Positions 1 through 64,000 of a stretch of DNA of 64,000 nucleotides are shown here, one piece after another. Position 1 is the first letter of the stretch. Each line of letters opens with the position of its first letter. The notes beneath the pieces were generated by a model. It was given only the letters and a program-made list of their open reading frames with translations, had not been told where the DNA came from and ran no database searches. The position numbers and the translations under genes were made by a program. This DNA is from a virus. The stretch lies in IMG/VR virus record IMGVR_UViG_3300009431_000003, one strand, 5' to 3'.

Positions 1-1
1 T

Positions 2-1351
2 TTGTGCAACCCGTCTTTTTAGAACGGGTAAAAAAGCTGATCTATGGGGGATAAGCCCTGACATACTCATACCTAATTCAGGCATGAACATCTCAGGACT
101 CATTCCGACTGGAGACATATCCTTACAAGGGGAGAATATCTGGTTTGTTTGAGACATACCCCATTCCCGTGCGGGCTTACCCATTTTTATGACCACAATT
201 TTCTGAAATTCTGACGGCTTTAGAGCCACACCTAACCCAGCAAGAGTACTAAGGATATTGCCAAGAGGCAACTCTGACAAAGACTCTAGTTTGGCATCTG
301 GAATGGCGGGCTCTTCGGCACCAAGAAATTGTATATTGTCTTCCGATAAGTTAGATTTAATTTCCTTGTCTATATCGCTGGTTTTTATTTCTGCACTTTG
401 TTTCACGAAGTCCGTAAAAGGAGTAGCTGTCTTTTCTCTTTTAAAAAAGTCCATGTTATCGGAAACCATACCAGCTTCCAGAGCAGCATAAGCAGACGGT
501 ACTTGGTATACCTTTGCCAGCTTTGCCAAAACTTTAGCTGTTTTGTCTGCCCCTAAAAACACAAAAGAGATATCAAAAAATCTTGGAAATAGATTGACTA
601 CATAAACAAGACGCCCATCCGGCAATGTGCGTCCAAGCTGGTTCTTTGCCCAATCACTATATTCGTCTGTAGTAATTGCCAGCCCAGGAAGTCCCACCCT
701 TCCTTGTCGCATAGCCTCAAGCCTTGCCTTAAGAGAAGCACCATAAGGTAAACCTAATAAAGAAAAATGCTCCAGGAGCATTTCTTTAGGGCATCTATAT
801 TCCCATTGTTTCCAGTTTGGGTTTGTAATGGAACAGATATCGAATGGAACCTTACAACCCATCGAAATATCTAGGGGGTCTCCCCTATCAAGACGATCAA
901 GAAGGTCTCCACCAGCAAGTTGTACTGTCTCATTTCTGTTTAAGGAGACAATTAGTTCAACTCGCTCCATTCTGGGGTTCCAAAGAGCTTTATGAACCTC
1001 TCCATATGGTTTGTCTCCCTTTTCTATCTGGTTTTTGTGGTGCCGGAAAGGGTGCCCGTAGACCTCAAAGGTCTTATATCCCCAATCTTCCTGCTCTGTC
1101 CGAGGATGTTTGAGGCCTACTCTATTAAAAAAATCTCCATTGATATTCGCTCCCCATACTTCGCTGGTACCTAAAGCAGATAAGAGCAAATACAATTTAT
1201 CTTGATCGGGTTGGAGTTTGTTCATAAATTGCAATACCCCAGGAAGCATTGGATTCGCTAACTTTGTAAGCACACGCCTACCATCATTCAAAGGTCGGAG
1301 CAAAGGCTCTCCTTTATCTGAAACAGTAGAAAATGTAAGTAGTTTATCCAT
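2..1351 (-). CDS. Putative prohead (capsid maturation) protease, HK97/herpes SH-clan type; runs off the window edge (partial)
   Basis: Not in the ORF track. I translated it by hand from ATG 1351 with no stop to position 2: MDKLLTF...GANINGDFF...HPFRHHKN...VELIV...ISMGCKVPFDICSI...FFDISFVFLGADKTAKVLAKLA...EKTAT. The His and SMG-Ser motifs fit a prohead protease, and it lies in a virion operon. Confidence 0.75.
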   Translation of the reverse strand, partial: MDKLLTFSTVSDKGEPLLRPLNDGRRVLTKLANPMLPGVLQFMNKLQPDQDKLYLLLSALGTSEVWGANINGDFFNRVGLKHPRTEQEDWGYKTFEVYGHPFRHHKNQIEKGDKPYGEVHKALWNPRMERVELIVSLNRNETVQLAGGDLLDRLDRGDPLDISMGCKVPFDICSITNPNWKQWEYRCPKEMLLEHFSLLGLPYGASLKARLEAMRQGRVGLPGLAITTDEYSDWAKNQLGRTLPDGRLVYVVNLFPRFFDISFVFLGADKTAKVLAKLAKVYQVPSAYAALEAGMVSDNMDFFKREKTATPFTDFVKQSAEIKTSDIDKEIKSNLSEDNIQFLGAEEPAIPDAKLESLSELPLGNILSTLAGLGVALKPSEFQKIVVIKMGKPAREWGMSQTNQIFSPCKDMSPVGMSPEMFMPELGMSMSGLIPHRSAFLPVLKRRVAQ

Positions 1352-1392
1352 AACTTCCCGAAATATCACACGAAATTAGTAACTATAGTCTT

Positions 1393-1962
1393 CTAACCAA
1401 GACCAATCGCTGCCTTAAGTTGCTGTAGTTTCGATGGAGGTGCTGCTCTACGAGCTTTAAGGGCTTGAACAAGCTTCTTTGCTAAGAGGGTTCCGCCCAC
1501 ACCAGCACCTACACCAAGAGCTGCTATGCCAGGCTTGGTGCTTGCACCATAAGCCCCAAGCTGACCTATATTTTGAATAGCTTGACCGCCGCGACTACCT
1601 GCAATAGCAGATGCACCGCCGGCAATTCCACTACCCAATGATTTGGCACCCCCGGCAAGACCGCTGCCAACATCTGCTAAGGAGGTATTCAGGACTTTGC
1701 TTCCCGCACCTCTTAGTCCTGCTACGCCCCTTAAAGCTACGCCAGGTGCTGCATCTATTCCTCTTGAAGCTGCATTGGGAAGTTGTCCACCACTTCTGCC
1801 AGCAGAAGCCCCACCAACAAAATGTAACTTGTTTAGGCCTTTTTTACCTGCAGCAACACCTCTGGTAAATCTGCCCGCTTCTTTTTCCATTTCCTCCATT
1901 TCAGCAAGATAAGGAAAAGGATTCTGATTAATTTCTGTAAGAGCCGCCACTTTCTCAAGCAT
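1393..1962 (-). CDS. Gly/Ala-rich basic putative virion (internal/ejection) protein
   Basis: 189 aa. N-terminal LEKVAA and MEKEAG motifs, GxxxG-rich hydrophobic C-terminal segment, co-oriented with the protease. Confidence 0.6.
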   Translation of the reverse strand: MLEKVAALTEINQNPFPYLAEMEEMEKEAGRFTRGVAAGKKGLNKLHFVGGASAGRSGGQLPNAASRGIDAAPGVALRGVAGLRGAGSKVLNTSLADVGSGLAGGAKSLGSGIAGGASAIAGSRGGQAIQNIGQLGAYGASTKPGIAALGVGAGVGGTLLAKKLVQALKARRAAPPSKLQQLKAAIGLG

Positions 1963-1989
1963 TACTGCCTCCTTTAATTTCGTTATGTA

Positions 1990-2736
1990 TTATAGTTCTC
2001 CTGAAGGGAGTGCTTTTTCCGTCCCGCGCCTAACGCTCTCGCCTATAACAGAAGGCTTAACAGCGTCTCGCTCCGCACGGATTAACTCATTTACTGTTTT
2101 AAGGTCAAATACCGGAGCACCGCTCTGCATAGTAGAACTGGCTACCGCGTTCCGTACTAATAGCCCGGTAACCAGAGGGTCCGCAGATATCTTCTTATTA
2201 TATCTTCGTATAGTCTCAAAGGCAGACCTTACTGCTTTGGCGGGATATTGCTTCTTCAGATCAGGGTTGGAGTCCAATAACTGCTGAAAATCCCCTTCCC
2301 TTGTGGCCTTCTCATGAAGTAGGCTTAGTACTTTACCGCCTACCCGTTCAACTCCCGCTCCCGCTGCCAAGCTTCCTCCAACAATCAAAGGATAAGCCAT
2401 CAGAGGGTTTGCTTTTATTGTTCCTCGAACCCCTGTGGGTCTGAATAGTCTACCTTTAACCTTTTCACCGGCGCCAGTAGCAATAGGCTTTACAAAATCC
2501 TGAAGCCCTGGAACTCGACTAATTGCATTAACTATAGAGTCCACAGCCTTAAACCGACTTAACCTCTTATTTAATCTATGGCCTTTCTCTTTTAAATCAA
2601 ATTCTCTATTCCACTCTATCTCTTCCGGGCGCCATTGCGCTGTCTTTGTGTACCAACGATGATCACATCCAAGTTTCGTCCTAGCCCTGTTTATTGCTTT
2701 GGCTAATCTTATAGTTCTGACTATCTCATTTTCCAT
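1990..2736 (-). CDS. Hypothetical virion-associated protein with one hydrophobic segment
   Basis: 248 aa ORF in the operon. YTKTAQ motif and the hydrophobic stretch LMAYPLIVGGSLAAGAGV. Confidence 0.6.
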   Translation of the reverse strand: MENEIVRTIRLAKAINRARTKLGCDHRWYTKTAQWRPEEIEWNREFDLKEKGHRLNKRLSRFKAVDSIVNAISRVPGLQDFVKPIATGAGEKVKGRLFRPTGVRGTIKANPLMAYPLIVGGSLAAGAGVERVGGKVLSLLHEKATREGDFQQLLDSNPDLKKQYPAKAVRSAFETIRRYNKKISADPLVTGLLVRNAVASSTMQSGAPVFDLKTVNELIRAERDAVKPSVIGESVRRGTEKALPSGEL

Positions 2737-3625
2737 AATCGAGCCCTATCTGCTGCATAATCTCGTTGTGCTTGTTCTCTGTAGCAGCAAGAATATCCGT
2801 CTGTACAGCCAAAGCTTCCATATAGGAAGCAGCCGCCGCCGCCGATTTCACTAAAGCGTGTTCGGGATTTGGTGTCCTAAATCGCAGAACGTGAAGACTC
2901 TCCTTCAGCTTTTTTACACTTGACCCTGTCTTCTCAATAATTTGATCGAGCATCAGTCCGCTTAGCTCCCGAGCCACTATATTATTTGGACTGGCATACT
3001 TACAAATAACGCTCAACTCTCCCAGAGAAGTAGAGCCATCAAGAAAGGCTCTTGTTGCTTCTTCTCCAAAATCTTCGGCAATATGAGCTACTTTATACTG
3101 AAGACTTGCAGTTTTAGCCTGTTCATTGCCCAAACTTTCCTTTACAGAAGAAGCTTCAAGGATTTCCTTACGCCCAGGCTCGGCAGGAAGGAGGTCACCA
3201 TTTCCCTCATGCTTGAATATCTCTTCAAGAGAGGGACTGAAGCTGGCTTTATAATCTTCTGGCGGAGTAGAATAGGCAAAGGAATCCTCTTTAAGTTTGT
3301 CTTCCCGTACAATAGGATCTAAGCGGTCTGCAATGATACCGTCCCAAAGAACCTTAGAACTTGCCGGATCAAATTGCACATTCTTGTCTTCTTCTGTTTT
3401 AAACTTTTGTGTAAAGACATCTACATTAGCCTGCTCTACAATACGATGAACCTGATCCTGATTAAGTCCCGGATTTTTTGATAAAAGGGCAGCCAGAATA
3501 TCACTGAGACTCTTTTCATTATCTTGTAGAAAAGTCATTGCCCCTTCTCGGGCAATTCCACGAAGAGTTTCAGGGGTATAAGTTTCTGTGCCAAGCGTTT
3601 CAAAGGAATTTAAGATATCCTGCAT
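2726..3625 (-). CDS. Hypothetical protein, first gene of the protease operon
   Basis: 299 aa with a GGAG RBS. KTAS, KVAH and KSAA motifs; overlaps the next gene. Confidence 0.65.
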   Translation of the reverse strand: MQDILNSFETLGTETYTPETLRGIAREGAMTFLQDNEKSLSDILAALLSKNPGLNQDQVHRIVEQANVDVFTQKFKTEEDKNVQFDPASSKVLWDGIIADRLDPIVREDKLKEDSFAYSTPPEDYKASFSPSLEEIFKHEGNGDLLPAEPGRKEILEASSVKESLGNEQAKTASLQYKVAHIAEDFGEEATRAFLDGSTSLGELSVICKYASPNNIVARELSGLMLDQIIEKTGSSVKKLKESLHVLRFRTPNPEHALVKSAAAAASYMEALAVQTDILAATENKHNEIMQQIGLDYGK

Positions 3626-3654
3626 ACTTTACTCCAAATGCTGAATATGTTCAT

Positions 3655-3684
3655 AGAGTACCTTCCTTAAAATATCTATGTCAA
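3655..3684 (-). promoter_or_regulatory. sigma70-like promoter TTGACA-N18-TACTCT for the protease operon
   Basis: Plus-strand TGTCAA at 3679-3684 and AGAGTA at 3655-3660, 30 nt upstream of ATG 3625. Confidence 0.65.
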
Positions 3685-3704
3685 GCCCTAAAACAGGACG
3701 ATCG

Positions 3705-3733
3705 TTGACAAAAATGCCCCAGGGTGGTACCAT
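3705..3733 (+). promoter_or_regulatory. sigma70-like promoter TTGACA-N17-TACCAT with extended -10 TG; probably gives a leaderless mRNA
   Basis: TTGACA at 3705-3710 and TGG-TACCAT at 3725-3733. ATG 3741 lies 7 nt downstream with no SD. Confidence 0.65.
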
Positions 3734-3740
3734 CCGGTCC

Positions 3741-4280
3741 ATGAAATGGTTAACCATACAAGAAACAATGAAACAATTAAATAAAAGTAGGGCAACAATA
3801 TATCGACTTATCAAAAGGGGCCGGTTAAAAAAGAAACGAGAGGGGAAAAAAGCCCTCATAAGCAAAAGAAGCATTACAGCTCTCATTAACCAAACCCAAG
3901 GAATACCTTCTTTTGAATTGTATCAAAGAATAAAAAAGTTAGAAGAAGAGATTGGTAATATTCAAAAAGTATTAAGTATCCCCTCAAAAAGTTCTTGGGT
4001 ACCGCAAGAGGTACCTCTATTTAAAAGAGTAATACAAGATATAGTAAATTCCAATACTTTGGGCCATAAGGTACATAGCTTTAGGGATTACATTAGAAGA
4101 CTACCTATAGAGCAAGTCGCCAGCGTTTTTATATCCACAAAGGAAGTAGATTTTTGCTACAGTGCTCTTATAAAATACTTAATAGAACAGTACGACTTAG
4201 AGGCACTCGAAGGTATTTTACAACTACGACAACGTATCGAGCTCATAAAGATACAAATAACTTCGACTAAGCCGCAATAG
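3741..4280 (+). CDS. Excisionase/MerR-superfamily HTH DNA-binding protein
   Basis: MKWLTIQETMKQLNKSRATIYRLIKRGRL is a Xis-type HTH, followed by the coiled coil ELYQRIKKLEEEI. Start moved from 3678 to 3741. Confidence 0.75.
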   Translation: MKWLTIQETMKQLNKSRATIYRLIKRGRLKKKREGKKALISKRSITALINQTQGIPSFELYQRIKKLEEEIGNIQKVLSIPSKSSWVPQEVPLFKRVIQDIVNSNTLGHKVHSFRDYIRRLPIEQVASVFISTKEVDFCYSALIKYLIEQYDLEALEGILQLRQRIELIKIQITSTKPQ

Positions 4281-6012
4281 CCTGGTTGAATATATCATCT
4301 CGTTTAAAAATTATTGTAGATCCCATGAAACAGAAAAGTAACGAATGGAAAGCATCGTCTTGTGTCCCAAGAGAGTGTTTGAATTCTGTAAGTCTTCTGA
4401 TATGATTATATTCAGCAAAGATAGCCAGGAAATCTTTAGCAAAAGGCTCAAATATTTCATATCGTGGAAAATCAAAATAGATGCCTCTTTTAATCGCCGA
4501 GAAAATATCTTGCATAATCTCTGTTCTATTAAGGAGGAATCGTTTGAGGGAACCTTCCCACTTCATTTTCTGACGTAGCTGGCCGGCATGCTGAAATTGG
4601 ATTACCCTGGTTGGGCCAAAACGGTTTAGGAGTTCTCTATTTTGATAAAAACCGGAGCCGTAATCACAGGCTATTATTTTAGGCTTCCATTGGTCTATAA
4701 TACGTATAATCTTTTCGAGCTGGATAACGGGATCAATTTCATTCCCCTCGAACCTATGTATAAAGAATACCCGGAACCTATCATTGATATAAGCTGCCAA
4801 AGTCAGCACCGTATACGAGGTATGGGTCTGCCCTGCTTGTCCCCAGTCAATACCGCAAAATATTGGCGTGGACCCGTGAGAGATGGAACTTTTCAATTTA
4901 ACCAGTTCCTCTGCCGAAAATTCATAGTCTCGACAATTATTTAAAATATCAGTTTTGGTAAGGGGCTTGGATCCCGATTCACAACTCAGGCCTAATACTT
5001 CATTATAGAATCGAGCTTGTCCATATCTCTTCTGAAAATCGAGGACTTCTGACCAACCATCCGCAATAACCCAAGGAACCATAATCTGAGGGATACGAAA
5101 GCCTTCAAATGGATGGGTAACCAAAGGAGTATTCATACGGACCCAATGTGCTGCTGAATGATTAGGGTTAATTATATTTCCACAGTTGGTACAAATAGGG
5201 CCACGCAATCCGATACTTTTTGGGCCGAGAATATTCCAATGAAATTTATGTATTGTACTGGCCTTACAGGTACAAGGAACCACCCACTCATTCTGGGTTG
5301 AGAATTTTTCCCAGTATTGCTCGATGGTATTATCAACGGTAAGAGGAGTCCCTGCATAGAGATACAATTTATAAGGAGAATGAGATAGGGCCTGTTCGAT
5401 GACTGGAATATTATCGACCAGAATATTCTGTATCTCGTCAATCATCAAATAATCCGCGGGAATACCCCGGACGCGATCAGCATTAAGGAAGGCATACCTG
5501 AGACGTACCTTCGTACCGTTTATCATTTCTTTTTCAAGGACACTGTCCTGCCTATACATAAAGGGAAACCACGCCTGCAGAATCTCTGACTGTCGAATAA
5601 CCTGGGTTAATCGTTCCCTGGAAAACTCTTTTGTTTGGAGCATGGAAGGAGAGACGTACAAAGGCGCTGAGTTTGGAACTAAAGCCCCAAAAGATAGTAT
5701 CTTGTTACCGAGGGTTGTGGACTTCTCAACCTGCCGGCCACAACGAAGAAGTACATGCCTGGACGGAGTATCATAAATATCTTTAAGGTACCTTCGTCCT
5801 TCAAAAGAAAAGGGATCTAATGTGTTGGTAAGCTTATTAGGCATCCTTACAGCAAACTCAGTAAATTGTGATGGCAGAACAGGCTGGCGCCTGTTTCTCT
5901 GTTCTGCTGTCCTACGAGTTTCAAGATAAGACACTTCCTTTGGGAGATTTTCGCCGCTTTTTTTAAGTATTTTCCGTCGAGAAGCTCTGTACCTTATTGC
6001 ATCAACCGGCAT
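4267..6012 (-). CDS. terL: Terminase large subunit (gpA-like)
   Basis: Walker A-like CGRQVEKST, Walker B YLMIDE, coupling motif GTP, and RNase H-like nuclease motifs GIDWG and DDAFHS. Confidence 0.88.
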   Translation of the reverse strand: MPVDAIRYRASRRKILKKSGENLPKEVSYLETRRTAEQRNRRQPVLPSQFTEFAVRMPNKLTNTLDPFSFEGRRYLKDIYDTPSRHVLLRCGRQVEKSTTLGNKILSFGALVPNSAPLYVSPSMLQTKEFSRERLTQVIRQSEILQAWFPFMYRQDSVLEKEMINGTKVRLRYAFLNADRVRGIPADYLMIDEIQNILVDNIPVIEQALSHSPYKLYLYAGTPLTVDNTIEQYWEKFSTQNEWVVPCTCKASTIHKFHWNILGPKSIGLRGPICTNCGNIINPNHSAAHWVRMNTPLVTHPFEGFRIPQIMVPWVIADGWSEVLDFQKRYGQARFYNEVLGLSCESGSKPLTKTDILNNCRDYEFSAEELVKLKSSISHGSTPIFCGIDWGQAGQTHTSYTVLTLAAYINDRFRVFFIHRFEGNEIDPVIQLEKIIRIIDQWKPKIIACDYGSGFYQNRELLNRFGPTRVIQFQHAGQLRQKMKWEGSLKRFLLNRTEIMQDIFSAIKRGIYFDFPRYEIFEPFAKDFLAIFAEYNHIRRLTEFKHSLGTQDDAFHSLLFCFMGSTIIFKRDDIFNQAIAA

Positions 6013-6080
6013 AATTATCCTAAAGAAGTTGTTATCTTTAAAGATTATAGGTAAAAAAGAAATAAAGCAAGAGGGAGATT

Positions 6081-6443
6081 ATGACTAACGAGGAACGGAG
6101 ATTATGGTCATTTGGAAATGCAATAATTAGTGCTATAACATATTGGTGTGGATCATCCATCCAAAAGAAGAAGTATCGACAAACGGGCGGGCCTTATAAG
6201 GGTATTCTTTCTCTTCTGTTTGGTGAAGGAGTTAAATCTCCCGCTCTTACTTATTCGACGGTACAGAGGCTATTAAATATTCTACTACGGGAGCATAAAA
6301 CAATTACATTAGAGCATTTAAAAGTTGAAGCTAACTGGATACAGCTTACTTTAATTGTAGCCCCTGAAAAGGAAAAGGTGATTCTGGATACGATAACAGA
6401 AGAAGAATTAAACGAAATAAGAAAAAGGAGTAAAGATGGATAA
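6081..6443 (+). CDS. Hypothetical protein
   Basis: 120 aa with a GGGAG RBS; overlaps the next ORF. Confidence 0.55.
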   Translation: MTNEERRLWSFGNAIISAITYWCGSSIQKKKYRQTGGPYKGILSLLFGEGVKSPALTYSTVQRLLNILLREHKTITLEHLKVEANWIQLTLIVAPEKEKVILDTITEEELNEIRKRSKDG

Positions 6444-6744
6444 TGCAATTTTAAAAACCTGTCAGATCGCTGCTACTTTTGGTATATGGTTCAAGAGCCC
6501 AATAGCTAATAATGAATTTATAAAGTTCCAAAAAGCAATGGGAAAGAAAAACTATATTTATGTTGTATCTTTGAATAGTCATGAAGACAGTAGAATAATT
6601 TTATTTACAGTTGACTTACGAGAATGCTCAGGCGGGCTTACTAATATAACTAAAGCTCTTGATTTCTTCGATGAGCAGGCTATTGAGTGTTTAAAGGTGC
6701 CTCTTTCTGAAACAACCCTCTATAACCAAAAGGATATAAATTAA
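6436..6744 (+). CDS. Hypothetical protein
   Basis: 102 aa with an AAGGAG RBS; TAATG coupling to RNase HII. Confidence 0.55.
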   Translation: MDNAILKTCQIAATFGIWFKSPIANNEFIKFQKAMGKKNYIYVVSLNSHEDSRIILFTVDLRECSGGLTNITKALDFFDEQAIECLKVPLSETTLYNQKDIN

Positions 6745-7319
6745 TGCTGATTTGTGGGCTTGATGAAGTGGGAATGGGTGCGATGGCGGGTCCTATGTAT
6801 ACAGTCGCCGCCGTTTTTGATCGTGAATTTCCTCCAGAAGGTGTGACAATAAAGGACAGTAAGAAAATGACTTCTAGTACTAGAGAAATAGCATTTTATG
6901 GCATCCTTCCTATTACGGTAGCTGTTTCTCTCGGTTATTTATATCCACAAGAAATAAATAAAATAGGTATGAGTAAGGGCTGGCAGTTATGCTGCCAAAG
7001 AGCACTTACTGCACTAAAAGTAAGACCCGAACTCTTATTGGTAGACGGAATAACCGCCATAAGAGATACCCCCTTTACCTGTAAACAAAAAGTTATTGTA
7101 AAAGGGGACGATAAATATTGGCAAATCTCAGCGGCGGCTATTATAGCAAAAGTCTTACGAGATAATTTAATGAAGGATCTCCACAGAGAATTTCCCTGGT
7201 ATGCCTGGGGACAAAATAAAGGATATGGTGGAGCCAAAAACCATAAACAAGGAGTACAAAAATATGGGCCACATTCAGAACTACATCGCACATCCTGGAA
7301 ATGGAAAGGAGTATGGTAA
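6744..7319 (+). CDS. rnhB: Ribonuclease HII
   Basis: GLDEVG.G..AGP, DSKK, VKGD, ISAAAIIAKV.RD and NKGYG motifs. Confidence 0.93.
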   Translation: MLICGLDEVGMGAMAGPMYTVAAVFDREFPPEGVTIKDSKKMTSSTREIAFYGILPITVAVSLGYLYPQEINKIGMSKGWQLCCQRALTALKVRPELLLVDGITAIRDTPFTCKQKVIVKGDDKYWQISAAAIIAKVLRDNLMKDLHREFPWYAWGQNKGYGGAKNHKQGVQKYGPHSELHRTSWKWKGVW

Positions 7320-7867
7320 TGAGGGATAAACCAGCAGCGGCAGGACCAAAACCGAAACAGAGCCTGGGTGATATTAATGAAGGATTCAAGCAAATAGGTA
7401 AAGAGTGGTTGAGTAAGCAGGGCTATAGTACAAAACCAATCAGATTAAAGATACTACACAAAAAATGCTTTAGTGCTATGTATGGCACCGTAGCTCAGGT
7501 TGTTGGGGCATCCCCTTCAGAGGATCGCGGCCCGCATGCTATCTTTCACTTTTTTGCTCCCAGAGCAATGATGGAAGGACAAGTCAGAGAAGCTCGCCGC
7601 AAAAGCTATATTCTCCATAATCGCTTTGGGCAGATATTTGCAGATAGTTGGAAAGAAGTAATTGGGGACCGAGAATATACATTTGAACTGCTTCAGGAAG
7701 AAGTAGTGGGCATGCAAATGCAAGGCCCAGAAGGGCAAGGATTTGATAGTTGGTGTCTACGGGCTTTTGGTAGGCCGTTGTCTGACGAAAACACTAAAAT
7801 ACTTCAGGAGCTTCTGAATCATTTTGATGTAAATCTCGTACCCTTTCTTGACTTGATGAGTCGGTGA
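7319..7867 (+). CDS. Hypothetical protein
   Basis: The in-frame ATG at 7319 overlaps the rnhB stop (TAATG); the ORF track starts it at 7301. Confidence 0.55.
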   Translation: MRDKPAAAGPKPKQSLGDINEGFKQIGKEWLSKQGYSTKPIRLKILHKKCFSAMYGTVAQVVGASPSEDRGPHAIFHFFAPRAMMEGQVREARRKSYILHNRFGQIFADSWKEVIGDREYTFELLQEEVVGMQMQGPEGQGFDSWCLRAFGRPLSDENTKILQELLNHFDVNLVPFLDLMSR

Positions 7868-8246
7868 TATTAAACACCGCCCCAGGGCCTACACCGTATC
7901 TGGCACAGAAACCTTCAGGAACTTCGAGAGCAAACCTTGATGCTCCTGAAAAGGTTTCTGTGGTATAAGCCGGCATGGTAATACAAGAATCAACTACCCA
8001 AGCTTCATCAAGGAAAATTGCATCTAGGCCAAAAGGCACATCTTTCATCCATAAATGAATATGCTTGACGGAAGGGACAGGGACGAATAAAATACCTTCC
8101 TCATCTTCTGGTTCGTCCCTGCCACTAAATCCCTCCATCAAATCTTCGGGGGTGTGGGCCACATCGATTCGTAGTTGTACACTGTGACTCACACCCTCCA
8201 CACCTACATTGGTCTTGAGTATTTCCGCTGGAAGGCCAATAATCAT
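7794..8246 (-). CDS. DUF192 family protein
   Basis: DVAHTPEDLMEG...GILF...LWMKDVPFGLDAIFLD...FALEV...GVGPG pattern. Confidence 0.8.
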   Translation of the reverse strand: MIIGLPAEILKTNVGVEGVSHSVQLRIDVAHTPEDLMEGFSGRDEPEDEEGILFVPVPSVKHIHLWMKDVPFGLDAIFLDEAWVVDSCITMPAYTTETFSGASRFALEVPEGFCARYGVGPGAVFNITDSSSQERVRDLHQNDSEAPEVF

Positions 8247-8788
8247 TGTATCCCTTTGATTCTTGGGATTATATTACCTCTACCAGTCGCTTCAAGTTGC
8301 CTATTTAGATATGGAGTAAGTCGCCTAATAGCGTGACGCGACAATCTCTGAGACTCCCCAAAAGAAAACACATTACGCCCAGATGTAGAGGGCACGTTAT
8401 ATCGGATATTGTTTATAGCGGAGTTTAATGATTTGGCTTCACCTGATGCTGCGCGAAGCTGCTTGAAATTACTCACTGCAGCTTTAGCCCCAGGACCTGT
8501 ATAATTTCTCAGCATATTGTGTTCACGTAAAAGGACAGAAGGAGATAAATGCCCATAAAAGCCACTCTTCATACCAAGCCTGCTATCCAGACTATTTACT
8601 ACTTTTTTTACTGCGCTTTTTGATCCCTTCATCGCCGCTCTCTCAGCAAATTCATGTCCCAAAGTTAGCCCAAGACCAGCTCTATCACTGCTCGCAGAGG
8701 GTGCTAGGCGATTTGGGGACAACCTATCCATCGTATTTTTTGCGAGCTTAGTTGGGTTAACATATACCCCTTTGTTTTTTACAGGCAT
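8243..8788 (-). CDS. Basic hypothetical protein (possible virion/DNA-binding)
   Basis: 181 aa, Arg/Lys-rich, PTKLAK near the N-terminus; ATGA overlap with the DUF192 gene. Confidence 0.5.
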   Translation of the reverse strand: MPVKNKGVYVNPTKLAKNTMDRLSPNRLAPSASSDRAGLGLTLGHEFAERAAMKGSKSAVKKVVNSLDSRLGMKSGFYGHLSPSVLLREHNMLRNYTGPGAKAAVSNFKQLRAASGEAKSLNSAINNIRYNVPSTSGRNVFSFGESQRLSRHAIRRLTPYLNRQLEATGRGNIIPRIKGIQ

Positions 8789-8840
8789 ACTTATCCGCTT
8801 ACGAAGTCTATCAAGTAAATGTGAAGGGTAAGTCGTCCAA

Positions 8841-8981
8841 CTAGGGGCCCTCTATAATCACCTGCTTTGTTGTTGCGTCAAACAATGCCGGAGAATGTTG
8901 ATCTGTTTTAGAGATAAAAATGACTCCTTTATTATCTAATAACCTAACAAGCTTTCTACTATCAACAGAGAGTTTTGTCAT
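8841..8981 (-). CDS. Possible 46-aa hypothetical protein
   Basis: Hand-translated as MTKLSVDSRKLVRLLDNKGVIFISKTDQHSPALFDATTKQVIIEGP; fills the intergenic gap; weak RBS. Confidence 0.3.
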   Translation of the reverse strand: MTKLSVDSRKLVRLLDNKGVIFISKTDQHSPALFDATTKQVIIEGP

Positions 8982-9011
8982 CTCGCTAAAAAAAAGAATC
9001 TGGAAACATTT

Positions 9012-10028
9012 TTACTCTACCTCCACATCGATAAAATCACCTTCGAGATTAACTGGGGGCATCAATGCTGCTCTGGGTTTATCATAATCTCTTTGGCCTT
9101 TAAGTTGGTCTATTTCCTCTATAGCAGCAGAAAGTTCGTGAAGGCTTTGTACGTTATGTTCTTTGGCCGCAATAACAAAGGTCTTCATAGCAAGTAAAAC
9201 CTGATTAAGGTCCTGTAAACTATCCTGAGAAGCAGTGGTATAAATATCCTTCACTGCTTTTCCGAGACGGACCATATTATTTACTTTTGTTGCTGATTGT
9301 GGTGCGGCTGCGGCTTCACAGAACATAGCATAAATACGCTGTAAAACAGTATCCAACATTGTTTTTCTCTCAATGCCTACATCTATTTTAGTATACATCG
9401 CAGCAACCGGAGGGCCTCCGGCGAGGATTGACTTTCTTTTACCAACAAACCCGGCTATCCCATCAAAGCTCCCGGACTCATAATTTTTGAAATAATGCAT
9501 CCAACTCTCAACCGACATTATCTTGGTATTAAAGAAATAGTGTTGGTAATGCATAATATCCAGACGACATAAAGATAATGAGTGTTTGTCATTTACATAA
9601 TAAGCAACATCCTCTGGAAGAACATCCCCTAAAAGGAGACACTCAATCATCTCCCTAATGTAGTTCTGTTCTAAAATTTCAAAAGCGGTGTGAGTAAATT
9701 CATTCGGACGCACCAACCCATAAATTTTACAATCCCTTTGAAATTTAATAGAAGGTAAATGATACGTCCCATTTGTCTGATAGTCTTCAGGTATACATAA
9801 AGCTTCCCGGCGCTCTTCAAGATATCCAGGAAGGTAAATAATTTCTTTTTGAAGCAATTGGTCAGTCTCAGAGTTACGTAATTCCTCCTGAAGTACTTTT
9901 CCGGGGGGAGCTATAGCAAATGGAAGTAATTGTGACTCAACAAAATTGATAAGTTCCGCAGTCTTTATTTTTTGTGCAAGGGGCAAAGTTAATAAATAAT
10001 CAATATAATATTTTGATGGATGCTCCAT
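9012..10028 (-). CDS. Hypothetical protein (helical; terminase small subunit is a weak possibility)
   Basis: 338 aa in the operon, ending in the acidic DFIDVEVE. No decisive motif. Confidence 0.55.
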   Translation of the reverse strand: MEHPSKYYIDYLLTLPLAQKIKTAELINFVESQLLPFAIAPPGKVLQEELRNSETDQLLQKEIIYLPGYLEERREALCIPEDYQTNGTYHLPSIKFQRDCKIYGLVRPNEFTHTAFEILEQNYIREMIECLLLGDVLPEDVAYYVNDKHSLSLCRLDIMHYQHYFFNTKIMSVESWMHYFKNYESGSFDGIAGFVGKRKSILAGGPPVAAMYTKIDVGIERKTMLDTVLQRIYAMFCEAAAAPQSATKVNNMVRLGKAVKDIYTTASQDSLQDLNQVLLAMKTFVIAAKEHNVQSLHELSAAIEEIDQLKGQRDYDKPRAALMPPVNLEGDFIDVEVE

Positions 10029-10030
10029 TT

Positions 10031-11995
10031 TTATACAGCCAATGTCTGTTTTAATTTTCGTAGGCCAGTAATAACAGCATCAAGGTATTTCATACCCCTG
10101 GCAACCGCAGTTTCAGGAATATGAGAACCGCCCATGCGGACAAAGAATAAAAGCTCAGCCAGTTTGTGCAGCGCAGTCTCTAAAGAAGGCAGATACTCTA
10201 CAAAGGTATCTACAGTATCTGGTTTTAGGAAACCAAGAGACAATATTGAATCTACTGTAGTACCATCCTCCAACACTGCGGCCACTTTAAATAACTCACT
10301 TAGTGCCGGAGGAGAAGGAACAAGACTAGCGTGCTTTTTAATAAAGGAAGACATTGCCTCTACTCTTTTATTATAAGGAGTAATTGGGAGAAATTCTCCA
10401 CGAACAACAACCCCTTTGGCACCTACATTAGCCATCGCCATCTTTTCCGTTGCCTGCTCTTGAGACATACCCAAGGATCTCGCTGCAAAAATTGCATCTG
10501 CAACAGAAACATTAAGCCGGTCACTTTCTGGAATAAACTCGGCAGCGTTTCCTGTAAGAGAATAGGTCCCATCAGTATGCGCAGCTATTTTGATTATCTG
10601 CGGATATGCCTCCTCTAAGATTATCTCTCCCTCAAGAGGGCTGATTGTTTTTCCTGCAAGTTTGGCAAATCGGAAAGTAGAGGGTAGATAGAATTTATCT
10701 TTCTTATACTCTGCTACTTTTTTAATGCCCTCTGAGATATGTATCTCGATAGGGGCTCCCATCTCAGTAATAGCTACCAAATGAGCTTTATCGCTCGCTT
10801 CTTTAATCCTTACTCGGCTTTGTATTGAAACAGGACCAAAGGCTTCCATAGTCTGTGGGTTATAAAATAACCCTTCTGTATTCTGAGCTGGAGCGTCATC
10901 GGGCTGTTTAATATTTGGATTTGGAAAACCTGTAATATCTTCTCTAATAACGTGAGCATGTTTCCCAAGAAAAAACTCTCCATTTCGCTGCTGACCGCTA
11001 AAACTCTTCACGTCCGTAAAAACCGCTCCATGATATTTTCCTTCTGAAGTAAGAACAGTAAACCCTCCAGCCTTCGCTGTTCCTAAAGAGGCGGCAACTT
11101 TTTCCAAAGATTCCGGAACCTCCTCCACAAAAGTATTGGGACCATAAATCATTGTACCTTGCTGATCTATATCATCCAGAGCATCCTTGCCAAAAATTGC
11201 TTCAGCTTGTTGAGAGCTGAGAATAGATTCTGTTGGTGCGAAAGCTGAAGTATCTGCTAGCTTTACTCTATACCCTTTATCTATATTTTGTATAAGCAAT
11301 ATATTTGGATTTATAGGAAAGGAAGGTTCGGCGTCTCGGGTCTTAGCTGTTTTCATTAAATTAAATACGGCCATTCCTACATCACTTAGCTCCTTGCTGC
11401 CCGCAGTCTTGTACATGATGGCATCAGCTAGTCTAGTATCGAGAGAAGCTACAAAATGTTTCGCAGTCTCCTTTGACACTCTACCGGATAAAGCATTTAG
11501 CACTACTGCACTACTTAACTTATCCATTTGGAGCCCAAGGCCTACCTGCCTTTCTTTCCCGCCACTTAGTGTCTCGTCTTCTCCATCCTTATCGCCGATA
11601 TACATATCCATAGGAGAGGCAATTTCAAGGTATTGGGCGACTCTATCCTCAGTTACCGGCATAAAGTGTTCGCCCACCACCATAATATCCAAAGAAGACA
11701 GCAGCCGGTCATTAACTACGATTGGTACTTTAATTTCCGGGTGGTTCTCTCCTTCTACCAACGACTCATCATTGGTGTTTGGTCGGATCAGAAAAAACCC
11801 TAAAGCAGTATTCTGCGCCGGGTTAATTTTTTCGAACATCACATCCACAATATACTTTCCCATAAAGGGATGTTGCCGATGTAGCTCCTCAAGCACTTGT
11901 TGTGGCCATGTGGAAGAATCATCCGGCAGCGGAGTTCCTACTACCTGTGCCTTTTTAAATAATGGTTCGCTGTCAAGAAAAATTTCGGTAACCAT
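10031..11995 (-). CDS. Putative virion (head/internal) protein rich in K-x-A motifs
   Basis: 654 aa with about 14 K-x-A motifs by hand count (e.g. LEKVAA, MYKTAG, LFKVAA). Confidence 0.65.
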   Translation of the reverse strand: MVTEIFLDSEPLFKKAQVVGTPLPDDSSTWPQQVLEELHRQHPFMGKYIVDVMFEKINPAQNTALGFFLIRPNTNDESLVEGENHPEIKVPIVVNDRLLSSLDIMVVGEHFMPVTEDRVAQYLEIASPMDMYIGDKDGEDETLSGGKERQVGLGLQMDKLSSAVVLNALSGRVSKETAKHFVASLDTRLADAIMYKTAGSKELSDVGMAVFNLMKTAKTRDAEPSFPINPNILLIQNIDKGYRVKLADTSAFAPTESILSSQQAEAIFGKDALDDIDQQGTMIYGPNTFVEEVPESLEKVAASLGTAKAGGFTVLTSEGKYHGAVFTDVKSFSGQQRNGEFFLGKHAHVIREDITGFPNPNIKQPDDAPAQNTEGLFYNPQTMEAFGPVSIQSRVRIKEASDKAHLVAITEMGAPIEIHISEGIKKVAEYKKDKFYLPSTFRFAKLAGKTISPLEGEIILEEAYPQIIKIAAHTDGTYSLTGNAAEFIPESDRLNVSVADAIFAARSLGMSQEQATEKMAMANVGAKGVVVRGEFLPITPYNKRVEAMSSFIKKHASLVPSPPALSELFKVAAVLEDGTTVDSILSLGFLKPDTVDTFVEYLPSLETALHKLAELLFFVRMGGSHIPETAVARGMKYLDAVITGLRKLKQTLAV

Positions 11996-11998
11996 TGT

Positions 11999-13039
11999 TT
12001 ACCCCTTTACGTTTATAAGGCCTATAGGAGGCCCTTGAATTTCAGTTACCTTATAAATAGTTGGTGTATTTGGCGCTGTATGGACATGTGACTGAATCGC
12101 AAAATTAAGTTGACTGTTAATAAAATCGACCAGAAACTTCATATCTTCATTTGCCGCAGCATTACCCGTAGAACCAGGAGCGGTAATTATACTATTAGCT
12201 TCAACATCTTTACAGGAAATATTCTTACATTGAAGATTATTTTCGATAGTAAGGTCCCCGCCCGGGCTGGCAGAGCCTATACTTACATCACCTACCAAAA
12301 TAATATTCCCCTTTAACATTATATCTGCTCCTTCAAGAATAATTTGAGGAGCTGATATTTTCTGCTCAACGGAGGCTTCTATTTCCGACAACCCATCCAT
12401 ACCAAACTTAAAAGAAGAGGCGCCTCCCGCATCACCGGAAATACCGTCCGGCCCTCCGACATTCATACTGGAACCACCTGTTGGAGTCCCTGCACCCATA
12501 TTGCCAAATATACCAATACCGCCTCCATCTTCACCAGAAGTAATTGCTCCTCCAAGAGAAGCAAAGTTCATCGTACGAGAAAAAGTACTCTCTTTTCCTT
12601 TACGATCAACATGCTTCATACCCAAACCTCCGGACCCAGACTGCATGGAACCATCAGAGTTAGCCTGCATCCCGCCGCCGGCGGAAGACTTTATCGCTAT
12701 ATCTCCAGGCTGAAGGTTTGGTCTCTTTCCTTGTGCGCCAGCGCCTCCGCCTGGGGCGCCTAATCCACCGTCTAAGATGGCTTGAGCCCCACCAGCACCT
12801 CCAGTCTTCATTGTAATATTCGCTCCCACAGTAGGAAGGAAATGAACGCCAGCTCCCTCATTATCGGCCATCCCTCCTATAGGTACACCAAACCAGACCC
12901 TAGAAGATCCATTTTCGGCAATATCAGCGGTATAATCATCATTTACCGCAATAAGCGTCCCAAATATATTTTGCGCGGCTCCATGCCTTATAGTTCCTGG
13001 GCCTGGTTGTGTTTTCTTACCCATTTTTGTTGTAGCCAT
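11999..13039 (-). CDS. Baseplate central spike / gpV-gp138-like puncturing protein
   Basis: OB-fold-like N-terminus (FLPTVGA), Gly-rich beta-helix-like repeats, and C-terminal HxH metal site (SHVHT). Confidence 0.6.
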   Translation of the reverse strand: MATTKMGKKTQPGPGTIRHGAAQNIFGTLIAVNDDYTADIAENGSSRVWFGVPIGGMADNEGAGVHFLPTVGANITMKTGGAGGAQAILDGGLGAPGGGAGAQGKRPNLQPGDIAIKSSAGGGMQANSDGSMQSGSGGLGMKHVDRKGKESTFSRTMNFASLGGAITSGEDGGGIGIFGNMGAGTPTGGSSMNVGGPDGISGDAGGASSFKFGMDGLSEIEASVEQKISAPQIILEGADIMLKGNIILVGDVSIGSASPGGDLTIENNLQCKNISCKDVEANSIITAPGSTGNAAANEDMKFLVDFINSQLNFAIQSHVHTAPNTPTIYKVTEIQGPPIGLINVKG

Positions 13040-16000
13040 TAATATCCCGCCTCATCAAGCACTTGACCAAATTCCTTGCCAAAAGCCATGCCCGGCACAG
13101 GATGCTCTCCATGTATCTGAGCAGTATGGCCTTTTGCCGCAGCATCAGTAAGTGTACTCTGAAGCCGCTCAAATTGCAATTTAGCTATCCAGTCTTCTTG
13201 CATATCTAACGGAGTCATTCTGCCTCGTAAGATTGTTCTGGCTTTAATTGGTTTCCAGCCAACTTGTAGATCTTTATTGTGCTTGATTACTTTGGACATA
13301 GGCACAAAATCACCAACCTCCCAAGAAGGATGAGTACCAGGATCAGTCACCTCACCCACATTAGTCATACTCCTGGCGATTGTTTCCGTATGCCGTCTGT
13401 CAATGTTTATTCCTTGCTTCTTATATGTGCCATGAAGATCATTGGCAATCATTTGTTGTACAGCTCTGGTTCCGGCTAAGGGTAGAAGATGGTGTGGATT
13501 AATCTTTCCTTTAGTAATTGCTTGTCCGCGAGATACCTTGCTCCCTTTATCAACTACAAGTTCCCTGTTTGCCGGGACATAATGCTCTGATTGACCAATA
13601 CTAACCCGGGAACCTCCAGCAGGATCATCGACTATAGTATTAACCAGCCCTGCTTCACGAGCAAGAACCGCAGCACCTTTCAGAGTTTTTGGCATGATAA
13701 GAATTTCTTTTATTCTACCGAAAGCATCAACCGCCTCTTTTCCAGGCTCCCATACACCTCCACTGTGAAAACTTTTCATGGAAAGGTTAACTCCCGGTTC
13801 ACCAAGAGAGTGTGCAGCTCGAACACCTACATTAGTACCAATTGCCAGATCTTGTCCACCTTCCATTCTGCCCATACATTTTTGACAGACTCCTTCTCCG
13901 TGCTCGCACCTCATAGGAGAACGAGCAATTATAGTCTTAACTCTGTTGTTTTTTGCTCTGGTAAGCGTTGCCGGAGTAATCACCTCACCTGCCCGCGCTA
14001 AAAGCTTTCCTTTAGAGCTGACAATATCTTTAGCAGCATATCGATTTACTATACTATCGTCATCATCACCAATTTTCATTGAGATACCTTGTTGTGTCTC
14101 ACAATCAGAGTCTTTTATTAATGTAGAAATTGTTGCTGCTGTAATTTGTTTTGTCAAAGCACCAGGCGCCTGAGTGGACGTTTGCTTTGTCAATGTCCCC
14201 TTCCTGGCCCCATGAAGAGCAGCCAGGTAATTTGATACGTCCATTCCTTCGCTATATGTTCTAGTTATAAGTTGAGGTATTGGTTGGCCATAGGGGTCCG
14301 ATACTAGTAGAGGCGCGGATATTATCTGCTTAATTTGTCCCCAGTTTCCTTTGGCGCCGGAATTAGACATTTCCATTAAAGTATTTGTTCCGTCGTCCGC
14401 TTTCTTTTTTACTTCCATTTCCAAAGGTTTCATTGCCGACACAATAGTATTTACTACTGCCTCGTCACGCACTTTCTTATCTTTAATAGTTGAGTTAATC
14501 TGCTCAAGTTGTTTCTTTAAAGTATTAAGGTGCTTTCTACGAATAGTCGATTTTGTTGTTATATCATCCAAGCCTATGGATATCCCAACTTGATATGCGG
14601 CATCATTCCCAACACTCAACAAGCTATTATATAGCTTACCAAAGTCCCCTGGGTTATTTTCAGCTACATCTTGAAGAACCTTCTTTACCTCACCTGTTGT
14701 AATTTTAAGGTTTGGGTCATGAAGAATATTTAAACGGTCAGCGTGTTCTTGCGGCAGTGTCTGGTAAAGTATCTGCCTGCCTGGAGTCGTCTGTTTTCCG
14801 TTAACTGTCACAACTTCCGTTATTTTAACACTTCCCTTATTGTATTCCTTCATCATCTCAGCGAGCTTATTAAATCTTTTATTGGTTTTCTTTCCCCATT
14901 TACTCATTTCATATAAGCCCTGAGCCGCTTCATGCTCGGGCTCATACATAACCCCTCCATGCTGAGGGCTTAAAAGATTTTGGGAAGGGGTCATTTTCCA
15001 AGCCTCTTCAACAGCCTTATCCCGAACCGGGACAAATACAGACACGGTATTCGAGAGTACAACCCCATCAATAGACATAAAAGTTTCAAACCCAGGAACG
15101 GTCAAATCATAACCATCTTCTCGAATACCTGTTCTCTCAAAACCAGTAACACGCTCAAAATGGACTCCTGGAATCTCTACCAAAGTTTTCCACTGAGGAA
15201 AGAGAGGGTGTAAACACTTCAATCCAAATTTCTCCAATGTCTTAAGTACTCTTTTAGCGGCGGGCTTGGATAAATATCCTTTTCCAATTGTTTTATGTAC
15301 AGTATTATATAAAGACTTATCCACTTTAGAAAGAAGCAGTCTCAACTCCTTAGCCAACACGCAAGGCAAAGGAATAAGGCGGTATCTGGAATACGCCATT
15401 TTGTCGTCTGGTGGGGGACCATCGAGGAAAGTTTTTATATGCGCTTTTTTATTTAGCTGGTTAGTTTCTATTCCGCCCATCCGATAAAAGTCAACCGTAG
15501 AGACATTAAGCATCCAAGCAGGTTTTCCTTTGGGAGTTTCGGTTGGTGTTATTTTAGAAGATGCTCCAAAGGAACGCAGAAGGTACTGTATATCTTGTAC
15601 GAGCCGAAGGCTGGTTGATTCAAAATTACATAGAAATTGGGGTTTGGTTTTTGCAAAAGAATACGAGACAGATCCATTTGTATCCCATAAACCCGATAAC
15701 AGCCCTCTACGAAACAAACTATTTGCTGCTAAGAAAAATGGTGGAAGGTGTTTATTCTCCACCCCTTTTCCGATTAGGGGCACCAATGCTGCACCCACCA
15801 CCTGACTGGAATAAGATAGTCTATCGCATCCGGAAGATCCAGGTAATTTATCCTTATTAGTCTTAGTAGTGTCAAAATAGCAAGACTCACCAAATACAGC
15901 CCTAAAGCACTTTTTAAACTGTTCTTGGGTGCCTTTATAAGAAGACGCTAAACATACCTGTTGAGGTACTCCATGAAGGTGAGACACCCACCCATCCCCA

Positions 16001-19000
16001 GCTAAAGCACCAAGCACATAACCAAAAGCATGAGATAACGAAACAGTTTTTTGTATCCTCTCTAAATGATCATAATAGGACCAAGCTGCTCGGTCCCCTG
16101 TTAGGTGTCCTACATCCGTCCCTATAGGCACAAATTGGTTACTTGCCTCTGAAGGCCGGCAGCGTCCCCATTCTAGCGTATCTTTATCTACACCATAAAC
16201 AGCCCGTTCATCATCATCTGTAATAATTTGGCGCCCAGAAGATAAAGTCACCGACTCAATCTCTATTTGGCGGTGAATAGACCACAAAGACACATCTGCC
16301 AATGTCAATTGCCCAGATGCTTCATTCACCGCAACGACTCGTACGCCTGGAGGCACTGCATAAAAAGTCCTATGATCTTTTTTACCTACAATCTGATCAG
16401 TATGAGGAAACTCAGACAAATGGCAAATAAAGAAATCCCCATTTACGTCAACGGCTCCAACTTGTTCTCGTACTCTAGCAGTCATATGAAATCTCCTTGA
16501 CTCCCAGAATACTTTATTCTGCTCCCATATGTCAATGGGTAAAAAAATCAACAATTCCGCATAGTTGGCGTCTCCATCAAAATCTGCCCCCATTACACTT
16601 CCAGTAATCAATGGATGGACTTTAATAGCATTACCTTTTACGGAATGTGCCTTAAATGCCAATACGTTATGTTTATGGAGAGCAGGATCTCTTTTCATCA
16701 TTACAGGATGCCGGCTCATTACCTTATTATAGTATGCTTCAGTCTCCGGTAAGCTCTTTTTAATCTTCTCCATCGCTTCTAATGGAGAATAACCTGCCAA
16801 GGACATTTCTCGAACTACAAGAGGTTTAAATATTTCTCTGGCAGCTTTTTCAGGCAGACCAACAGAGTCTACGTCCATTGTATGCTCTGGGATAATAGTA
16901 GAACGCATAGACATATCCTGGCGCTTACCCATCATTCTCTTCTGGAAGAACCCTTCAGAGGGCTTGTTCCCGGAAATTAAAGAGATAATCCCCTTGGCGT
17001 CCTCTTTCTTAGTTGTGCCCAAACCCTCATATCGCTTCAGGCTATCATATAAACTATTTTGTAATGCATTTACAGTATCTTCAGGAGTATCAGGATCTGT
17101 CTCATCCAGCTCTTTTGCAGTAAGACCAATTTCCTTATAAAGCATATTAATATCATGTACTTCAAGGTTCTTGGCTCTGCTAGCTACAGGACGATCAGTA
17201 GCATACTGTTCTAAGTTCACAACGGACACCGGACGAAATACAGGAGGAATTACCGGAACAGAGGAAATCATATAAGCCTTAACAGGCGACAACCCCTCTC
17301 GGTCCAAATACTTTAGAAGTTTAAGTTTTTTATATGTTTTAGACTTGGCTGCGCCTTTCTGTGCTTTTGCCAGAGCTTCCAAGGTTGATATGTCTTTTTT
17401 AGTATTTATCGCTTCCAGCTTCTTCTGGATAAGCTCCGGCCCTGTGATTCCTCCTTCACTATATTTCCCACTTAACGCCCTACCAAAGTTCGCCCCTAAA
17501 TCAGTAAGTAACTTTATTGGTTTTTCAAATACTGGGTTGGGCATTCTTACTGGGAGGTCAAAATACCCCCAGCGATGCCCATCCATTCCAGTTTCTCCTC
17601 CAAAGGTTTTGGGATCAAAAAGACCACCCTTCATAGGTACAAGATTCTTTCCTCGCAGCATTAGCGCGGGATCTTTAACTTTATTAAATTTTCGAATCTT
17701 GTTATCCGTAGCAGGAACTAACCGGACCCCCGTACCTTTCTTTTCAACATCCAGACCCATACCCCGCAACAAAGACTCAAATTTCTCATACACAAAAGGG
17801 ATCTTTGGTGGATGTAAAGGCTCTCCCGCCATCAACTTTTCCCAATAAAGAGGATCCCTATCAGATTTTGATGTTTGCATCTCCCTGATATTTTCAATTG
17901 CTCCGTGAGAAAGTAAGGCATACATACCCATCGCATCCATTGTTTGACCGCCCATGTCTCCTCTAACAGGAGACCGGTTAATATCATACGCAGCTTCAAA
18001 TCCTCCGGACCGGTACTTTAGTTTCTTTTTTACCTGATGTTTTTGCTTGACTACATATTGTTGTCCGGTTAAGACACGACCAAGACTTTTTCCTGTCTTA
18101 GAATCAAATACTTCTTCTTTGCCGCTACTAGGAAAGCCTGCAGCGCTTAATCTCGTTTTAATATTCCTGGTAACATCCTGTATAGAATCATCAAAATTAT
18201 CTACTATAAAAGGCTTCCCAGGCTTAGCTAATTTTGCCGCTGCAGTCTCTAATACCTGACCGGGATTAATTCGGCTGGGAATACTAAATGGAGTCATAAG
18301 AATCTCAAAGGGCTTTCCTTCTTTATCTACAGGCATTTCCTCATCAGGAAGTATCTTGGCAACGATTGCTTTATTGGCATGGCGCCCAACAACCTTGTCT
18401 CCAAGCTTAGTCTGCTCATGCGTCTTAACAAAGACTTGCACTCCTTGTTTATTTTTAATGACGCGGATAACTCTTCCAGGTACTTCCCCTTCCCAAGTTA
18501 CGGGATTAGCCTTATAAGCCTTTTGAAATATCTTCTTAAAGACCTTGCCTCTGGCAGAGGATATTTTTTTATCTATTTTGGCAACAAGTATATCATCCGG
18601 ATTGGCTATTTGTCCTTCTTGGATAACTCCGTCCTTATCAAGCTTGTCCCAACGATCACCTATCAGGGAATCGGGCTTTTCCGCACGAAGAACCTTTTTA
18701 TTTATAACGGTATCGTCATTTAACTCTACCTTATGACTGTATAAATGCTCTGAAGTAAGTTTCTTTGCCGCAGTTTCAGAGATAACAGTTGCGTCTTCAT
18801 AATTGTATCCCTTGGCGGGTAGATACGCTACTTTTAGGTTAGTTCCTAAGCTTAGAACTCCATCTTTAGTAAAAGAAGTGTCTGCAATAACCTGCCCTTT
18901 TTTTACTTTATCCCCTACACTAACCAATACTGTAGAAGACACCGCGGAAGGAGATTCATTCAAAGGAAAGTTATTGTACCTGGGCAATAAAACTGCTCGT

Positions 19001-20724
19001 TTCTTTCCTTCAGGTCTAATGTATATATACTCATCAGTAATCTTGGTGACTTTTCCTGGCACTGGAGCAGTATGAGCAAATAGCTTCCCAAACAACTCCT
19101 CAAAAGTTGCCTTCTTGTCCGCTGTGGCAATTTGGACAAGAGGCTGTTCCCGCGTAACAAGAGCAACAGCCTGTTCTTCCTGACGAGTAGCCATTGAGGC
19201 TCTATTTCCCTGATCATTATTTAAAAAAGGAATTAAGTTCGCATTTGCTCCAAAAGGCGCCTTAGTAGAAGTTAGAACAAAATCTGCATCACTGAACAGT
19301 TGTTCAGATAACTCATTATTTTTATCAAGAATCTTAACCTTCTTCTTTTTTGGGCTGGGCTTTCCTTTGTCCCAGGAAACCTGATCCGGCAATACTATAT
19401 TAGACAAAGACATTTTAGTTGGATTTATCCATACTAATTTCTTTTTCTTTAGATCATATACTTGAGTAATTAAATCATTGCCTTTTTTGTCTGTACCTAA
19501 TGCTAAGTGTAGAGAAATACCAGCCTTTGAGCTTTCTGGTGTATGAAGGGGGTCTATAAAACCTATATGCGAAAAGTTGAGAAGTCGAGCCTCTTCCTCA
19601 ATTGCTTTTTCGTCACCAATGCCTCCTTTTCCAAGACGAGTAACCATCGTGTGGTTCGAGAGCATATCTAAAGGATTAGTCTGTGAGGGCGTTCTCATCA
19701 TATTAAAAGTTTTTGGTAAAAAGGCATCACTTATAGGCTTTTTAAAAACCGGGGTTGCAAAAGCCTCTTTTGGAGAAGAAACTCTTGGAGAATCCAGTCT
19801 ACGTTTTAGTGCGTAGATGATGTCCCGTTTCTTCGACTTGGTAAGGTGGTCATGCATCATGTCATCGATGCCATGAAAAGAGGCAAATTCTAAAGAGTTT
19901 CTGTCATCAGGCTTTGCTTCTTGTCGAGAAATGGAAAGAAGTTTTTTAGAAACAGCAAGGAGCGCCGGTCCGGAAGCATGAGTAAACTCTTCTCCCAAAG
20001 TTCTCTTGGTAGCTTCCGGGTCAAAAGTGGCTCCCTTTAGCCAATCCTGCAGCCACACAGCAGCATCATCTAAATTTTCCGGCCTTGGCGCATTTGCCGC
20101 CTTTGCCAATTTTTGTACGTCTTTAAGTACATCACCCATGTTACTGCCAGCAATCTCTTCTCCCCATTCACGTTCCATAGTGGCTTGAGGAAGTCCGGCG
20201 CCTTGAAGAATGGACATCAAGTTTATATTAGTTGTGTTTCCATAATTAGCTGTAAACGACCTTTTTTCAGGATCAAAATGTATTTTAATTTTTTTACGGT
20301 TTGCTGTCAGAGGAAAGTTTAAATATCCTTCCAGTTCCCCATTTGCCTTTATACGGGTATACGCTCCCGGTTTAAGCCTGGTCTGTAAACCAATCTGATA
20401 TTCGTTTCCTTTGACGATATAAGAGTACCGATCAGTAATTCTAGGTAGTTGTGCCAAAGTAACTGTTTCCGTTACTTTTTCACCGGTCCTCTTATCCGTC
20501 ATAGTTACTCTTCCCTTAATAGGAACAGCCCATGTACCTCTGTTCGTCTTCATTTTTAATTGTGCTGGGTAGTCATTTGGTGATTTATTATCCTCAACCC
20601 AAACCTTGTCCAATACCATTTTCTTGTTATTAGTCTCAGCAGGAAAATGAGAGGATATTGCTTCTACTGTTTTTTCTTTTAACTTGCCAAATGCCTCTTC
20701 AGGATCGAAATAAGACACACTCAC
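13039..20724 (-). CDS. rpoBC: Fused beta-beta' multi-subunit-type DNA-directed RNA polymerase containing an intein
   Basis: beta motifs: LIPFLNNDQGNRASM, GYNYEDA, GDKVVGRHANK, PSRINPGQVLET, GGQTMDAM. Junction near 17745. beta' motifs: GGLFDP..FGG, PVIPPVFRP, GKRQDMSMRS, KRDPALH, GADFDGD, bridge helix HGARKG, CEHGEGVCQKC, GEPG.NLSMKSFH. Confidence 0.95.
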   Translation of the reverse strand: MSVSYFDPEEAFGKLKEKTVEAISSHFPAETNNKKMVLDKVWVEDNKSPNDYPAQLKMKTNRGTWAVPIKGRVTMTDKRTGEKVTETVTLAQLPRITDRYSYIVKGNEYQIGLQTRLKPGAYTRIKANGELEGYLNFPLTANRKKIKIHFDPEKRSFTANYGNTTNINLMSILQGAGLPQATMEREWGEEIAGSNMGDVLKDVQKLAKAANAPRPENLDDAAVWLQDWLKGATFDPEATKRTLGEEFTHASGPALLAVSKKLLSISRQEAKPDDRNSLEFASFHGIDDMMHDHLTKSKKRDIIYALKRRLDSPRVSSPKEAFATPVFKKPISDAFLPKTFNMMRTPSQTNPLDMLSNHTMVTRLGKGGIGDEKAIEEEARLLNFSHIGFIDPLHTPESSKAGISLHLALGTDKKGNDLITQVYDLKKKKLVWINPTKMSLSNIVLPDQVSWDKGKPSPKKKKVKILDKNNELSEQLFSDADFVLTSTKAPFGANANLIPFLNNDQGNRASMATRQEEQAVALVTREQPLVQIATADKKATFEELFGKLFAHTAPVPGKVTKITDEYIYIRPEGKKRAVLLPRYNNFPLNESPSAVSSTVLVSVGDKVKKGQVIADTSFTKDGVLSLGTNLKVAYLPAKGYNYEDATVISETAAKKLTSEHLYSHKVELNDDTVINKKVLRAEKPDSLIGDRWDKLDKDGVIQEGQIANPDDILVAKIDKKISSARGKVFKKIFQKAYKANPVTWEGEVPGRVIRVIKNKQGVQVFVKTHEQTKLGDKVVGRHANKAIVAKILPDEEMPVDKEGKPFEILMTPFSIPSRINPGQVLETAAAKLAKPGKPFIVDNFDDSIQDVTRNIKTRLSAAGFPSSGKEEVFDSKTGKSLGRVLTGQQYVVKQKHQVKKKLKYRSGGFEAAYDINRSPVRGDMGGQTMDAMGMYALLSHGAIENIREMQTSKSDRDPLYWEKLMAGEPLHPPKIPFVYEKFESLLRGMGLDVEKKGTGVRLVPATDNKIRKFNKVKDPALMLRGKNLVPMKGGLFDPKTFGGETGMDGHRWGYFDLPVRMPNPVFEKPIKLLTDLGANFGRALSGKYSEGGITGPELIQKKLEAINTKKDISTLEALAKAQKGAAKSKTYKKLKLLKYLDREGLSPVKAYMISSVPVIPPVFRPVSVVNLEQYATDRPVASRAKNLEVHDINMLYKEIGLTAKELDETDPDTPEDTVNALQNSLYDSLKRYEGLGTTKKEDAKGIISLISGNKPSEGFFQKRMMGKRQDMSMRSTIIPEHTMDVDSVGLPEKAAREIFKPLVVREMSLAGYSPLEAMEKIKKSLPETEAYYNKVMSRHPVMMKRDPALHKHNVLAFKAHSVKGNAIKVHPLITGSVMGADFDGDANYAELLIFLPIDIWEQNKVFWESRRFHMTARVREQVGAVDVNGDFFICHLSEFPHTDQIVGKKDHRTFYAVPPGVRVVAVNEASGQLTLADVSLWSIHRQIEIESVTLSSGRQIITDDDERAVYGVDKDTLEWGRCRPSEASNQFVPIGTDVGHLTGDRAAWSYYDHLERIQKTVSLSHAFGYVLGALAGDGWVSHLHGVPQQVCLASSYKGTQEQFKKCFRAVFGESCYFDTTKTNKDKLPGSSGCDRLSYSSQVVGAALVPLIGKGVENKHLPPFFLAANSLFRRGLLSGLWDTNGSVSYSFAKTKPQFLCNFESTSLRLVQDIQYLLRSFGASSKITPTETPKGKPAWMLNVSTVDFYRMGGIETNQLNKKAHIKTFLDGPPPDDKMAYSRYRLIPLPCVLAKELRLLLSKVDKSLYNTVHKTIGKGYLSKPAAKRVLKTLEKFGLKCLHPLFPQWKTLVEIPGVHFERVTGFERTGIREDGYDLTVPGFETFMSIDGVVLSNTVSVFVPVRDKAVEEAWKMTPSQNLLSPQHGGVMYEPEHEAAQGLYEMSKWGKKTNKRFNKLAEMMKEYNKGSVKITEVVTVNGKQTTPGRQILYQTLPQEHADRLNILHDPNLKITTGEVKKVLQDVAENNPGDFGKLYNSLLSVGNDAAYQVGISIGLDDITTKSTIRRKHLNTLKKQLEQINSTIKDKKVRDEAVVNTIVSAMKPLEMEVKKKADDGTNTLMEMSNSGAKGNWGQIKQIISAPLLVSDPYGQPIPQLITRTYSEGMDVSNYLAALHGARKGTLTKQTSTQAPGALTKQITAATISTLIKDSDCETQQGISMKIGDDDDSIVNRYAAKDIVSSKGKLLARAGEVITPATLTRAKNNRVKTIIARSPMRCEHGEGVCQKCMGRMEGGQDLAIGTNVGVRAAHSLGEPGVNLSMKSFHSGGVWEPGKEAVDAFGRIKEILIMPKTLKGAAVLAREAGLVNTIVDDPAGGSRVSIGQSEHYVPANRELVVDKGSKVSRGQAITKGKINPHHLLPLAGTRAVQQMIANDLHGTYKKQGINIDRRHTETIARSMTNVGEVTDPGTHPSWEVGDFVPMSKVIKHNKDLQVGWKPIKARTILRGRMTPLDMQEDWIAKLQFERLQSTLTDAAAKGHTAQIHGEHPVPGMAFGKEFGQVLDEAGY
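15049..16569 (-). mobile_element. Intein (507 aa) with a LAGLIDADG homing endonuclease domain
   Basis: Interrupts DFDGD|TVSVFVP (E. coli DFDGD-QMAVHVP). Block F/G is GYDLTVPG...GVVLSN. LAGLIDADG motifs are YVLGALAGDGWV and GLLSGLWDTNGSV. Confidence 0.9.
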
Positions 20725-20751
20725 CTCAGTTAGGGTAACTAATTCCTTTTG

Positions 20752-20781
20752 ATTCTACTGGGTACTGTAAGGAATTGTCAA
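20752..20781 (-). promoter_or_regulatory. sigma70-like promoter TTGACA-N18-TAGAAT for the RNAP/spike operon
   Basis: Plus-strand TGTCAA at 20776-20781 and ATTCTA at 20752-20757, 27 nt upstream of the GTG start. Confidence 0.7.
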
Positions 20782-20818
20782 ACGATTTCACCCATAAGGA
20801 ATATGAGGAGGAATATAA

Positions 20819-21013
20819 ATGAAAATTGCCTCGAAACTCTACAAAGTTGGAATGCGGCTATGGGAAGAGGAATTTGCCCGGGCTGTGAGACAGGATTCCA
20901 ATCTTTCATTTACCCAAAAGAAAGGAAAAAATAATGGGAAGCATGTTTCTAATCGGATTCTTGGCGGGACTCATATCGGGAGTGGTCAGGAGACTAACAA
21001 GACTAATGACTGA
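20819..21013 (+). CDS. Small hypothetical protein
   Basis: Strong GAGGAGG RBS; its 3' part overlaps the next ORF. Confidence 0.45.
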   Translation: MKIASKLYKVGMRLWEEEFARAVRQDSNLSFTQKKGKNNGKHVSNRILGGTHIGSGQETNKTND

Positions 21014-21086
21014 CGAAATAGTATTCTTGAATAAAAAGCACATACCCGCACAACCAGGAGACGGGTACTGGCCAACATTTACATGA
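20934..21086 (+). CDS. 50-aa putative membrane peptide
   Basis: Below the track cutoff. MGSMFLIGFLAGLISGVVRRLTRL..., AAAGGA RBS, ATGA overlap with 21083. Confidence 0.5.
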   Translation: MGSMFLIGFLAGLISGVVRRLTRLMTDEIVFLNKKHIPAQPGDGYWPTFT

Positions 21087-21334
21087 ATGACGAAGACACT
21101 CTCAATTTTGGGGAAATTCCTCTGGACGCTCACAAATGTAATTTTTGTAACAAAGTAATATACACCAATGACTTACATCTTTGGATTGAAAAAAGAATAA
21201 CACTATTTGACCAAGGATTAAAAAGGGATATTACTATTCCACAACACGGAAATCAAGCAATCCGAATCTGTTTAATGTGCGCGGGAGAAGCCTTTTATAC
21301 TCTAGTAAGTGAAAGGGATACCAATGAGATTTAA
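21083..21334 (+). CDS. Small CxxC...CxxC zinc-finger-like protein
   Basis: CNFC and CLMC motifs. Confidence 0.55.
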   Translation: MNDEDTLNFGEIPLDAHKCNFCNKVIYTNDLHLWIEKRITLFDQGLKRDITIPQHGNQAIRICLMCAGEAFYTLVSERDTNEI

Positions 21335-21593
21335 TAAAGACCATGGGTGTACCTGCCATTATTGTGGTGAGATTATCAGTATAAGAGGGGAAGAAGATAT
21401 CTTTTTTCACGCCTCTGGAACAACAGTATTTAATGGATTCATAAACGCTTTCTCTTTAGACGGAATAGTGGAAACATCCCTTGAAGAGGTTGGTCAAGAA
21501 GGCCGATACTATCACGTATCCTGCTTTGTGACACTAGTGGTAGAAGAAGACCCAGCCCTGATGAAACTTATTTTAGAAGGGCTAGCACGCTAA
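21309..21593 (+). CDS. Small zinc-finger-like protein
   Basis: CHYCG and HxxC motifs. Confidence 0.5.
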   Translation: MKGIPMRFNKDHGCTCHYCGEIISIRGEEDIFFHASGTTVFNGFINAFSLDGIVETSLEEVGQEGRYYHVSCFVTLVVEEDPALMKLILEGLAR

Positions 21594-21621
21594 TCTCTTT
21601 CCAGACAACTTAGGCGAAACT

Positions 21622-23025
21622 ATGAAAAACATCATCTTCATTATCTTTGCTTCGTTTATTGTGCTGCTATATACCTTGCTGTGGCACATTAGCAGTTTCC
21701 ATTTTCCAGTCCCCTGGATAGACGAAGCACATTTCTTATGGCAATCAATAAACTTTGCTGAAGAAAATACATTATTGGCACCTCAACTTAATTCTGATAG
21801 AGATATAATGTGGATGCCTCCAGGGTTTATGGTTTTCTATGGTATTGTTTTTAAAGCTGTTCCTTTCAGCTTACAAGCTGCAAGAGTTATAGTTCTTACT
21901 ACAACAATCTTATCTATTATTCTTCTACTAAAAATTATTTCTAAAAACTCGCGGCTATGGGTTGCAGCTACTGCAGGATGCTTATTTTTTCTTGGGCCTC
22001 CTTTTATTTTCTTGGGCAATATGGCAAGAATGGAAAGCCTGTTACTTCTTATAGTTATAGGCGGCTATTTCTTTCTTCAACAAAAGAAAGCCCATCTAGC
22101 TTCGGCCCTATTTTTGATTTCACCACTAATCCACCCTAACGGTCTCTTCTTTTTAGTTGGCGGCTGTCTACACTCCATACTTATCTGGAAACAGAATAAT
22201 ATAAAGAATAACATGAAGTTTTTGGTGCTGGTATTTCCTTTGGTGCTCTGGAGTTTATATATTTTTTATATAATCTCCAATTGGGAGGGATTTATTTCAG
22301 ATATGAATTATCAATTTTCTCGTAAGATAAACAACAACAACCCTCTAAGAGCAACAGAAACATTTCATATTATATCATTTATAATACTTATCGGGATATA
22401 CGGATTAGCTAAAAAAACACCTACAACATTCCTAAGTCTTATGGCCATACCCTTTTTTATGGTTCAGAGAATTGCTTTTGAAATGTGTTACGGTATTTTT
22501 GATAGTATCTACTTTATTCTATTTTTGTCCGTTATTGGTGAGTCAATAATAAAGCACACCAATAATAATAATAATAAACATAGTATAGGTAGAAGAATCT
22601 TTTTCTGTTTTCTGGTCGGAATAATTATCACTTTTACATCCACACAACTGAGTGGATCGCTGCCTGTTTCTATCACTAAAAAAGAAGTTAACTACTGGCA
22701 AATGGGTATGTTTGGAGGAGACAAATATATAAAAACAGAAGATATAAACAAGGTCGTTGCAACCATTACCAGTACAAGTAAAAAACTGACAGTTCAATTT
22801 TACCCTGCTGGGAATTCCTTGTTCTTTGAAAAATGGAAGGGTCGATTTAATATCAGTCAGCCCTTATTTTCAGAACAAATACCCGATATTTTTATAATTC
22901 ACATTTCAAAGTACCACCCCAAATGGTGGAAATATAGACTGGAAGAAATTCTACTAAAGGCAGATAAATATAATAAAAATAATGTTTTTATTATTGTACC
23001 TGATACGTGGATTATGCTTTATTAA
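21622..23025 (+). CDS. GT-C fold integral membrane glycosyltransferase (ArnT/PMT-like)
   Basis: About 10 hydrophobic segments, first-loop PWIDE motif, R.E loop, soluble C-terminal domain; AT-rich. Confidence 0.75.
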   Translation: MKNIIFIIFASFIVLLYTLLWHISSFHFPVPWIDEAHFLWQSINFAEENTLLAPQLNSDRDIMWMPPGFMVFYGIVFKAVPFSLQAARVIVLTTTILSIILLLKIISKNSRLWVAATAGCLFFLGPPFIFLGNMARMESLLLLIVIGGYFFLQQKKAHLASALFLISPLIHPNGLFFLVGGCLHSILIWKQNNIKNNMKFLVLVFPLVLWSLYIFYIISNWEGFISDMNYQFSRKINNNNPLRATETFHIISFIILIGIYGLAKKTPTTFLSLMAIPFFMVQRIAFEMCYGIFDSIYFILFLSVIGESIIKHTNNNNNKHSIGRRIFFCFLVGIIITFTSTQLSGSLPVSITKKEVNYWQMGMFGGDKYIKTEDINKVVATITSTSKKLTVQFYPAGNSLFFEKWKGRFNISQPLFSEQIPDIFIIHISKYHPKWWKYRLEEILLKADKYNKNNVFIIVPDTWIMLY

Positions 23026-25100
23026 ATAACCGCTCTTTCCGGGGCTCGTCTAGGAGGTTTAACTACCGGAAGGTCCATCATACCAGGGTCCGCATGGGAC
23101 CCTTGGTTTTGTTGGAGTTGTTGCTGCACCATGGCATACAAATTAGGGGTCTCAGAACTCATATTTTTTAGTACCGTCATTTTTTGAGCGGGATCCATCT
23201 TTTGGAGATTCTTTACATAGGTTGAAGCAATGCCATGGATGCTAGCCCCTGCTTGCTGATTAAGTGCAATACGTTGAGAAGTTTGTGGAGGAGACGCTAA
23301 AGTTGTTGGCGTGGCGGCAATAACTGCTTCCGTAGGCATTCTGGTAGCTTGTTCAGCTTCTCGTATAGCTTGGGCCGCTCTTAAATTTCCTATTGCTTCA
23401 TTTAGCGCAATTCTAGTTTTTCTCCTGGAACTCTCTTCAACCTCTTTAGGAGTTGGTACTTTTGCCGGACGAGATCTATATTGTGGTTTGTGTAATGGGA
23501 ATACTGTCTTTTGAGGAGGGCCGGCCATCATAGCTTGTTGTTGTACCGCTTGAGCCATCCCCATATATTTGGCCTGGACTATTTGAGCCTCTCCCGCTAT
23601 AGCAGCCTGGGCAATTTGCTGTCTTTTATTACTTTCGATTTGTCGCTTAAGCTCTACCAACTTACGCTGCTCTTCCTCAAATACATCCTCGCCAATATCT
23701 TCCAGCAAAGTTTGGTCAGACAATTTACCTGCCTGATTGTATTGGAACTTAAGTGAGGATCTTTGAAGGTCGTCTCCCATTTTAAAGTCTTCACGTCCTA
23801 TATCAATTTGCGCCCAACCCATATGTGCCGATACGCGCGAGCGAACAAATCGGACTAAGCCGTCTAATTCTTCCAAGTACCCAATCATCTCATTTTCTAT
23901 CTGACGAAGTGAAACATTGGACCCTGAATACGAAATTCCTCCAAAAATAAATTCCTGTGGGACCCCCATCCCCGCTAAAACATGTTCAGAAGTAATTCGT
24001 ATGTCTTGGTGAAGCATTAAGGCTCGACCAGTGCCTCCAATCGTCTCATTTCCTACAGGTAGAGGCATGACTGGAATATAGTTATGATCGCGCCTCCAGT
24101 GCTTAATCTCTTCCTCGATCTGCTGTTTCCATTGCTGCAAGTTAACAGTGGTAAATGGGTCACTGGTAGTAGACCCTGGCTGAGGGAAAAGGACCCGAAG
24201 AGGCACAACATATTCTGTTGCAATAGCCTCATTACCCTTTCGAAGTACCTGCAGATAAAATAATTGTTTGAGTACTGGAAGAATCATTGGCATTCCCCAC
24301 CCTTCCCAATCATCCATCATGGTTGGGTGAGAAATAGAAGCACGCTTCATATGAAAAACAGCATTAGGATTCAGTCGAACTTTCTTACGCTTCTTTACTG
24401 CTTCCAAATATATATTTGGAAGTGCTGAAACAAGGCTTTTTTTACCCATAGAAATATCACTTCGGGTAGCCTTATCTAGTTCATAAATTAGTTCTTTATG
24501 ACCAGTCAGTTGGTTTTGCCTAATATTTATATTTTCAGGACTCCACCGAACTAATCGAATATCCTGGTAGCTACGATAATAGTAATCTTTAGCAAAAGCA
24601 GTTCCTTCTGTATTACAAGAGGGGCATTTGAGTCTAAATTTATGTCCTACATAGCGCCACTTATCCTGCATTCTTTTATCATCCGCTCTTGCTTGATTTC
24701 CGCAATGTGAACAGGACAACCATTTATGAAAAGGAAAAGATACGGAGATGAAGCAGTTACCATAAGTATTTCGATCAAGACCGGCTTCAATCTGAAAAGT
24801 ACGAATATCCAATACATCTTCAAAGAGAGTTTTCCATTGATTTCGTAACTCTTGGGACTCTGCATTGTAGATTAATTTACGGATAGGGTATGCCGCCATT
24901 TTATGTACAACAGCATTAATCAAAGGGTCCATTAAAAAGTATTTACGGCAATATTCTAGTAGTTCTTTAATAGAAGAAGGTAAGAAAGTACTGGCAATAT
25001 CAAAATAAGGAGAAGGATAATCCATGGCGCCCGATGCTCTATTGGTGTATCGGGTTGTATTTCCCGGTCCGTATTTTGGCGATAATGAAAAACCTTCCAC
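23022..25100 (-). CDS. Putative portal protein with a zinc-ribbon insertion and Gln/Pro-rich tail
   Basis: Portal-like pattern (DPLINAVV, YGNCFI, IRLVRWSP, WGMPMILPVL, GVPQEFIFG), CxxC pair at aa 130-162, morphogenesis context. Confidence 0.65.
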   Translation of the reverse strand: MEGFSLSPKYGPGNTTRYTNRASGAMDYPSPYFDIASTFLPSSIKELLEYCRKYFLMDPLINAVVHKMAAYPIRKLIYNAESQELRNQWKTLFEDVLDIRTFQIEAGLDRNTYGNCFISVSFPFHKWLSCSHCGNQARADDKRMQDKWRYVGHKFRLKCPSCNTEGTAFAKDYYYRSYQDIRLVRWSPENINIRQNQLTGHKELIYELDKATRSDISMGKKSLVSALPNIYLEAVKKRKKVRLNPNAVFHMKRASISHPTMMDDWEGWGMPMILPVLKQLFYLQVLRKGNEAIATEYVVPLRVLFPQPGSTTSDPFTTVNLQQWKQQIEEEIKHWRRDHNYIPVMPLPVGNETIGGTGRALMLHQDIRITSEHVLAGMGVPQEFIFGGISYSGSNVSLRQIENEMIGYLEELDGLVRFVRSRVSAHMGWAQIDIGREDFKMGDDLQRSSLKFQYNQAGKLSDQTLLEDIGEDVFEEEQRKLVELKRQIESNKRQQIAQAAIAGEAQIVQAKYMGMAQAVQQQAMMAGPPQKTVFPLHKPQYRSRPAKVPTPKEVEESSRRKTRIALNEAIGNLRAAQAIREAEQATRMPTEAVIAATPTTLASPPQTSQRIALNQQAGASIHGIASTYVKNLQKMDPAQKMTVLKNMSSETPNLYAMVQQQLQQNQGSHADPGMMDLPVVKPPRRAPERAVI

Positions 25101-25108
25101 TTACACTC

Positions 25109-25972
25109 CTACCTTTTTGGACTTAACAATACATCCGGCCCTAAAAAGGCTCCCATATTTAAAAGCATCCCCGCATTATGAGTAAGGGCGCCTCCACCAG
25201 CCATGGCCAAATTTCTTGCAACTGCTCGTGCTCTTGTATCACCTTCTTTTGGTTTCCGTACCGCGGCAAGTCCTGCACCACCCAGAGCAGTACCATAAAA
25301 CAATTTACTTCCAAAGAGATTTGGTACATATTGAGTCAAACCCCCTCTTCCCATATAACCACGAACGATAGCCTGTTCGTGTAGCTGCCTCGCTATAGCC
25401 TTTGCTTTACTACCAGGAGTCCTAGTCCCTTTTAAGCCATGACGCATAATATTTGTAAAACCCTTAACCGGTTTTCTCCCAAGACCGCTATAAAGCACAT
25501 TTGGATTAACAATACCAGCTTTAGGCTGAATTGTAGGTAAAAACTTACCTTTAGCCTTCTGGAGAACATTGACATCTGCTGGCCTAAAACTCCTATATCT
25601 CTTTGCAATATCTGCTGACCGCTTTGCCGCAATAGCTCCAGACCTACGGCCCCAACGGAAATATTGAGTTCCCGCAAGCCCACCAAGCAAACCACCAACC
25701 ACAGCGCCCTGTAAAGCTCTGTCCGCCAAATAAGGATCACCTTCTTGTGCCGCAGACCTAGCTTGTTGGATTCCTCCAGTTACAGCACCTAAACTGCCAA
25801 AAGCCAACGAGGGATAAAGAGTTTTACTTTTTGAAACCCCAGGCGCAGTATATTTAGTAACGGCCTGACGACCCCACCCAAGCTGTTGTTGATTCGCGTT
25901 TAATGCTCTGGCAGAATCACGCACCAACCGCCCAATCCGAGCAAGCTGTGCATTTTTCTCTCGCGTAATCAT
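25109..25972 (-). CDS. Basic glycine-zipper protein, putative virion/ejection protein
   Basis: GxxxG segments (GAVVGGLLGGLAG), very Arg/Lys-rich, N-terminal EKNAQ. Confidence 0.55.
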   Translation of the reverse strand: MITREKNAQLARIGRLVRDSARALNANQQQLGWGRQAVTKYTAPGVSKSKTLYPSLAFGSLGAVTGGIQQARSAAQEGDPYLADRALQGAVVGGLLGGLAGTQYFRWGRRSGAIAAKRSADIAKRYRSFRPADVNVLQKAKGKFLPTIQPKAGIVNPNVLYSGLGRKPVKGFTNIMRHGLKGTRTPGSKAKAIARQLHEQAIVRGYMGRGGLTQYVPNLFGSKLFYGTALGGAGLAAVRKPKEGDTRARAVARNLAMAGGGALTHNAGMLLNMGAFLGPDVLLSPKR

Positions 25973-26898
25973 ATTCCTATTGCCTTTCGCTGCTCCTCCA
26001 ATTGTGCTCTCCGAAAGTTCATATAATCCCTGGCAATAAGCAGCTTAAATCCTGGAATATAATCCGGATATCTTTCATGATCAGCATATTTCTGGATATG
26101 CTCTATCGGTACGTCTTTGTACGATTCCCAAAATTTTTCGATAATTGCAGGGTCCCTACGGAAAAAAGTTCTGATTTTTTGCCCAGCAGCTTTAGGAGCT
26201 GCCGGGTCCGCTTTATCATTAAAAGGGTATCCATCAGAAAACCGACCGATGCAGCTATCGCATAAAATAGGAGTTTTATCAATAGTTGCAGTATAGCCAC
26301 AAACTAAACATTCATACATTGGCTCTGCCAACCAAATCTCAGCAAAGGATAAAAGATCAGGTAAGTAATTGATTCCATCTTCAATCGCTGCTGCAGCAAC
26401 AAATTTAGCTATCTCATCCGAAAAAGTAGATTCTCTTATTAATTTGGAGATATCAACAGCGACAAAAAGTTGCTCGATTCCAGGGATAACCAACTGCTCA
26501 AAGTCAGGGCAGTTATTGTTAAGTATCTGACATAACGGAGCAAATACATTCCAATCCGTCCAAAACATTTGAGAGGAGTGTAGGGCTCTAATCATTTGCA
26601 GCTTGGCCCAGACTAATTGACTAATAGAATCGATCTTAAAATCAGAAAGAATACCTTCTCGAAGAGCTTCCGGGTCCCAAGCCAACCAACCAACCTCGTA
26701 CTGCTTGGCCATTACCAGCTCTAATAAAATTGGGTGAGTATCGTGGTGTTGAAACAAGTTACTAACAGATAAAGGCGTATCGGAAACGTCCTCTTTTATT
26801 TGTTCCTGAGGCTTATTAGTCTCCGGCTGTGCCAAGAGGAAATCAAAAAGCAGCTTCTCACTGTCAGATGTTTGAAGATTAGGTCGATTACTCGGCAT
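25969..26898 (-). CDS. Hypothetical protein with a CxxC...CxxC insert
   Basis: 309 aa with CLVC and CDSC; coupled to both neighbours. Confidence 0.6.
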   Translation of the reverse strand: MPSNRPNLQTSDSEKLLFDFLLAQPETNKPQEQIKEDVSDTPLSVSNLFQHHDTHPILLELVMAKQYEVGWLAWDPEALREGILSDFKIDSISQLVWAKLQMIRALHSSQMFWTDWNVFAPLCQILNNNCPDFEQLVIPGIEQLFVAVDISKLIRESTFSDEIAKFVAAAAIEDGINYLPDLLSFAEIWLAEPMYECLVCGYTATIDKTPILCDSCIGRFSDGYPFNDKADPAAPKAAGQKIRTFFRRDPAIIEKFWESYKDVPIEHIQKYADHERYPDYIPGFKLLIARDYMNFRRAQLEEQRKAIGI

Positions 26899-28409
26899 TA
26901 TTTACCCATCATACCATCAAGTATCTCTCTATGATCATTAGGTAAGCTTTCGTAAATTGCTACGGGATCCTGCTTCATCTGCTCCGCAGAGCCTTCACCA
27001 AACAATTCATCTACTTCAGCGGCATTTACATCATCCTGCAAAAATTCTTCTAATTCCTCTCCAGGGAGTATCTCTATTTCCTGAGCAATTTTCTCCATAT
27101 TGCCAAAAGAAGACCAACAAGGATCAGGGATATAAGTGTCCCAGGCCCTGTTTAGTCCAGTAGTCTCATCAAATAAAGTCAGCAAAGATGCGATCTTCTC
27201 GTGCTGTAGTCCATTGGCTGCAGCCGTTTTTATATTGTACAGTACCTGCAATTGTTTGTCGTCAGTAACGTATGGCTCTCTGACGCAAATATTATCAATT
27301 ACCATGGGGTCAATATCCGCTGATCCATATTTCGCAATAGATACAGGAACTTTCTGTTGGTGCTGCTGTAAAGCAGATGCCAGTTTTATGGCCATTTCTC
27401 TTCGCTGTAAGGGATGCAACTTCCGCCCATGCTCAAGAAAATATCTTTCTGCCTGCTTTACTTGAGTATAACCATTCATCGGGTAACTAGCTTTTTTCTC
27501 TTGCTCTTTTTTGCGGCTTGCGCTGGTTTGAGCAATTGCACGAAATTTGCCCTTTGGCCCTTTGGCGAATAAAGTAAAGGGCTTTTTATGTCCCCGCTCA
27601 CGAAGAACAACGGCAGGGTCTCCTCGCTCAGCCGCACTTATTTGTGCAGCGTTCCAAGAACTTCTTTCTGTAGCTCTTCCACGCCCATGCCCAAAGAGCC
27701 CCCCAACCGCTCCTGCGCCGGTTATTCCAGCAAAAGCCAGTGCTTTTCTGGTGGCAGAACTTTCTTTTTTACGTACAGATATTTGAGCTGTAGGGTGATA
27801 CTTTCCTTGAGGGCCTCGTGCAGCCGCTAAAAATGGGGCCTTCCGACCTTTATTACGTACGAGGATAAGAGGATCTCCTGCCCTTGCCATATCTCCAGCA
27901 ACTTGATTCCAGGCATTTCTCTCACCTTTTCGACCAAATTCACTTCCTGCAAAACCAGCCCCAGCACCTACAGTCCCCATGCCCAACAACGCAGCTACCA
28001 ATTGCTTACCTTTATCTACTGGTAGTTTTGGGGCGGCTTTCTTTGTTTGGCCGTTTAAAGCCATATTAACTTCGTCAACAACCCCATATGCCTGAGCAAA
28101 CTTCTGTAACCCTTTAATTGTCTGTGCTTGATCCTCATTAGGCATTTGTTTTCCCGTTGTCGAAAAGTACAAAGCTTGTAAGACAACACTACCTGGATCA
28201 ACACAAGCAAACTTTTTTAAAATCCCTTCCGGTCCATACCCGACATAGGCAAACCTATCCGTCGGCATAAGTTGAGTAACTTGCTTATTTTTGATATCCG
28301 CAGTCTTGATACTGTCCGGAATATCTTCCGTGTCCGGAAATATTGCTCGGAGTATTTCTCCTGTGGTATCATCTTGAAAATCTAATAATGCTTCAGACAA
28401 CTTAACCAT
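26898..28409 (-). CDS. Putative virion polyprotein with K-x-A motifs and a duplicated 85-aa cassette
   Basis: AGGAG RBS, about 10 K-x-A motifs, internal repeat at aa ~136-216 and ~221-301. Confidence 0.65.
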   Translation of the reverse strand: MVKLSEALLDFQDDTTGEILRAIFPDTEDIPDSIKTADIKNKQVTQLMPTDRFAYVGYGPEGILKKFACVDPGSVVLQALYFSTTGKQMPNEDQAQTIKGLQKFAQAYGVVDEVNMALNGQTKKAAPKLPVDKGKQLVAALLGMGTVGAGAGFAGSEFGRKGERNAWNQVAGDMARAGDPLILVRNKGRKAPFLAAARGPQGKYHPTAQISVRKKESSATRKALAFAGITGAGAVGGLFGHGRGRATERSSWNAAQISAAERGDPAVVLRERGHKKPFTLFAKGPKGKFRAIAQTSASRKKEQEKKASYPMNGYTQVKQAERYFLEHGRKLHPLQRREMAIKLASALQQHQQKVPVSIAKYGSADIDPMVIDNICVREPYVTDDKQLQVLYNIKTAAANGLQHEKIASLLTLFDETTGLNRAWDTYIPDPCWSSFGNMEKIAQEIEILPGEELEEFLQDDVNAAEVDELFGEGSAEQMKQDPVAIYESLPNDHREILDGMMGK

Positions 28410-28458
28410 AACCAGCTCCTGTATGCTAGATACATAAGTTTAGAGGTTTTTCAGGGCC

Positions 28459-28488
28459 ATTGTAAAGGCGCTCTCTTACTTATGTCAA
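28459..28488 (-). promoter_or_regulatory. sigma70-like promoter TTGACA-N18-TACAAT for the portal operon
   Basis: Plus-strand TGTCAA at 28483-28488 and ATTGTA at 28459-28464, in a divergent intergenic gap. Confidence 0.72.
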
Positions 28489-28559
28489 GGCAATAAACTT
28501 AAAGAGTTTCGTCCATAAGGCTACTGCCTAAGAGTTTACCATTTAAAGGAGAAATATTT

Positions 28560-29003
28560 ATGAGCGAATACAGTTGCTACGGTCGAACTTATACTCCAGA
28601 AAAAATGAGCTGCCAAAGCTGTAAAGATAGAAATCAGTGCGCTCCATTATGTGGGCATTATCCTCCTACAATAACTCAGCAATACGCTGCCATTAACTCT
28701 GCTTCTCCAACCCCACCTCCGTCTGTTCCTGTACCTTCTTTTCCTTTAGGAATACCCCCAGGACAGTCTACGTACCAAGTAGCCTCAATTCCTCCTACAA
28801 TGCCCCAAACACAAGGACAACAAATTGCCCAGCTAACCCCCCAAATACCCAGAGCTTTAAGCATTCCCATGCCACTGCCCCGGATTACCAGACCAACAGA
28901 TAACGAGTCTCATCTGGCTCGATTGGCAAAAAATACCGCAATGTCCTCTATAGAGATGGCCATGGCAAATTTTTACCTCTGGCTTACTCAACTGGAGGTA
29001 TAG
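28560..29003 (+). CDS. Hypothetical protein: Cys-rich N-terminus, Pro/Gln-rich linker, helical C-terminus
   Basis: AAAGGAG RBS, CYG..CxxC...C...C pattern; first gene of the replication block. Confidence 0.6.
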   Translation: MSEYSCYGRTYTPEKMSCQSCKDRNQCAPLCGHYPPTITQQYAAINSASPTPPPSVPVPSFPLGIPPGQSTYQVASIPPTMPQTQGQQIAQLTPQIPRALSIPMPLPRITRPTDNESHLARLAKNTAMSSIEMAMANFYLWLTQLEV

Positions 29004-29459
29004 ATGGAAATTGGAAAGCAGCTAACAGATTTACGTATAAGAGCAGGAATACGATCTACTAGAAAAGCGGCTCAATTGTTAGAGATACAGGGGGTCCATC
29101 TTTCTCACACAGCAATCTGGAAGATTGAAAAGAATTTAATAAAACCCAGGCTGGATACATTACATTGCTTATGTAGGTTATATAATGCGCCAAAAACAGC
29201 CCTCCCTTTTTATAATAGACTCCAAGCGGAAAAAAGACAAAAAAGGGAAAAGAATGATTTGGCGCCTGGAATATCAGAACTGATAAAGCATGAAATTAGG
29301 AACGAAATAATGCACTCTATTACAAAAATAAATGAAAATTATGGGATACCCGATCATTTTCGGGACAAAGGAGCATATCAGAACTACGTTGAGCAGGTAA
29401 AAAGAAAAATGCTTTTAGTGATTGAAAAAGTGACTACAGGTAAAAGGCGAGCAAAATGA
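29004..29459 (+). CDS. XRE-family HTH regulator
   Basis: LTDLRIRAG.STRKAA...LSHTAIWKIEKN...PRLDTL. Confidence 0.8.
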   Translation: MEIGKQLTDLRIRAGIRSTRKAAQLLEIQGVHLSHTAIWKIEKNLIKPRLDTLHCLCRLYNAPKTALPFYNRLQAEKRQKREKNDLAPGISELIKHEIRNEIMHSITKINENYGIPDHFRDKGAYQNYVEQVKRKMLLVIEKVTTGKRRAK

Positions 29460-30859
29460 AATACATATTCCACGAACGAAGTCCGGAGGCGGCTTATATA
29501 GACTATAATCTTTGGTTACCAAAAAAACACGTAAACCATCTAGCTATAATGCACCAACTTACATATTATACTTCCGATGGTCGGCCTCTATTTGTGGACT
29601 ATTATCAGACAAAAAACCACCTAGTCGTCCCCAGAATGTTTATTCAACCATGGCAGTATCCCCAATACGGATTTCCTTTCTACGATTTCAGGCAAAGAAA
29701 GTTTGACCGGTTTGATATCGTAACAAACCTCTCCGCCAGAGATACACACCCCACAGACACAACCGGAGTACAGTCTCTTTTAGATAATGAGCAAGGTATT
29801 TTGCACTATGCCTGTGCAAAAGGAAAAACTTCCGTAGCCCTTCGTGCCTGGATTGAAACAGGCGTGCCTGCAATTGTTTTAGTAGATGAAACAGCTCTGA
29901 TGGAACAATGGAAAAATAGATTACAGGCACATTTCTTCTATAAAGACTCCGGCAACCCGGTTGATGTAGGAGTAGTTCAAGGAAGCCTGTGTGATTACAA
30001 AGATAAACCAATTACAGTGGCTACTATTCAGACACTGACGCTCAATCCCAATAAATGGACCGAGCGACTTAGAAGGTATCATGGTATAGCCATTTTTGAT
30101 GAAGTTCATGTATTTGCCGCGCCAATGTTTTCCCGAGGAGCACCGTTACTAATAGGACGAAGATGGGGTGTAACCGCCACATATTTTCGTACAGATAGTA
30201 TGGAGTCTGTCTACACAAATCATATAGGTCCTGTTCTGGATTTTGATCTGACCCCGGAAACTACTCCAAGAGGCTTGTTTATTAGAACAGGCACCGCTCT
30301 TGATAACAGTAATCCAAAAGATATGGCTGCAGTCCTCGACATAAATGGTAAATTTAACTTTTCTAAATATGTGGGGTGGCTCGGTCGTCATCCTAATAGA
30401 AATAATATAATTGTACAAATAGTAAATAAGTTACTGGCTTCGAACAGAAAAATACTGGCACTGACAGGCTGTTTCGACCAAACCAACATTTTGCACGACG
30501 AAATATCTATATCTGGTGTAATCAATCGAACAGTACACCAGAAAAAGCGTCTTGATTATCTTAATAAAAATAGGGTAATATTTGGCATACATAGATGCGC
30601 CATGAAGGGTTTAGATGAAATTACTCTGGACACTTTAGTTGTCCTTACTCCAGTCAAAAACCCAAATATGCTACAGCAAATGTTCGGACGGATACAACGA
30701 CAACTCAAAGGAAAAAAGGAGGGACTTATTATCGTCTTGGAGGACGGAGACTTTTCTTCTTACAACAAAGCCGTAAAAATCCGAAAATATATGGACGATA
30801 AGAACATACCACATACAACCACAAACCTACATGCTTTTTTAGGAGGAAACTATGAATGA
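29456..30859 (+). CDS. Superfamily 2 helicase (UvsW/ResIII-like)
   Basis: KGKT, DEVH, GVTAT and QMFGRIQR motifs. Confidence 0.85.
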   Translation: MKYIFHERSPEAAYIDYNLWLPKKHVNHLAIMHQLTYYTSDGRPLFVDYYQTKNHLVVPRMFIQPWQYPQYGFPFYDFRQRKFDRFDIVTNLSARDTHPTDTTGVQSLLDNEQGILHYACAKGKTSVALRAWIETGVPAIVLVDETALMEQWKNRLQAHFFYKDSGNPVDVGVVQGSLCDYKDKPITVATIQTLTLNPNKWTERLRRYHGIAIFDEVHVFAAPMFSRGAPLLIGRRWGVTATYFRTDSMESVYTNHIGPVLDFDLTPETTPRGLFIRTGTALDNSNPKDMAAVLDINGKFNFSKYVGWLGRHPNRNNIIVQIVNKLLASNRKILALTGCFDQTNILHDEISISGVINRTVHQKKRLDYLNKNRVIFGIHRCAMKGLDEITLDTLVVLTPVKNPNMLQQMFGRIQRQLKGKKEGLIIVLEDGDFSSYNKAVKIRKYMDDKNIPHTTTNLHAFLGGNYE

Positions 30860-31235
30860 GACTATAGCCTACACTGTATATGATCATTATAAAGATAAAG
30901 TAATCTGCCTGAACGATACTGCGGGCCTTACTTACATAGGTATCGTAGTAGACCAACCAGGAACACATCTTTTAGCTCTGGCAGAAGCCGTAATGGTGAT
31001 CATAAATCCTATCCCAAAAAAGGATGCCAAAGGTGAAATGCGTTTGGATATGTTTAGTCTGATTACTCATATTTCACCATTATCTTATTGCCCTGACTCA
31101 TTACTAATCGAGCCTAGAAGCGGCGTCTTTCCTGTTCCTGAACATTCTAAATTAATGAAACGATATCGGACAGCAGTCGCCTCTGGAGACAAAAATAAAG
31201 CCAGAGATACCGAGCTTATTGTGGTGAAGCAATGA
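30852..31235 (+). CDS. Hypothetical protein
   Basis: AGGAGG RBS; operon coupling. Confidence 0.55.
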   Translation: MNETIAYTVYDHYKDKVICLNDTAGLTYIGIVVDQPGTHLLALAEAVMVIINPIPKKDAKGEMRLDMFSLITHISPLSYCPDSLLIEPRSGVFPVPEHSKLMKRYRTAVASGDKNKARDTELIVVKQ

Positions 31236-31981
31236 CCTTTCAACCTTTCAATATACTCTATGAGAAGTATAAAGAGTGTACCCGTTGTCCTTTTTGCGAA
31301 ACAAGAGAAAATATAGTTTGGGGAGAGGGGCACCCAAACGCCCGAATTGTTTTTGTTGGGGAAGGTCCCGGTAAAGGGGAAAATAAAATAGGGAGGCCTT
31401 TTATTGGAAAATCCGGACAAGTACTGACCCGACTAATAGCAGCATTTACCACATCGCCGGAAATAAGGAAGATGGTAAACAAAGGATATATGCACGAAGC
31501 TATCCGAAATACATTATACGAACACGAAGGTATATACATTACAAATTCCGTACTCTGTGGGGACGGAGAACAAAAACCAAAAAAGAAACACCTCAGAGCC
31601 TGTCGAGAGCGGTTAATGTACGAATTATATACAATAGACCCTATTTGTGTGATTGCCCTTGGAGGCCCAGCAGCCTCAATACTTCTCGATCGAGATGTAA
31701 AAATTACTCAGGAACACGGGAGATTTGTTCCTTTTGAAATCAAAAAGGAATATTTTAAACAAAAAGATTATCCTATTATTCAAGACTCCATAACTAAAAC
31801 ACTACTTATTACATATCACCCAGCCTATCTACTTAGAAATATAGATACCCACTTAAAAGACAAGTCTGCAAGTGTGTGGTTTCAAATGGCTGAAGATATT
31901 TATAGTGCTTTTTATTGGACGGACCAGGTGGAATTCACTCAATGGAACAGCATGATTGCTCCAGAAAGGAAAGAGAAATGA
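31232..31981 (+). CDS. udg: Uracil-DNA glycosylase, family 4
   Basis: CxxC, VGEGPG, GRPFIG, TNSVLC and TYHPAYLLR motifs. Confidence 0.9.
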   Translation: MTFQPFNILYEKYKECTRCPFCETRENIVWGEGHPNARIVFVGEGPGKGENKIGRPFIGKSGQVLTRLIAAFTTSPEIRKMVNKGYMHEAIRNTLYEHEGIYITNSVLCGDGEQKPKKKHLRACRERLMYELYTIDPICVIALGGPAASILLDRDVKITQEHGRFVPFEIKKEYFKQKDYPIIQDSITKTLLITYHPAYLLRNIDTHLKDKSASVWFQMAEDIYSAFYWTDQVEFTQWNSMIAPERKEK

Positions 31982-32472
31982 TGCAGCCAAAAACTCCAGA
32001 ACAAAAGCCTTATACCCCAGAGCAGCTACAAAAAGCTCAGCAGCTCTTAGAGGCTGTGCAAACCAATGTAGAAAGACAAACAGAATTGCTTCATAAAATT
32101 GAGATAAACCAAGCAAAAGAATGGAACGAGTTGCAGGAACTGCGAGACATCTACCCCGAAATAGAAAAGGCTCTGAAACAATACATTCGTGTTGAAAATA
32201 TGCAATATGGACCTCTTAAACCTAAAGCGAATAATACAGAATTTTTTAAACCGATGCCGTTTATTGCTCTGGCCGCAGAAAAAGGACTTTATGAAGATAT
32301 GATTAAATTTGGGGTTATCACATTTAGTATAAACAAGAAGGAAGCTGAAAATTATCTGGCTAAATATCCCGAGCTACTTCCTGTTTTTAATACCTTCCGA
32401 GATAAGAGACTCAATTACGTTGCGGTATATGGAGTCCCAAAACAACCAGAACTGGAAAATAAAAAGAAATGA
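31978..32472 (+). CDS. Hypothetical protein
   Basis: The in-frame ATG at 31978 overlaps the udg stop; the track starts it at 31915. Confidence 0.55.
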   Translation: MMQPKTPEQKPYTPEQLQKAQQLLEAVQTNVERQTELLHKIEINQAKEWNELQELRDIYPEIEKALKQYIRVENMQYGPLKPKANNTEFFKPMPFIALAAEKGLYEDMIKFGVITFSINKKEAENYLAKYPELLPVFNTFRDKRLNYVAVYGVPKQPELENKKK

Positions 32473-32855
32473 GGACACCTACAGAGATTATCGGCAAGGT
32501 GCCTACAGGTATTTTAGTAGGCGAAGTTGTTTTTGAAAATACGGGCGAAGTACTTAAGTACCAAGCTGTTTTACCAACGGAGGAACTAATGGCAGATAAT
32601 TTTTACGCGGAAAGAAATAAAAAGGGAGGCTTTAAAGCGGGAATCAGATGGCCTATAAAAACATTTGGAGAAGCAGCACTAGTCAAAGGGACCTCTCTCG
32701 GGGTCGAAATAATGCTGGAAGCCGAATGTGATAATGATGCAGTTACCGTGGCCGAAGTCATGCAGCGACTCCAAAACGACGCACGATACTACGCGATGCA
32801 AGGTCTTAAGCAAATACGAGAAGATGCTCAGGCTCACTTTCACATTAATTCCTAA
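32469..32855 (+). CDS. Hypothetical protein
   Basis: ATGA overlap with the upstream gene. Confidence 0.55.
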   Translation: MRTPTEIIGKVPTGILVGEVVFENTGEVLKYQAVLPTEELMADNFYAERNKKGGFKAGIRWPIKTFGEAALVKGTSLGVEIMLEAECDNDAVTVAEVMQRLQNDARYYAMQGLKQIREDAQAHFHINS

Positions 32856-32866
32856 TAGGAAATGCT

Positions 32867-33178
32867 ATGGATACAAAGATGAGGTACGCCCCAATAGTTC
32901 CCCCTATTGGGGACATTCATTGGGTTTTTATCGAGAAGGTGGTAATCGATTTTAATAACAAGACTCCTTTACAGGTTTCATATAAAACTCTTGATGTACA
33001 CGGCTCTACAGTAACTAGTGGGGTTTATCATGGAGGTATGTCCATTAACAGAGAGGTTGCCACTCAAATACTTACAGTGGTAACTAATCTCGCCAGCGAA
33101 ATCTCAAGAGCGGTTTTGGGCATAAAAACAAAAGATGCGGTTGAGGAGACAGATGCTAGAAAAATTGAACAATTGTAA
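32867..33178 (+). CDS. Hypothetical protein
   Basis: In the operon; AGGA RBS. Confidence 0.5.
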   Translation: MDTKMRYAPIVPPIGDIHWVFIEKVVIDFNNKTPLQVSYKTLDVHGSTVTSGVYHGGMSINREVATQILTVVTNLASEISRAVLGIKTKDAVEETDARKIEQL

Positions 33179-33189
33179 AGGAGAGGTAT

Positions 33190-34632
33190 ATGCTGGATCT
33201 TGAGCAGGCTCTCCTCTATAAAATACTCGAAACCGGCGACTTTGACTACATTGACTCAGAGGGTATTACAAGCGCACTAATAACAGATACTCTCCTGGCC
33301 CACTTGTTTGATAAGATTCAAACACATTACCACAAAGCGGAGACAAAAGGGGAAACACTGTCAATGCGTCAAGCTGCCTATATCTACCCATCAATTACAG
33401 CGATCCCACCCCCACAGGAAAATCTAAAAACTCTTGTAAGGGACCTACGGAATGATTATGTCTGTCGTAGACTAGGCAACCTAAGCCATACAATCAATAG
33501 TCTTACAATAGAAGGGGATGCGCGAAGAGCTATTGCTGCCATTCAGGAAGAATTAAAGGAGTTGGAACGGAGCACAGGTTCCTCCCGAGATTTAGTTCTT
33601 ACAGAACATTACGACCGTATCCTTAAAAAGTATATCATTATTAGGGACCATCAAGGGTTAACAGGAATACCGTGGCCCTGGAACCCTTTAAATGAAGAAA
33701 CTTTAGGGATTCAGCGGGGGGATTACATTATATTCTCCGCTCGCCCAAAGAGCATGAAGACATGGGTGTTAATCTATTTGGCTTACCATGCGTACGTCAA
33801 CTCCGGTCGGCGAGTACTTTTTTATACCCGAGAAATGAGTCCGGAAATAATTCTCCGACGAATGGTGGCTATGTCCGGAAAAGTAGACTACAAAAGCTTT
33901 ATTAAAGCCAGGCTTACTTATGAAGAAGAAGCTAATGTTCTCCGTAGCATACAAAACCTGAAAGTTGAAGAACAGCTCCAGCGAGCCAGTGGTAACCCTA
34001 GATCATTGCTTCAAGTAACAAACCTATCTGATGCAGGGCATGGGAGCGGAATCCTTGGGTTATCCAAAAAGATTAAAGAGATGAAGCCCGATCTGGTTTG
34101 TATTGATGCAATATATCTTATGCCGGATGACAGAGCAAAAAAAGGTACAGCTGAGCATACAAAGCATTTACACGTTTCTCGGGATGTCAGGGGACTGGCT
34201 CTTGACGAGCAGCTTCCTGTTGTCGGCACTACTCAAGTAAATCGTGCTGGAGCAGATACGAAAGGAACATCCTCTAAGGAAGGGGCTTTTACTGATGCTT
34301 ACATGCAAGATGCCGAAATCTTGGCCCGAATTAACTTGAGGAGGAGAAAACAAGATGCGGTAATTATTCTGTCCGGTGGACGGGAGACTAACTTAGACGG
34401 ATTCATCATAAATACCAGACCAGCATATGACTTTAGTCATAAGAAAGGGCCTCTCCCCCCAAACTACCTAAAACTTCTTGGATATGATCCTAATGAGGAT
34501 GAGGAAGATGACCCTCATGAGTACAAATCTACTATGGATAAACCTTTACAAGGCAAAGATCGATCAGATAAACAGCAACAGGTCTCTGTAAATAAAGCCA
34601 GTAAAGCTGCACGAATAAAATTTACTATCTAG
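33190..34632 (+). CDS. dnaB: DnaB-like replicative helicase
   Basis: TGIPWPW..LN..TLG, IIFSARPKSMKT, FYTREMS, VCIDAIYL, GTTQVNR, and D.YMQDA motifs. Confidence 0.85.
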   Translation: MLDLEQALLYKILETGDFDYIDSEGITSALITDTLLAHLFDKIQTHYHKAETKGETLSMRQAAYIYPSITAIPPPQENLKTLVRDLRNDYVCRRLGNLSHTINSLTIEGDARRAIAAIQEELKELERSTGSSRDLVLTEHYDRILKKYIIIRDHQGLTGIPWPWNPLNEETLGIQRGDYIIFSARPKSMKTWVLIYLAYHAYVNSGRRVLFYTREMSPEIILRRMVAMSGKVDYKSFIKARLTYEEEANVLRSIQNLKVEEQLQRASGNPRSLLQVTNLSDAGHGSGILGLSKKIKEMKPDLVCIDAIYLMPDDRAKKGTAEHTKHLHVSRDVRGLALDEQLPVVGTTQVNRAGADTKGTSSKEGAFTDAYMQDAEILARINLRRRKQDAVIILSGGRETNLDGFIINTRPAYDFSHKKGPLPPNYLKLLGYDPNEDEEDDPHEYKSTMDKPLQGKDRSDKQQQVSVNKASKAARIKFTI

Positions 34633-34641
34633 GAGAATATC

Positions 34642-35682
34642 GTGGACCTTATGCACCTAGTTAAAGGGCTTCTTAGAGGAGCCAAAAAATCAGGAGAAAG
34701 ATTTATTCAATCTTATTGTCCTTTCCATAAAGGCGGGCAAGAAATAAAACGATCTTTCATGATTAGTAAAACTGATGGGCATTGGTGGTGTTATTCATGT
34801 AAGCAGTACGGAGACTTAAAAAGGCTCTTTTCAATGCTGGGGGCAACCTCTTCATTTTATACAGACTTTGCGAGCCAGTATGAAGGGATAGGCGTAGTTG
34901 AGCATCCTAAAACTTTAGATAACTCTCCTTTTAATACAGATCCTGTGTTGCCCGAAGGTCTTTTAGGAGTATATGATTACATGCCTACAGTACTAACACA
35001 AAAAGGATATCACCCTTCCACTCTTAAATTCTTTGAAGTCGGAGTTGACCTACGAAGATATCGTATAACTTTTCCCATAAGGGACCTGGATGGAACTTTA
35101 GTTGGTATTGCCGGCAAGCGATTGTTGGAAGAAGAAGTTGAGACGCTTGGAAAGTATACAATTTATAGGCCAAGCGAAATCGATGCAGAAGTATCAGGAT
35201 ATTCTATACCTTACACAGGCAGATATCTATGGAACGCACACAACCTGATGAGACACAAAGAAGCAGGTAAAAAGTTTGATTTTGTTATAGTTGTCGAAGG
35301 CTATAAAGCTTTAATGTGGGTATGGCAGTGTGGGTTCCCGGAAGTTGTAGCAACTTTTGGTGCAAAAATAACATTTCCCTATATACCTCGCTTTGGAAAG
35401 TATACTCCAGAGAGGTATAAAGTCCCTGTAAAGAACCAAGTACAGGCTATTCTTCGACTGAGCCCAAAGCGGGTTCTTTTATTCTTTGATAACGACTCTA
35501 CGGGAAGGAGCGCCACTTATGGAGATCGCATGTCTCTAGGAGGATTTAAAAAAAAAGGGCTGGCACTTAAGCTCTCTAATTATGTACCTGTGCAGATCAT
35601 GCCATACCCCCGGCAAGATGCTATGCAGCCAGACTTTTTAAGTTCAACAGAAATCGAATGGTCATTTATAAACGCAGCATGA
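34642..35682 (+). CDS. dnaG: DNA primase (CHC2 zinc finger + TOPRIM)
   Basis: CPFH...WCYSC, ITFPIRD..G.LVG, VVEG and FDND motifs. Confidence 0.85.
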   Translation: MDLMHLVKGLLRGAKKSGERFIQSYCPFHKGGQEIKRSFMISKTDGHWWCYSCKQYGDLKRLFSMLGATSSFYTDFASQYEGIGVVEHPKTLDNSPFNTDPVLPEGLLGVYDYMPTVLTQKGYHPSTLKFFEVGVDLRRYRITFPIRDLDGTLVGIAGKRLLEEEVETLGKYTIYRPSEIDAEVSGYSIPYTGRYLWNAHNLMRHKEAGKKFDFVIVVEGYKALMWVWQCGFPEVVATFGAKITFPYIPRFGKYTPERYKVPVKNQVQAILRLSPKRVLLFFDNDSTGRSATYGDRMSLGGFKKKGLALKLSNYVPVQIMPYPRQDAMQPDFLSSTEIEWSFINAA

Positions 35683-35696
35683 AAGGAATTTAGTTT

Positions 35697-37076
35697 ATGC
35701 CTATGGATTTAAAAAGGTCCTTCCGTACAGGAGGAGTATCAACAGCCTCCTTTGGTGGAAGAGGATCACGCGGTAGTTATTCTTGGGGAATTATTCTTCC
35801 CAAACTGTCTCAAATCCCTGCAGGTATCCCCGTGGTTTTAAGGCCTGGTGCTTATCCAGACCCTGTAGATAGTATGGGACAATTTATTGTAGACCCACAA
35901 AAGGTACAGGATTCTGCGCTTTATCATTATCTTGAAGCTCGCCTTAAAGTCCCAAGTCAGGGATATCCTAAAGTTATGCAAGACAGCGTCAGCTTTGATC
36001 CCAATAACCCACAACCCTCCATGTTCTCCTGGGCAAAAAACCAAGAACAATATAAAAAGAGACTAAAGTCCGGAACCCAAAAATGGGCCATTACCGTAGT
36101 CTCTTTGGCGCCACATCATAAAGTTCCTCAAACAGATAAAAACGGAATGTTAAAGACCCGAGATGACGGGACACCTTATTATAATATTTATCGCTGTGAC
36201 TACTATGGACGTAATAAGGAATGTACTTATTGCAAAGATACAATAAATTTCCCTTATGTTCTTGGTCGAAAATACTACTGGTCCTTTGGTAAAAATCACC
36301 GAGAAAACCTGGAAGGAATTACTGACCAGATTAGTCAACGATGCAACTCGTGCGGTGTAGGAACTGTTTTTATTGCTAAACTTACTTGTGCCAATTGCGG
36401 AGCAATTATTGCTGATATCAATAGTGGTCTCAGTGACAATGACATGAATGATCGGGCTTCCCTCCCTTGTCTTTGTTACAACTGTAATTATACTGGGTAC
36501 ACTATCGAAGCCGAACTCCGTTGTAATAGGTGTCAACAGCCTAAACGCCAGAAAATCACTGATAGAGTCCTCTGGCTCGGAAAACAAGGGGAAAAGATGG
36601 ATTCTGAAGTAGTTCTGGTCAGTGATTGTAGTATTACTGAGTTCGATCCAGTTATGCAACAATGGAGCTCTTGGGGAGTCACAGGCACTACTCAAGAATT
36701 GCTTGATAAAATAGGGGCACCTATTGATTTTGATAACCACAAAGAAATAGGACGCAAAACCCTTATAGACCAGGCTGAATTTTTAGAATGCAATATTCCG
36801 CCCGAATTACAGGCCGCTGCACAGCAACAAACGCCACAACAGCAAATTGCCCCAGGCAACCCTCAACAAGAAATTGCACAAGAGTATCCTCCTGCACAAC
36901 CAAATTACAGTACACAACAACCAATGCTCTATACGTATCCATCTACAGGGGACCAACAAGCAGCACTAGAAGCCGTGCAGGCCAAGAATGAAGCATTACA
37001 ACCTCAACAGCCTTCGCCACAGGGTCCTATAGGGGCAAGTAGGCCATTTGGTCAACCACCTAAACAAGGACAATAA
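35697..37076 (+). CDS. Cys-rich putative single-stranded DNA-binding protein
   Basis: Lies between primase and polymerase; about 12 Cys in CxxC clusters; Q/P-rich tail. Assignment is mainly from synteny. Confidence 0.45.
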   Translation: MPMDLKRSFRTGGVSTASFGGRGSRGSYSWGIILPKLSQIPAGIPVVLRPGAYPDPVDSMGQFIVDPQKVQDSALYHYLEARLKVPSQGYPKVMQDSVSFDPNNPQPSMFSWAKNQEQYKKRLKSGTQKWAITVVSLAPHHKVPQTDKNGMLKTRDDGTPYYNIYRCDYYGRNKECTYCKDTINFPYVLGRKYYWSFGKNHRENLEGITDQISQRCNSCGVGTVFIAKLTCANCGAIIADINSGLSDNDMNDRASLPCLCYNCNYTGYTIEAELRCNRCQQPKRQKITDRVLWLGKQGEKMDSEVVLVSDCSITEFDPVMQQWSSWGVTGTTQELLDKIGAPIDFDNHKEIGRKTLIDQAEFLECNIPPELQAAAQQQTPQQQIAPGNPQQEIAQEYPPAQPNYSTQQPMLYTYPSTGDQQAALEAVQAKNEALQPQQPSPQGPIGASRPFGQPPKQGQ

Positions 37077-37078
37077 AT

Positions 37079-39019
37079 ATGGGAAGCTTAAACTCTTTCA
37101 AGGACCTGGGCACGTACCAGGTCCTTGACCATCCCGCAGATGCCATACAAATCAGAGATTACTTCATGGGCTTGGATTACGTTGCTTTTGATACCGAAAC
37201 GACCGGCCTCAACAACATGAAAGAGCATATTCTTGTATTTAGTGTGTCCGACGGTACTCGACGTTGGTCAATCCCAGTAAGCAACCTGGAAATATTCCAA
37301 CCTGTCTTTGAAAATCCGAACACTATTAAGATATGCCACAACATAAAATTTGATGCTCATATGCTGAAAAATCACGGCGTAATTCTTCAAGGAGAATGGC
37401 ATGATACTCTAGTAATGTCTTGGTTACTCAATGAAAATGAAGAATTAGGTCTCAAGCCCCAATTTGAAAAGTACTTTGAAACTCCTGTACCTACATTTAC
37501 CTCGACTTTTGGAAAAAAGAAAAAGATAAAAGGGTCCCGTAAATCAGAAACATTACCTCAAGCATTTGAGCGGGTGCTACGAGAAGAGCCAAATTTAGCA
37601 CATAATTATGCTTCGCAAGACGCATTAATGCATTTTTGGCTCTGGGACAATCATCGGAAGCTCTTAGAGAAACTATTTCTGTGGGAAGGGTTTCCTCTAT
37701 CAGGCTGGGAATATTTCCTGAAATACGAAGTACCTTTCACAAAAGTACTTTGGCGAATGGAAATGGCCGGGTTTAAGATTGATCTTGTCAATTTAAAGAA
37801 GTCTGAGCCTATCCTGGAAGAGAAGATGGACAATATCTCTAAAAAATTTGCTCATCTTGCCGGTCGGGAAGTAAATTTGAGTTCTCCAAAACAGATATCC
37901 GAGATGCTATACAACCAACTTGGGTACAAATATAAAATACAAGGAAAATCTTCTACAACAACAGACGTAACCGCACTAAAATACTTTAAGACAAAATTCG
38001 AATGTCCATACTCCAGCTTGGTACTGGACTACCGAGACGCAAAGAAGATGTATAGCACATATGTAAAAGCTCTGGTTAAATTTGCTTATTTGGACGAGCG
38101 GATACATACTACATTAAAACAGCACGGAACAGTAACAGGCAGACTGTCCAGTTCGGACCCAAACCTTCAAAATATCCCAAGGCCAGATAATGATATCTCT
38201 AACATTCGTGGTTCATTTGTGGCCTCGCCAGGATATAGACTAATCGTAGGTGACTATGCTCAATTAGAAATGCGCCTTATGGCGCATTTCTCGCAAGATC
38301 AGGCTATGATTGCTGCTATTTTAGGAGGACAGGATCTCCATACTTTTACAGCCGCAAAGATGTTTGGTTATGAGTATAGTCAACTAATATCCCTCATTAA
38401 AGAAGCAAAGGAGGCTTCTCAAAAAGAAGTAAGCTCAAAAGAGCAAAGACACCTTCTTACCTTAAGGCATACAGCTAAGACAATTAACTTCGGAATATTA
38501 TACGGAATGGGCGCATATAGACTAATGATTACTCTCGCTGAAGGCGGCGTAGTCAAATCACGAGAAGAATGTAAAGCACTTCTTAGCCAATATTTCCGAG
38601 CCTTTCCTGGGGTACATAGTTACATTAATTTTGTACATAAAGACGCAAAAGCCAAAGGATATATCAATACAATTTCTGGGCGTAGAAGAAGGCTCCCGGA
38701 CGCAAACTCTCCACGGCGCGGGGACGCTGCTAGAGCTCTTCGTCAGTCAGTCAATGCTATCATCCAAGGCTCGGCTGCTGATGTTGTTAAGTTTGCTATG
38801 ATTGATTGTGCTAAGGATACTCAACTTAAGTATTGGAATGTAACTTTATTACTTCAAGTACACGACGAGTTAATTTTTGAGGTCCCTGATAATGATTATA
38901 TTGTCAACTTGGCACTGGAACAAGTTAAGTCCTTAATGGAGAGTCCTTTTGATCAACCTTTGGCTGTTCCTTTACCCGTAGATATCGCAGATGGTTATTC
39001 GTGGTCGGAGGCAAAATGA
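37079..39019 (+). CDS. polA: Family A DNA polymerase (3'-5' exonuclease + polymerase, no 5' nuclease)
   Basis: FDTET, HNIKFD, TGRLSSSDPNLQNIP, DYAQLEMR, AKTINFGILYGMG, QGSAAD and QVHDELIFE motifs. Confidence 0.96.
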   Translation: MGSLNSFKDLGTYQVLDHPADAIQIRDYFMGLDYVAFDTETTGLNNMKEHILVFSVSDGTRRWSIPVSNLEIFQPVFENPNTIKICHNIKFDAHMLKNHGVILQGEWHDTLVMSWLLNENEELGLKPQFEKYFETPVPTFTSTFGKKKKIKGSRKSETLPQAFERVLREEPNLAHNYASQDALMHFWLWDNHRKLLEKLFLWEGFPLSGWEYFLKYEVPFTKVLWRMEMAGFKIDLVNLKKSEPILEEKMDNISKKFAHLAGREVNLSSPKQISEMLYNQLGYKYKIQGKSSTTTDVTALKYFKTKFECPYSSLVLDYRDAKKMYSTYVKALVKFAYLDERIHTTLKQHGTVTGRLSSSDPNLQNIPRPDNDISNIRGSFVASPGYRLIVGDYAQLEMRLMAHFSQDQAMIAAILGGQDLHTFTAAKMFGYEYSQLISLIKEAKEASQKEVSSKEQRHLLTLRHTAKTINFGILYGMGAYRLMITLAEGGVVKSREECKALLSQYFRAFPGVHSYINFVHKDAKAKGYINTISGRRRRLPDANSPRRGDAARALRQSVNAIIQGSAADVVKFAMIDCAKDTQLKYWNVTLLLQVHDELIFEVPDNDYIVNLALEQVKSLMESPFDQPLAVPLPVDIADGYSWSEAK

Positions 39020-39333
39020 CACAAAAAGGTTTGGGCCTTAAAGAGGATATATTAGCATTATTGAAACTACAGGCCCCAACAATTAAAGACCCAAATATAT
39101 TTGCGGATATGTTACTTGACCTAATCGCAGAAACCTTTTCTGGGTTACTACTGCGAAGAGGTCATTTAACTATCCCAAAATTTGGTAGGTTTGAGGTATC
39201 ACAGCAAAAGCGGATAGCTACAAAATTTAAAGGGAAAAAGACTGTCCGCTTTTACCCGGCAAAAAACTTAAAAAAGGAAATAGAGGAGGCAACTAATGGG
39301 AATAGAGAAATACGGTGTCAGGACAAAAAGTAA
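39016..39333 (+). CDS. HU/IHF-like DNA-binding protein with shortened arms
   Basis: LTIPKFGRFEV...VRFYPAKNLK pattern; start at ATG 39016 overlapping the polA stop. Confidence 0.65.
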   Translation: MTQKGLGLKEDILALLKLQAPTIKDPNIFADMLLDLIAETFSGLLLRRGHLTIPKFGRFEVSQQKRIATKFKGKKTVRFYPAKNLKKEIEEATNGNREIRCQDKK

Positions 39334-39481
39334 AGCCCCTGGAGAAAAGACTGCAGCAAGCAAAGCAATTTGTCCGAAATGTGGAGCAGGAATGCTCAAA
39401 GATACAAACATAGCCAAATGTTCTAAATGTGGGACAGAGCCTTTTGAGGAGACTCCTAATGGCAAAAAAGCAAAAGAGTGA
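39296..39481 (+). CDS. Small zinc-ribbon protein
   Basis: GAGG RBS; CPKCG...CSKCG; EKTAAS motif. Confidence 0.6.
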   Translation: MGIEKYGVRTKSKAPGEKTAASKAICPKCGAGMLKDTNIAKCSKCGTEPFEETPNGKKAKE

Positions 39482-40868
39482 GCGCCGAGAACTTACCCCA
39501 AAAGAACGAAGTAAGAGACTAAGTGTGTATAGAGAAAAATTCAATACGCAGCACTCAAGCACTGCCTGCTTAACTCCTTCAAAGAAATTTACTTCAATAC
39601 CCTCGGTAGTCCGTTGGCCTACAGGATACCCTCAGCTTGATCTTGCTCTTGGAGGAGGCTGGCCTGGAGGCTGCTTAAATGAGGCAATTGGCGGCTCTGG
39701 GCTAGGAAAGACAACTATTTTTCTAACTGCAATGGGCAAGGCTCAATGGAGAATGAAAGAAGCAAGCTGTTTAGCAATTGCAGCCCCAGAAGGGTTTGAT
39801 AAATTCTTCGGAAAAATGTTGGGGTTTCATGTCAGTTTTTCGGAAGAAGAAATTGGGTGGCTGGAATACAAACTTCAGCGCAAACTTGATAATAAAGAAA
39901 AAGAATGGCTCCGTTTTCAGCTTGGCCATGTTGAGTTTATTCAAGGAAAAGATCATGCAGCGATCCTCGATGGGATTCTTGGAGTCGTAAAACTGAATGA
40001 ATATCAAATTGTGCTTCTTGATAGTATTGGAGCCTTAACCAGCATCCATGGTGAGAAGGACCACGATTTAGATAGTGTATCAGATAGGGCTTATGGAGGC
40101 ATTGCTTACGAGTTGACAAATTTTGTAAATGGGTACCTTGGTTTAATGGCGTGGAAAGATGAGTATAGCGAACCTTACCAAACATCTGTTTTTGCAGTAA
40201 ATCAAAAACGAGACAGTTTAAGCAAGTTTATCAGCGATAAAGTTCCTGGAGGAAATGCACTAATGCACGCAAAGGCCATTTCGGTCAAGTTCTTCCCGCC
40301 ACAAGCAAGTAAAATCGTTGTAGGTACTCAGCAAGTTGGAAAGATTGTTGGGTGGAGGATTGTAAAAGGAAAACATGGCACCAGGGACGGTATTGATGGA
40401 GAACTCCATTTTATGTATGTTTCCAGGCCAGATGACTTTAAAACCTTCCAACTTGAAAATCGTACGTATGGTGGATTCAATTATTATATGGACCTAATCC
40501 AGCTTGCACTAAAAACCGGCGTCCTGGTATTATCAGGCACTTCTCATTACTATTTTCCAGTATGGGAGCAAGAAAAAGCAGAGAAGCCTCCTGTTGTTTA
40601 TGACAAAAAAGAATGGGAAGAGTCAGGAGGCACCTGGGTATTTTATGTTAATGGGATCACCGCGATACAAAATTATCTCTATCAGGCCCCTGTTGTTGTA
40701 GAAGATATGCTAACAAGAGTCCGTCTTATTACCGGACATCAACACTGGGAAAAAGTTGTATGGATACCTAAACGAGACATAGCAATCTCTCCGAAGAAAC
40801 AAAAACTAAAACCAAAAGCAAAAAAGAAAGTAGCCAAGAAGGGCAAAAAGAAAAATGGCAACACGTAA
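39459..40868 (+). CDS. recA: RecA/UvsX-like recombinase
   Basis: TGYPQLDLALGGGWP, Walker A GGSGLGKTT, VLLDSI, NQKRD, and PGGNALMH motifs; Lys-rich tail. Confidence 0.85.
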   Translation: MAKKQKSERRELTPKERSKRLSVYREKFNTQHSSTACLTPSKKFTSIPSVVRWPTGYPQLDLALGGGWPGGCLNEAIGGSGLGKTTIFLTAMGKAQWRMKEASCLAIAAPEGFDKFFGKMLGFHVSFSEEEIGWLEYKLQRKLDNKEKEWLRFQLGHVEFIQGKDHAAILDGILGVVKLNEYQIVLLDSIGALTSIHGEKDHDLDSVSDRAYGGIAYELTNFVNGYLGLMAWKDEYSEPYQTSVFAVNQKRDSLSKFISDKVPGGNALMHAKAISVKFFPPQASKIVVGTQQVGKIVGWRIVKGKHGTRDGIDGELHFMYVSRPDDFKTFQLENRTYGGFNYYMDLIQLALKTGVLVLSGTSHYYFPVWEQEKAEKPPVVYDKKEWEESGGTWVFYVNGITAIQNYLYQAPVVVEDMLTRVRLITGHQHWEKVVWIPKRDIAISPKKQKLKPKAKKKVAKKGKKKNGNT

Positions 40869-41331
40869 AGATTCAAAAAATCAGGAACGCAGACACGTAA
40901 AAGAACAAGGAGGCATAGTACATCTTGGGTCTGGAAATTTACCTGGAGGCAAGGATGATTGCTCCAGTCGTAATTTCTACCGAGCTGAATTAAAAATTAC
41001 AGATGCAGACTGTTATCGTATGAGTACTAAAGCGTTCTTTCGTACTCTTCAACGGGGACGACTAAATGGCCAGCTTGCTTATTGGGTCATTGAATTTAAG
41101 CACCGCAGGACTATTTGGATAATGTCTGCGACCCAAACGGTCCATAGCCTAAACCTTATTGAATATAACAAAAAGACAATTAACTTTTGCTTGTCTGATT
41201 TGTTATTGCTACCTCAACAGGCTCCTCTTATTGAGTATCACGTACTAAACCCAACTAACGGACGTAAAGAGGGTATCGTTATTTTCTGGAAGGAGGACAC
41301 ACATGGCATTTCCCAACAGCGAGTGCCTTAA
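40855..41331 (+). CDS. PD-(D/E)XK Holliday junction resolvase-like nuclease
   Basis: QE......GG....GSG......D.....AELK pattern. Confidence 0.6.
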   Translation: MATRKDSKNQERRHVKEQGGIVHLGSGNLPGGKDDCSSRNFYRAELKITDADCYRMSTKAFFRTLQRGRLNGQLAYWVIEFKHRRTIWIMSATQTVHSLNLIEYNKKTINFCLSDLLLLPQQAPLIEYHVLNPTNGRKEGIVIFWKEDTHGISQQRVP

Positions 41332-42193
41332 GTATGGTTTAGCTACCTGGCGTTATGTGATAAACCAAAACCACCGAGCAATTTTGGAAAAGTTTGAGAT
41401 TGCTCAATCAGTAGTCGCACAGTTAGATAAAAAATTACCCCCACCAATCGAAGATGAGTATACAAAACAGAAAAAAGCAGGCGTGGCTCGACGGTCGGGC
41501 GGGAACATTAAACCTTCTTCAATTTCTTCTACTTGTTTACGTAAGATTGCTTATGAATATGAAGGTAAAGAGAAAAAGCAGCGAAAGATTACAGCAAAAG
41601 ATCAAATAATCCTTGGTATAGGCGGTTTTTGTCATAATCATTTAGTACAGCCGGCGCTTCAAGAAGTATATCGACATAATTGTATAGTTGAGGCTCCAGT
41701 TACTATATCTGCAGAAAAATATCTGGGTCCCGATACTGTAGACCCTCAAGAAATATTAACCTTTGGGTATTGCGATGGTTTGGTACATATCTATTACGAT
41801 ACCGTTTCCAGACTACAAATAGGTGTAGAAATCAAATCAATTAAGTCCGGAAAGACACAATACGAAAAAGTTATAGATAAAGGCCCTCCTGATTATCATA
41901 TTGATCAGGTCAACTGCTATATGCTTGGACTCAACCTTGATTATATGTGCTTTCTCTATGTCCAGAAAAATGATGCATTTATTACTCCAGTATACGTTCC
42001 TCCGGACCTTGATTCTCTGAATAGAATTAGGAACAAAATTGATACAGTAAGGTCACTAGTCAAACAAGGACAGTTGCCGGAGCCGAAACCCGGTAAATTT
42101 ACATGTCAATTGTGCGATTATAAGCATGTCTGCCCGAACCCTTTCCATTTTAGGAAACCAAGTAACAAACTATCGAAAATATCATTTGAATAG
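41303..42193 (+). CDS. Cas4-like PD-(D/E)XK exonuclease with an Fe-S Cys cage
   Basis: CLRK..Y, H, GYCDG, VEIKS, QVNCYM and CxxCxxxxxC motifs. Confidence 0.8.
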   Translation: MAFPNSECLKYGLATWRYVINQNHRAILEKFEIAQSVVAQLDKKLPPPIEDEYTKQKKAGVARRSGGNIKPSSISSTCLRKIAYEYEGKEKKQRKITAKDQIILGIGGFCHNHLVQPALQEVYRHNCIVEAPVTISAEKYLGPDTVDPQEILTFGYCDGLVHIYYDTVSRLQIGVEIKSIKSGKTQYEKVIDKGPPDYHIDQVNCYMLGLNLDYMCFLYVQKNDAFITPVYVPPDLDSLNRIRNKIDTVRSLVKQGQLPEPKPGKFTCQLCDYKHVCPNPFHFRKPSNKLSKISFE

Positions 42194-42202
42194 GAGATTG
42201 AA

Positions 42203-42847
42203 ATGAGCGGAAAGCTTAAAGACAAAGACGTACCAAAGACATCCGTTCCAGCATATACAGATTACTCAAAAATATTAGCTGCCGTTAATGCACGGGTCAA
42301 ACAAATCAGCGAAGCGGCAGTTCGCGAGGTCGCGAATTATAGAATATTCTATAGTACAGCAATTATCACGGACCCAGATACTGGGAAGCCTTGGAATGGT
42401 GAATATCCGGAAGACCTGCACAGACTTACTCTACAAGGTCTGGGTAAATATCTTACTATGTCCTCCAGTGAGATGATACGACTCTCTGAAATTGACTTAT
42501 CCCTTTCTACAGAAATAAAGAAGAGAGATTTTAGTACCGACTTTCTGGAAAGCAATCTTGTTATTGATACAAAAGGACCAAATGCAGAACATCGTAAAAA
42601 GAAAGCGGAAATCCACCCCCAATTGTTGGAAGAGCGAGCCTCCCTCCTTTATTATTTAATTCAGCGAGACTACGCCCGTTGGGGGCACAAAGTACATGAG
42701 CTCAAAAATAAGACAATTTCTCGGCTCATATCGATAAAGGAACTTGAACAAAAGACTCTGGAGACCGGGGCGGCAAAGCTGGTAGAAGCTCAGCCCTACA
42801 GGTCCCCATTAACACGAACATATCCAAGATTTACTCAAAATGACTAA
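42203..42847 (+). CDS. Hypothetical helical protein
   Basis: AGGAG RBS; 214 aa. Confidence 0.55.
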   Translation: MSGKLKDKDVPKTSVPAYTDYSKILAAVNARVKQISEAAVREVANYRIFYSTAIITDPDTGKPWNGEYPEDLHRLTLQGLGKYLTMSSSEMIRLSEIDLSLSTEIKKRDFSTDFLESNLVIDTKGPNAEHRKKKAEIHPQLLEERASLLYYLIQRDYARWGHKVHELKNKTISRLISIKELEQKTLETGAAKLVEAQPYRSPLTRTYPRFTQND

Positions 42848-43466
42848 TAAACCAAAAGACGTTACCAAACCAAAGAGGAAGAAAGCAAAGACACAAACTT
42901 ATGAAGAGTTTGACTTTCGCAGCTCATATTCTTCTGCTTCAACATATGCAATAGAGATTAGGACTCTACCGCCCTCCACTAATGCTCTTTATCAGTGGGT
43001 ACCTCTTGGCAAGTCTAAAAGATGGACACAAATTTTAACACCAAGTGCTCGAAATTGGAAAATTGCATTCAACAGCGCCTTTTCTAAATCTTTTGGGCCT
43101 TTCTTGCATAAGATAACTACATTAGATGAGTCTGTATTATTTAAAAGTCAAACTGTTATATTTGGTCCTTTTGTTATCAACAAAGGTTTCCCTAATAAAG
43201 CAGCGTCTTTGGTTAAGACAATGGACTTGGATAATAGACTAAAGTTTATCCAGGATTGTTTTACTAAAGCCCTTGGGATAAATGATTCAAAAATATTTTC
43301 GATGAAGGCAAATAAATTATATATGCCGGATATTATGGGGGCTACTGTACTTCTCTCTATCTCCGACCAACACTTTGGCATACCCAAAAAACTATTAAAA
43401 GAAGCAGCCAAGCAGCAGATTGTTTTATTGAAAGAACCTGCTGTTCCAGACAAAAGGGGGCTGTAA
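42840..43466 (+). CDS. rusA: RusA-family Holliday junction resolvase
   Basis: LPPSTN..Y, DLDNRLK...D, and G.ND..I motifs. Confidence 0.75.
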   Translation: MTNKPKDVTKPKRKKAKTQTYEEFDFRSSYSSASTYAIEIRTLPPSTNALYQWVPLGKSKRWTQILTPSARNWKIAFNSAFSKSFGPFLHKITTLDESVLFKSQTVIFGPFVINKGFPNKAASLVKTMDLDNRLKFIQDCFTKALGINDSKIFSMKANKLYMPDIMGATVLLSISDQHFGIPKKLLKEAAKQQIVLLKEPAVPDKRGL

Positions 43467-43852
43467 TGGCTTTTCAACAATATTTAGAACGAATGAGTAA
43501 GACAGAAATAATTTCTATACTGGCTGAACGAGAATTGAGTATATTACCCTCAATAGAAAAGAGCCGACTTGTAGAACTTATGCTAGGTGACATACCGGAA
43601 AATAAAGAACTGAGCCCCACTCGTTTTCTTAGTTCTGAAATTAGAATAAAGCTTGATGAGCATTGGCAGTCTTTACAGCTCCAGCTTATCGAAACTTGTA
43701 AAGGCCGTTGTAGGAAGGAGGAGCGGTATAAATGCCCAGATATCCTGACAGTAATATGTCACAGTCGAATGGCGGCAATGAAAATACCAAAACGCAAAAC
43801 ATCCAGAAGTTTGAAGAAGTACAGAAGTCCTTCATACAAAAAGCCTGTATGA
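43466..43852 (+). CDS. Cys-containing hypothetical protein
   Basis: TAATG coupling to rusA. Confidence 0.5.
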   Translation: MAFQQYLERMSKTEIISILAERELSILPSIEKSRLVELMLGDIPENKELSPTRFLSSEIRIKLDEHWQSLQLQLIETCKGRCRKEERYKCPDILTVICHSRMAAMKIPKRKTSRSLKKYRSPSYKKPV

Positions 43853-44091
43853 CTTGTGTAAAAGTCTACAAGTGCCAGGAAGCAGAGACCCACGAGAGGA
43901 CTCTTAATGTCCATATCTGCAAACGCTTTATACTTGATAAAGAGCCTGTTGCTCTTGCAAACATACAAGCTGTACGTTTAATGGGGCACGTTGGTATGTT
44001 AGCTTTACTCAATAAAGAAAATATGCCCTATAATGAAAGAAGCTTACAAATACTGTCGGCGCGAGTACTCAAAAAGCGACGACACAAATAA
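43732..44091 (+). CDS. Small Cys-rich hypothetical protein (start uncertain)
   Basis: CMTC..C...C motif; overlaps the upstream ORF by up to 121 nt. Confidence 0.4.
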   Translation: MPRYPDSNMSQSNGGNENTKTQNIQKFEEVQKSFIQKACMTCVKVYKCQEAETHERTLNVHICKRFILDKEPVALANIQAVRLMGHVGMLALLNKENMPYNERSLQILSARVLKKRRHK

Positions 44092-44115
44092 TAATAATAA
44101 TAATAATAATAATAA
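44087..44115 (+). repeat. (TAA/AAT)9 trinucleotide microsatellite
   Basis: Nine perfect units directly visible. Confidence 0.95.
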
Positions 44116-44128
44116 GAAAGGAACTCTT

Positions 44129-45028
44129 ATGGACAATTCTTCAAAAGACCTGTACAGATCTGTGTATCTAAAACTCAGCGAATTTGTTGAAAAAGAAATG
44201 TTGGGAACTCTTCGTGCAAAAGCAGGAGAGACTGGAATTGATATCAATGAGATTGTTACGTTCAACTGTGAGCAGGTTAAGGACCATATTCTTAATCATT
44301 TGTTTGGTACCAAAGCCTCGCCAGAGACCGCGACAGTAACAAAAGCACCAGAAACGCTTCCTCCTATGATGGGAGAACAAAAAGCACAAACACCGGCCCA
44401 GAACTTACAAGGAGAAACACAACAAATGGTACAGAACCCAACACAAGGCAATCCTACTGGCATCTCTCAACAACAGCAGCAACCTCAAGGCGCCCAAACA
44501 CCCTTTGTGCCTCCTGCCCCAACACAGCAGCAACAAGCCCCAACACAGCAGCAACAAGCCCCTCCACAAACATTCCAACCTCCCGGGCCTTCTGCTCCAG
44601 TACAGCAACCAGGTGTTGGAATTGGAACAGGAAACTTGGCCCAAGCACCTCAACCAGGAGCAATTGGGGCACCTATCCCCCCAACAGCTCCAGTAACCAC
44701 CCCACAAACCGCAATACCTCAACAACTTGCACCTCCTCCTACCGGTGGGGCTCAAGCCATGCAACAAGCAGCCTCTCCCGATACCTTAACACAGATACTC
44801 TCAAAACTGGAGGATCTGGAAGGCAAAATCGACAGGTTCGGAGAAGGCATGAATCTTTTTGGGGAACGCCTCTCAGAAGAACATACAATGATCGCTCATC
44901 TCTTCCGGGAAACTATGCTGCCGGACGCAATGAGCATTAAGGACATTACAAAGTACTATCCACAATTAAATGCCGCGGGGGAGTTCAGCGCCCTGTCGTA
45001 TGCCAAACAAAGACAAACTCAGAGTTAG
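44129..45028 (+). CDS. Gln/Pro-rich low-complexity protein
   Basis: AAAGGA RBS before ATG 44129; helical ends flank a ~150-aa Q/P/A/T-rich linker. Confidence 0.65.
   Translation: MDNSSKDLYRSVYLKLSEFVEKEMLGTLRAKAGETGIDINEIVTFNCEQVKDHILNHLFGTKASPETATVTKAPETLPPMMGEQKAQTPAQNLQGETQQMVQNPTQGNPTGISQQQQQPQGAQTPFVPPAPTQQQQAPTQQQQAPPQTFQPPGPSAPVQQPGVGIGTGNLAQAPQPGAIGAPIPPTAPVTTPQTAIPQQLAPPPTGGAQAMQQAASPDTLTQILSKLEDLEGKIDRFGEGMNLFGERLSEEHTMIAHLFRETMLPDAMSIKDITKYYPQLNAAGEFSALSYAKQRQTQS
44516..44562 (+). repeat. 21-bp tandem duplication (APTQQQQ x2)
   Basis: gccccaacacagcagcaacaa occurs twice, followed by gcccc. Confidence 0.9.
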
Positions 45029-45045
45029 TTCCCAAAGGAGTATTT

Positions 45046-45246
45046 ATCGGGAAGATATCTGTATACGCTCCAGATGAAACAACTCGATATGAGCTCGACA
45101 GGGCTCAAGCAGAAAAGTTAACAAAAGCAGAAATGCTTCAAATGGCCAATAACATTGGTTTATTGCCTAAAGAAGCTGCTTTTAATGGATTTACTGAAGA
45201 CAAGTTACGAAAGGTAGTTTTAGAAACGGCAACGTCGTTTGAATAG
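45046..45246 (+). CDS. 66-aa small helical protein, apparent ATC start
   Basis: AAGGAG-N5-ATC, then open to TAG 45244-45246. LTKAEMLQMANNIGL resembles Rho-N/HeH small domains. Confidence 0.45.
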   Translation: MGKISVYAPDETTRYELDRAQAEKLTKAEMLQMANNIGLLPKEAAFNGFTEDKLRKVVLETATSFE

Positions 45247-45272
45247 AGGGCTTCGGTCCTCTATTTTTTTTT
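45243..45272 (+). terminator. Intrinsic terminator between convergent operons
   Basis: ATAGAGGGC-TTCG-GTCCTCTAT stem with a cUUCGg tetraloop, followed by a T-tract. Confidence 0.9.
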
Positions 45273-46137
45273 ACCTCACAATCTTTTTCTTTCTAAGAAT
45301 TCCGTAGGCGATAATTGCAGCAGGTAAGGTAAGGCCTGCGCTTCCATATGTAGCCAATGCAGCCCTAAGGGTCTTTTTCGCAGTGGCTTTCTCTTTATCA
45401 GTTAGGGGGGTATCTTCTAACAGCTTCAGCCCTCGATGGCTTGCTTGTGCTTCTGAAAATATTAAAGGGAGCGCGGTAACTGCCCCAACAGCCCCTACAG
45501 AAATAGCTGCCTTAGGAGCTTTAAGTACGGCCAGAGGAGCCAGCCCTCCAGCACCAGCAAGTCTATTTGCTGCTCTGGTATTAATACGCACTAAAGAATC
45601 AACCAAAGTACCTTTTTCTTCAAGCTGGGTTGCGTGCCCGAGCTCGTGTGCTAATATTCCTGGGGAGTTTTTAAGAATAGAATCACCACCTACAACGATA
45701 CCTGCTTTAAGAGAATCAGCAGTAATGCCGGACTTTCCCGGAAGCATTTCTCGGACCTTCTTTATTGTATCCTTTACATTAGTTTTATCTGTCTTTAGAA
45801 AAAAAGCGTTGTTAAAAGGAGAATGAAATAACTTTTTGTATTTCATTTTACGTTTTACAGTTTTACCTTGTTCTTCCGGAACTACTCCAGTTCCTAAAAT
45901 GGCCTCCGTTAATAGTGCTCGTGGCGTCTTTACTACCGCCCCTGTATATACTTTAACTCCTCGACCTTTGGCAAACTCCTCCAATTTTGCTATCGCTGTT
46001 TCCTTAGTTTTTGTAGGTTCTCCATTATCAAGAGTTTTTTGCATAGTAGACACGGCGGCACTATTAAGCACCCGTTGAGCAAGTACTCCAGCCAACACAG
46101 CATCCTCAGATGAAAATTTAGGACCTGTCTGTGTCAC
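45271..46137 (-). CDS. Membrane-associated neutral zinc metallopeptidase (YugP/Zn_peptidase_2-like)
   Basis: LAHELGHA, hydrophobic segment, EAQAS.RG..LL and AKKTLRAALATY. Confidence 0.7.
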   Translation of the reverse strand: MTQTGPKFSSEDAVLAGVLAQRVLNSAAVSTMQKTLDNGEPTKTKETAIAKLEEFAKGRGVKVYTGAVVKTPRALLTEAILGTGVVPEEQGKTVKRKMKYKKLFHSPFNNAFFLKTDKTNVKDTIKKVREMLPGKSGITADSLKAGIVVGGDSILKNSPGILAHELGHATQLEEKGTLVDSLVRINTRAANRLAGAGGLAPLAVLKAPKAAISVGAVGAVTALPLIFSEAQASHRGLKLLEDTPLTDKEKATAKKTLRAALATYGSAGLTLPAAIIAYGILRKKKIVR

Positions 46138-46366
46138 CTTTTATATTCCCCTTTATTCCGAGATACTTCCCAATAAGATACTGACTTCCCATTAAACTAA
46201 CATATGCTGTTAGAAGCTCCCAGGACAATTCAGTAAACCAGCAATGCTTCACCATTAAAACAGAAGCTATACAGTTGCCTATATTTTTCCATAAACGATT
46301 TGCCGAAGGAGTCCCATCAGGCCCAACATATAGTAGATTTTTTATAGTCTTGAATGCATTTTTCAT
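46118..46366 (-). CDS. Small two-TM membrane protein, possible holin
   Basis: DGTPSANRLWKNIG followed by two hydrophobic segments and a basic tail. Confidence 0.45.
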   Translation of the reverse strand: MKNAFKTIKNLLYVGPDGTPSANRLWKNIGNCIASVLMVKHCWFTELSWELLTAYVSLMGSQYLIGKYLGIKGNIKGDTDRS

Positions 46367-49300
46367 TAGCTTGGATAATTCCTTAAAGGTATACGAGACC
46401 TCTTTGAATGAGATATCCCTGTTTGGTCATTTATATCTATACTTCCTGCAGTTAGGTTTGTTTCAGCTATTTCTCTAGTCCCTGCAGGATGCTGGCTTTT
46501 AAAATGAGACCATTTAACATGTGCTCCATATAGCTTAAATCGATGTGCCAAGCAATTGGATGAAGGACTCCCAGGAAGCTCTCCCGTACCCAAAGCCTCT
46601 CCGGTAATCAAAGTTCTTCTATCTTGGAGCTTTGTACCTACAGTAAGTTCCAGCCTCCCCTTAGCATTATCATTTATTAGACCACCACAAGTGACATCAA
46701 AAGCAAAGTCGGCAAAAGTAAAGAAATAATCTACTGCATCAATAGTTTCCTGATGAGAGCCGCGATACGTCCTAAAGCAATCGGAGACAAGTCGCTGCGC
46801 CGGAGATATTTCCGACAATGTTCCATTTTCAAAAAACGGAACAGGGTCCAGCTCTCGCAGATAGATAGAAGCACCTGTAGGTGCTGCTAAAATATATTGT
46901 CCACATATCTGGACAACAGAACCATGATATCTGGCTGCCTGCGTATAACCTAGCCCAAACCCTGCCTGGTCTGCATCATGATCATCTTTTGGTGCTGCAC
47001 TTCTTTTTACAAAACCACCAATGATCCCAAACTTACGGTAGAAATCCGGTGCAGATGAAAATCCCACAAAACCTTCTAAACCACAATAGACTCTAATGCT
47101 CTCGATTACAGCTCCTTGTGGAAGCTGTAATGGTAAAACCCAAGCATTAGAATAGGGTACCTTAGAATCAAACGCATCTACATCACAACGAAAGTGCTGT
47201 GACCAGAAAGGTCTCTGAATCGATCCATCCCTACAATACCATTCAGTTTGTTTATATGGGAAAGTTCCAGGATAGGGTACTGTCCAAATACTGCCTGGGG
47301 CATTATCAAACAAATACGTTATAGTCCCTGGCCCATAAGAGTCTTCTTTGAACCAGTCACTTAAAAACCCCTCTTTCTCAGCCGCGGAATGCCCAGTAGA
47401 AGGGGTACCTGTATTTATGTATATTCCTTCATATTTACTATATCGAGAGTACGCAGGCCCTTCAAGAATATCTTCCTGCCAACGCATCATACGGTGGAAT
47501 GCTGACTGAAAATCTGCAGCAGGATGCCACATTCTCATAGCCCCAAGGTCGTCTCCCTGGTCTCGGCCTACCAATATAGTGTCGGCTGATACCTCTTTCT
47601 CAATAATAGCCCTTCTTGCCGTAACTTCATCCCATTGCTTGGCTAAAAGCTGCCAATCTTCATAATGACTGTCGTAGTCACCTTCAACCCACCCAGGATG
47701 CTCCAGCTTAACCGCAATTTTTCCCTCAATTATCTTTACATCAGTAACAGCTAGCTCAGAAAACTCATTAGCGTCACTGTCGTTAGGATAAACTTTTATT
47801 ACCCGACCGACATCATTAACTGAAAACTGTAACCACTGCTCATACGCTCTTCTATATTCAGGATCATTCCACCAACCTCCCGGAACAACCTCATCATTGC
47901 TTCCCGGAATTAAATAGTACCAATTATACTCCTCTGCCCCCACGCCCAATTGCATCAAAACGGATTCTCGGATTCCCACTTTCCTAATTCTTATCTGAAT
48001 AGTTAGGCCCGGGTCCCATTCTTCATCATGGTTTATGTGCTCCGGATGTGGGAAGGAAGGAGCAAAAGTTAAAGTACAATAATCAACCCCGCCATCAGAA
48101 AAGAATGCAGCAGTTTCTATTACATGTCTTGTTGTATAACTGATTTGTCTTTCTGTATCTGTGTAAGCAATCTCTAAAAGATCTCCCCGCATGCGCGTAA
48201 TTGTCCCTGCAGAGTATGCCTCATTAAGCGTGTCTCCTGATATTCCTGCAGTATCCGGCCAAACCTTAAAGGTTATATCATTGTATCCGGCATAATGCAT
48301 AGAATCGAGGCCTGGATTACTTATAGGCGCCATCTCTATTAAAGAGTTTCTTACCGGGTTATTGCTGCGCCATTCGTATACAGTTTCAACTACAGGCCCC
48401 GGCTGATAAGAATAAATAGAATAATCCTTATTATCCCCAGGAATAACACCATTAAGAGAACCATGCGCAGGCCTTCCAAGAGAAAAGTTGTCACCAGCTA
48501 CAGGAGACAGCTCTCCAAGTACGCCCGTTCTGCTTAAGAACCTCCAAGTATATGGATATGTAGGGTCTGTCTCTGCGTAGGGTCCTCCTTGATCCCAAAG
48601 AGTAGAGTTTGCAAAGGGCTCGGTCATTAAATACCCGTCCCGCAATAATACGTCGCCGCGCAAAATATCTATTGCAGGAGCACGAAAGACAAGAGCGTCC
48701 GGGGCACGATAACCATAGATACCTGCAGAATCTGATTCTTCCATTTCTCGATAAGACCAGGAAACTCTATAATCTCCAACCACACCATCCATATCTACAT
48801 TGTGATATAGCTTCATTAGGTCTATTTGTGGGTATAAAGCATCAAACTCTCCACCATTAAAAGTAGTCTGATGGTTTATAATTACGGTACCTGTGGAAGG
48901 GACCAGTGGAACATAGCCCCCCTCCCATCCAGGTATACGTATAACGGTTTTTAGTATATCGTCTTTTTCTTCTTTCCCGCCCACAACAGAAAAATAAGGA
49001 GAAGCTACTGTTGCAAACACAGCAGCAGGATCTTCCCATTGATGATCAAAAGAATATTCTTCATGTACATTTGGTGAAGGCACAGAAAGTCCTAATACTC
49101 CCGTACCGCTTTGAGATATTGTCATTAAGTTTCGAGGCAGAACAAAGAAGATAATCCCGGAACGGTCTGGTTTAAAAACCCCAGGATCGTTTGTATTAAA
49201 GGCATAGAGGCCTCTAACCTCCCTATCTGTCGTATCTGCGCTTCCCTGAACATAAGGAGCAACATCTGCCCAATCACCATCTACGTCCGAACCCGCCGCA

Positions 49301-52300
49301 AATACACTATAAATTCCTGTTTGGACTTCGTTATTGCTATCTCCTAAAATAATAATATAATCACCGACAGTAACAGAAACTCCTCGATCATCAAGCCAGG
49401 ATAGAGCCCCTTCTCGCCTAAGTCTGGTAGGCGAAACAAATTCAACAGAAGCCTCCGGAAATGTAGGACTTTCATCTGCCAGCCCATCTTCATAATATCC
49501 TTTCACAGCAGCAAGCCTACCTTGCGAAGTACTAAGGAACTCACCTCCCACTCCCATAATCAATGAAAACAAATCAGAATCAAGAGTGTCTGGAATATCC
49601 CAATTATTTAACGCATTTAGCAAGGACACATATCTACCTTGTGCTCCTCCTTGAGAAATGTTTGAACCTTCAAATACTCCACCGAACCCCTTAGTACCGA
49701 GATATCTCATAGAAGCATATGCTGATGTATATCCATAAGAAGGATCAATAGGATTATATTCCCAAGCATTTGCCCGTCCTACTACGCCATGCGCTGCAAA
49801 GTCCCCATCCATGCCCCAGGCTGACCCATAAACCCCATAAGCAACCTTATCTGCCTGAGGAGTATCCGGAAACTGAAAAGCGGCACCGGATAAAGCAGCC
49901 CTTGGATAATCATTAGATGCTGGAGGTATTCCTGCCGGCGGAGGATCAATAGCACCAGCTACCCAGGGCTTCTCCATTCCCGCAGAAGCGTTGATTCTAT
50001 AAAAGGTAACCAAAACCCTTTCTTTCGCTTGAACATTTTGCGGTCTTTTAGAAATAGATCTAATTTCTATACCAAAGTCAGTCCCCACATCAAAAAAGAA
50101 GCTTTCTATATTATAAAACCCGTCCCAATACGAAGAACCTCGAACCTCAATAATAGTAGCGTTATCGGCAACAATACCTTCTGATCCATCTCGGACACCT
50201 AATTGTCGTAAATTATCAAAAACAAACTGGCCCGCAGTTCTGGTCTGTAGTTGGTAGTTCTCAGTCCCTCTAATTGACATATCTACAGGGACAACCGAAA
50301 GATCATTAAAATAAATAGGCCTACGAATAAGTAATGGCACGCCCATCTGTTCATCTGTAGTTACCATATCCAACATCAGCCCATGCTTTGCTACAACATC
50401 TACTTCTTCAAAGCCTTCTCTGCTAAGGCGTACCATTGCTCCATCATTAGCTGATTGATATTGAGCACTTTCATATATTGTAGCGTCTCCCGTAAGGTGT
50501 GGAAGTATTTCACCGTTTATAGGAATCGAAGAGCTCTCAACAATAACATGCTCATTATCAATATAACCAATAATAAGAAACGGGTAGTATCTTATTGGGT
50601 TTGCCGGTCCAGAAAATGCAATAACCAACCCAACATCGTCGGGAGTAAATTGCGGCCCGCTTCCAGATATACCAACATAGGAAACGACGCCAATAGAATT
50701 TATAGATACATCAAAAGGCCCGGAACCTTCTGATCTAGCTATTGCGGGGACCGTCTTAAAACTTGAAGAGTAAGGTACAGCTCCTCCAAACTGATCTGTG
50801 TTGTGTAATGTCATCGGATAACCGGAAACGTGACCAAAATGCCCTCCAGACTCAGTTGTCCATAAATCAGCCATAGCACTTGGAGGCACTTCGCCGTATT
50901 CATATAATTGAGGATCAATTACCCGAGACATACCACCTAATATACCTTGTACAGATACTCTCCGATGGAGGTCCTCTAAAGTTAAAAGAGGATCACCTTC
51001 GTATCTATAAGGCGTGGCTTCAACCACAGTACCAGATGACCGCGGATAAGAACCGTCCCGCTCTCTCCAGAGCGCCGGCATTCTGTAGTTGGACGGATCA
51101 AGTACTGCTTCAGGATAAGCAAACGGCCTTACATGATACAATTCCGTCTGCTCATAATGCCGACCCATAATTCGGCCTATGTGCTCCTGAGCAATACCTG
51201 GAAGTGCCTGCTGGCCTACAATAGGCGGAACATCATCATATCCGGTATAATAAGGCCTATAGTCTTCTGGTTCAGTAATCTTTTTGGGATGCCAATCAGG
51301 TTGAGCAGCATAAAAATGAACAAATATCCTTTTGTACTGTCGAGGTATTGGCCATAAAAATACCCAAGGCTCCTTAAAATAATCACCCGGAGCAGTTATA
51401 ATCAGTTCACCAAAATCACCATATCCTGCTACTGTCTCTCCAAAGCCATCGTTCAGCATTCCTAGAGGAAACTGGCCTTCTACAGACACTTGCCGAGAAC
51501 GTAAAACAACCGTATGATCATCAAGAAGGCCTTCGACCTCGTAATCCAACCTCAGCAGCCCCTCTTCAAAAGCTTCCCTAATGCTCTCAAAAGTCTCACC
51601 ATAAGGATCTGGCACATAATCTAGCCCCTCTGAATTATGGTTTATTGGATCAGCTAATACAGAATTCTGGATACGGGCATGGTCAAATTCCTTAACATCC
51701 ATTTGGAAAGGAGAACTAAAGGGCAAGGCATCCTTGTCTTTTATTTGAGCACTAATCCTTACCGCTGTCTTCTTCTCCACACTTAGAATAAAGGGAGGGT
51801 ATCCCGGAGCGTTCCTTCCAGCAGAGACACTATCAGATCCATAATCTGGGGTAGAAGGACCTATTTTTTCATACTTAATCTGATTTACTTTACCAAATTG
51901 GAGGCTGCCTATAATACCCACAGCTCCAGTATTTTGGTACGCTGGAGATATAAGAGCGAGATCAGTCTGTAGATCATCACCGGGATCATCAAGCAGCGTA
52001 GAATTATCAGAAGAAACCACAGCTACGACTCGGACCCTTTCGCCCTCTACAAAAACATCATTACCTAATTCGTCCGTTACTCGAAATATTTCATCCAATG
52101 CACTATCCGGGCGATCAACATAAACAATATTATCAGACTCAAATAAAGGAGACTCATCAAAAGTAAAATCGGACAAAAGTAATCTATTCCTATTCGCAGG
52201 CACGGCGCCACTGGTATCTACCTCTTTCTTGGCTGGAACAGGCATCCTTCTCAATGTTCTACGATTTAATTCGTCTACTCCAACAGACACAGCCTCATCA

Positions 52301-53082
52301 GCTCTATTAATATGAGTATGAGCAATGTCTTCCGCCTTCATTAAAAGGCGCCCACCTAAAGGTGTTTGTTCTCTATGGTCACTTCCTGGAACATCTTCTA
52401 AATTTGATGTCTCTTTAACATTTGTTATCCAAGTTCTTCTATGAGAAAAAAGATCAATTAGTGAGTATTCCTGGCGACCCACGTCCATACCAATCTCAGT
52501 GGATAATTCGTAAGAAGGAGGAGCACCTCCTACAATATCCCGGTTTATAGCGTAAATATAACAACGCCTAAGTTCTGTATCCGAGGGTATAGATGTATTT
52601 TTAAAATAAAAATAACCTACTCGTTCCCATACAAGAATTGGGGGAGCAGGAGGATTAGGCATCAAATGGAGAGGTATTGAGTTTGTTGGATCGGTATAAG
52701 TGCCTGGTACAGCTCCTTGGCCAGAGCTCCAAACAAGTACATCAGCAGCTTCAATTGCCTCCATTAATTCTTGAGTAGTAAAATAATTCTGTACAGCAGT
52801 ATCTGCTATAGGAAGGTTAATTTCTAATCGCCAAATAAGATCTTCATCTAAAGGAACATCTCCAGGAAAGAATGCTGAGATATCTGAATGGGGGCCGCTA
52901 TTTAACTGTATATACATCCCTAAATCAAAAGTAGTTTCCGTGTATGTCGAGAGAATAAACCGGCGAGAAGTATCACACTTCCGCTCATTACGTACTTCAG
53001 CCATCTGTAATAGGTTTGTATCTGACGCTCCCAACAACATGGGCCTACGCCAAATATGCCGTCTTTCTTTATTATTGCCCAT
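46366..53082 (-). CDS. Very large acidic tail/baseplate or fibre protein (2238 aa)
   Basis: Size, beta-rich D/G/P/Y composition, and position in the tail operon; no catalytic motif recognised. Confidence 0.55.
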   Translation of the reverse strand: MGNNKERRHIWRRPMLLGASDTNLLQMAEVRNERKCDTSRRFILSTYTETTFDLGMYIQLNSGPHSDISAFFPGDVPLDEDLIWRLEINLPIADTAVQNYFTTQELMEAIEAADVLVWSSGQGAVPGTYTDPTNSIPLHLMPNPPAPPILVWERVGYFYFKNTSIPSDTELRRCYIYAINRDIVGGAPPSYELSTEIGMDVGRQEYSLIDLFSHRRTWITNVKETSNLEDVPGSDHREQTPLGGRLLMKAEDIAHTHINRADEAVSVGVDELNRRTLRRMPVPAKKEVDTSGAVPANRNRLLLSDFTFDESPLFESDNIVYVDRPDSALDEIFRVTDELGNDVFVEGERVRVVAVVSSDNSTLLDDPGDDLQTDLALISPAYQNTGAVGIIGSLQFGKVNQIKYEKIGPSTPDYGSDSVSAGRNAPGYPPFILSVEKKTAVRISAQIKDKDALPFSSPFQMDVKEFDHARIQNSVLADPINHNSEGLDYVPDPYGETFESIREAFEEGLLRLDYEVEGLLDDHTVVLRSRQVSVEGQFPLGMLNDGFGETVAGYGDFGELIITAPGDYFKEPWVFLWPIPRQYKRIFVHFYAAQPDWHPKKITEPEDYRPYYTGYDDVPPIVGQQALPGIAQEHIGRIMGRHYEQTELYHVRPFAYPEAVLDPSNYRMPALWRERDGSYPRSSGTVVEATPYRYEGDPLLTLEDLHRRVSVQGILGGMSRVIDPQLYEYGEVPPSAMADLWTTESGGHFGHVSGYPMTLHNTDQFGGAVPYSSSFKTVPAIARSEGSGPFDVSINSIGVVSYVGISGSGPQFTPDDVGLVIAFSGPANPIRYYPFLIIGYIDNEHVIVESSSIPINGEILPHLTGDATIYESAQYQSANDGAMVRLSREGFEEVDVVAKHGLMLDMVTTDEQMGVPLLIRRPIYFNDLSVVPVDMSIRGTENYQLQTRTAGQFVFDNLRQLGVRDGSEGIVADNATIIEVRGSSYWDGFYNIESFFFDVGTDFGIEIRSISKRPQNVQAKERVLVTFYRINASAGMEKPWVAGAIDPPPAGIPPASNDYPRAALSGAAFQFPDTPQADKVAYGVYGSAWGMDGDFAAHGVVGRANAWEYNPIDPSYGYTSAYASMRYLGTKGFGGVFEGSNISQGGAQGRYVSLLNALNNWDIPDTLDSDLFSLIMGVGGEFLSTSQGRLAAVKGYYEDGLADESPTFPEASVEFVSPTRLRREGALSWLDDRGVSVTVGDYIIILGDSNNEVQTGIYSVFAAGSDVDGDWADVAPYVQGSADTTDREVRGLYAFNTNDPGVFKPDRSGIIFFVLPRNLMTISQSGTGVLGLSVPSPNVHEEYSFDHQWEDPAAVFATVASPYFSVVGGKEEKDDILKTVIRIPGWEGGYVPLVPSTGTVIINHQTTFNGGEFDALYPQIDLMKLYHNVDMDGVVGDYRVSWSYREMEESDSAGIYGYRAPDALVFRAPAIDILRGDVLLRDGYLMTEPFANSTLWDQGGPYAETDPTYPYTWRFLSRTGVLGELSPVAGDNFSLGRPAHGSLNGVIPGDNKDYSIYSYQPGPVVETVYEWRSNNPVRNSLIEMAPISNPGLDSMHYAGYNDITFKVWPDTAGISGDTLNEAYSAGTITRMRGDLLEIAYTDTERQISYTTRHVIETAAFFSDGGVDYCTLTFAPSFPHPEHINHDEEWDPGLTIQIRIRKVGIRESVLMQLGVGAEEYNWYYLIPGSNDEVVPGGWWNDPEYRRAYEQWLQFSVNDVGRVIKVYPNDSDANEFSELAVTDVKIIEGKIAVKLEHPGWVEGDYDSHYEDWQLLAKQWDEVTARRAIIEKEVSADTILVGRDQGDDLGAMRMWHPAADFQSAFHRMMRWQEDILEGPAYSRYSKYEGIYINTGTPSTGHSAAEKEGFLSDWFKEDSYGPGTITYLFDNAPGSIWTVPYPGTFPYKQTEWYCRDGSIQRPFWSQHFRCDVDAFDSKVPYSNAWVLPLQLPQGAVIESIRVYCGLEGFVGFSSAPDFYRKFGIIGGFVKRSAAPKDDHDADQAGFGLGYTQAARYHGSVVQICGQYILAAPTGASIYLRELDPVPFFENGTLSEISPAQRLVSDCFRTYRGSHQETIDAVDYFFTFADFAFDVTCGGLINDNAKGRLELTVGTKLQDRRTLITGEALGTGELPGSPSSNCLAHRFKLYGAHVKWSHFKSQHPAGTREIAETNLTAGSIDINDQTGISHSKRSRIPLRNYPS

Positions 53083-54175
53083 TTACTTTTCCCCCTCTCT
53101 CCTTCATACTACTGAGGCGAGCTTCTGGATTATCAAGCCCACCAGCAATTGTATACAACCTGACACCGTCAATCGACCGGACATAAACGCCGCGAAATAC
53201 CGTCCCAACACTAAAAACTTCGCTAAGAACACCAAAGGCATGATCCATATCAATATCCTTTACTTTGCTAAGAGCTTCTTCTGAACCGACTACCAGACCC
53301 GCAGCAGAAATAGTACTCTCCAAATTAAATCCATCTGCCAAAAAAGTATGCTTTACAGCTCCTCGTATTCCTGCGCTTATAGCGTCTCGGGTAAGAGTAT
53401 TTGGTTTTATTGCTCCAAACACTACCGTCCCGCTTTCCAGAATTGTAGTGTAATCTGCTGGATCAAAAACCTCAAGATCCGATTCTTGGCCGGCCATAAG
53501 ATTAAATGCATGAAATACCCTAACAAAATAATTATTAACTAAAGTCTTTGCTTCAAGCATCCCTGCATTTGGAAACAATTCAGAAACTGTATCATTATCC
53601 AAAAGAATTAGAGGACTAAAATCTTGACCAGAATTGGTGCAGAGATTTTCCAATAAAGCAAAAGCATTAGCATTTGGCCTGGAGCCTTCAGACCTCTTTG
53701 GTAAAGTAGAAATAATACCTACCTTCTTCTTATTTATTGAAAGCCTCACAGCGTCTCGAAATTGATGAATAGCTTGAAGTAGCGGCCTAACACTCCCCGT
53801 ACCAGTCCCTCCACCAGCGCCAACAACAATAAAAGCATGGTCTACCTCGTCGCCCCAAGAACTCCTTAACTTATCAACCACAAGCCCAATATCTTTATAT
53901 AGTGCTTCTTCTCCCTTTTTAGGGTCTTTCGCAGCACCAGAAACAGGAATAATTAGCTTATTTGGGCATTGTATTTTATCCATATCTTGCTCTGTAGTAT
54001 TAATACAAAGAACCCTACGATAACCCAAACGCCAAAAAGCATCAGCAATTCTGCAACCACCGGCACCTGCCCCAACAAAAGACATCTTTAATGCAGGAAT
54101 AAATCCTTCATCCAAAATTCTGTCTTCTTTTTCTTCCGCCTCGCTTACATCTGGTATATCAAAAATATCGCTCAT
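53072..54175 (-). CDS. Tubulin/FtsZ-family GTPase (PhuZ/TubZ/CetZ-like)
   Basis: FVGAGAGGCRIA, tubulin signature GAGGGTGTG, T7-like FDPADY, and a C-terminal activation domain. Confidence 0.88.
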   Translation of the reverse strand: MSDIFDIPDVSEAEEKEDRILDEGFIPALKMSFVGAGAGGCRIADAFWRLGYRRVLCINTTEQDMDKIQCPNKLIIPVSGAAKDPKKGEEALYKDIGLVVDKLRSSWGDEVDHAFIVVGAGGGTGTGSVRPLLQAIHQFRDAVRLSINKKKVGIISTLPKRSEGSRPNANAFALLENLCTNSGQDFSPLILLDNDTVSELFPNAGMLEAKTLVNNYFVRVFHAFNLMAGQESDLEVFDPADYTTILESGTVVFGAIKPNTLTRDAISAGIRGAVKHTFLADGFNLESTISAAGLVVGSEEALSKVKDIDMDHAFGVLSEVFSVGTVFRGVYVRSIDGVRLYTIAGGLDNPEARLSSMKERGGKVNGQ

Positions 54176-54204
54176 AATTGACCCCTATTTGGCTTCCACG
54201 GTTC

Positions 54205-54924
54205 TCAAAATCTAATCTCCCACATTATATAAATTGCATAAGTTCTCTTTTTTGGGATTGGATCAAAAGCTTTATATGCCATAGGTCTTTGTTTATCTGC
54301 GTCGTTAATACCTGTATCCCTTGATCCTGGCGCCCACATTAAAAGCTCTGGAGTAGATCCCCTATCGTAATCAGAGCCATCAGTAAATAACCCGGCCTCG
54401 GAAATAAAACCCTCGCTTTCATGTTCCCCACCCTCAAAAGTAATATCATCTTCTCCAATTACTAACTCGTATCGTACAATAGTACGGGCAGGGTATAAAG
54501 GAAATTGTGGCGGAATAACAATAGGAGCAAGAAATTCTTGTGCTCGAAATTCCATAGGAGTATGTAACCGAGCCACTTTTGATTCTTCGGGAAATACTCC
54601 TTCCCCAAAGCCCATATATCTTATTCGGTCATTACGGTAAGGAGTACCTCCTCCGTCCTCAGACTGGTAAGACATCAACAACGCAAGGTATTCTCGGCCA
54701 GTTAGTGTCCATATATTATTGCCTCTTCGACGCGCCACAATAACTCCTGAAGAATCAAAGGCAGTAATATCAACAAAACCCTCAATAGCTATAGAAGGAG
54801 GAAGTGTTCCTTTGTTTTGTAATTCAATATCTCTTTGCTGAACTACTTGCTTTTTATGTTTTTCCATACAAGCAATTATTGTATCGGATACTCTAACTTC
54901 CTCAGTAAAACCTAAAATACTCAT
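54205..54924 (-). CDS. Putative baseplate/tail-collar protein
   Basis: N.WT.TGREYLA, YMGFGEG, ISEAGLF, and F.PI.K....I.WEI.F pattern of collar/baseplate proteins. Confidence 0.6.
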   Translation of the reverse strand: MSILGFTEEVRVSDTIIACMEKHKKQVVQQRDIELQNKGTLPPSIAIEGFVDITAFDSSGVIVARRRGNNIWTLTGREYLALLMSYQSEDGGGTPYRNDRIRYMGFGEGVFPEESKVARLHTPMEFRAQEFLAPIVIPPQFPLYPARTIVRYELVIGEDDITFEGGEHESEGFISEAGLFTDGSDYDRGSTPELLMWAPGSRDTGINDADKQRPMAYKAFDPIPKKRTYAIYIMWEIRF

Positions 54925-55355
54925 GTAGCAACCCCCTCTAAAGAAACCAAGCTCGATCCTGAACCTATATCCTTAGTAAGCTTAATAGTAACTATCCCTG
55001 GACCTTCTAAAATAACACGAAGTATTGGAACTTTCCCATACCCCCACCCATAGTTAGTATCTGAAAAAGGTGAGGCGTGAATAATTGCGTAAACCGGCCT
55101 AAAGGTCCCAGCACCTACTCCAGGCAGCACTTCCTCAAGAATAGGACAACTACTATATCCGCCATACCCACCATAACCGTAACCCCCATACCCCGTCTCT
55201 ATCATAAGCTCGTCGCCCTCAACAGTAAATAAACAAGGCCCTAATACAGGAGTTAGTATATCTTCGGGAATAAGATCAAGCCTATGATCTATCAAAATTG
55301 GTGTACCACTAAATACAATCACAATATTTCCTATACGAGCGGATAAGGCAACCAA
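54921..55355 (-). CDS. Hypothetical structural protein with a GYGGYGYGGYGGY loop
   Basis: In the tail operon, overlapping both neighbours. Confidence 0.5.
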   Translation of the reverse strand: MVALSARIGNIVIVFSGTPILIDHRLDLIPEDILTPVLGPCLFTVEGDELMIETGYGGYGYGGYGGYSSCPILEEVLPGVGAGTFRPVYAIIHASPFSDTNYGWGYGKVPILRVILEGPGIVTIKLTKDIGSGSSLVSLEGVAT

Positions 55356-58300
55356 TCTCCAAAAGTAATAACTTGTGCGCCTCCTCCTGGAGTAAGTAAT
55401 CCAGAAGGTACAGCAACATAAGTAGGATCACCTCCTACAGGAGGGTCTGCCCAATAATAAAGAATTAACAAATACTTATTATCTCCAGGACAATGTGGGC
55501 CTTCTTCTATACTGATAGGAGTATAACAAGTAAGTGTATTAGTTTGAATTCCAGTTATTCGCCAATCTAGGCCACCACTCCACATATATACTCCCGCAGC
55601 ATCATCAGCTAACATAGTCATAAGATTAGCCGGCGAAGCTGGATTATATATAAAACCTGGAGGTATCGGAAAAGCCAACAAAGCTATAAGGCCATCATTA
55701 GGTCCCCCATCTGGAGGGTGTGTGCTCATATTCCATGATACTGAGATATTATCTCTGGTTGGTAAAGGCCCAGGAAACATATCAAATAGAAGTTTGTACG
55801 GTAGTATAAGTCCTGAAAAATCTTCGTCTACAGTTGTAATAGTGTGGTCCTCTTCATACTTACTTTCGTCTATTACTATATAAGGACCATAAGGAGTTTC
55901 GGTCATCCCCGCCGCCATACAAACTGTTGTATGACCGTCTTTTGGTACATATGCCTGAATTAGCCCACTAAGAGGAAAATCTCCTGTTGTTGGAAATGGT
56001 CCGTAGATAGCTACACCATCTCGTAGTGCTATATTTCCCATATCGACCAGATTATACCAGAAACTGAGAACGAGATATAATCCCCCAGGATATGAATCAC
56101 ATCCTGGTCTATAAGAATTCCACTCCATTGGTGGATCTATCCCTGCATTCTCAGAAAAGATATAAATACAATGTGTAGCTGCATAGGGAGCAGGAGGTTC
56201 TATCGCCCAGTTAGCAGGTTGAGGCCCGGGCACAGTACTCACCTGCCCCCTATTTCTTTGCTTATCCAATAACACTTCAATAAAAGTATCAGTATCATCA
56301 TTTAAAGGTTCAGGAAATAAATAATAGCCTCTGGGATGACTATCTCCACGAACATCAATTATCTCGTACTCTACGCCATTTAAAATCAGACAACATACTC
56401 CCTTTTGGAGAATACCAGAAGGGAGAGGATAATCTCCTATAGAAAGCTCTACATTTGGTAAATTCGTTCCAGCAGTAGCATGAACAACACAACCTTCGTG
56501 CTGTACTACTCCTTCTATGTGACCTCTGCGAAAGACCCAACTTTCGATACGTGTACCGACAGGAACATCAAATGCTTTATTTATTACTGCCTTATATACC
56601 CCCCAAGAGGACCAATCTCCATAAGGAGCCAAGCGATCTAAGGAAGGAAGAGTATCCCCTACTTCGTTTACCGCCCCTATTATAGTGGCTGATTGGCCTT
56701 GTGCATCAGATATTTCAGTCCAAGGAATACACAACACATCACCAATGGCAATAAAGGAAGCAAGAAAGGGAATATGTTCCCCGTCCCCATATATTCCCCC
56801 ACTAGTAACCCGAAACTCAATTATTGTATAGGGTTGACCAAATTGATTTGACCAAGAAGTATCCACCTCTTGGATTTCAATATCCCAAAGAGAAACAAAT
56901 GGCCCTATTCTTCGTTGAATAGCTCCTCCACAATAACCTTCTGGAAGTTGATGCATATTCTCAAAAAGAGTATAGGGATCCACAGGGTCCGGTGGAGGAC
57001 CAAAGCCCAAAGATTCGTCTACTCTGGACAATCCGACAGTTTTCTCATCGAACCTATGAACAATATGGTAATACCCTTTCCAGGCATTATCTTGAGCAGA
57101 ATCAATTACAAGAATATCCGGCTCTATCATATCAGGCAGCTCATCTTTAATCATAAACATTCTATTATTGAAGCCTCCAGTAATATGAGGAAGCATCTCG
57201 TATATAGGGTTGCCATCAGTATCCGCCCCTGAAAGCTGTTCTGAATATTCAAGATCAATAATCTCTGCTCTTACGTCTCCCAATAAAGAATCTCCGTAAG
57301 GTACCTCACTTAAGCTAATTTTCCTTAAATTCATCGGAGTAAGTTGTACAAAGGGGTTTGAGTCTACAAAATATAAAGGAAGCATCGTAGAGGATTTTGC
57401 TTCCATCATTAAAGGCTCTTGTATCTTACCGCCTGCTTGGTCATATAATCGTATATCTAAACGAGCCGCAAAGTAATCATTTATCTCAACATAATCAATT
57501 AATAATTTTTGGGCCACCAGAAACAAATTTGTATGTTTTGCTCGCCCTAATTCAAACAAAAAATCATAAACAATATCCAGCTCTGCTTCAGAGGCTAGAT
57601 CCTCACGAACCATAATTACCCAGTTATGGTATTTTAAAGCTTCTATATGTGGAATAGTCGAGGAAAACATCCTTGTCCAGGCCTCATTCGAAATATAATC
57701 AAAGACCTTAACACCATTTGAAAGTACTGTGTATGCAGGAACAATATCCCCTACTGCCCAAGGTTTTCCTGTCGCCTCATTTATAGTTATTCCGTACCAA
57801 TCCTCTTCCTCAAACTCAAAACCCTCAAAATCCTCAATACCCAGTAATGCTTCATAATATTCTCTAGTCTCTCCTTGGCCTTCAGGATACGTAAATGCTT
57901 GATATTCTCCTGTACCATCTCCGTGTTCTGTAACTTTCTCAAGAAGAATCCTACCAAACTTCCTACTACCCGTATGTATATCTAATCGATAATCTCTATC
58001 AACTTCGATTATTTTAGAGGAATAAATTGCCGCAGGGAGCCCAAGCAATATAGAAATACCAAAATGAATATTTCCAATAGTGGCCGCTTTAGCCAGCACA
58101 TACATAAGACCCTTAACTACAGATAAATAATCGAGCTGAGCATCGGTATCTTCGTAGTCTTTCAAGTTCAGGTTTATTTTATACCCATGAATATTCTCAA
58201 CAGCCTTTGAGTTATCTAAAAAGGCAGATTCACACCAAAGAATTTCAGGCACGGGTTTTGAGGGATAGAAAAAACGATAAAGAAAGCGAATATACGGTTT

Positions 58301-60982
58301 CTCAACTCCTTGCCTCTCAATAATGTAATCCCCTCCATACTGAGAATATATTGGGGTAGGACTAACTGCCGCCAGCTCCTGGCCAAGAAGCTTAGTGATA
58401 GTAAACACACCTTTATTATATCCTTCAGTAACTCTTATTCTGTCACCAGGTAGCACACCCCTAGAAAGTAGATAGGCATTGGTCAGTCTAATCTCATCAT
58501 TGTTTGTCCGAGCCTCAAATCCTGTTGCTTTTTCTGAAACAGGAAGTTCCAGGGTATAATCCACATTCTCTGAGAAAGCATAGGGCAGCCTGTCAACTAC
58601 AACTTTAGAGCCATCATCTCGTATCTTATATTTCTGACCGTCCCCGTCCTCTTCAATCTTTGGAGGATCAATCATTTCAAATAGACAAGGTAAACTACGA
58701 ACATCCTCGTCCACCGGAATAGTACTATTCCTAATTATGTACGCAGGTTCTATTCTGAAAACAATACCGTTACCCGCATCAATAAGAGTATCTCCTGATA
58801 CATCCACGCCATAATAGTCGAGTTTGAATTGTTCCGAAGAAACATAGTCAAGCACTTCTTGAGCAAAAGCGTCTGTTGCAGCTATCCCTTCCTCTTCTAA
58901 AATAAATCCTTGAATCTTTGTGGCATCAACAAGCTGCATAAGGATTTCGTTCTCTGGTACATTGAGCTCTGTAGAAAAATAAAAAGGCCTGATGGTAGGC
59001 TCAAACCCAATTTTATCGTTATAGGCGCCTAAAATAGTACAGCCAATCCCAACACCTAGATTTGTTTTGTTAGCGATTATATTAAACACCAGAAGATCTC
59101 CAGCAGATACTCCTTGTTGAACAAAATCTTCCCCGGGAAACTGTAAAGTATTTGATATTCTCCAAGGCACTCCGAGCATACCGGCCACTACTTGACCGCC
59201 CATGTCTATACTAGTAATAGCAAATTCTGTAATATCAGAAACCACAGTATTGTATTCTATAGGGAATGTTCTTCCTTGAATATGAATAAGCCTCGGCACT
59301 GTACTTGTATCTGCAAACACTCTGGTAAGGTCTATAAATCCCGGAGTGTTAATAAGAGTACCTTCTGCATCTTTTTCCGGTACCTCAAAAGGTATATTTA
59401 CTACAGAGGAAAATAAATCGGTGCCGCCAGGAATAAGATACGTTAGCGGAGCAAATATACTAAAATTGGAACTTGTCCATCCTCCTGAGGGAGGAGAACC
59501 GTCCGGCGAGGTTGTATCAATCTTCAATAAGGTAAATTTGAATGCGTAGGGGGCGGACACCCACGGATATGGCTCGCTTTGATGTAAAGGAGGATCTGTC
59601 CACGTTGGAAAAAACCCGCGCACCGTCCCAGATATATCTGAGTGAATTTGCATACCAGGATGTTCAGGTCCTTCAGTAAGTTCTGCACCGTCCCAGACAT
59701 ACGAGGGAGGACCATCCCATGTCTGTGGATCAGCAGGATCATATATCCAGATATCCAAGATTTTATGGAAACCAGAAATTGATCCTTTCTTCACTTCGAC
59801 AAAATCCCCTGCACGTATTCCTGTGGGAAACTCTGAGGGAGTATCTCCATTATCTTCTACCAAAGCTAAATACGGAGAATCTGTGAACCATCGAAGTCCG
59901 CGGGAATAATTTGCACTAATAATCTTTGTGCCGGTACCTTTGACTGTATCTTCTTCCGGCGCCCAAGACCCTGTCCAACCACCTACAGGAAAATTTACCA
60001 TGTAATCGTTTAGAGCTAAAGATCGGCCACGAAACTCAGGAAGAATCTGTATAGATCTATTTAGATCGATGCCTGTTCTTGTACTGGACAATCCCGAACA
60101 ACCAAATTTGGTTCCTTGCGCAGCTAAGTCTGTCCAGTCTGTGCCAAAACCGTCCCGGGTAGGTACAGAAGACAAAAACAGATCTTTTCCTACATGGGCT
60201 TCAGAAACCATACCTGTATATGTACGTATTGTATCTCGATCTGTCGCAAGCCCATTACCAGGTACACCAAGCTGCCCAGTAATACCAGAATCCCCTCCAA
60301 CAGAATGGCCATAAACCATCTTCCAATCTATAGAGAATAAATCAATCTTTGGCACAATTTGGAACCAGTTCCGCCTAGTCTGTTTTTGTATATCTTGGAT
60401 ATTCTTGTCCACATCCATCTGGAGAGCATCAAGCAGTAACGAACCGACAAGTTGTGTATAACCAGACCATGCTGTAGTAAATACTCGCTTGTCGGAAATA
60501 TAATCCCAGGAATCACTCAAGAAGTTCCACATATACTGCATATCAGGGACTTTTCCTTTGCAGTAAGGGACCATCGAAGCGTAGCAGACCACCGTTATAA
60601 GTGCCGGCTCAGAAACATCATCTCCATTAGAGACAACTAACTCAATCTCATAAGACCCTACAATATCTGGATAGAAAGAAACAACAGAACCATCATCATC
60701 TTTATTTGTAAAACCGGTTATTGTTACAGTGCTGGTAGGGGGTACACGAACAAAGCGCCAGCGATAGTCAAGCGGGTTCCCGCTTGGATCATAGCTGGTT
60801 CCACCATTCAAAAGTACAACAGTGCCAATAATTGCTTCATAGACAAGCTTGTCAGCACGAGCAATAGGGCGCTCTTTAGATACAGCAAGGTTACAAGAAA
60901 AGAAGTTGTCTGATCTGCCTTGCTCTACTGTACCAGATAAATACCCAAGTTGTGGGTGAAATGCTGCAGGCTCATGAGCCAT
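55331..60982 (-). CDS. Large baseplate wedge-like structural protein with an N-terminal PKD/Ig-like domain (1883 aa)
   Basis: LNGGTSYDPSG.PL.Y.W...G.Y.IELVV is PKD-like; NIHFGISILLGLP and GVKVFDY motifs; tail context. Confidence 0.6.
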   Translation of the reverse strand: MAHEPAAFHPQLGYLSGTVEQGRSDNFFSCNLAVSKERPIARADKLVYEAIIGTVVLLNGGTSYDPSGNPLDYRWRFVRVPPTSTVTITGFTNKDDDGSVVSFYPDIVGSYEIELVVSNGDDVSEPALITVVCYASMVPYCKGKVPDMQYMWNFLSDSWDYISDKRVFTTAWSGYTQLVGSLLLDALQMDVDKNIQDIQKQTRRNWFQIVPKIDLFSIDWKMVYGHSVGGDSGITGQLGVPGNGLATDRDTIRTYTGMVSEAHVGKDLFLSSVPTRDGFGTDWTDLAAQGTKFGCSGLSSTRTGIDLNRSIQILPEFRGRSLALNDYMVNFPVGGWTGSWAPEEDTVKGTGTKIISANYSRGLRWFTDSPYLALVEDNGDTPSEFPTGIRAGDFVEVKKGSISGFHKILDIWIYDPADPQTWDGPPSYVWDGAELTEGPEHPGMQIHSDISGTVRGFFPTWTDPPLHQSEPYPWVSAPYAFKFTLLKIDTTSPDGSPPSGGWTSSNFSIFAPLTYLIPGGTDLFSSVVNIPFEVPEKDAEGTLINTPGFIDLTRVFADTSTVPRLIHIQGRTFPIEYNTVVSDITEFAITSIDMGGQVVAGMLGVPWRISNTLQFPGEDFVQQGVSAGDLLVFNIIANKTNLGVGIGCTILGAYNDKIGFEPTIRPFYFSTELNVPENEILMQLVDATKIQGFILEEEGIAATDAFAQEVLDYVSSEQFKLDYYGVDVSGDTLIDAGNGIVFRIEPAYIIRNSTIPVDEDVRSLPCLFEMIDPPKIEEDGDGQKYKIRDDGSKVVVDRLPYAFSENVDYTLELPVSEKATGFEARTNNDEIRLTNAYLLSRGVLPGDRIRVTEGYNKGVFTITKLLGQELAAVSPTPIYSQYGGDYIIERQGVEKPYIRFLYRFFYPSKPVPEILWCESAFLDNSKAVENIHGYKINLNLKDYEDTDAQLDYLSVVKGLMYVLAKAATIGNIHFGISILLGLPAAIYSSKIIEVDRDYRLDIHTGSRKFGRILLEKVTEHGDGTGEYQAFTYPEGQGETREYYEALLGIEDFEGFEFEEEDWYGITINEATGKPWAVGDIVPAYTVLSNGVKVFDYISNEAWTRMFSSTIPHIEALKYHNWVIMVREDLASEAELDIVYDFLFELGRAKHTNLFLVAQKLLIDYVEINDYFAARLDIRLYDQAGGKIQEPLMMEAKSSTMLPLYFVDSNPFVQLTPMNLRKISLSEVPYGDSLLGDVRAEIIDLEYSEQLSGADTDGNPIYEMLPHITGGFNNRMFMIKDELPDMIEPDILVIDSAQDNAWKGYYHIVHRFDEKTVGLSRVDESLGFGPPPDPVDPYTLFENMHQLPEGYCGGAIQRRIGPFVSLWDIEIQEVDTSWSNQFGQPYTIIEFRVTSGGIYGDGEHIPFLASFIAIGDVLCIPWTEISDAQGQSATIIGAVNEVGDTLPSLDRLAPYGDWSSWGVYKAVINKAFDVPVGTRIESWVFRRGHIEGVVQHEGCVVHATAGTNLPNVELSIGDYPLPSGILQKGVCCLILNGVEYEIIDVRGDSHPRGYYLFPEPLNDDTDTFIEVLLDKQRNRGQVSTVPGPQPANWAIEPPAPYAATHCIYIFSENAGIDPPMEWNSYRPGCDSYPGGLYLVLSFWYNLVDMGNIALRDGVAIYGPFPTTGDFPLSGLIQAYVPKDGHTTVCMAAGMTETPYGPYIVIDESKYEEDHTITTVDEDFSGLILPYKLLFDMFPGPLPTRDNISVSWNMSTHPPDGGPNDGLIALLAFPIPPGFIYNPASPANLMTMLADDAAGVYMWSGGLDWRITGIQTNTLTCYTPISIEEGPHCPGDNKYLLILYYWADPPVGGDPTYVAVPSGLLTPGGGAQVITFGDWLPYPLV

Positions 60983-63572
60983 GATCTATATACTCCTCTG
61001 GGCAAATAATCGCAGTTACTTCTCTACCTCCTTTTACCGCCTCAGCAATCTCATCTTCCATCATCATTGTATATACAACATCCCAACCGTTTGCATATGC
61101 CGCCGTAAAGTATTCCCAATCTACAGAGGTTTCCGCTTGGACAGGCTCAATTACTCCAAATTGAAATGAGGGGGGATCGCTTTCGGGCGTAGGAAGTTGA
61201 ATATCTTTCTCTTTTACTTCCAAAATTCTTCTGTCACCCTGAACATATACAACAACACCATAATCGGGAGTATAAACAACTTTATACTCCCTACGCTGCT
61301 TCCAGTCCACAAAAGCAATATACTGTCGAACACTGGTATCATAAGCCAAAACTTTGTCCCAGAAACCAGCATCAGCAAACTCGCCGTTTACAATAGCTAT
61401 TGCAGGCCCATAAGGTTTTATATTTACTAAACATAAAATAACTGACCCCTTACCGGGAAGATAAGCTGCGGCGCCGACCCCAAGAAAAGAATCATATCCC
61501 CAAGTAGTTCCTTTATGTGAGATATGTTCCGAGACCTGCAGGGCAAATTCCATAACAAATCCTTGTTTACCTGCCTGAGCAAATATAGGATCCTTTTTGG
61601 CATACCGAAATCTTGTTTCAGAGCCTTCGTCTTGTTTCTCTTTAATCATTCGCAGAAAAGGACTTTCGATTGTTGCAGTTCCTACTCCTTGTTTTGTCCA
61701 ACGCAGACAAGAGCAGTCTGGTATATCTGGCGGGGCTGGTAGTTGGTCCGGCAACCAAAGAACACTAGATCCCGGCAATATTTCAGGACGTAAATCATCC
61801 CACCACGCCTCATAAGAAACAATCTTTTTGCGTGTTTCAATATTCTTAAAGTACATATTGGCATCAGATTCTACAGCATCAAGGAAGCCAAGATAGATGC
61901 CGTGATCTGGAGGTACTCCACCATAATGCGGCAAAGTAGCGTTTATTTTATAAAAAATAGGTCTGCCAGGGCTATCCCGATCAATTACATAAACAACATC
62001 CAGTAGTGGGTTGTACACTACTCGTAGTTTTCTAGGTACCCGCCAATCCCCGTAGTCTCTGTCCACAGGTATAAAACTAATTGCCTGGAAAGGGTCTTTG
62101 TCCTCCTGCAAACTAATGTAATGGCCATTGCCGGATTTCATAAGCCTAAAGTTATAGGAGGATTGCCCGTCTGCTATTGAAAACCCCATACCTGTATTTG
62201 AACCGGCTGAAGCATCAAAGGTTCTAACATTTGCGTGGAAGTCTATATCCAATAGCCAGGACGCAGGGGGAAACGCAGAGACTATATTTCCAAAGCCTCC
62301 CCAGGCCACTGAATCAGCCTCTAATATTCCCGCACCTACCAGCGGCTGCTCCTGCAACTCTATTTCGTGCCGAAAGATATACTTTTGGCCATAACCATTC
62401 TTTCCAAACTTAAGCCAGCCACCGGAAATGGTATGTTGCCCCCTCTCGGCAGTATCATAATGTCCCCAGGTCTGAGCGGCTTCCCAAGGAAAAACAGTTA
62501 GACTTCGCGGCATCGGGTATTGCGTAACCCCGTTACCATAAGTATTTATTACTGCCTTATTTTTTGGTACGGCCTTTTCCTCAACAGAGCCACGAACTGC
62601 TTGGCTAGCATAAGGATACAGCCTCATATAATCCAAAACAACTTCCTGTTCTGGAAGAGAATTACTATGTGAAACTATAAGAGATATTTCGTTGCTTATC
62701 TCTCCATAGTCCTGCCGCTTATTTACGCCCCCTCCAAGAATACTTAGATCCGGGTCCCATAAAAGAAGTGAATCAATTCCATTTATATTTCCATCAGGAT
62801 CGCTAACCATTAAAAACAGCCCGTAAGACTCCCCATAACCAAACAAATAGGTCCTGGACCCACCAAGCCATCTGTGTCCAGCCAGTTCATTTATTCCTCC
62901 TGGAATAATAGCAGAGCCGTGATAAAAAGGTGTCCTACCTGCCCCAAAAGCATCCGTAGGAGGACCTGAAATAAGTAAAAAGTCGCCTTGTATGGGATCA
63001 TTACAAAAGAAAACTGTAAGTTGTGCTCCAGTATCTTGAAACAACAAGGAAATTGCCAGACCTGTCCAGTATGAAGGAGCCCAGGGGTACGTTCCAGGAG
63101 GGGCCGGCGCCAAGGTACTCGCGTCTGTACTAATCCCTACTTCTGCCATTACTGCCTGCGCAGGAAGGAGCTGGTCGGTAATAACAATAGCGTCTCCCTG
63201 AAGCAGCCTCGGAGTCTCAAATTCTGGAGGAAAGGAAGAAGGCAAAGAGACCAACCGAAGCTGGTCGGTAAACCCAACAGGTGTCCCTTCAGGGTATTCA
63301 TCCTCTCCAGTGATAGCTAGAATACTTCCGCCGCCCGTAACAACAAAATCATTAAAGGTTGTATAAGATAGTTTTGCTTTGAGCGAGTCAAACTCACTAA
63401 TATCTTCTTTTCTAACATCACATTCATATGAGGCATTTCCTCTGCCAATCAACAAACGAATATCCCCAAAGGACATAACACCATTCCTAAAAGGTGTTCG
63501 ATACCCAAAAGAGGTAATTCCCTGAAGACTAAATGAACTCTTATCAGGTAATGGGTCCCGGTTGACTATCAT
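60972..63572 (-). CDS. Structural protein with three beta-sandwich (LamG/ConA-like) repeats
   Basis: The pattern W...R.(Y/L).(V/F).Y....(G/D)V.V recurs three times. Confidence 0.5.
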   Translation of the reverse strand: MIVNRDPLPDKSSFSLQGITSFGYRTPFRNGVMSFGDIRLLIGRGNASYECDVRKEDISEFDSLKAKLSYTTFNDFVVTGGGSILAITGEDEYPEGTPVGFTDQLRLVSLPSSFPPEFETPRLLQGDAIVITDQLLPAQAVMAEVGISTDASTLAPAPPGTYPWAPSYWTGLAISLLFQDTGAQLTVFFCNDPIQGDFLLISGPPTDAFGAGRTPFYHGSAIIPGGINELAGHRWLGGSRTYLFGYGESYGLFLMVSDPDGNINGIDSLLLWDPDLSILGGGVNKRQDYGEISNEISLIVSHSNSLPEQEVVLDYMRLYPYASQAVRGSVEEKAVPKNKAVINTYGNGVTQYPMPRSLTVFPWEAAQTWGHYDTAERGQHTISGGWLKFGKNGYGQKYIFRHEIELQEQPLVGAGILEADSVAWGGFGNIVSAFPPASWLLDIDFHANVRTFDASAGSNTGMGFSIADGQSSYNFRLMKSGNGHYISLQEDKDPFQAISFIPVDRDYGDWRVPRKLRVVYNPLLDVVYVIDRDSPGRPIFYKINATLPHYGGVPPDHGIYLGFLDAVESDANMYFKNIETRKKIVSYEAWWDDLRPEILPGSSVLWLPDQLPAPPDIPDCSCLRWTKQGVGTATIESPFLRMIKEKQDEGSETRFRYAKKDPIFAQAGKQGFVMEFALQVSEHISHKGTTWGYDSFLGVGAAAYLPGKGSVILCLVNIKPYGPAIAIVNGEFADAGFWDKVLAYDTSVRQYIAFVDWKQRREYKVVYTPDYGVVVYVQGDRRILEVKEKDIQLPTPESDPPSFQFGVIEPVQAETSVDWEYFTAAYANGWDVVYTMMMEDEIAEAVKGGREVTAIICPEEYIDHGS

Positions 63573-63596
63573 AATATTCTTTGGTACCTTCTTTCT

Positions 63597-63893
63597 ATGT
63601 CAGAAAAGAATAATAGATTTAAACAATTAACGGAAGCAGAAATTAAAAAGTGCTTAAATGGTATTCCAGATATTATTTCTCCGAAAGCCGATAAAGAACG
63701 CGAAAAGGCCAATGGTTCCATATGTCCTTCTTGCGGAAGCGTTGGCGGAGCTCTCATTACTCACCCCAAAATACCTTTTCTGCCAAATGCTATTTTACCA
63801 AATCTCGTTGTTCGTTGTGGCTCCTGTCAAACAGTATACGACAAGGCAAGCAAAATCATTACTGAGTCAATCGGGAAGAAGCAACCCGAGTAA
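63597..63893 (+). CDS. Small zinc-ribbon protein
   Basis: CPSCG...CGSC motifs. Confidence 0.6.
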   Translation: MSEKNNRFKQLTEAEIKKCLNGIPDIISPKADKEREKANGSICPSCGSVGGALITHPKIPFLPNAILPNLVVRCGSCQTVYDKASKIITESIGKKQPE

Positions 63894-63999
63894 AGCTAAT
63901 TCCTGGACCAGGAGATAAATCTGTTTCTATTGATTTATTAGAGCCAGGAATAAAGTATGTTGTTCTCCCGGAACCCTTAAACGCTACCTCATTCATACC
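63859..63999 (-). CDS. Possible C-terminal end of a gene entering from the right edge (partial)
   Basis: Open frame GMNEVAFKGSGRTTYFIPGSNK...RLTQ*; too short to assign. Confidence 0.3.
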   Translation of the reverse strand, partial: GMNEVAFKGSGRTTYFIPGSNKSIETDLSPGPGISFTRVASSRLTQ

Positions 64000-64000
64000 G

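Follow-up and report, generated by a model that had tools for sequence, protein, structure and literature searches.

The window, a 64,000-nucleotide stretch of viral DNA, begins with the gene of a putative head maturation protease, and a short motif, Lys-x-Ala (K-x-A), is found on both sides of the protease domain as well as in other proteins encoded on the same strand. The question raised by this locus is what the motif does. According to the original prediction, the head protease recognises Lys-x-Ala and processes a set of virion proteins, polyproteins and cargo proteins. This proposal is supported by the sequence data, all the comparative tests run being in agreement with it, and it is likely that K-x-A is the P3-x-P1 recognition motif of an assemblin-type head maturation protease processing the head proteins. 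The involvement of the protease is suggested by conserved enrichment, a logo shared between families, N-terminal, protease-flanking and insert-flanking sites, and a T4 control. The phage from which the window derives (~183 kb) belongs to a large, mostly uncultured clade. Salmonella phage Arash is a cultured member, and Vibrio phages D69/D148/D181 and Bacillus phage G belong to it as more distant members. In this group, K-x-A marks the head-assembly proteins, including the head protease.

The predicted protease polyprotein and its gene neighbourhood

The assignment of the protease is supported by a profile match, by invariant His and Ser residues and by gene order. A match to PHROG 18299 ("head maturation protease") is obtained for 24 of the 51 family members (best E=8.9e-9) over residues ~70–195, which is the region containing these His and Ser residues. 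For the window protein, neither PHROG nor Pfam gives a match; no family member matches Pfam S77 or S78, no match of the family to S49 was obtained, and a PDB sequence search of the family was likewise empty. Comparison of the family with T4 gp21 by hhalign gave a non-significant probability of 0.14, and this non-significant alignment places the DISMGC stretch on GVSSR of gp21. By features, the closest named clusters of the ESM Atlas are Peptidase_S77 and S78 (scores 0.89–0.90), which provide a lead only about the putative fold. The protease is homologous to Arash gp222 and to phage G gp19, the latter being named head maturation protease (PMC12484599).

Invariance was assessed on a 51-sequence alignment (~34% identity) and concerns the His pair and the Ser motif listed in Table 1, as well as the acidic residues E132, D171 and D260. 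On this basis, the invariant His and Ser may well be the catalytic residues. The open reading frame starts at Met7 (window 1351), and its C-terminal part lies past the window edge. The protease would be made as a 615-aa polyprotein, with an N-terminal propeptide, a serine protease domain, a linker and a C-terminal domain. The sites first noticed around the protease domain (LTKLAN, LAKLAK and EKTAT) are all found in the sequence. The window part contains five K-x-A for 2.1 expected, a marginal excess (p=0.057, 1,000 shuffles), and the family 1,115 for 494.5 expected. Conservation counts, based on 120 homologues, show K-x-A to be kept in 84–97% at columns K30, K270, K277, K307 and K522, the protease domain being bracketed by conserved sites; the family consensus at the K270/K277 pair is GADKTAKVMAKLA.

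The protease gene is part of a head module, upstream of the genes of the scaffold-position and major capsid proteins. The order TerL, c1, c6, protease, c3, c5, c0, major capsid protein (c labels denote protein families) was established on three loci listed gene by gene. The families concerned are present in most of 80 related loci, as judged from the cluster table, and the same order is observed in Arash and phage G. The major capsid protein at the end of this conserved order is recognised by PHROG 2522 (E=1e-13). Its gene is probably located left of the window, as are the main scaffold-position genes.

Table 1. Window features relevant to the K-x-A motif (P0151 numbering for protease residues)
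Feature	Position	Strand	Basis
Head maturation protease polyprotein, residues 1–450 of 615	2..1351	-	100% identity to full-length 615-aa P0151
K307-T-A in linker after protease domain	425..433	-	Kept in 84% of homologues
K270-T-A and K277-L-A directly after protease domain, candidate release site	515..544	-	Each kept in 84% of 120 homologues
Invariant Ser163 of DISMGC, candidate catalytic Ser	863..865	-	S163, M164, G165 invariant, 51-sequence alignment
Invariant His104-His105, candidate catalytic His	1037..1042	-	51-sequence alignment
N-terminal K30-L-A of protease protein	1256..1264	-	K-x-A in column in 97% of 120 homologues; also in Arash gp222
189-aa Gly/Ala-rich protein, two N-terminal full motifs (MLEKVAA, MEKEAG)	1393..1962	-	Shuffle test
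248-aa head-module protein (family c6, Arash gp221)	1990..2736	-	Homology; N-terminal K31-T-A at 2638–2646
299-aa protein (family c1, Arash gp220), multi-site candidate substrate	2726..3625	-	Family enrichment
Large terminase, internal negative control, no substrate	4267..6012	-	PHROG 675, E=1e-60
181-aa protein, N-terminal K14-L-A, candidate only	8243..8788	-	3 vs 1.2 expected (window copy)
654-aa conserved head-module protein, 15 K-x-A sites	10031..11995	-	15 vs 4.1 expected, p<=0.001
Portal protein, context, without K-x-A signal	23022..25100	-	phmmer vs phage G gp14 portal, E=1e-19
287-aa protein, N-terminal EKNAQ (residue 6), candidate only	25109..25972	-	Motif position
503-aa protein, 11 K-x-A sites, internal duplication	26898..28409	-	11 vs 4.8 expected, p=0.006

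Distribution of K-x-A in the window and in related phages

Window counts were compared with 1,000 composition-preserving shuffles per protein. The predicted enrichment holds for the 654-aa and 503-aa proteins, is marginal for the protease and does not extend to the remaining proteins. Early estimates of about 14, 10 and 6 sites in the 654-aa protein, the 503-aa protein and the 646-aa polymerase were close to the actual 15, 11 and 6, the last value being not significant (3.5 expected). The window enrichment is limited to two or three proteins, since the other thirteen minus-strand proteins of positions 2–28409, when their shuffle results are summed by hand, contain 40 K-x-A for 39.9 expected. 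The terminase has none for 1.7 expected (family 0.61 fold, rank 352) and the portal protein two for 3.3. The motifs initially listed were recovered in the 189-aa (MLEKVAA, MEKEAG), 248-aa (KTAQ), 299-aa (KTAS, KVAH, KSAA) and 287-aa (EKNAQ) proteins; KFSS at 45271 was dropped from the list, the observed/expected ratio of K-x-S being 0.97.

In the 654-aa protein, K-x-A ranks at the top of 1,600 gapped pairs, and the extended form [LIFMV]-x-K-x-A occurs 12 times for 1.3 expected. Homologues are numerous (1,034 found); among 150 of them, 133 have K-x-A as their most enriched a-x-b pair, and the 150 together contain 2,091 copies for 606 expected. Sites 14/15, 245, 518 and 570 are kept in 83–97% of this family, the other sites shifting position. 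The sole two homologues of the 503-aa protein are likewise enriched (15 vs 3.9 and 13 vs 4.2 expected). Window copies of the smaller proteins give mixed results: the full motif [ELM]K[TVEIL]A[ASG] is found twice in the 189-aa protein for 0.0 expected (p=0.003), and the 287-aa protein is not enriched (1 vs 2.6). Family c1 reaches 3.63 fold (rank 1 of 400 pairs, eight conserved columns); its window copy is short, with four sites for 2.1 expected, and has lost most of the conserved sites of the family.

Composition, local Lys/Ala-rich segments, shared ancestry, a DNA-level signal or post-hoc choice of the motif could each produce an artefactual enrichment. The motif was indeed picked after inspection, and an unbiased scan of the window (~83,000 pair tests) gave one match (p=2.6e-5), not significant after correction. 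The signal is far stronger in homologous phages, where the original prediction had suggested looking for it, than in the window alone. When 400 a-x-b pairs are ranked per family over 80 related viral contigs, K-x-A is enriched 1.8–3.6 fold, with ranks of 1–4, in seven unrelated head-module families, namely the protease, c0, c1, c3, c5, c9 (the 654-aa family) and c16, of which c3, c5 and c0 sit between the protease and the major capsid protein, the usual scaffold position. Ten control families pooled give 627 observed for 643 expected (0.97 fold). The enrichment is thus repeated in independent families and in genomes outside the motif definition. It is also specific, K-x-A alone being enriched and not R-x-A (0.89), K-x-G (0.79), K-x-S, KA (0.78), A-x-K (0.82) or KxxA; neither E-x-A nor any pair ending in Glu is enriched. 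The sites are encoded by diverse codons, and K-x-A is still present in relatives sharing only ~25–35% protein identity with the window proteins. Counting conserved pair-columns once, as a correction for shared ancestry, still gives 34/456 K-x-A in candidate substrate families vs 3/703 in controls. An artefact looks extremely improbable, and this explanation was rejected on the family-level, pair-specificity, codon and conserved-column tests.

One extended motif, [MFL]-[EV]-K-[TVIL]-A-[SA], emerges from eight unrelated families; Ser is ~4 fold enriched directly after Ala, and proline is depleted around the sites. Their placement is also characteristic. In eight head families, one of them that of the major capsid protein, 84–92% of members have K-x-A within the first 45 residues, vs 0–23% in nine control families; for c6, the value is 84% vs 31% expected. 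The N-terminal site of the major capsid protein, GKEKIAEYG at about residue 24, is kept in 97%. A second conserved site of this protein (~residue 299) is probably inside the folded core, and a conserved site therefore need not be a cut site. In fused family members, K-x-A-N-D-P directly precedes inserted pyrophosphatase domains and three to four sites directly follow them, with no internal K-x-A in three of the five inserted domains. Among cultured relatives, the pattern is also observed in Arash gp220, gp222, gp223 and gp225 and in phage G gp19 and gp21; the capsid protein of phage G contains none for 1.6 expected.

Proposed processing by the head protease and its alternatives

The protease would recognise [Met/Phe/Leu]-[Glu/Val]-Lys-[Thr/Val/Ile/Leu]-Ala-[Ser/Ala]. 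If the analogy with T4 gp21, phiKZ/SPN3US and assemblin holds, Lys occupies P3, Ala P1 and Ser P1', and the chain is cut after Ala; the motifs behind this analogy are Ala-x-Glu followed by Ser in phiKZ/SPN3US and x-x-Ala followed by Ser in assemblin. Three outcomes can be envisaged according to site arrangement. A single site ~15–35 residues from the N-terminus would lead to removal of a short propeptide, as for the major capsid protein, the protease and several minor head proteins. Proteins with many sites, such as the scaffold-position, 654-aa and 503-aa proteins, would be broken into small pieces. Clustered sites at the borders between domains would separate the protease from its C-terminal domain and, in relatives, free the inserted enzyme domains.

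K-x-A could also remain uncut, and act as a docking or capsid-targeting motif binding the capsid interior or the protease, or as a target of lysine modification or cross-linking during head assembly. The strict requirement for Lys (not Arg) and Ala (not Gly or Ser) would suit modification or binding equally well. The 654-aa protein appears well folded in its AlphaFold model (pLDDT 86.7; a fold search with this model returned no match), and ~10 of its 15 sites, mapped by hand, fall inside confidently predicted helices or strands and not in linkers, which is awkward for cutting of the folded protein. Homologues from Arash have moreover been reported in mature virions, gp218 (weakly homologous to the 654-aa protein, E=5e-5) and gp220–gp226 with 85–100% "coverage". 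The Arash table is unreliable either way, since it gives 100% coverage on the basis of 2 peptides and counts 116 proteins as "virion" proteins. Against an uncut motif, the places where the sites occur (N-termini, after the protease domain, around inserts, and in bulk in scaffold-position proteins) match those of cleavage sites in T4, phiKZ-like phages and herpesviruses, and in magnitude the enrichment is close to that of the proven T4 motif. The depletion of proline and the preference for Ser after Ala, as at P1' in SPN3US, also point to cleavage, and a search of the head module for a modifying enzyme identified none. A motif that stays uncut is on balance rather unlikely.

Cutting at K-x-A by another enzyme seems still less probable, and indeed quite doubtful. 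The window does encode a Zn-metallopeptidase-like protein (45271–46137, match to PF04298 Zn_peptidase_2), and this protein or a host enzyme could be responsible. However, the motif and the head protease family occur together in Arash, phage G and the 80 viral contigs, and its best-kept copies lie inside the protease protein, flanking the protease domain, as is typical of self-processing. The head protease thus appears as the most plausible enzyme for K-x-A.

Comparison with known head proteases

Lambda C/Nu3 and P2 gpO are protease-scaffold fusions, and HK97 gp4 is a Peptidase_S78. As in the locus studied here, their protease gene precedes those of the scaffold and the major capsid protein, and the protease has a C-terminal extension, probably a tether inside the prohead. 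A short consensus motif present in multiple copies has, to our knowledge, not been reported for these three proteases, and, unlike them, the K-x-A protease family lacks any match to Pfam S78 or S49.

In herpesvirus pUL26, the protease is fused to the scaffold, and cutting takes place after Ala, at YLQA-T and VQA-S (PMC4498786). The K-x-A protein looks similar in its N-terminal protease fused to a C-terminal assembly domain, in the Ser following Ala, and in the position of its putative release and maturation sites (K270, K277 and K307 after the protease domain, K522 ~90 residues from the C-terminus). In contrast, P3 is Val or Leu in assemblin and would be Lys here, with far more sites and substrates, and the sequence yields candidate catalytic residues (His104-His105 and Ser163) rather than an established His-Ser-His triad.

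T4 gp21 (MEROPS S77) cuts after Glu in Leu/Ile-x-Glu, its substrates being gp23, gp24, the scaffold gp22, gp67, gp68, internal proteins and gp21 itself. As a positive control, the blind pair test applied to gp22 ranks LxE and IxE first and second, with L/I-x-E counts of 16 vs 5.6 expected in gp22 and 7 vs 2.5 in gp21. This ~3 fold enrichment in scaffold and protease compares well with the 2–3.6 fold of the K-x-A families, and K-x-A shares the T4-type distribution, being enriched in scaffold/core-position proteins and the protease and not enriched in control families. Both systems would use one head protease with a P3-x-P1 type motif, and the short capsid propeptides and wholesale degradation of core proteins known in T4 have proposed counterparts here. 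The differences lie in the motif, Leu/Ile-x-Glu as opposed to Lys-x-Ala, and in the enzyme, a 212-aa protein as opposed to a 615-aa polyprotein, with no significant sequence or profile similarity.

The giant-phage prohead proteases phiKZ gp175 and SPN3US gp245 cut at Ser/Ala/Gly-x-Glu. SPN3US gp245 prefers Ser at P1', cuts propeptides with several motif copies, and cuts itself (PMC10052503). Processing of many head proteins, multi-copy propeptides, Ser at P1' and self-cutting are likewise proposed here. The likeness extends to a virion RNA polymerase: Arash virions package a multisubunit enzyme (PMC10585845), and the 2561-aa protein of the window is homologous to its beta' subunit. The protease families are unrelated in sequence, and P1, which is Glu in the T4 gp21, phiKZ gp175 and SPN3US gp245 systems, would be Ala (or Lys) in the K-x-A system. 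By analogy, the K-x-A system would work like these multi-substrate P3-x-P1 systems, but with another specificity, and since its statistics behave like those of the known T4 head-protease cut sites, K-x-A probably represents a new cleavage specificity.

The putative head protease and its genomic setting

The window comes from a highly divergent tailed phage. Most of the proteins encoded in it match nothing in Pfam or PHROG. One window protein recurs in identical form on a 182,587-base contig. The left flank, beyond the window, is expected to contain the missing C-terminal part of the protease together with the scaffold and capsid genes. The features retained are listed below.

Features of the window, with assignments and local observations
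Feature	Position	Strand	Remarks
Protease ORF	2-1369	-	N-terminal 450 residues of a 615-aa protein (full form, P0151)
299-aa protein	2726-3625	-	Family c1, Arash gp220
Large terminase	4267-6012	-	
DUF192 protein	7794-8246	-	PF02643, E=7e-16; between head genes
654-aa protein	10031-11995	-	Family c9
346-aa protein	11999-13039	-	Member of family c17 (E=4e-6); K-x-A 0 observed, 1.6 expected
RNA polymerase beta'-like protein, 2561 aa	13039-20724	-	Homologous to Arash gp216
Portal, 692 aa	23022-25100	-	Homologous to phage G gp14 portal
503-aa protein	26898-28409	-	Residues ~135-305, by eye on the translation: internal tandem duplication, unit ~85 residues; each copy a Gly/Ala-rich hydrophobic stretch, then ...ERxxWN...GDPxxxxRxxGxKxPF...
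Putative DNA polymerase	37079-39019		Original prediction, from sequence alone
331-aa protein	44033-45028	+	Nine-Asn run near N-terminus; NN and NxN strongly over-represented
Zn_peptidase_2 match	45271-46137	-	PF04298, E=8e-9; contains KFSS
Tubulin/FtsZ-family GTPase	53072-54175	-	PF00091, E=4e-11; amid large minus-strand genes

The 615-aa protein is likely a head maturation protease, as judged from remote matches and gene order. Its family gave no sequence match in Pfam or the PDB, and comparison of the family profile with T4 gp21 was not significant. Of the 51 family members, 24 are matched by PHROG 18299 (‘head maturation protease’; best E=8.9e-9), and the matched stretch includes the invariant His104-His105 and Ser163-Met-Gly (P0151 numbering). 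The predicted protease domain spans about residues 35-270, in which the acidic residues E64, D73, E132, D171 and D260 are invariant too. The closest named clusters in the ESM Atlas, taken as a lead only, are Peptidase_S77 and S78. Cultured relatives are found in Vibrio phages D69, D148 and D181, Salmonella phage Arash (gp222) and Bacillus phage G, whose gp19 is annotated as a head maturation protease (PMC12484599). A conserved gene order is observed in the related viral contigs examined, namely terminase, c1, c6, protease, c3, c5, c0 and major capsid protein (PHROG 2522, E=1e-13), where c numbers designate ORF families. Families c3, c5 and c0 stand where scaffold genes are classically found, after the protease and before the capsid protein.

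Lys-x-Ala in the window and in related loci

A recurrent Lys-x-Ala (K-x-A) motif had been proposed to link this protease to many virion proteins. All the instances quoted are indeed present in the window; the observation is confirmed, and comparative evidence supports its interpretation. Shuffles, which give the composition-based expectation, show an excess of K-x-A in the 654-aa protein (15 observed for 4.1 expected, p<=0.001) and in the 503-aa protein (11 for 4.8, p=0.006), and a marginal one in the protease ORF (5 for 2.1). The other minus-strand proteins of 2-28409, summed, contain 40 for 39.9. No enrichment is seen in the 2561-aa protein (18 for 17.7), whose homologue Arash gp216 is an RNA polymerase beta' subunit abundant in Arash virions. 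In the 654-aa protein, K-x-A ranks first among 1,600 gapped pairs; Leu, Ile, Phe or Met lies two residues ahead of Lys at 12 of the 15 sites, and [LIFMV]-x-K-x-A is found 12 times for 1.3 expected. An unbiased pair scan of the window alone would fail multiple-testing correction, and only relatives could supply the decisive evidence.

Single-protein queries of viral and metagenome collections found no related loci. These were retrieved with a 51-sequence protease-family alignment (A2), another alignment (A1) being too divergent for use. ORFs were called in 80 related loci and then clustered into families, and 400 pairs were ranked.

Enrichment of K-x-A in ORF families of the related loci
Family	Fold	Rank or outcome
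c0	3.21	1/400
c1 (window 299-aa protein, Arash gp220)	3.63	1/400
Protease	2.26	2/400
c3	2.11	3/400
c5	1.99	1/400
c9 (654-aa family)	3.10	1/400
c16	1.78	4/400
Major capsid protein, overall	1.30	91/400
Terminase	0.61	352/400
c6, c8, c11, c13-c15, c17, c18	0.58-1.29	Not enriched

Most of the conserved c1 sites have been lost from the window copy. Both known homologues of the 503-aa protein are enriched (15 for 3.9 and 13 for 4.2). The family of the 654-aa protein was seen only by an exhaustive HMMER search, which gave 1,034 homologues; a word-index search found none, and tblastn of the 654-aa and 503-aa proteins against cultured phages gave no match. Among the best 150 of these homologues, with ~25-30% identity to the query, K-x-A is the most enriched a-x-b pair in 133, and the total is 2,091 for 606 expected. 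Sites at residues 14/15, 245, 518 and 570 of the window protein are fixed, with 83-97% conservation; the remaining ones shift position, while the number per protein stays high.

A single-sequence AlphaFold prediction of the 654-aa protein was of no use (pLDDT 32), whereas an alignment-based model reached a pLDDT of 86.7. This model has no convincing match in the PDB (Foldseek), nor in BFVD, where one uncharacterised protein from an uncultured phage is the exception, and its VIA-wide match is confined to the C-terminal helices (Z<8). The ESM Atlas returned nothing, so that the searches made reveal no recognisable fold or function. A portal function was ruled out, the phage G portal being matched by the 692-aa protein.

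Specificity of the signal and comparison with T4

The enrichment of K-x-A amounts to 2.46 fold in the enriched families versus 0.97 in control families. Related pairs are not enriched: R-x-A (0.89), K-x-G (0.79), KA (0.78), A-x-K (0.82), K-x-x-A (1.24) and K-x-S (0.97), the last of which, exemplified by KFSS, had been included in the original prediction and is rejected as part of the motif. Because K-x-A alone is enriched, the signal is not explained by a locally Lys/Ala-rich composition, and a strict need for both Lys and Ala follows. A signal at the DNA level is also rejected, since the codons at the sites are diverse. Shared ancestry was controlled by counting every conserved alignment column once: K-x-A represents 34 of the 456 conserved pair-columns in candidate substrate families, versus 3 of 703 in control families, which discards this explanation as well. 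It is the commonest conserved pair in five of the eight candidate substrate families. An extended logo is common to eight unrelated families, in the order Met/Phe/Leu, Glu or Val, Lys, Thr/Val/Ile/Leu, Ala, Ser or Ala, Ala/Val/Ile, with Pro depleted at all positions.

The T4 protease gp21 cuts after Leu/Ile-x-Glu, and gp22, gp23 and gp24 are recorded as its substrates. Applied blindly to the scaffold protein gp22, the pair test returned LxE and IxE at ranks 1 and 2. [LI]xE is enriched in gp22 (16 for 5.6), gp21 (7 for 2.5), gp68 (5 for 2.0) and gp23 (8 for 4.0), and not in the T4 tail and replication proteins tested; K-x-A is not enriched in T4. The K-x-A pattern thus agrees, in its size too, with what a head protease motif should produce. 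The analysis shows that genomes by themselves can yield a protease motif when searched with a simple blind test of pair enrichment, once this has been validated on T4.

The cultured relatives display the same feature. In Arash, K-x-A is found 10 times for 3.0 in gp220 (rank 1), 8 for 3.0 in gp223 (rank 2), 7 for 1.8 in gp225 (rank 1) and 7 for 3.2 in the protease gp222, which retains the K30 site. Phage G has 8 for 2.4 in the protease gp19 (rank 2), where sites flank the domain on either side, and 7 for 2.8 in gp21 (rank 2).

Site placement and proposed processing

Over 120 homologues of the protease, K-x-A occurs 1,115 times for 494.5 expected, with a concentration at the N-terminus and right after the protease domain. 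The flanking of this domain by the motif, as initially noticed, proves to be a conserved family property, since the columns K30 (97%), K270, K277 and K307 (84% each), K317/323 (~88%) and K522 (85%) are kept. The first 45 residues contain K-x-A in 84-92% of the members of c1, protease, c3, c5, c6, capsid protein, c12 and c16, in 60% of the 654-aa family, and in just 0-23% of terminase, c8, c10, c11, c13, c14, c15, c17 and c18. In the capsid protein family, 97% of members carry GKEKIAEYG at around residue 24; the Arash capsid protein, gp226, has LVKEAGA at around residue 27.

Fusions in relatives outside the window suggest that enzyme cargo is joined to the protease. An inserted inorganic pyrophosphatase domain (PF18823) is present in P0242, P0256, P0257, P0266 and P0269. 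K-x-A-N-D-P stands directly at the start of the insert in four of the five and just inside its first residues in the other; three or four K-x-A sites follow each insert, and three of the five have none inside. Other head-protease polyproteins are matched by PHROG families of endolysins, DarB-like proteins, kinases or minor head proteins.

K-x-A is probably the recognition motif of the head protease, and the best reading of these sequence patterns would be a T4- or phiKZ-type head maturation system with a new specificity. Some observations count against this reading. Roughly 10 of the 15 sites in the 654-aa protein fall within helices or strands predicted with confidence, and the Arash virion table gives high coverage for the homologues, this table being unreliable and without peptide-level data. 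Further points are the loss of most conserved sites from the window copy of c1 and the lack of a recognisable fold or function noted above for the 654-aa protein. PDB entry 6wkk lists the full-length phage G capsid protein sequence and is uninformative on processing.

The cut would more probably fall after Ala than after Lys, and tryptic data would hide one after Lys in any case. Known head maturation proteases of the T4/phiKZ kind read a P3-x-P1 pattern, which favours Lys as P3, Ala as P1 and Ser as P1', the bond cut being the one that follows Ala. This position is also favoured because SPN3US gp245 prefers Ser at P1' (PMC10052503) and because in herpesvirus assemblin, a protease-scaffold fusion, the bonds cut lie behind Ala (YLQA-T and VQA-S; PMC4498786). 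It is possible, if on balance somewhat doubtful, that cleavage after Ala in Lys-x-Ala then Ser combines the assemblin bond preference with T4-style multi-substrate processing, the motif acting as a modular ‘cut here’ linker by which extra enzyme domains would be loaded as parts of the protease polyprotein and released in the head. Candidate cargo domains would be the pyrophosphatase and, from PHROG matches, endolysin-, kinase- or DarB-like domains. The processed head proteome and its cargo could then be read from sequence alone in hundreds of uncultured phages of ~100-200 kb.

To our knowledge, phage head proteases with a defined specificity are few (T4, phiKZ-like phages and a handful of others). 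No Lys-x-Ala prohead protease motif was reported in the literature searched, of which the coverage is incomplete and gives no proof of absence. The clade counts hundreds of environmental members, with 439 protease relatives in IMG/VR and the 1,034 homologues of the 654-aa protein, and has three cultured entry points, Arash, phage G and the Vibrio D69-like phages. A sequence-derived motif would mark head-internal, processed proteins among many unannotated ones and predict mature termini for cryo-EM and proteomics. It would also provide a directly testable link, Ala then Ser, between phage and herpesvirus protease specificity. In its layout the 615-aa protein looks like the herpesvirus assemblin fusion: sites follow immediately on the protease domain, and a further one, K522, lies some 90 residues before the C-terminus.
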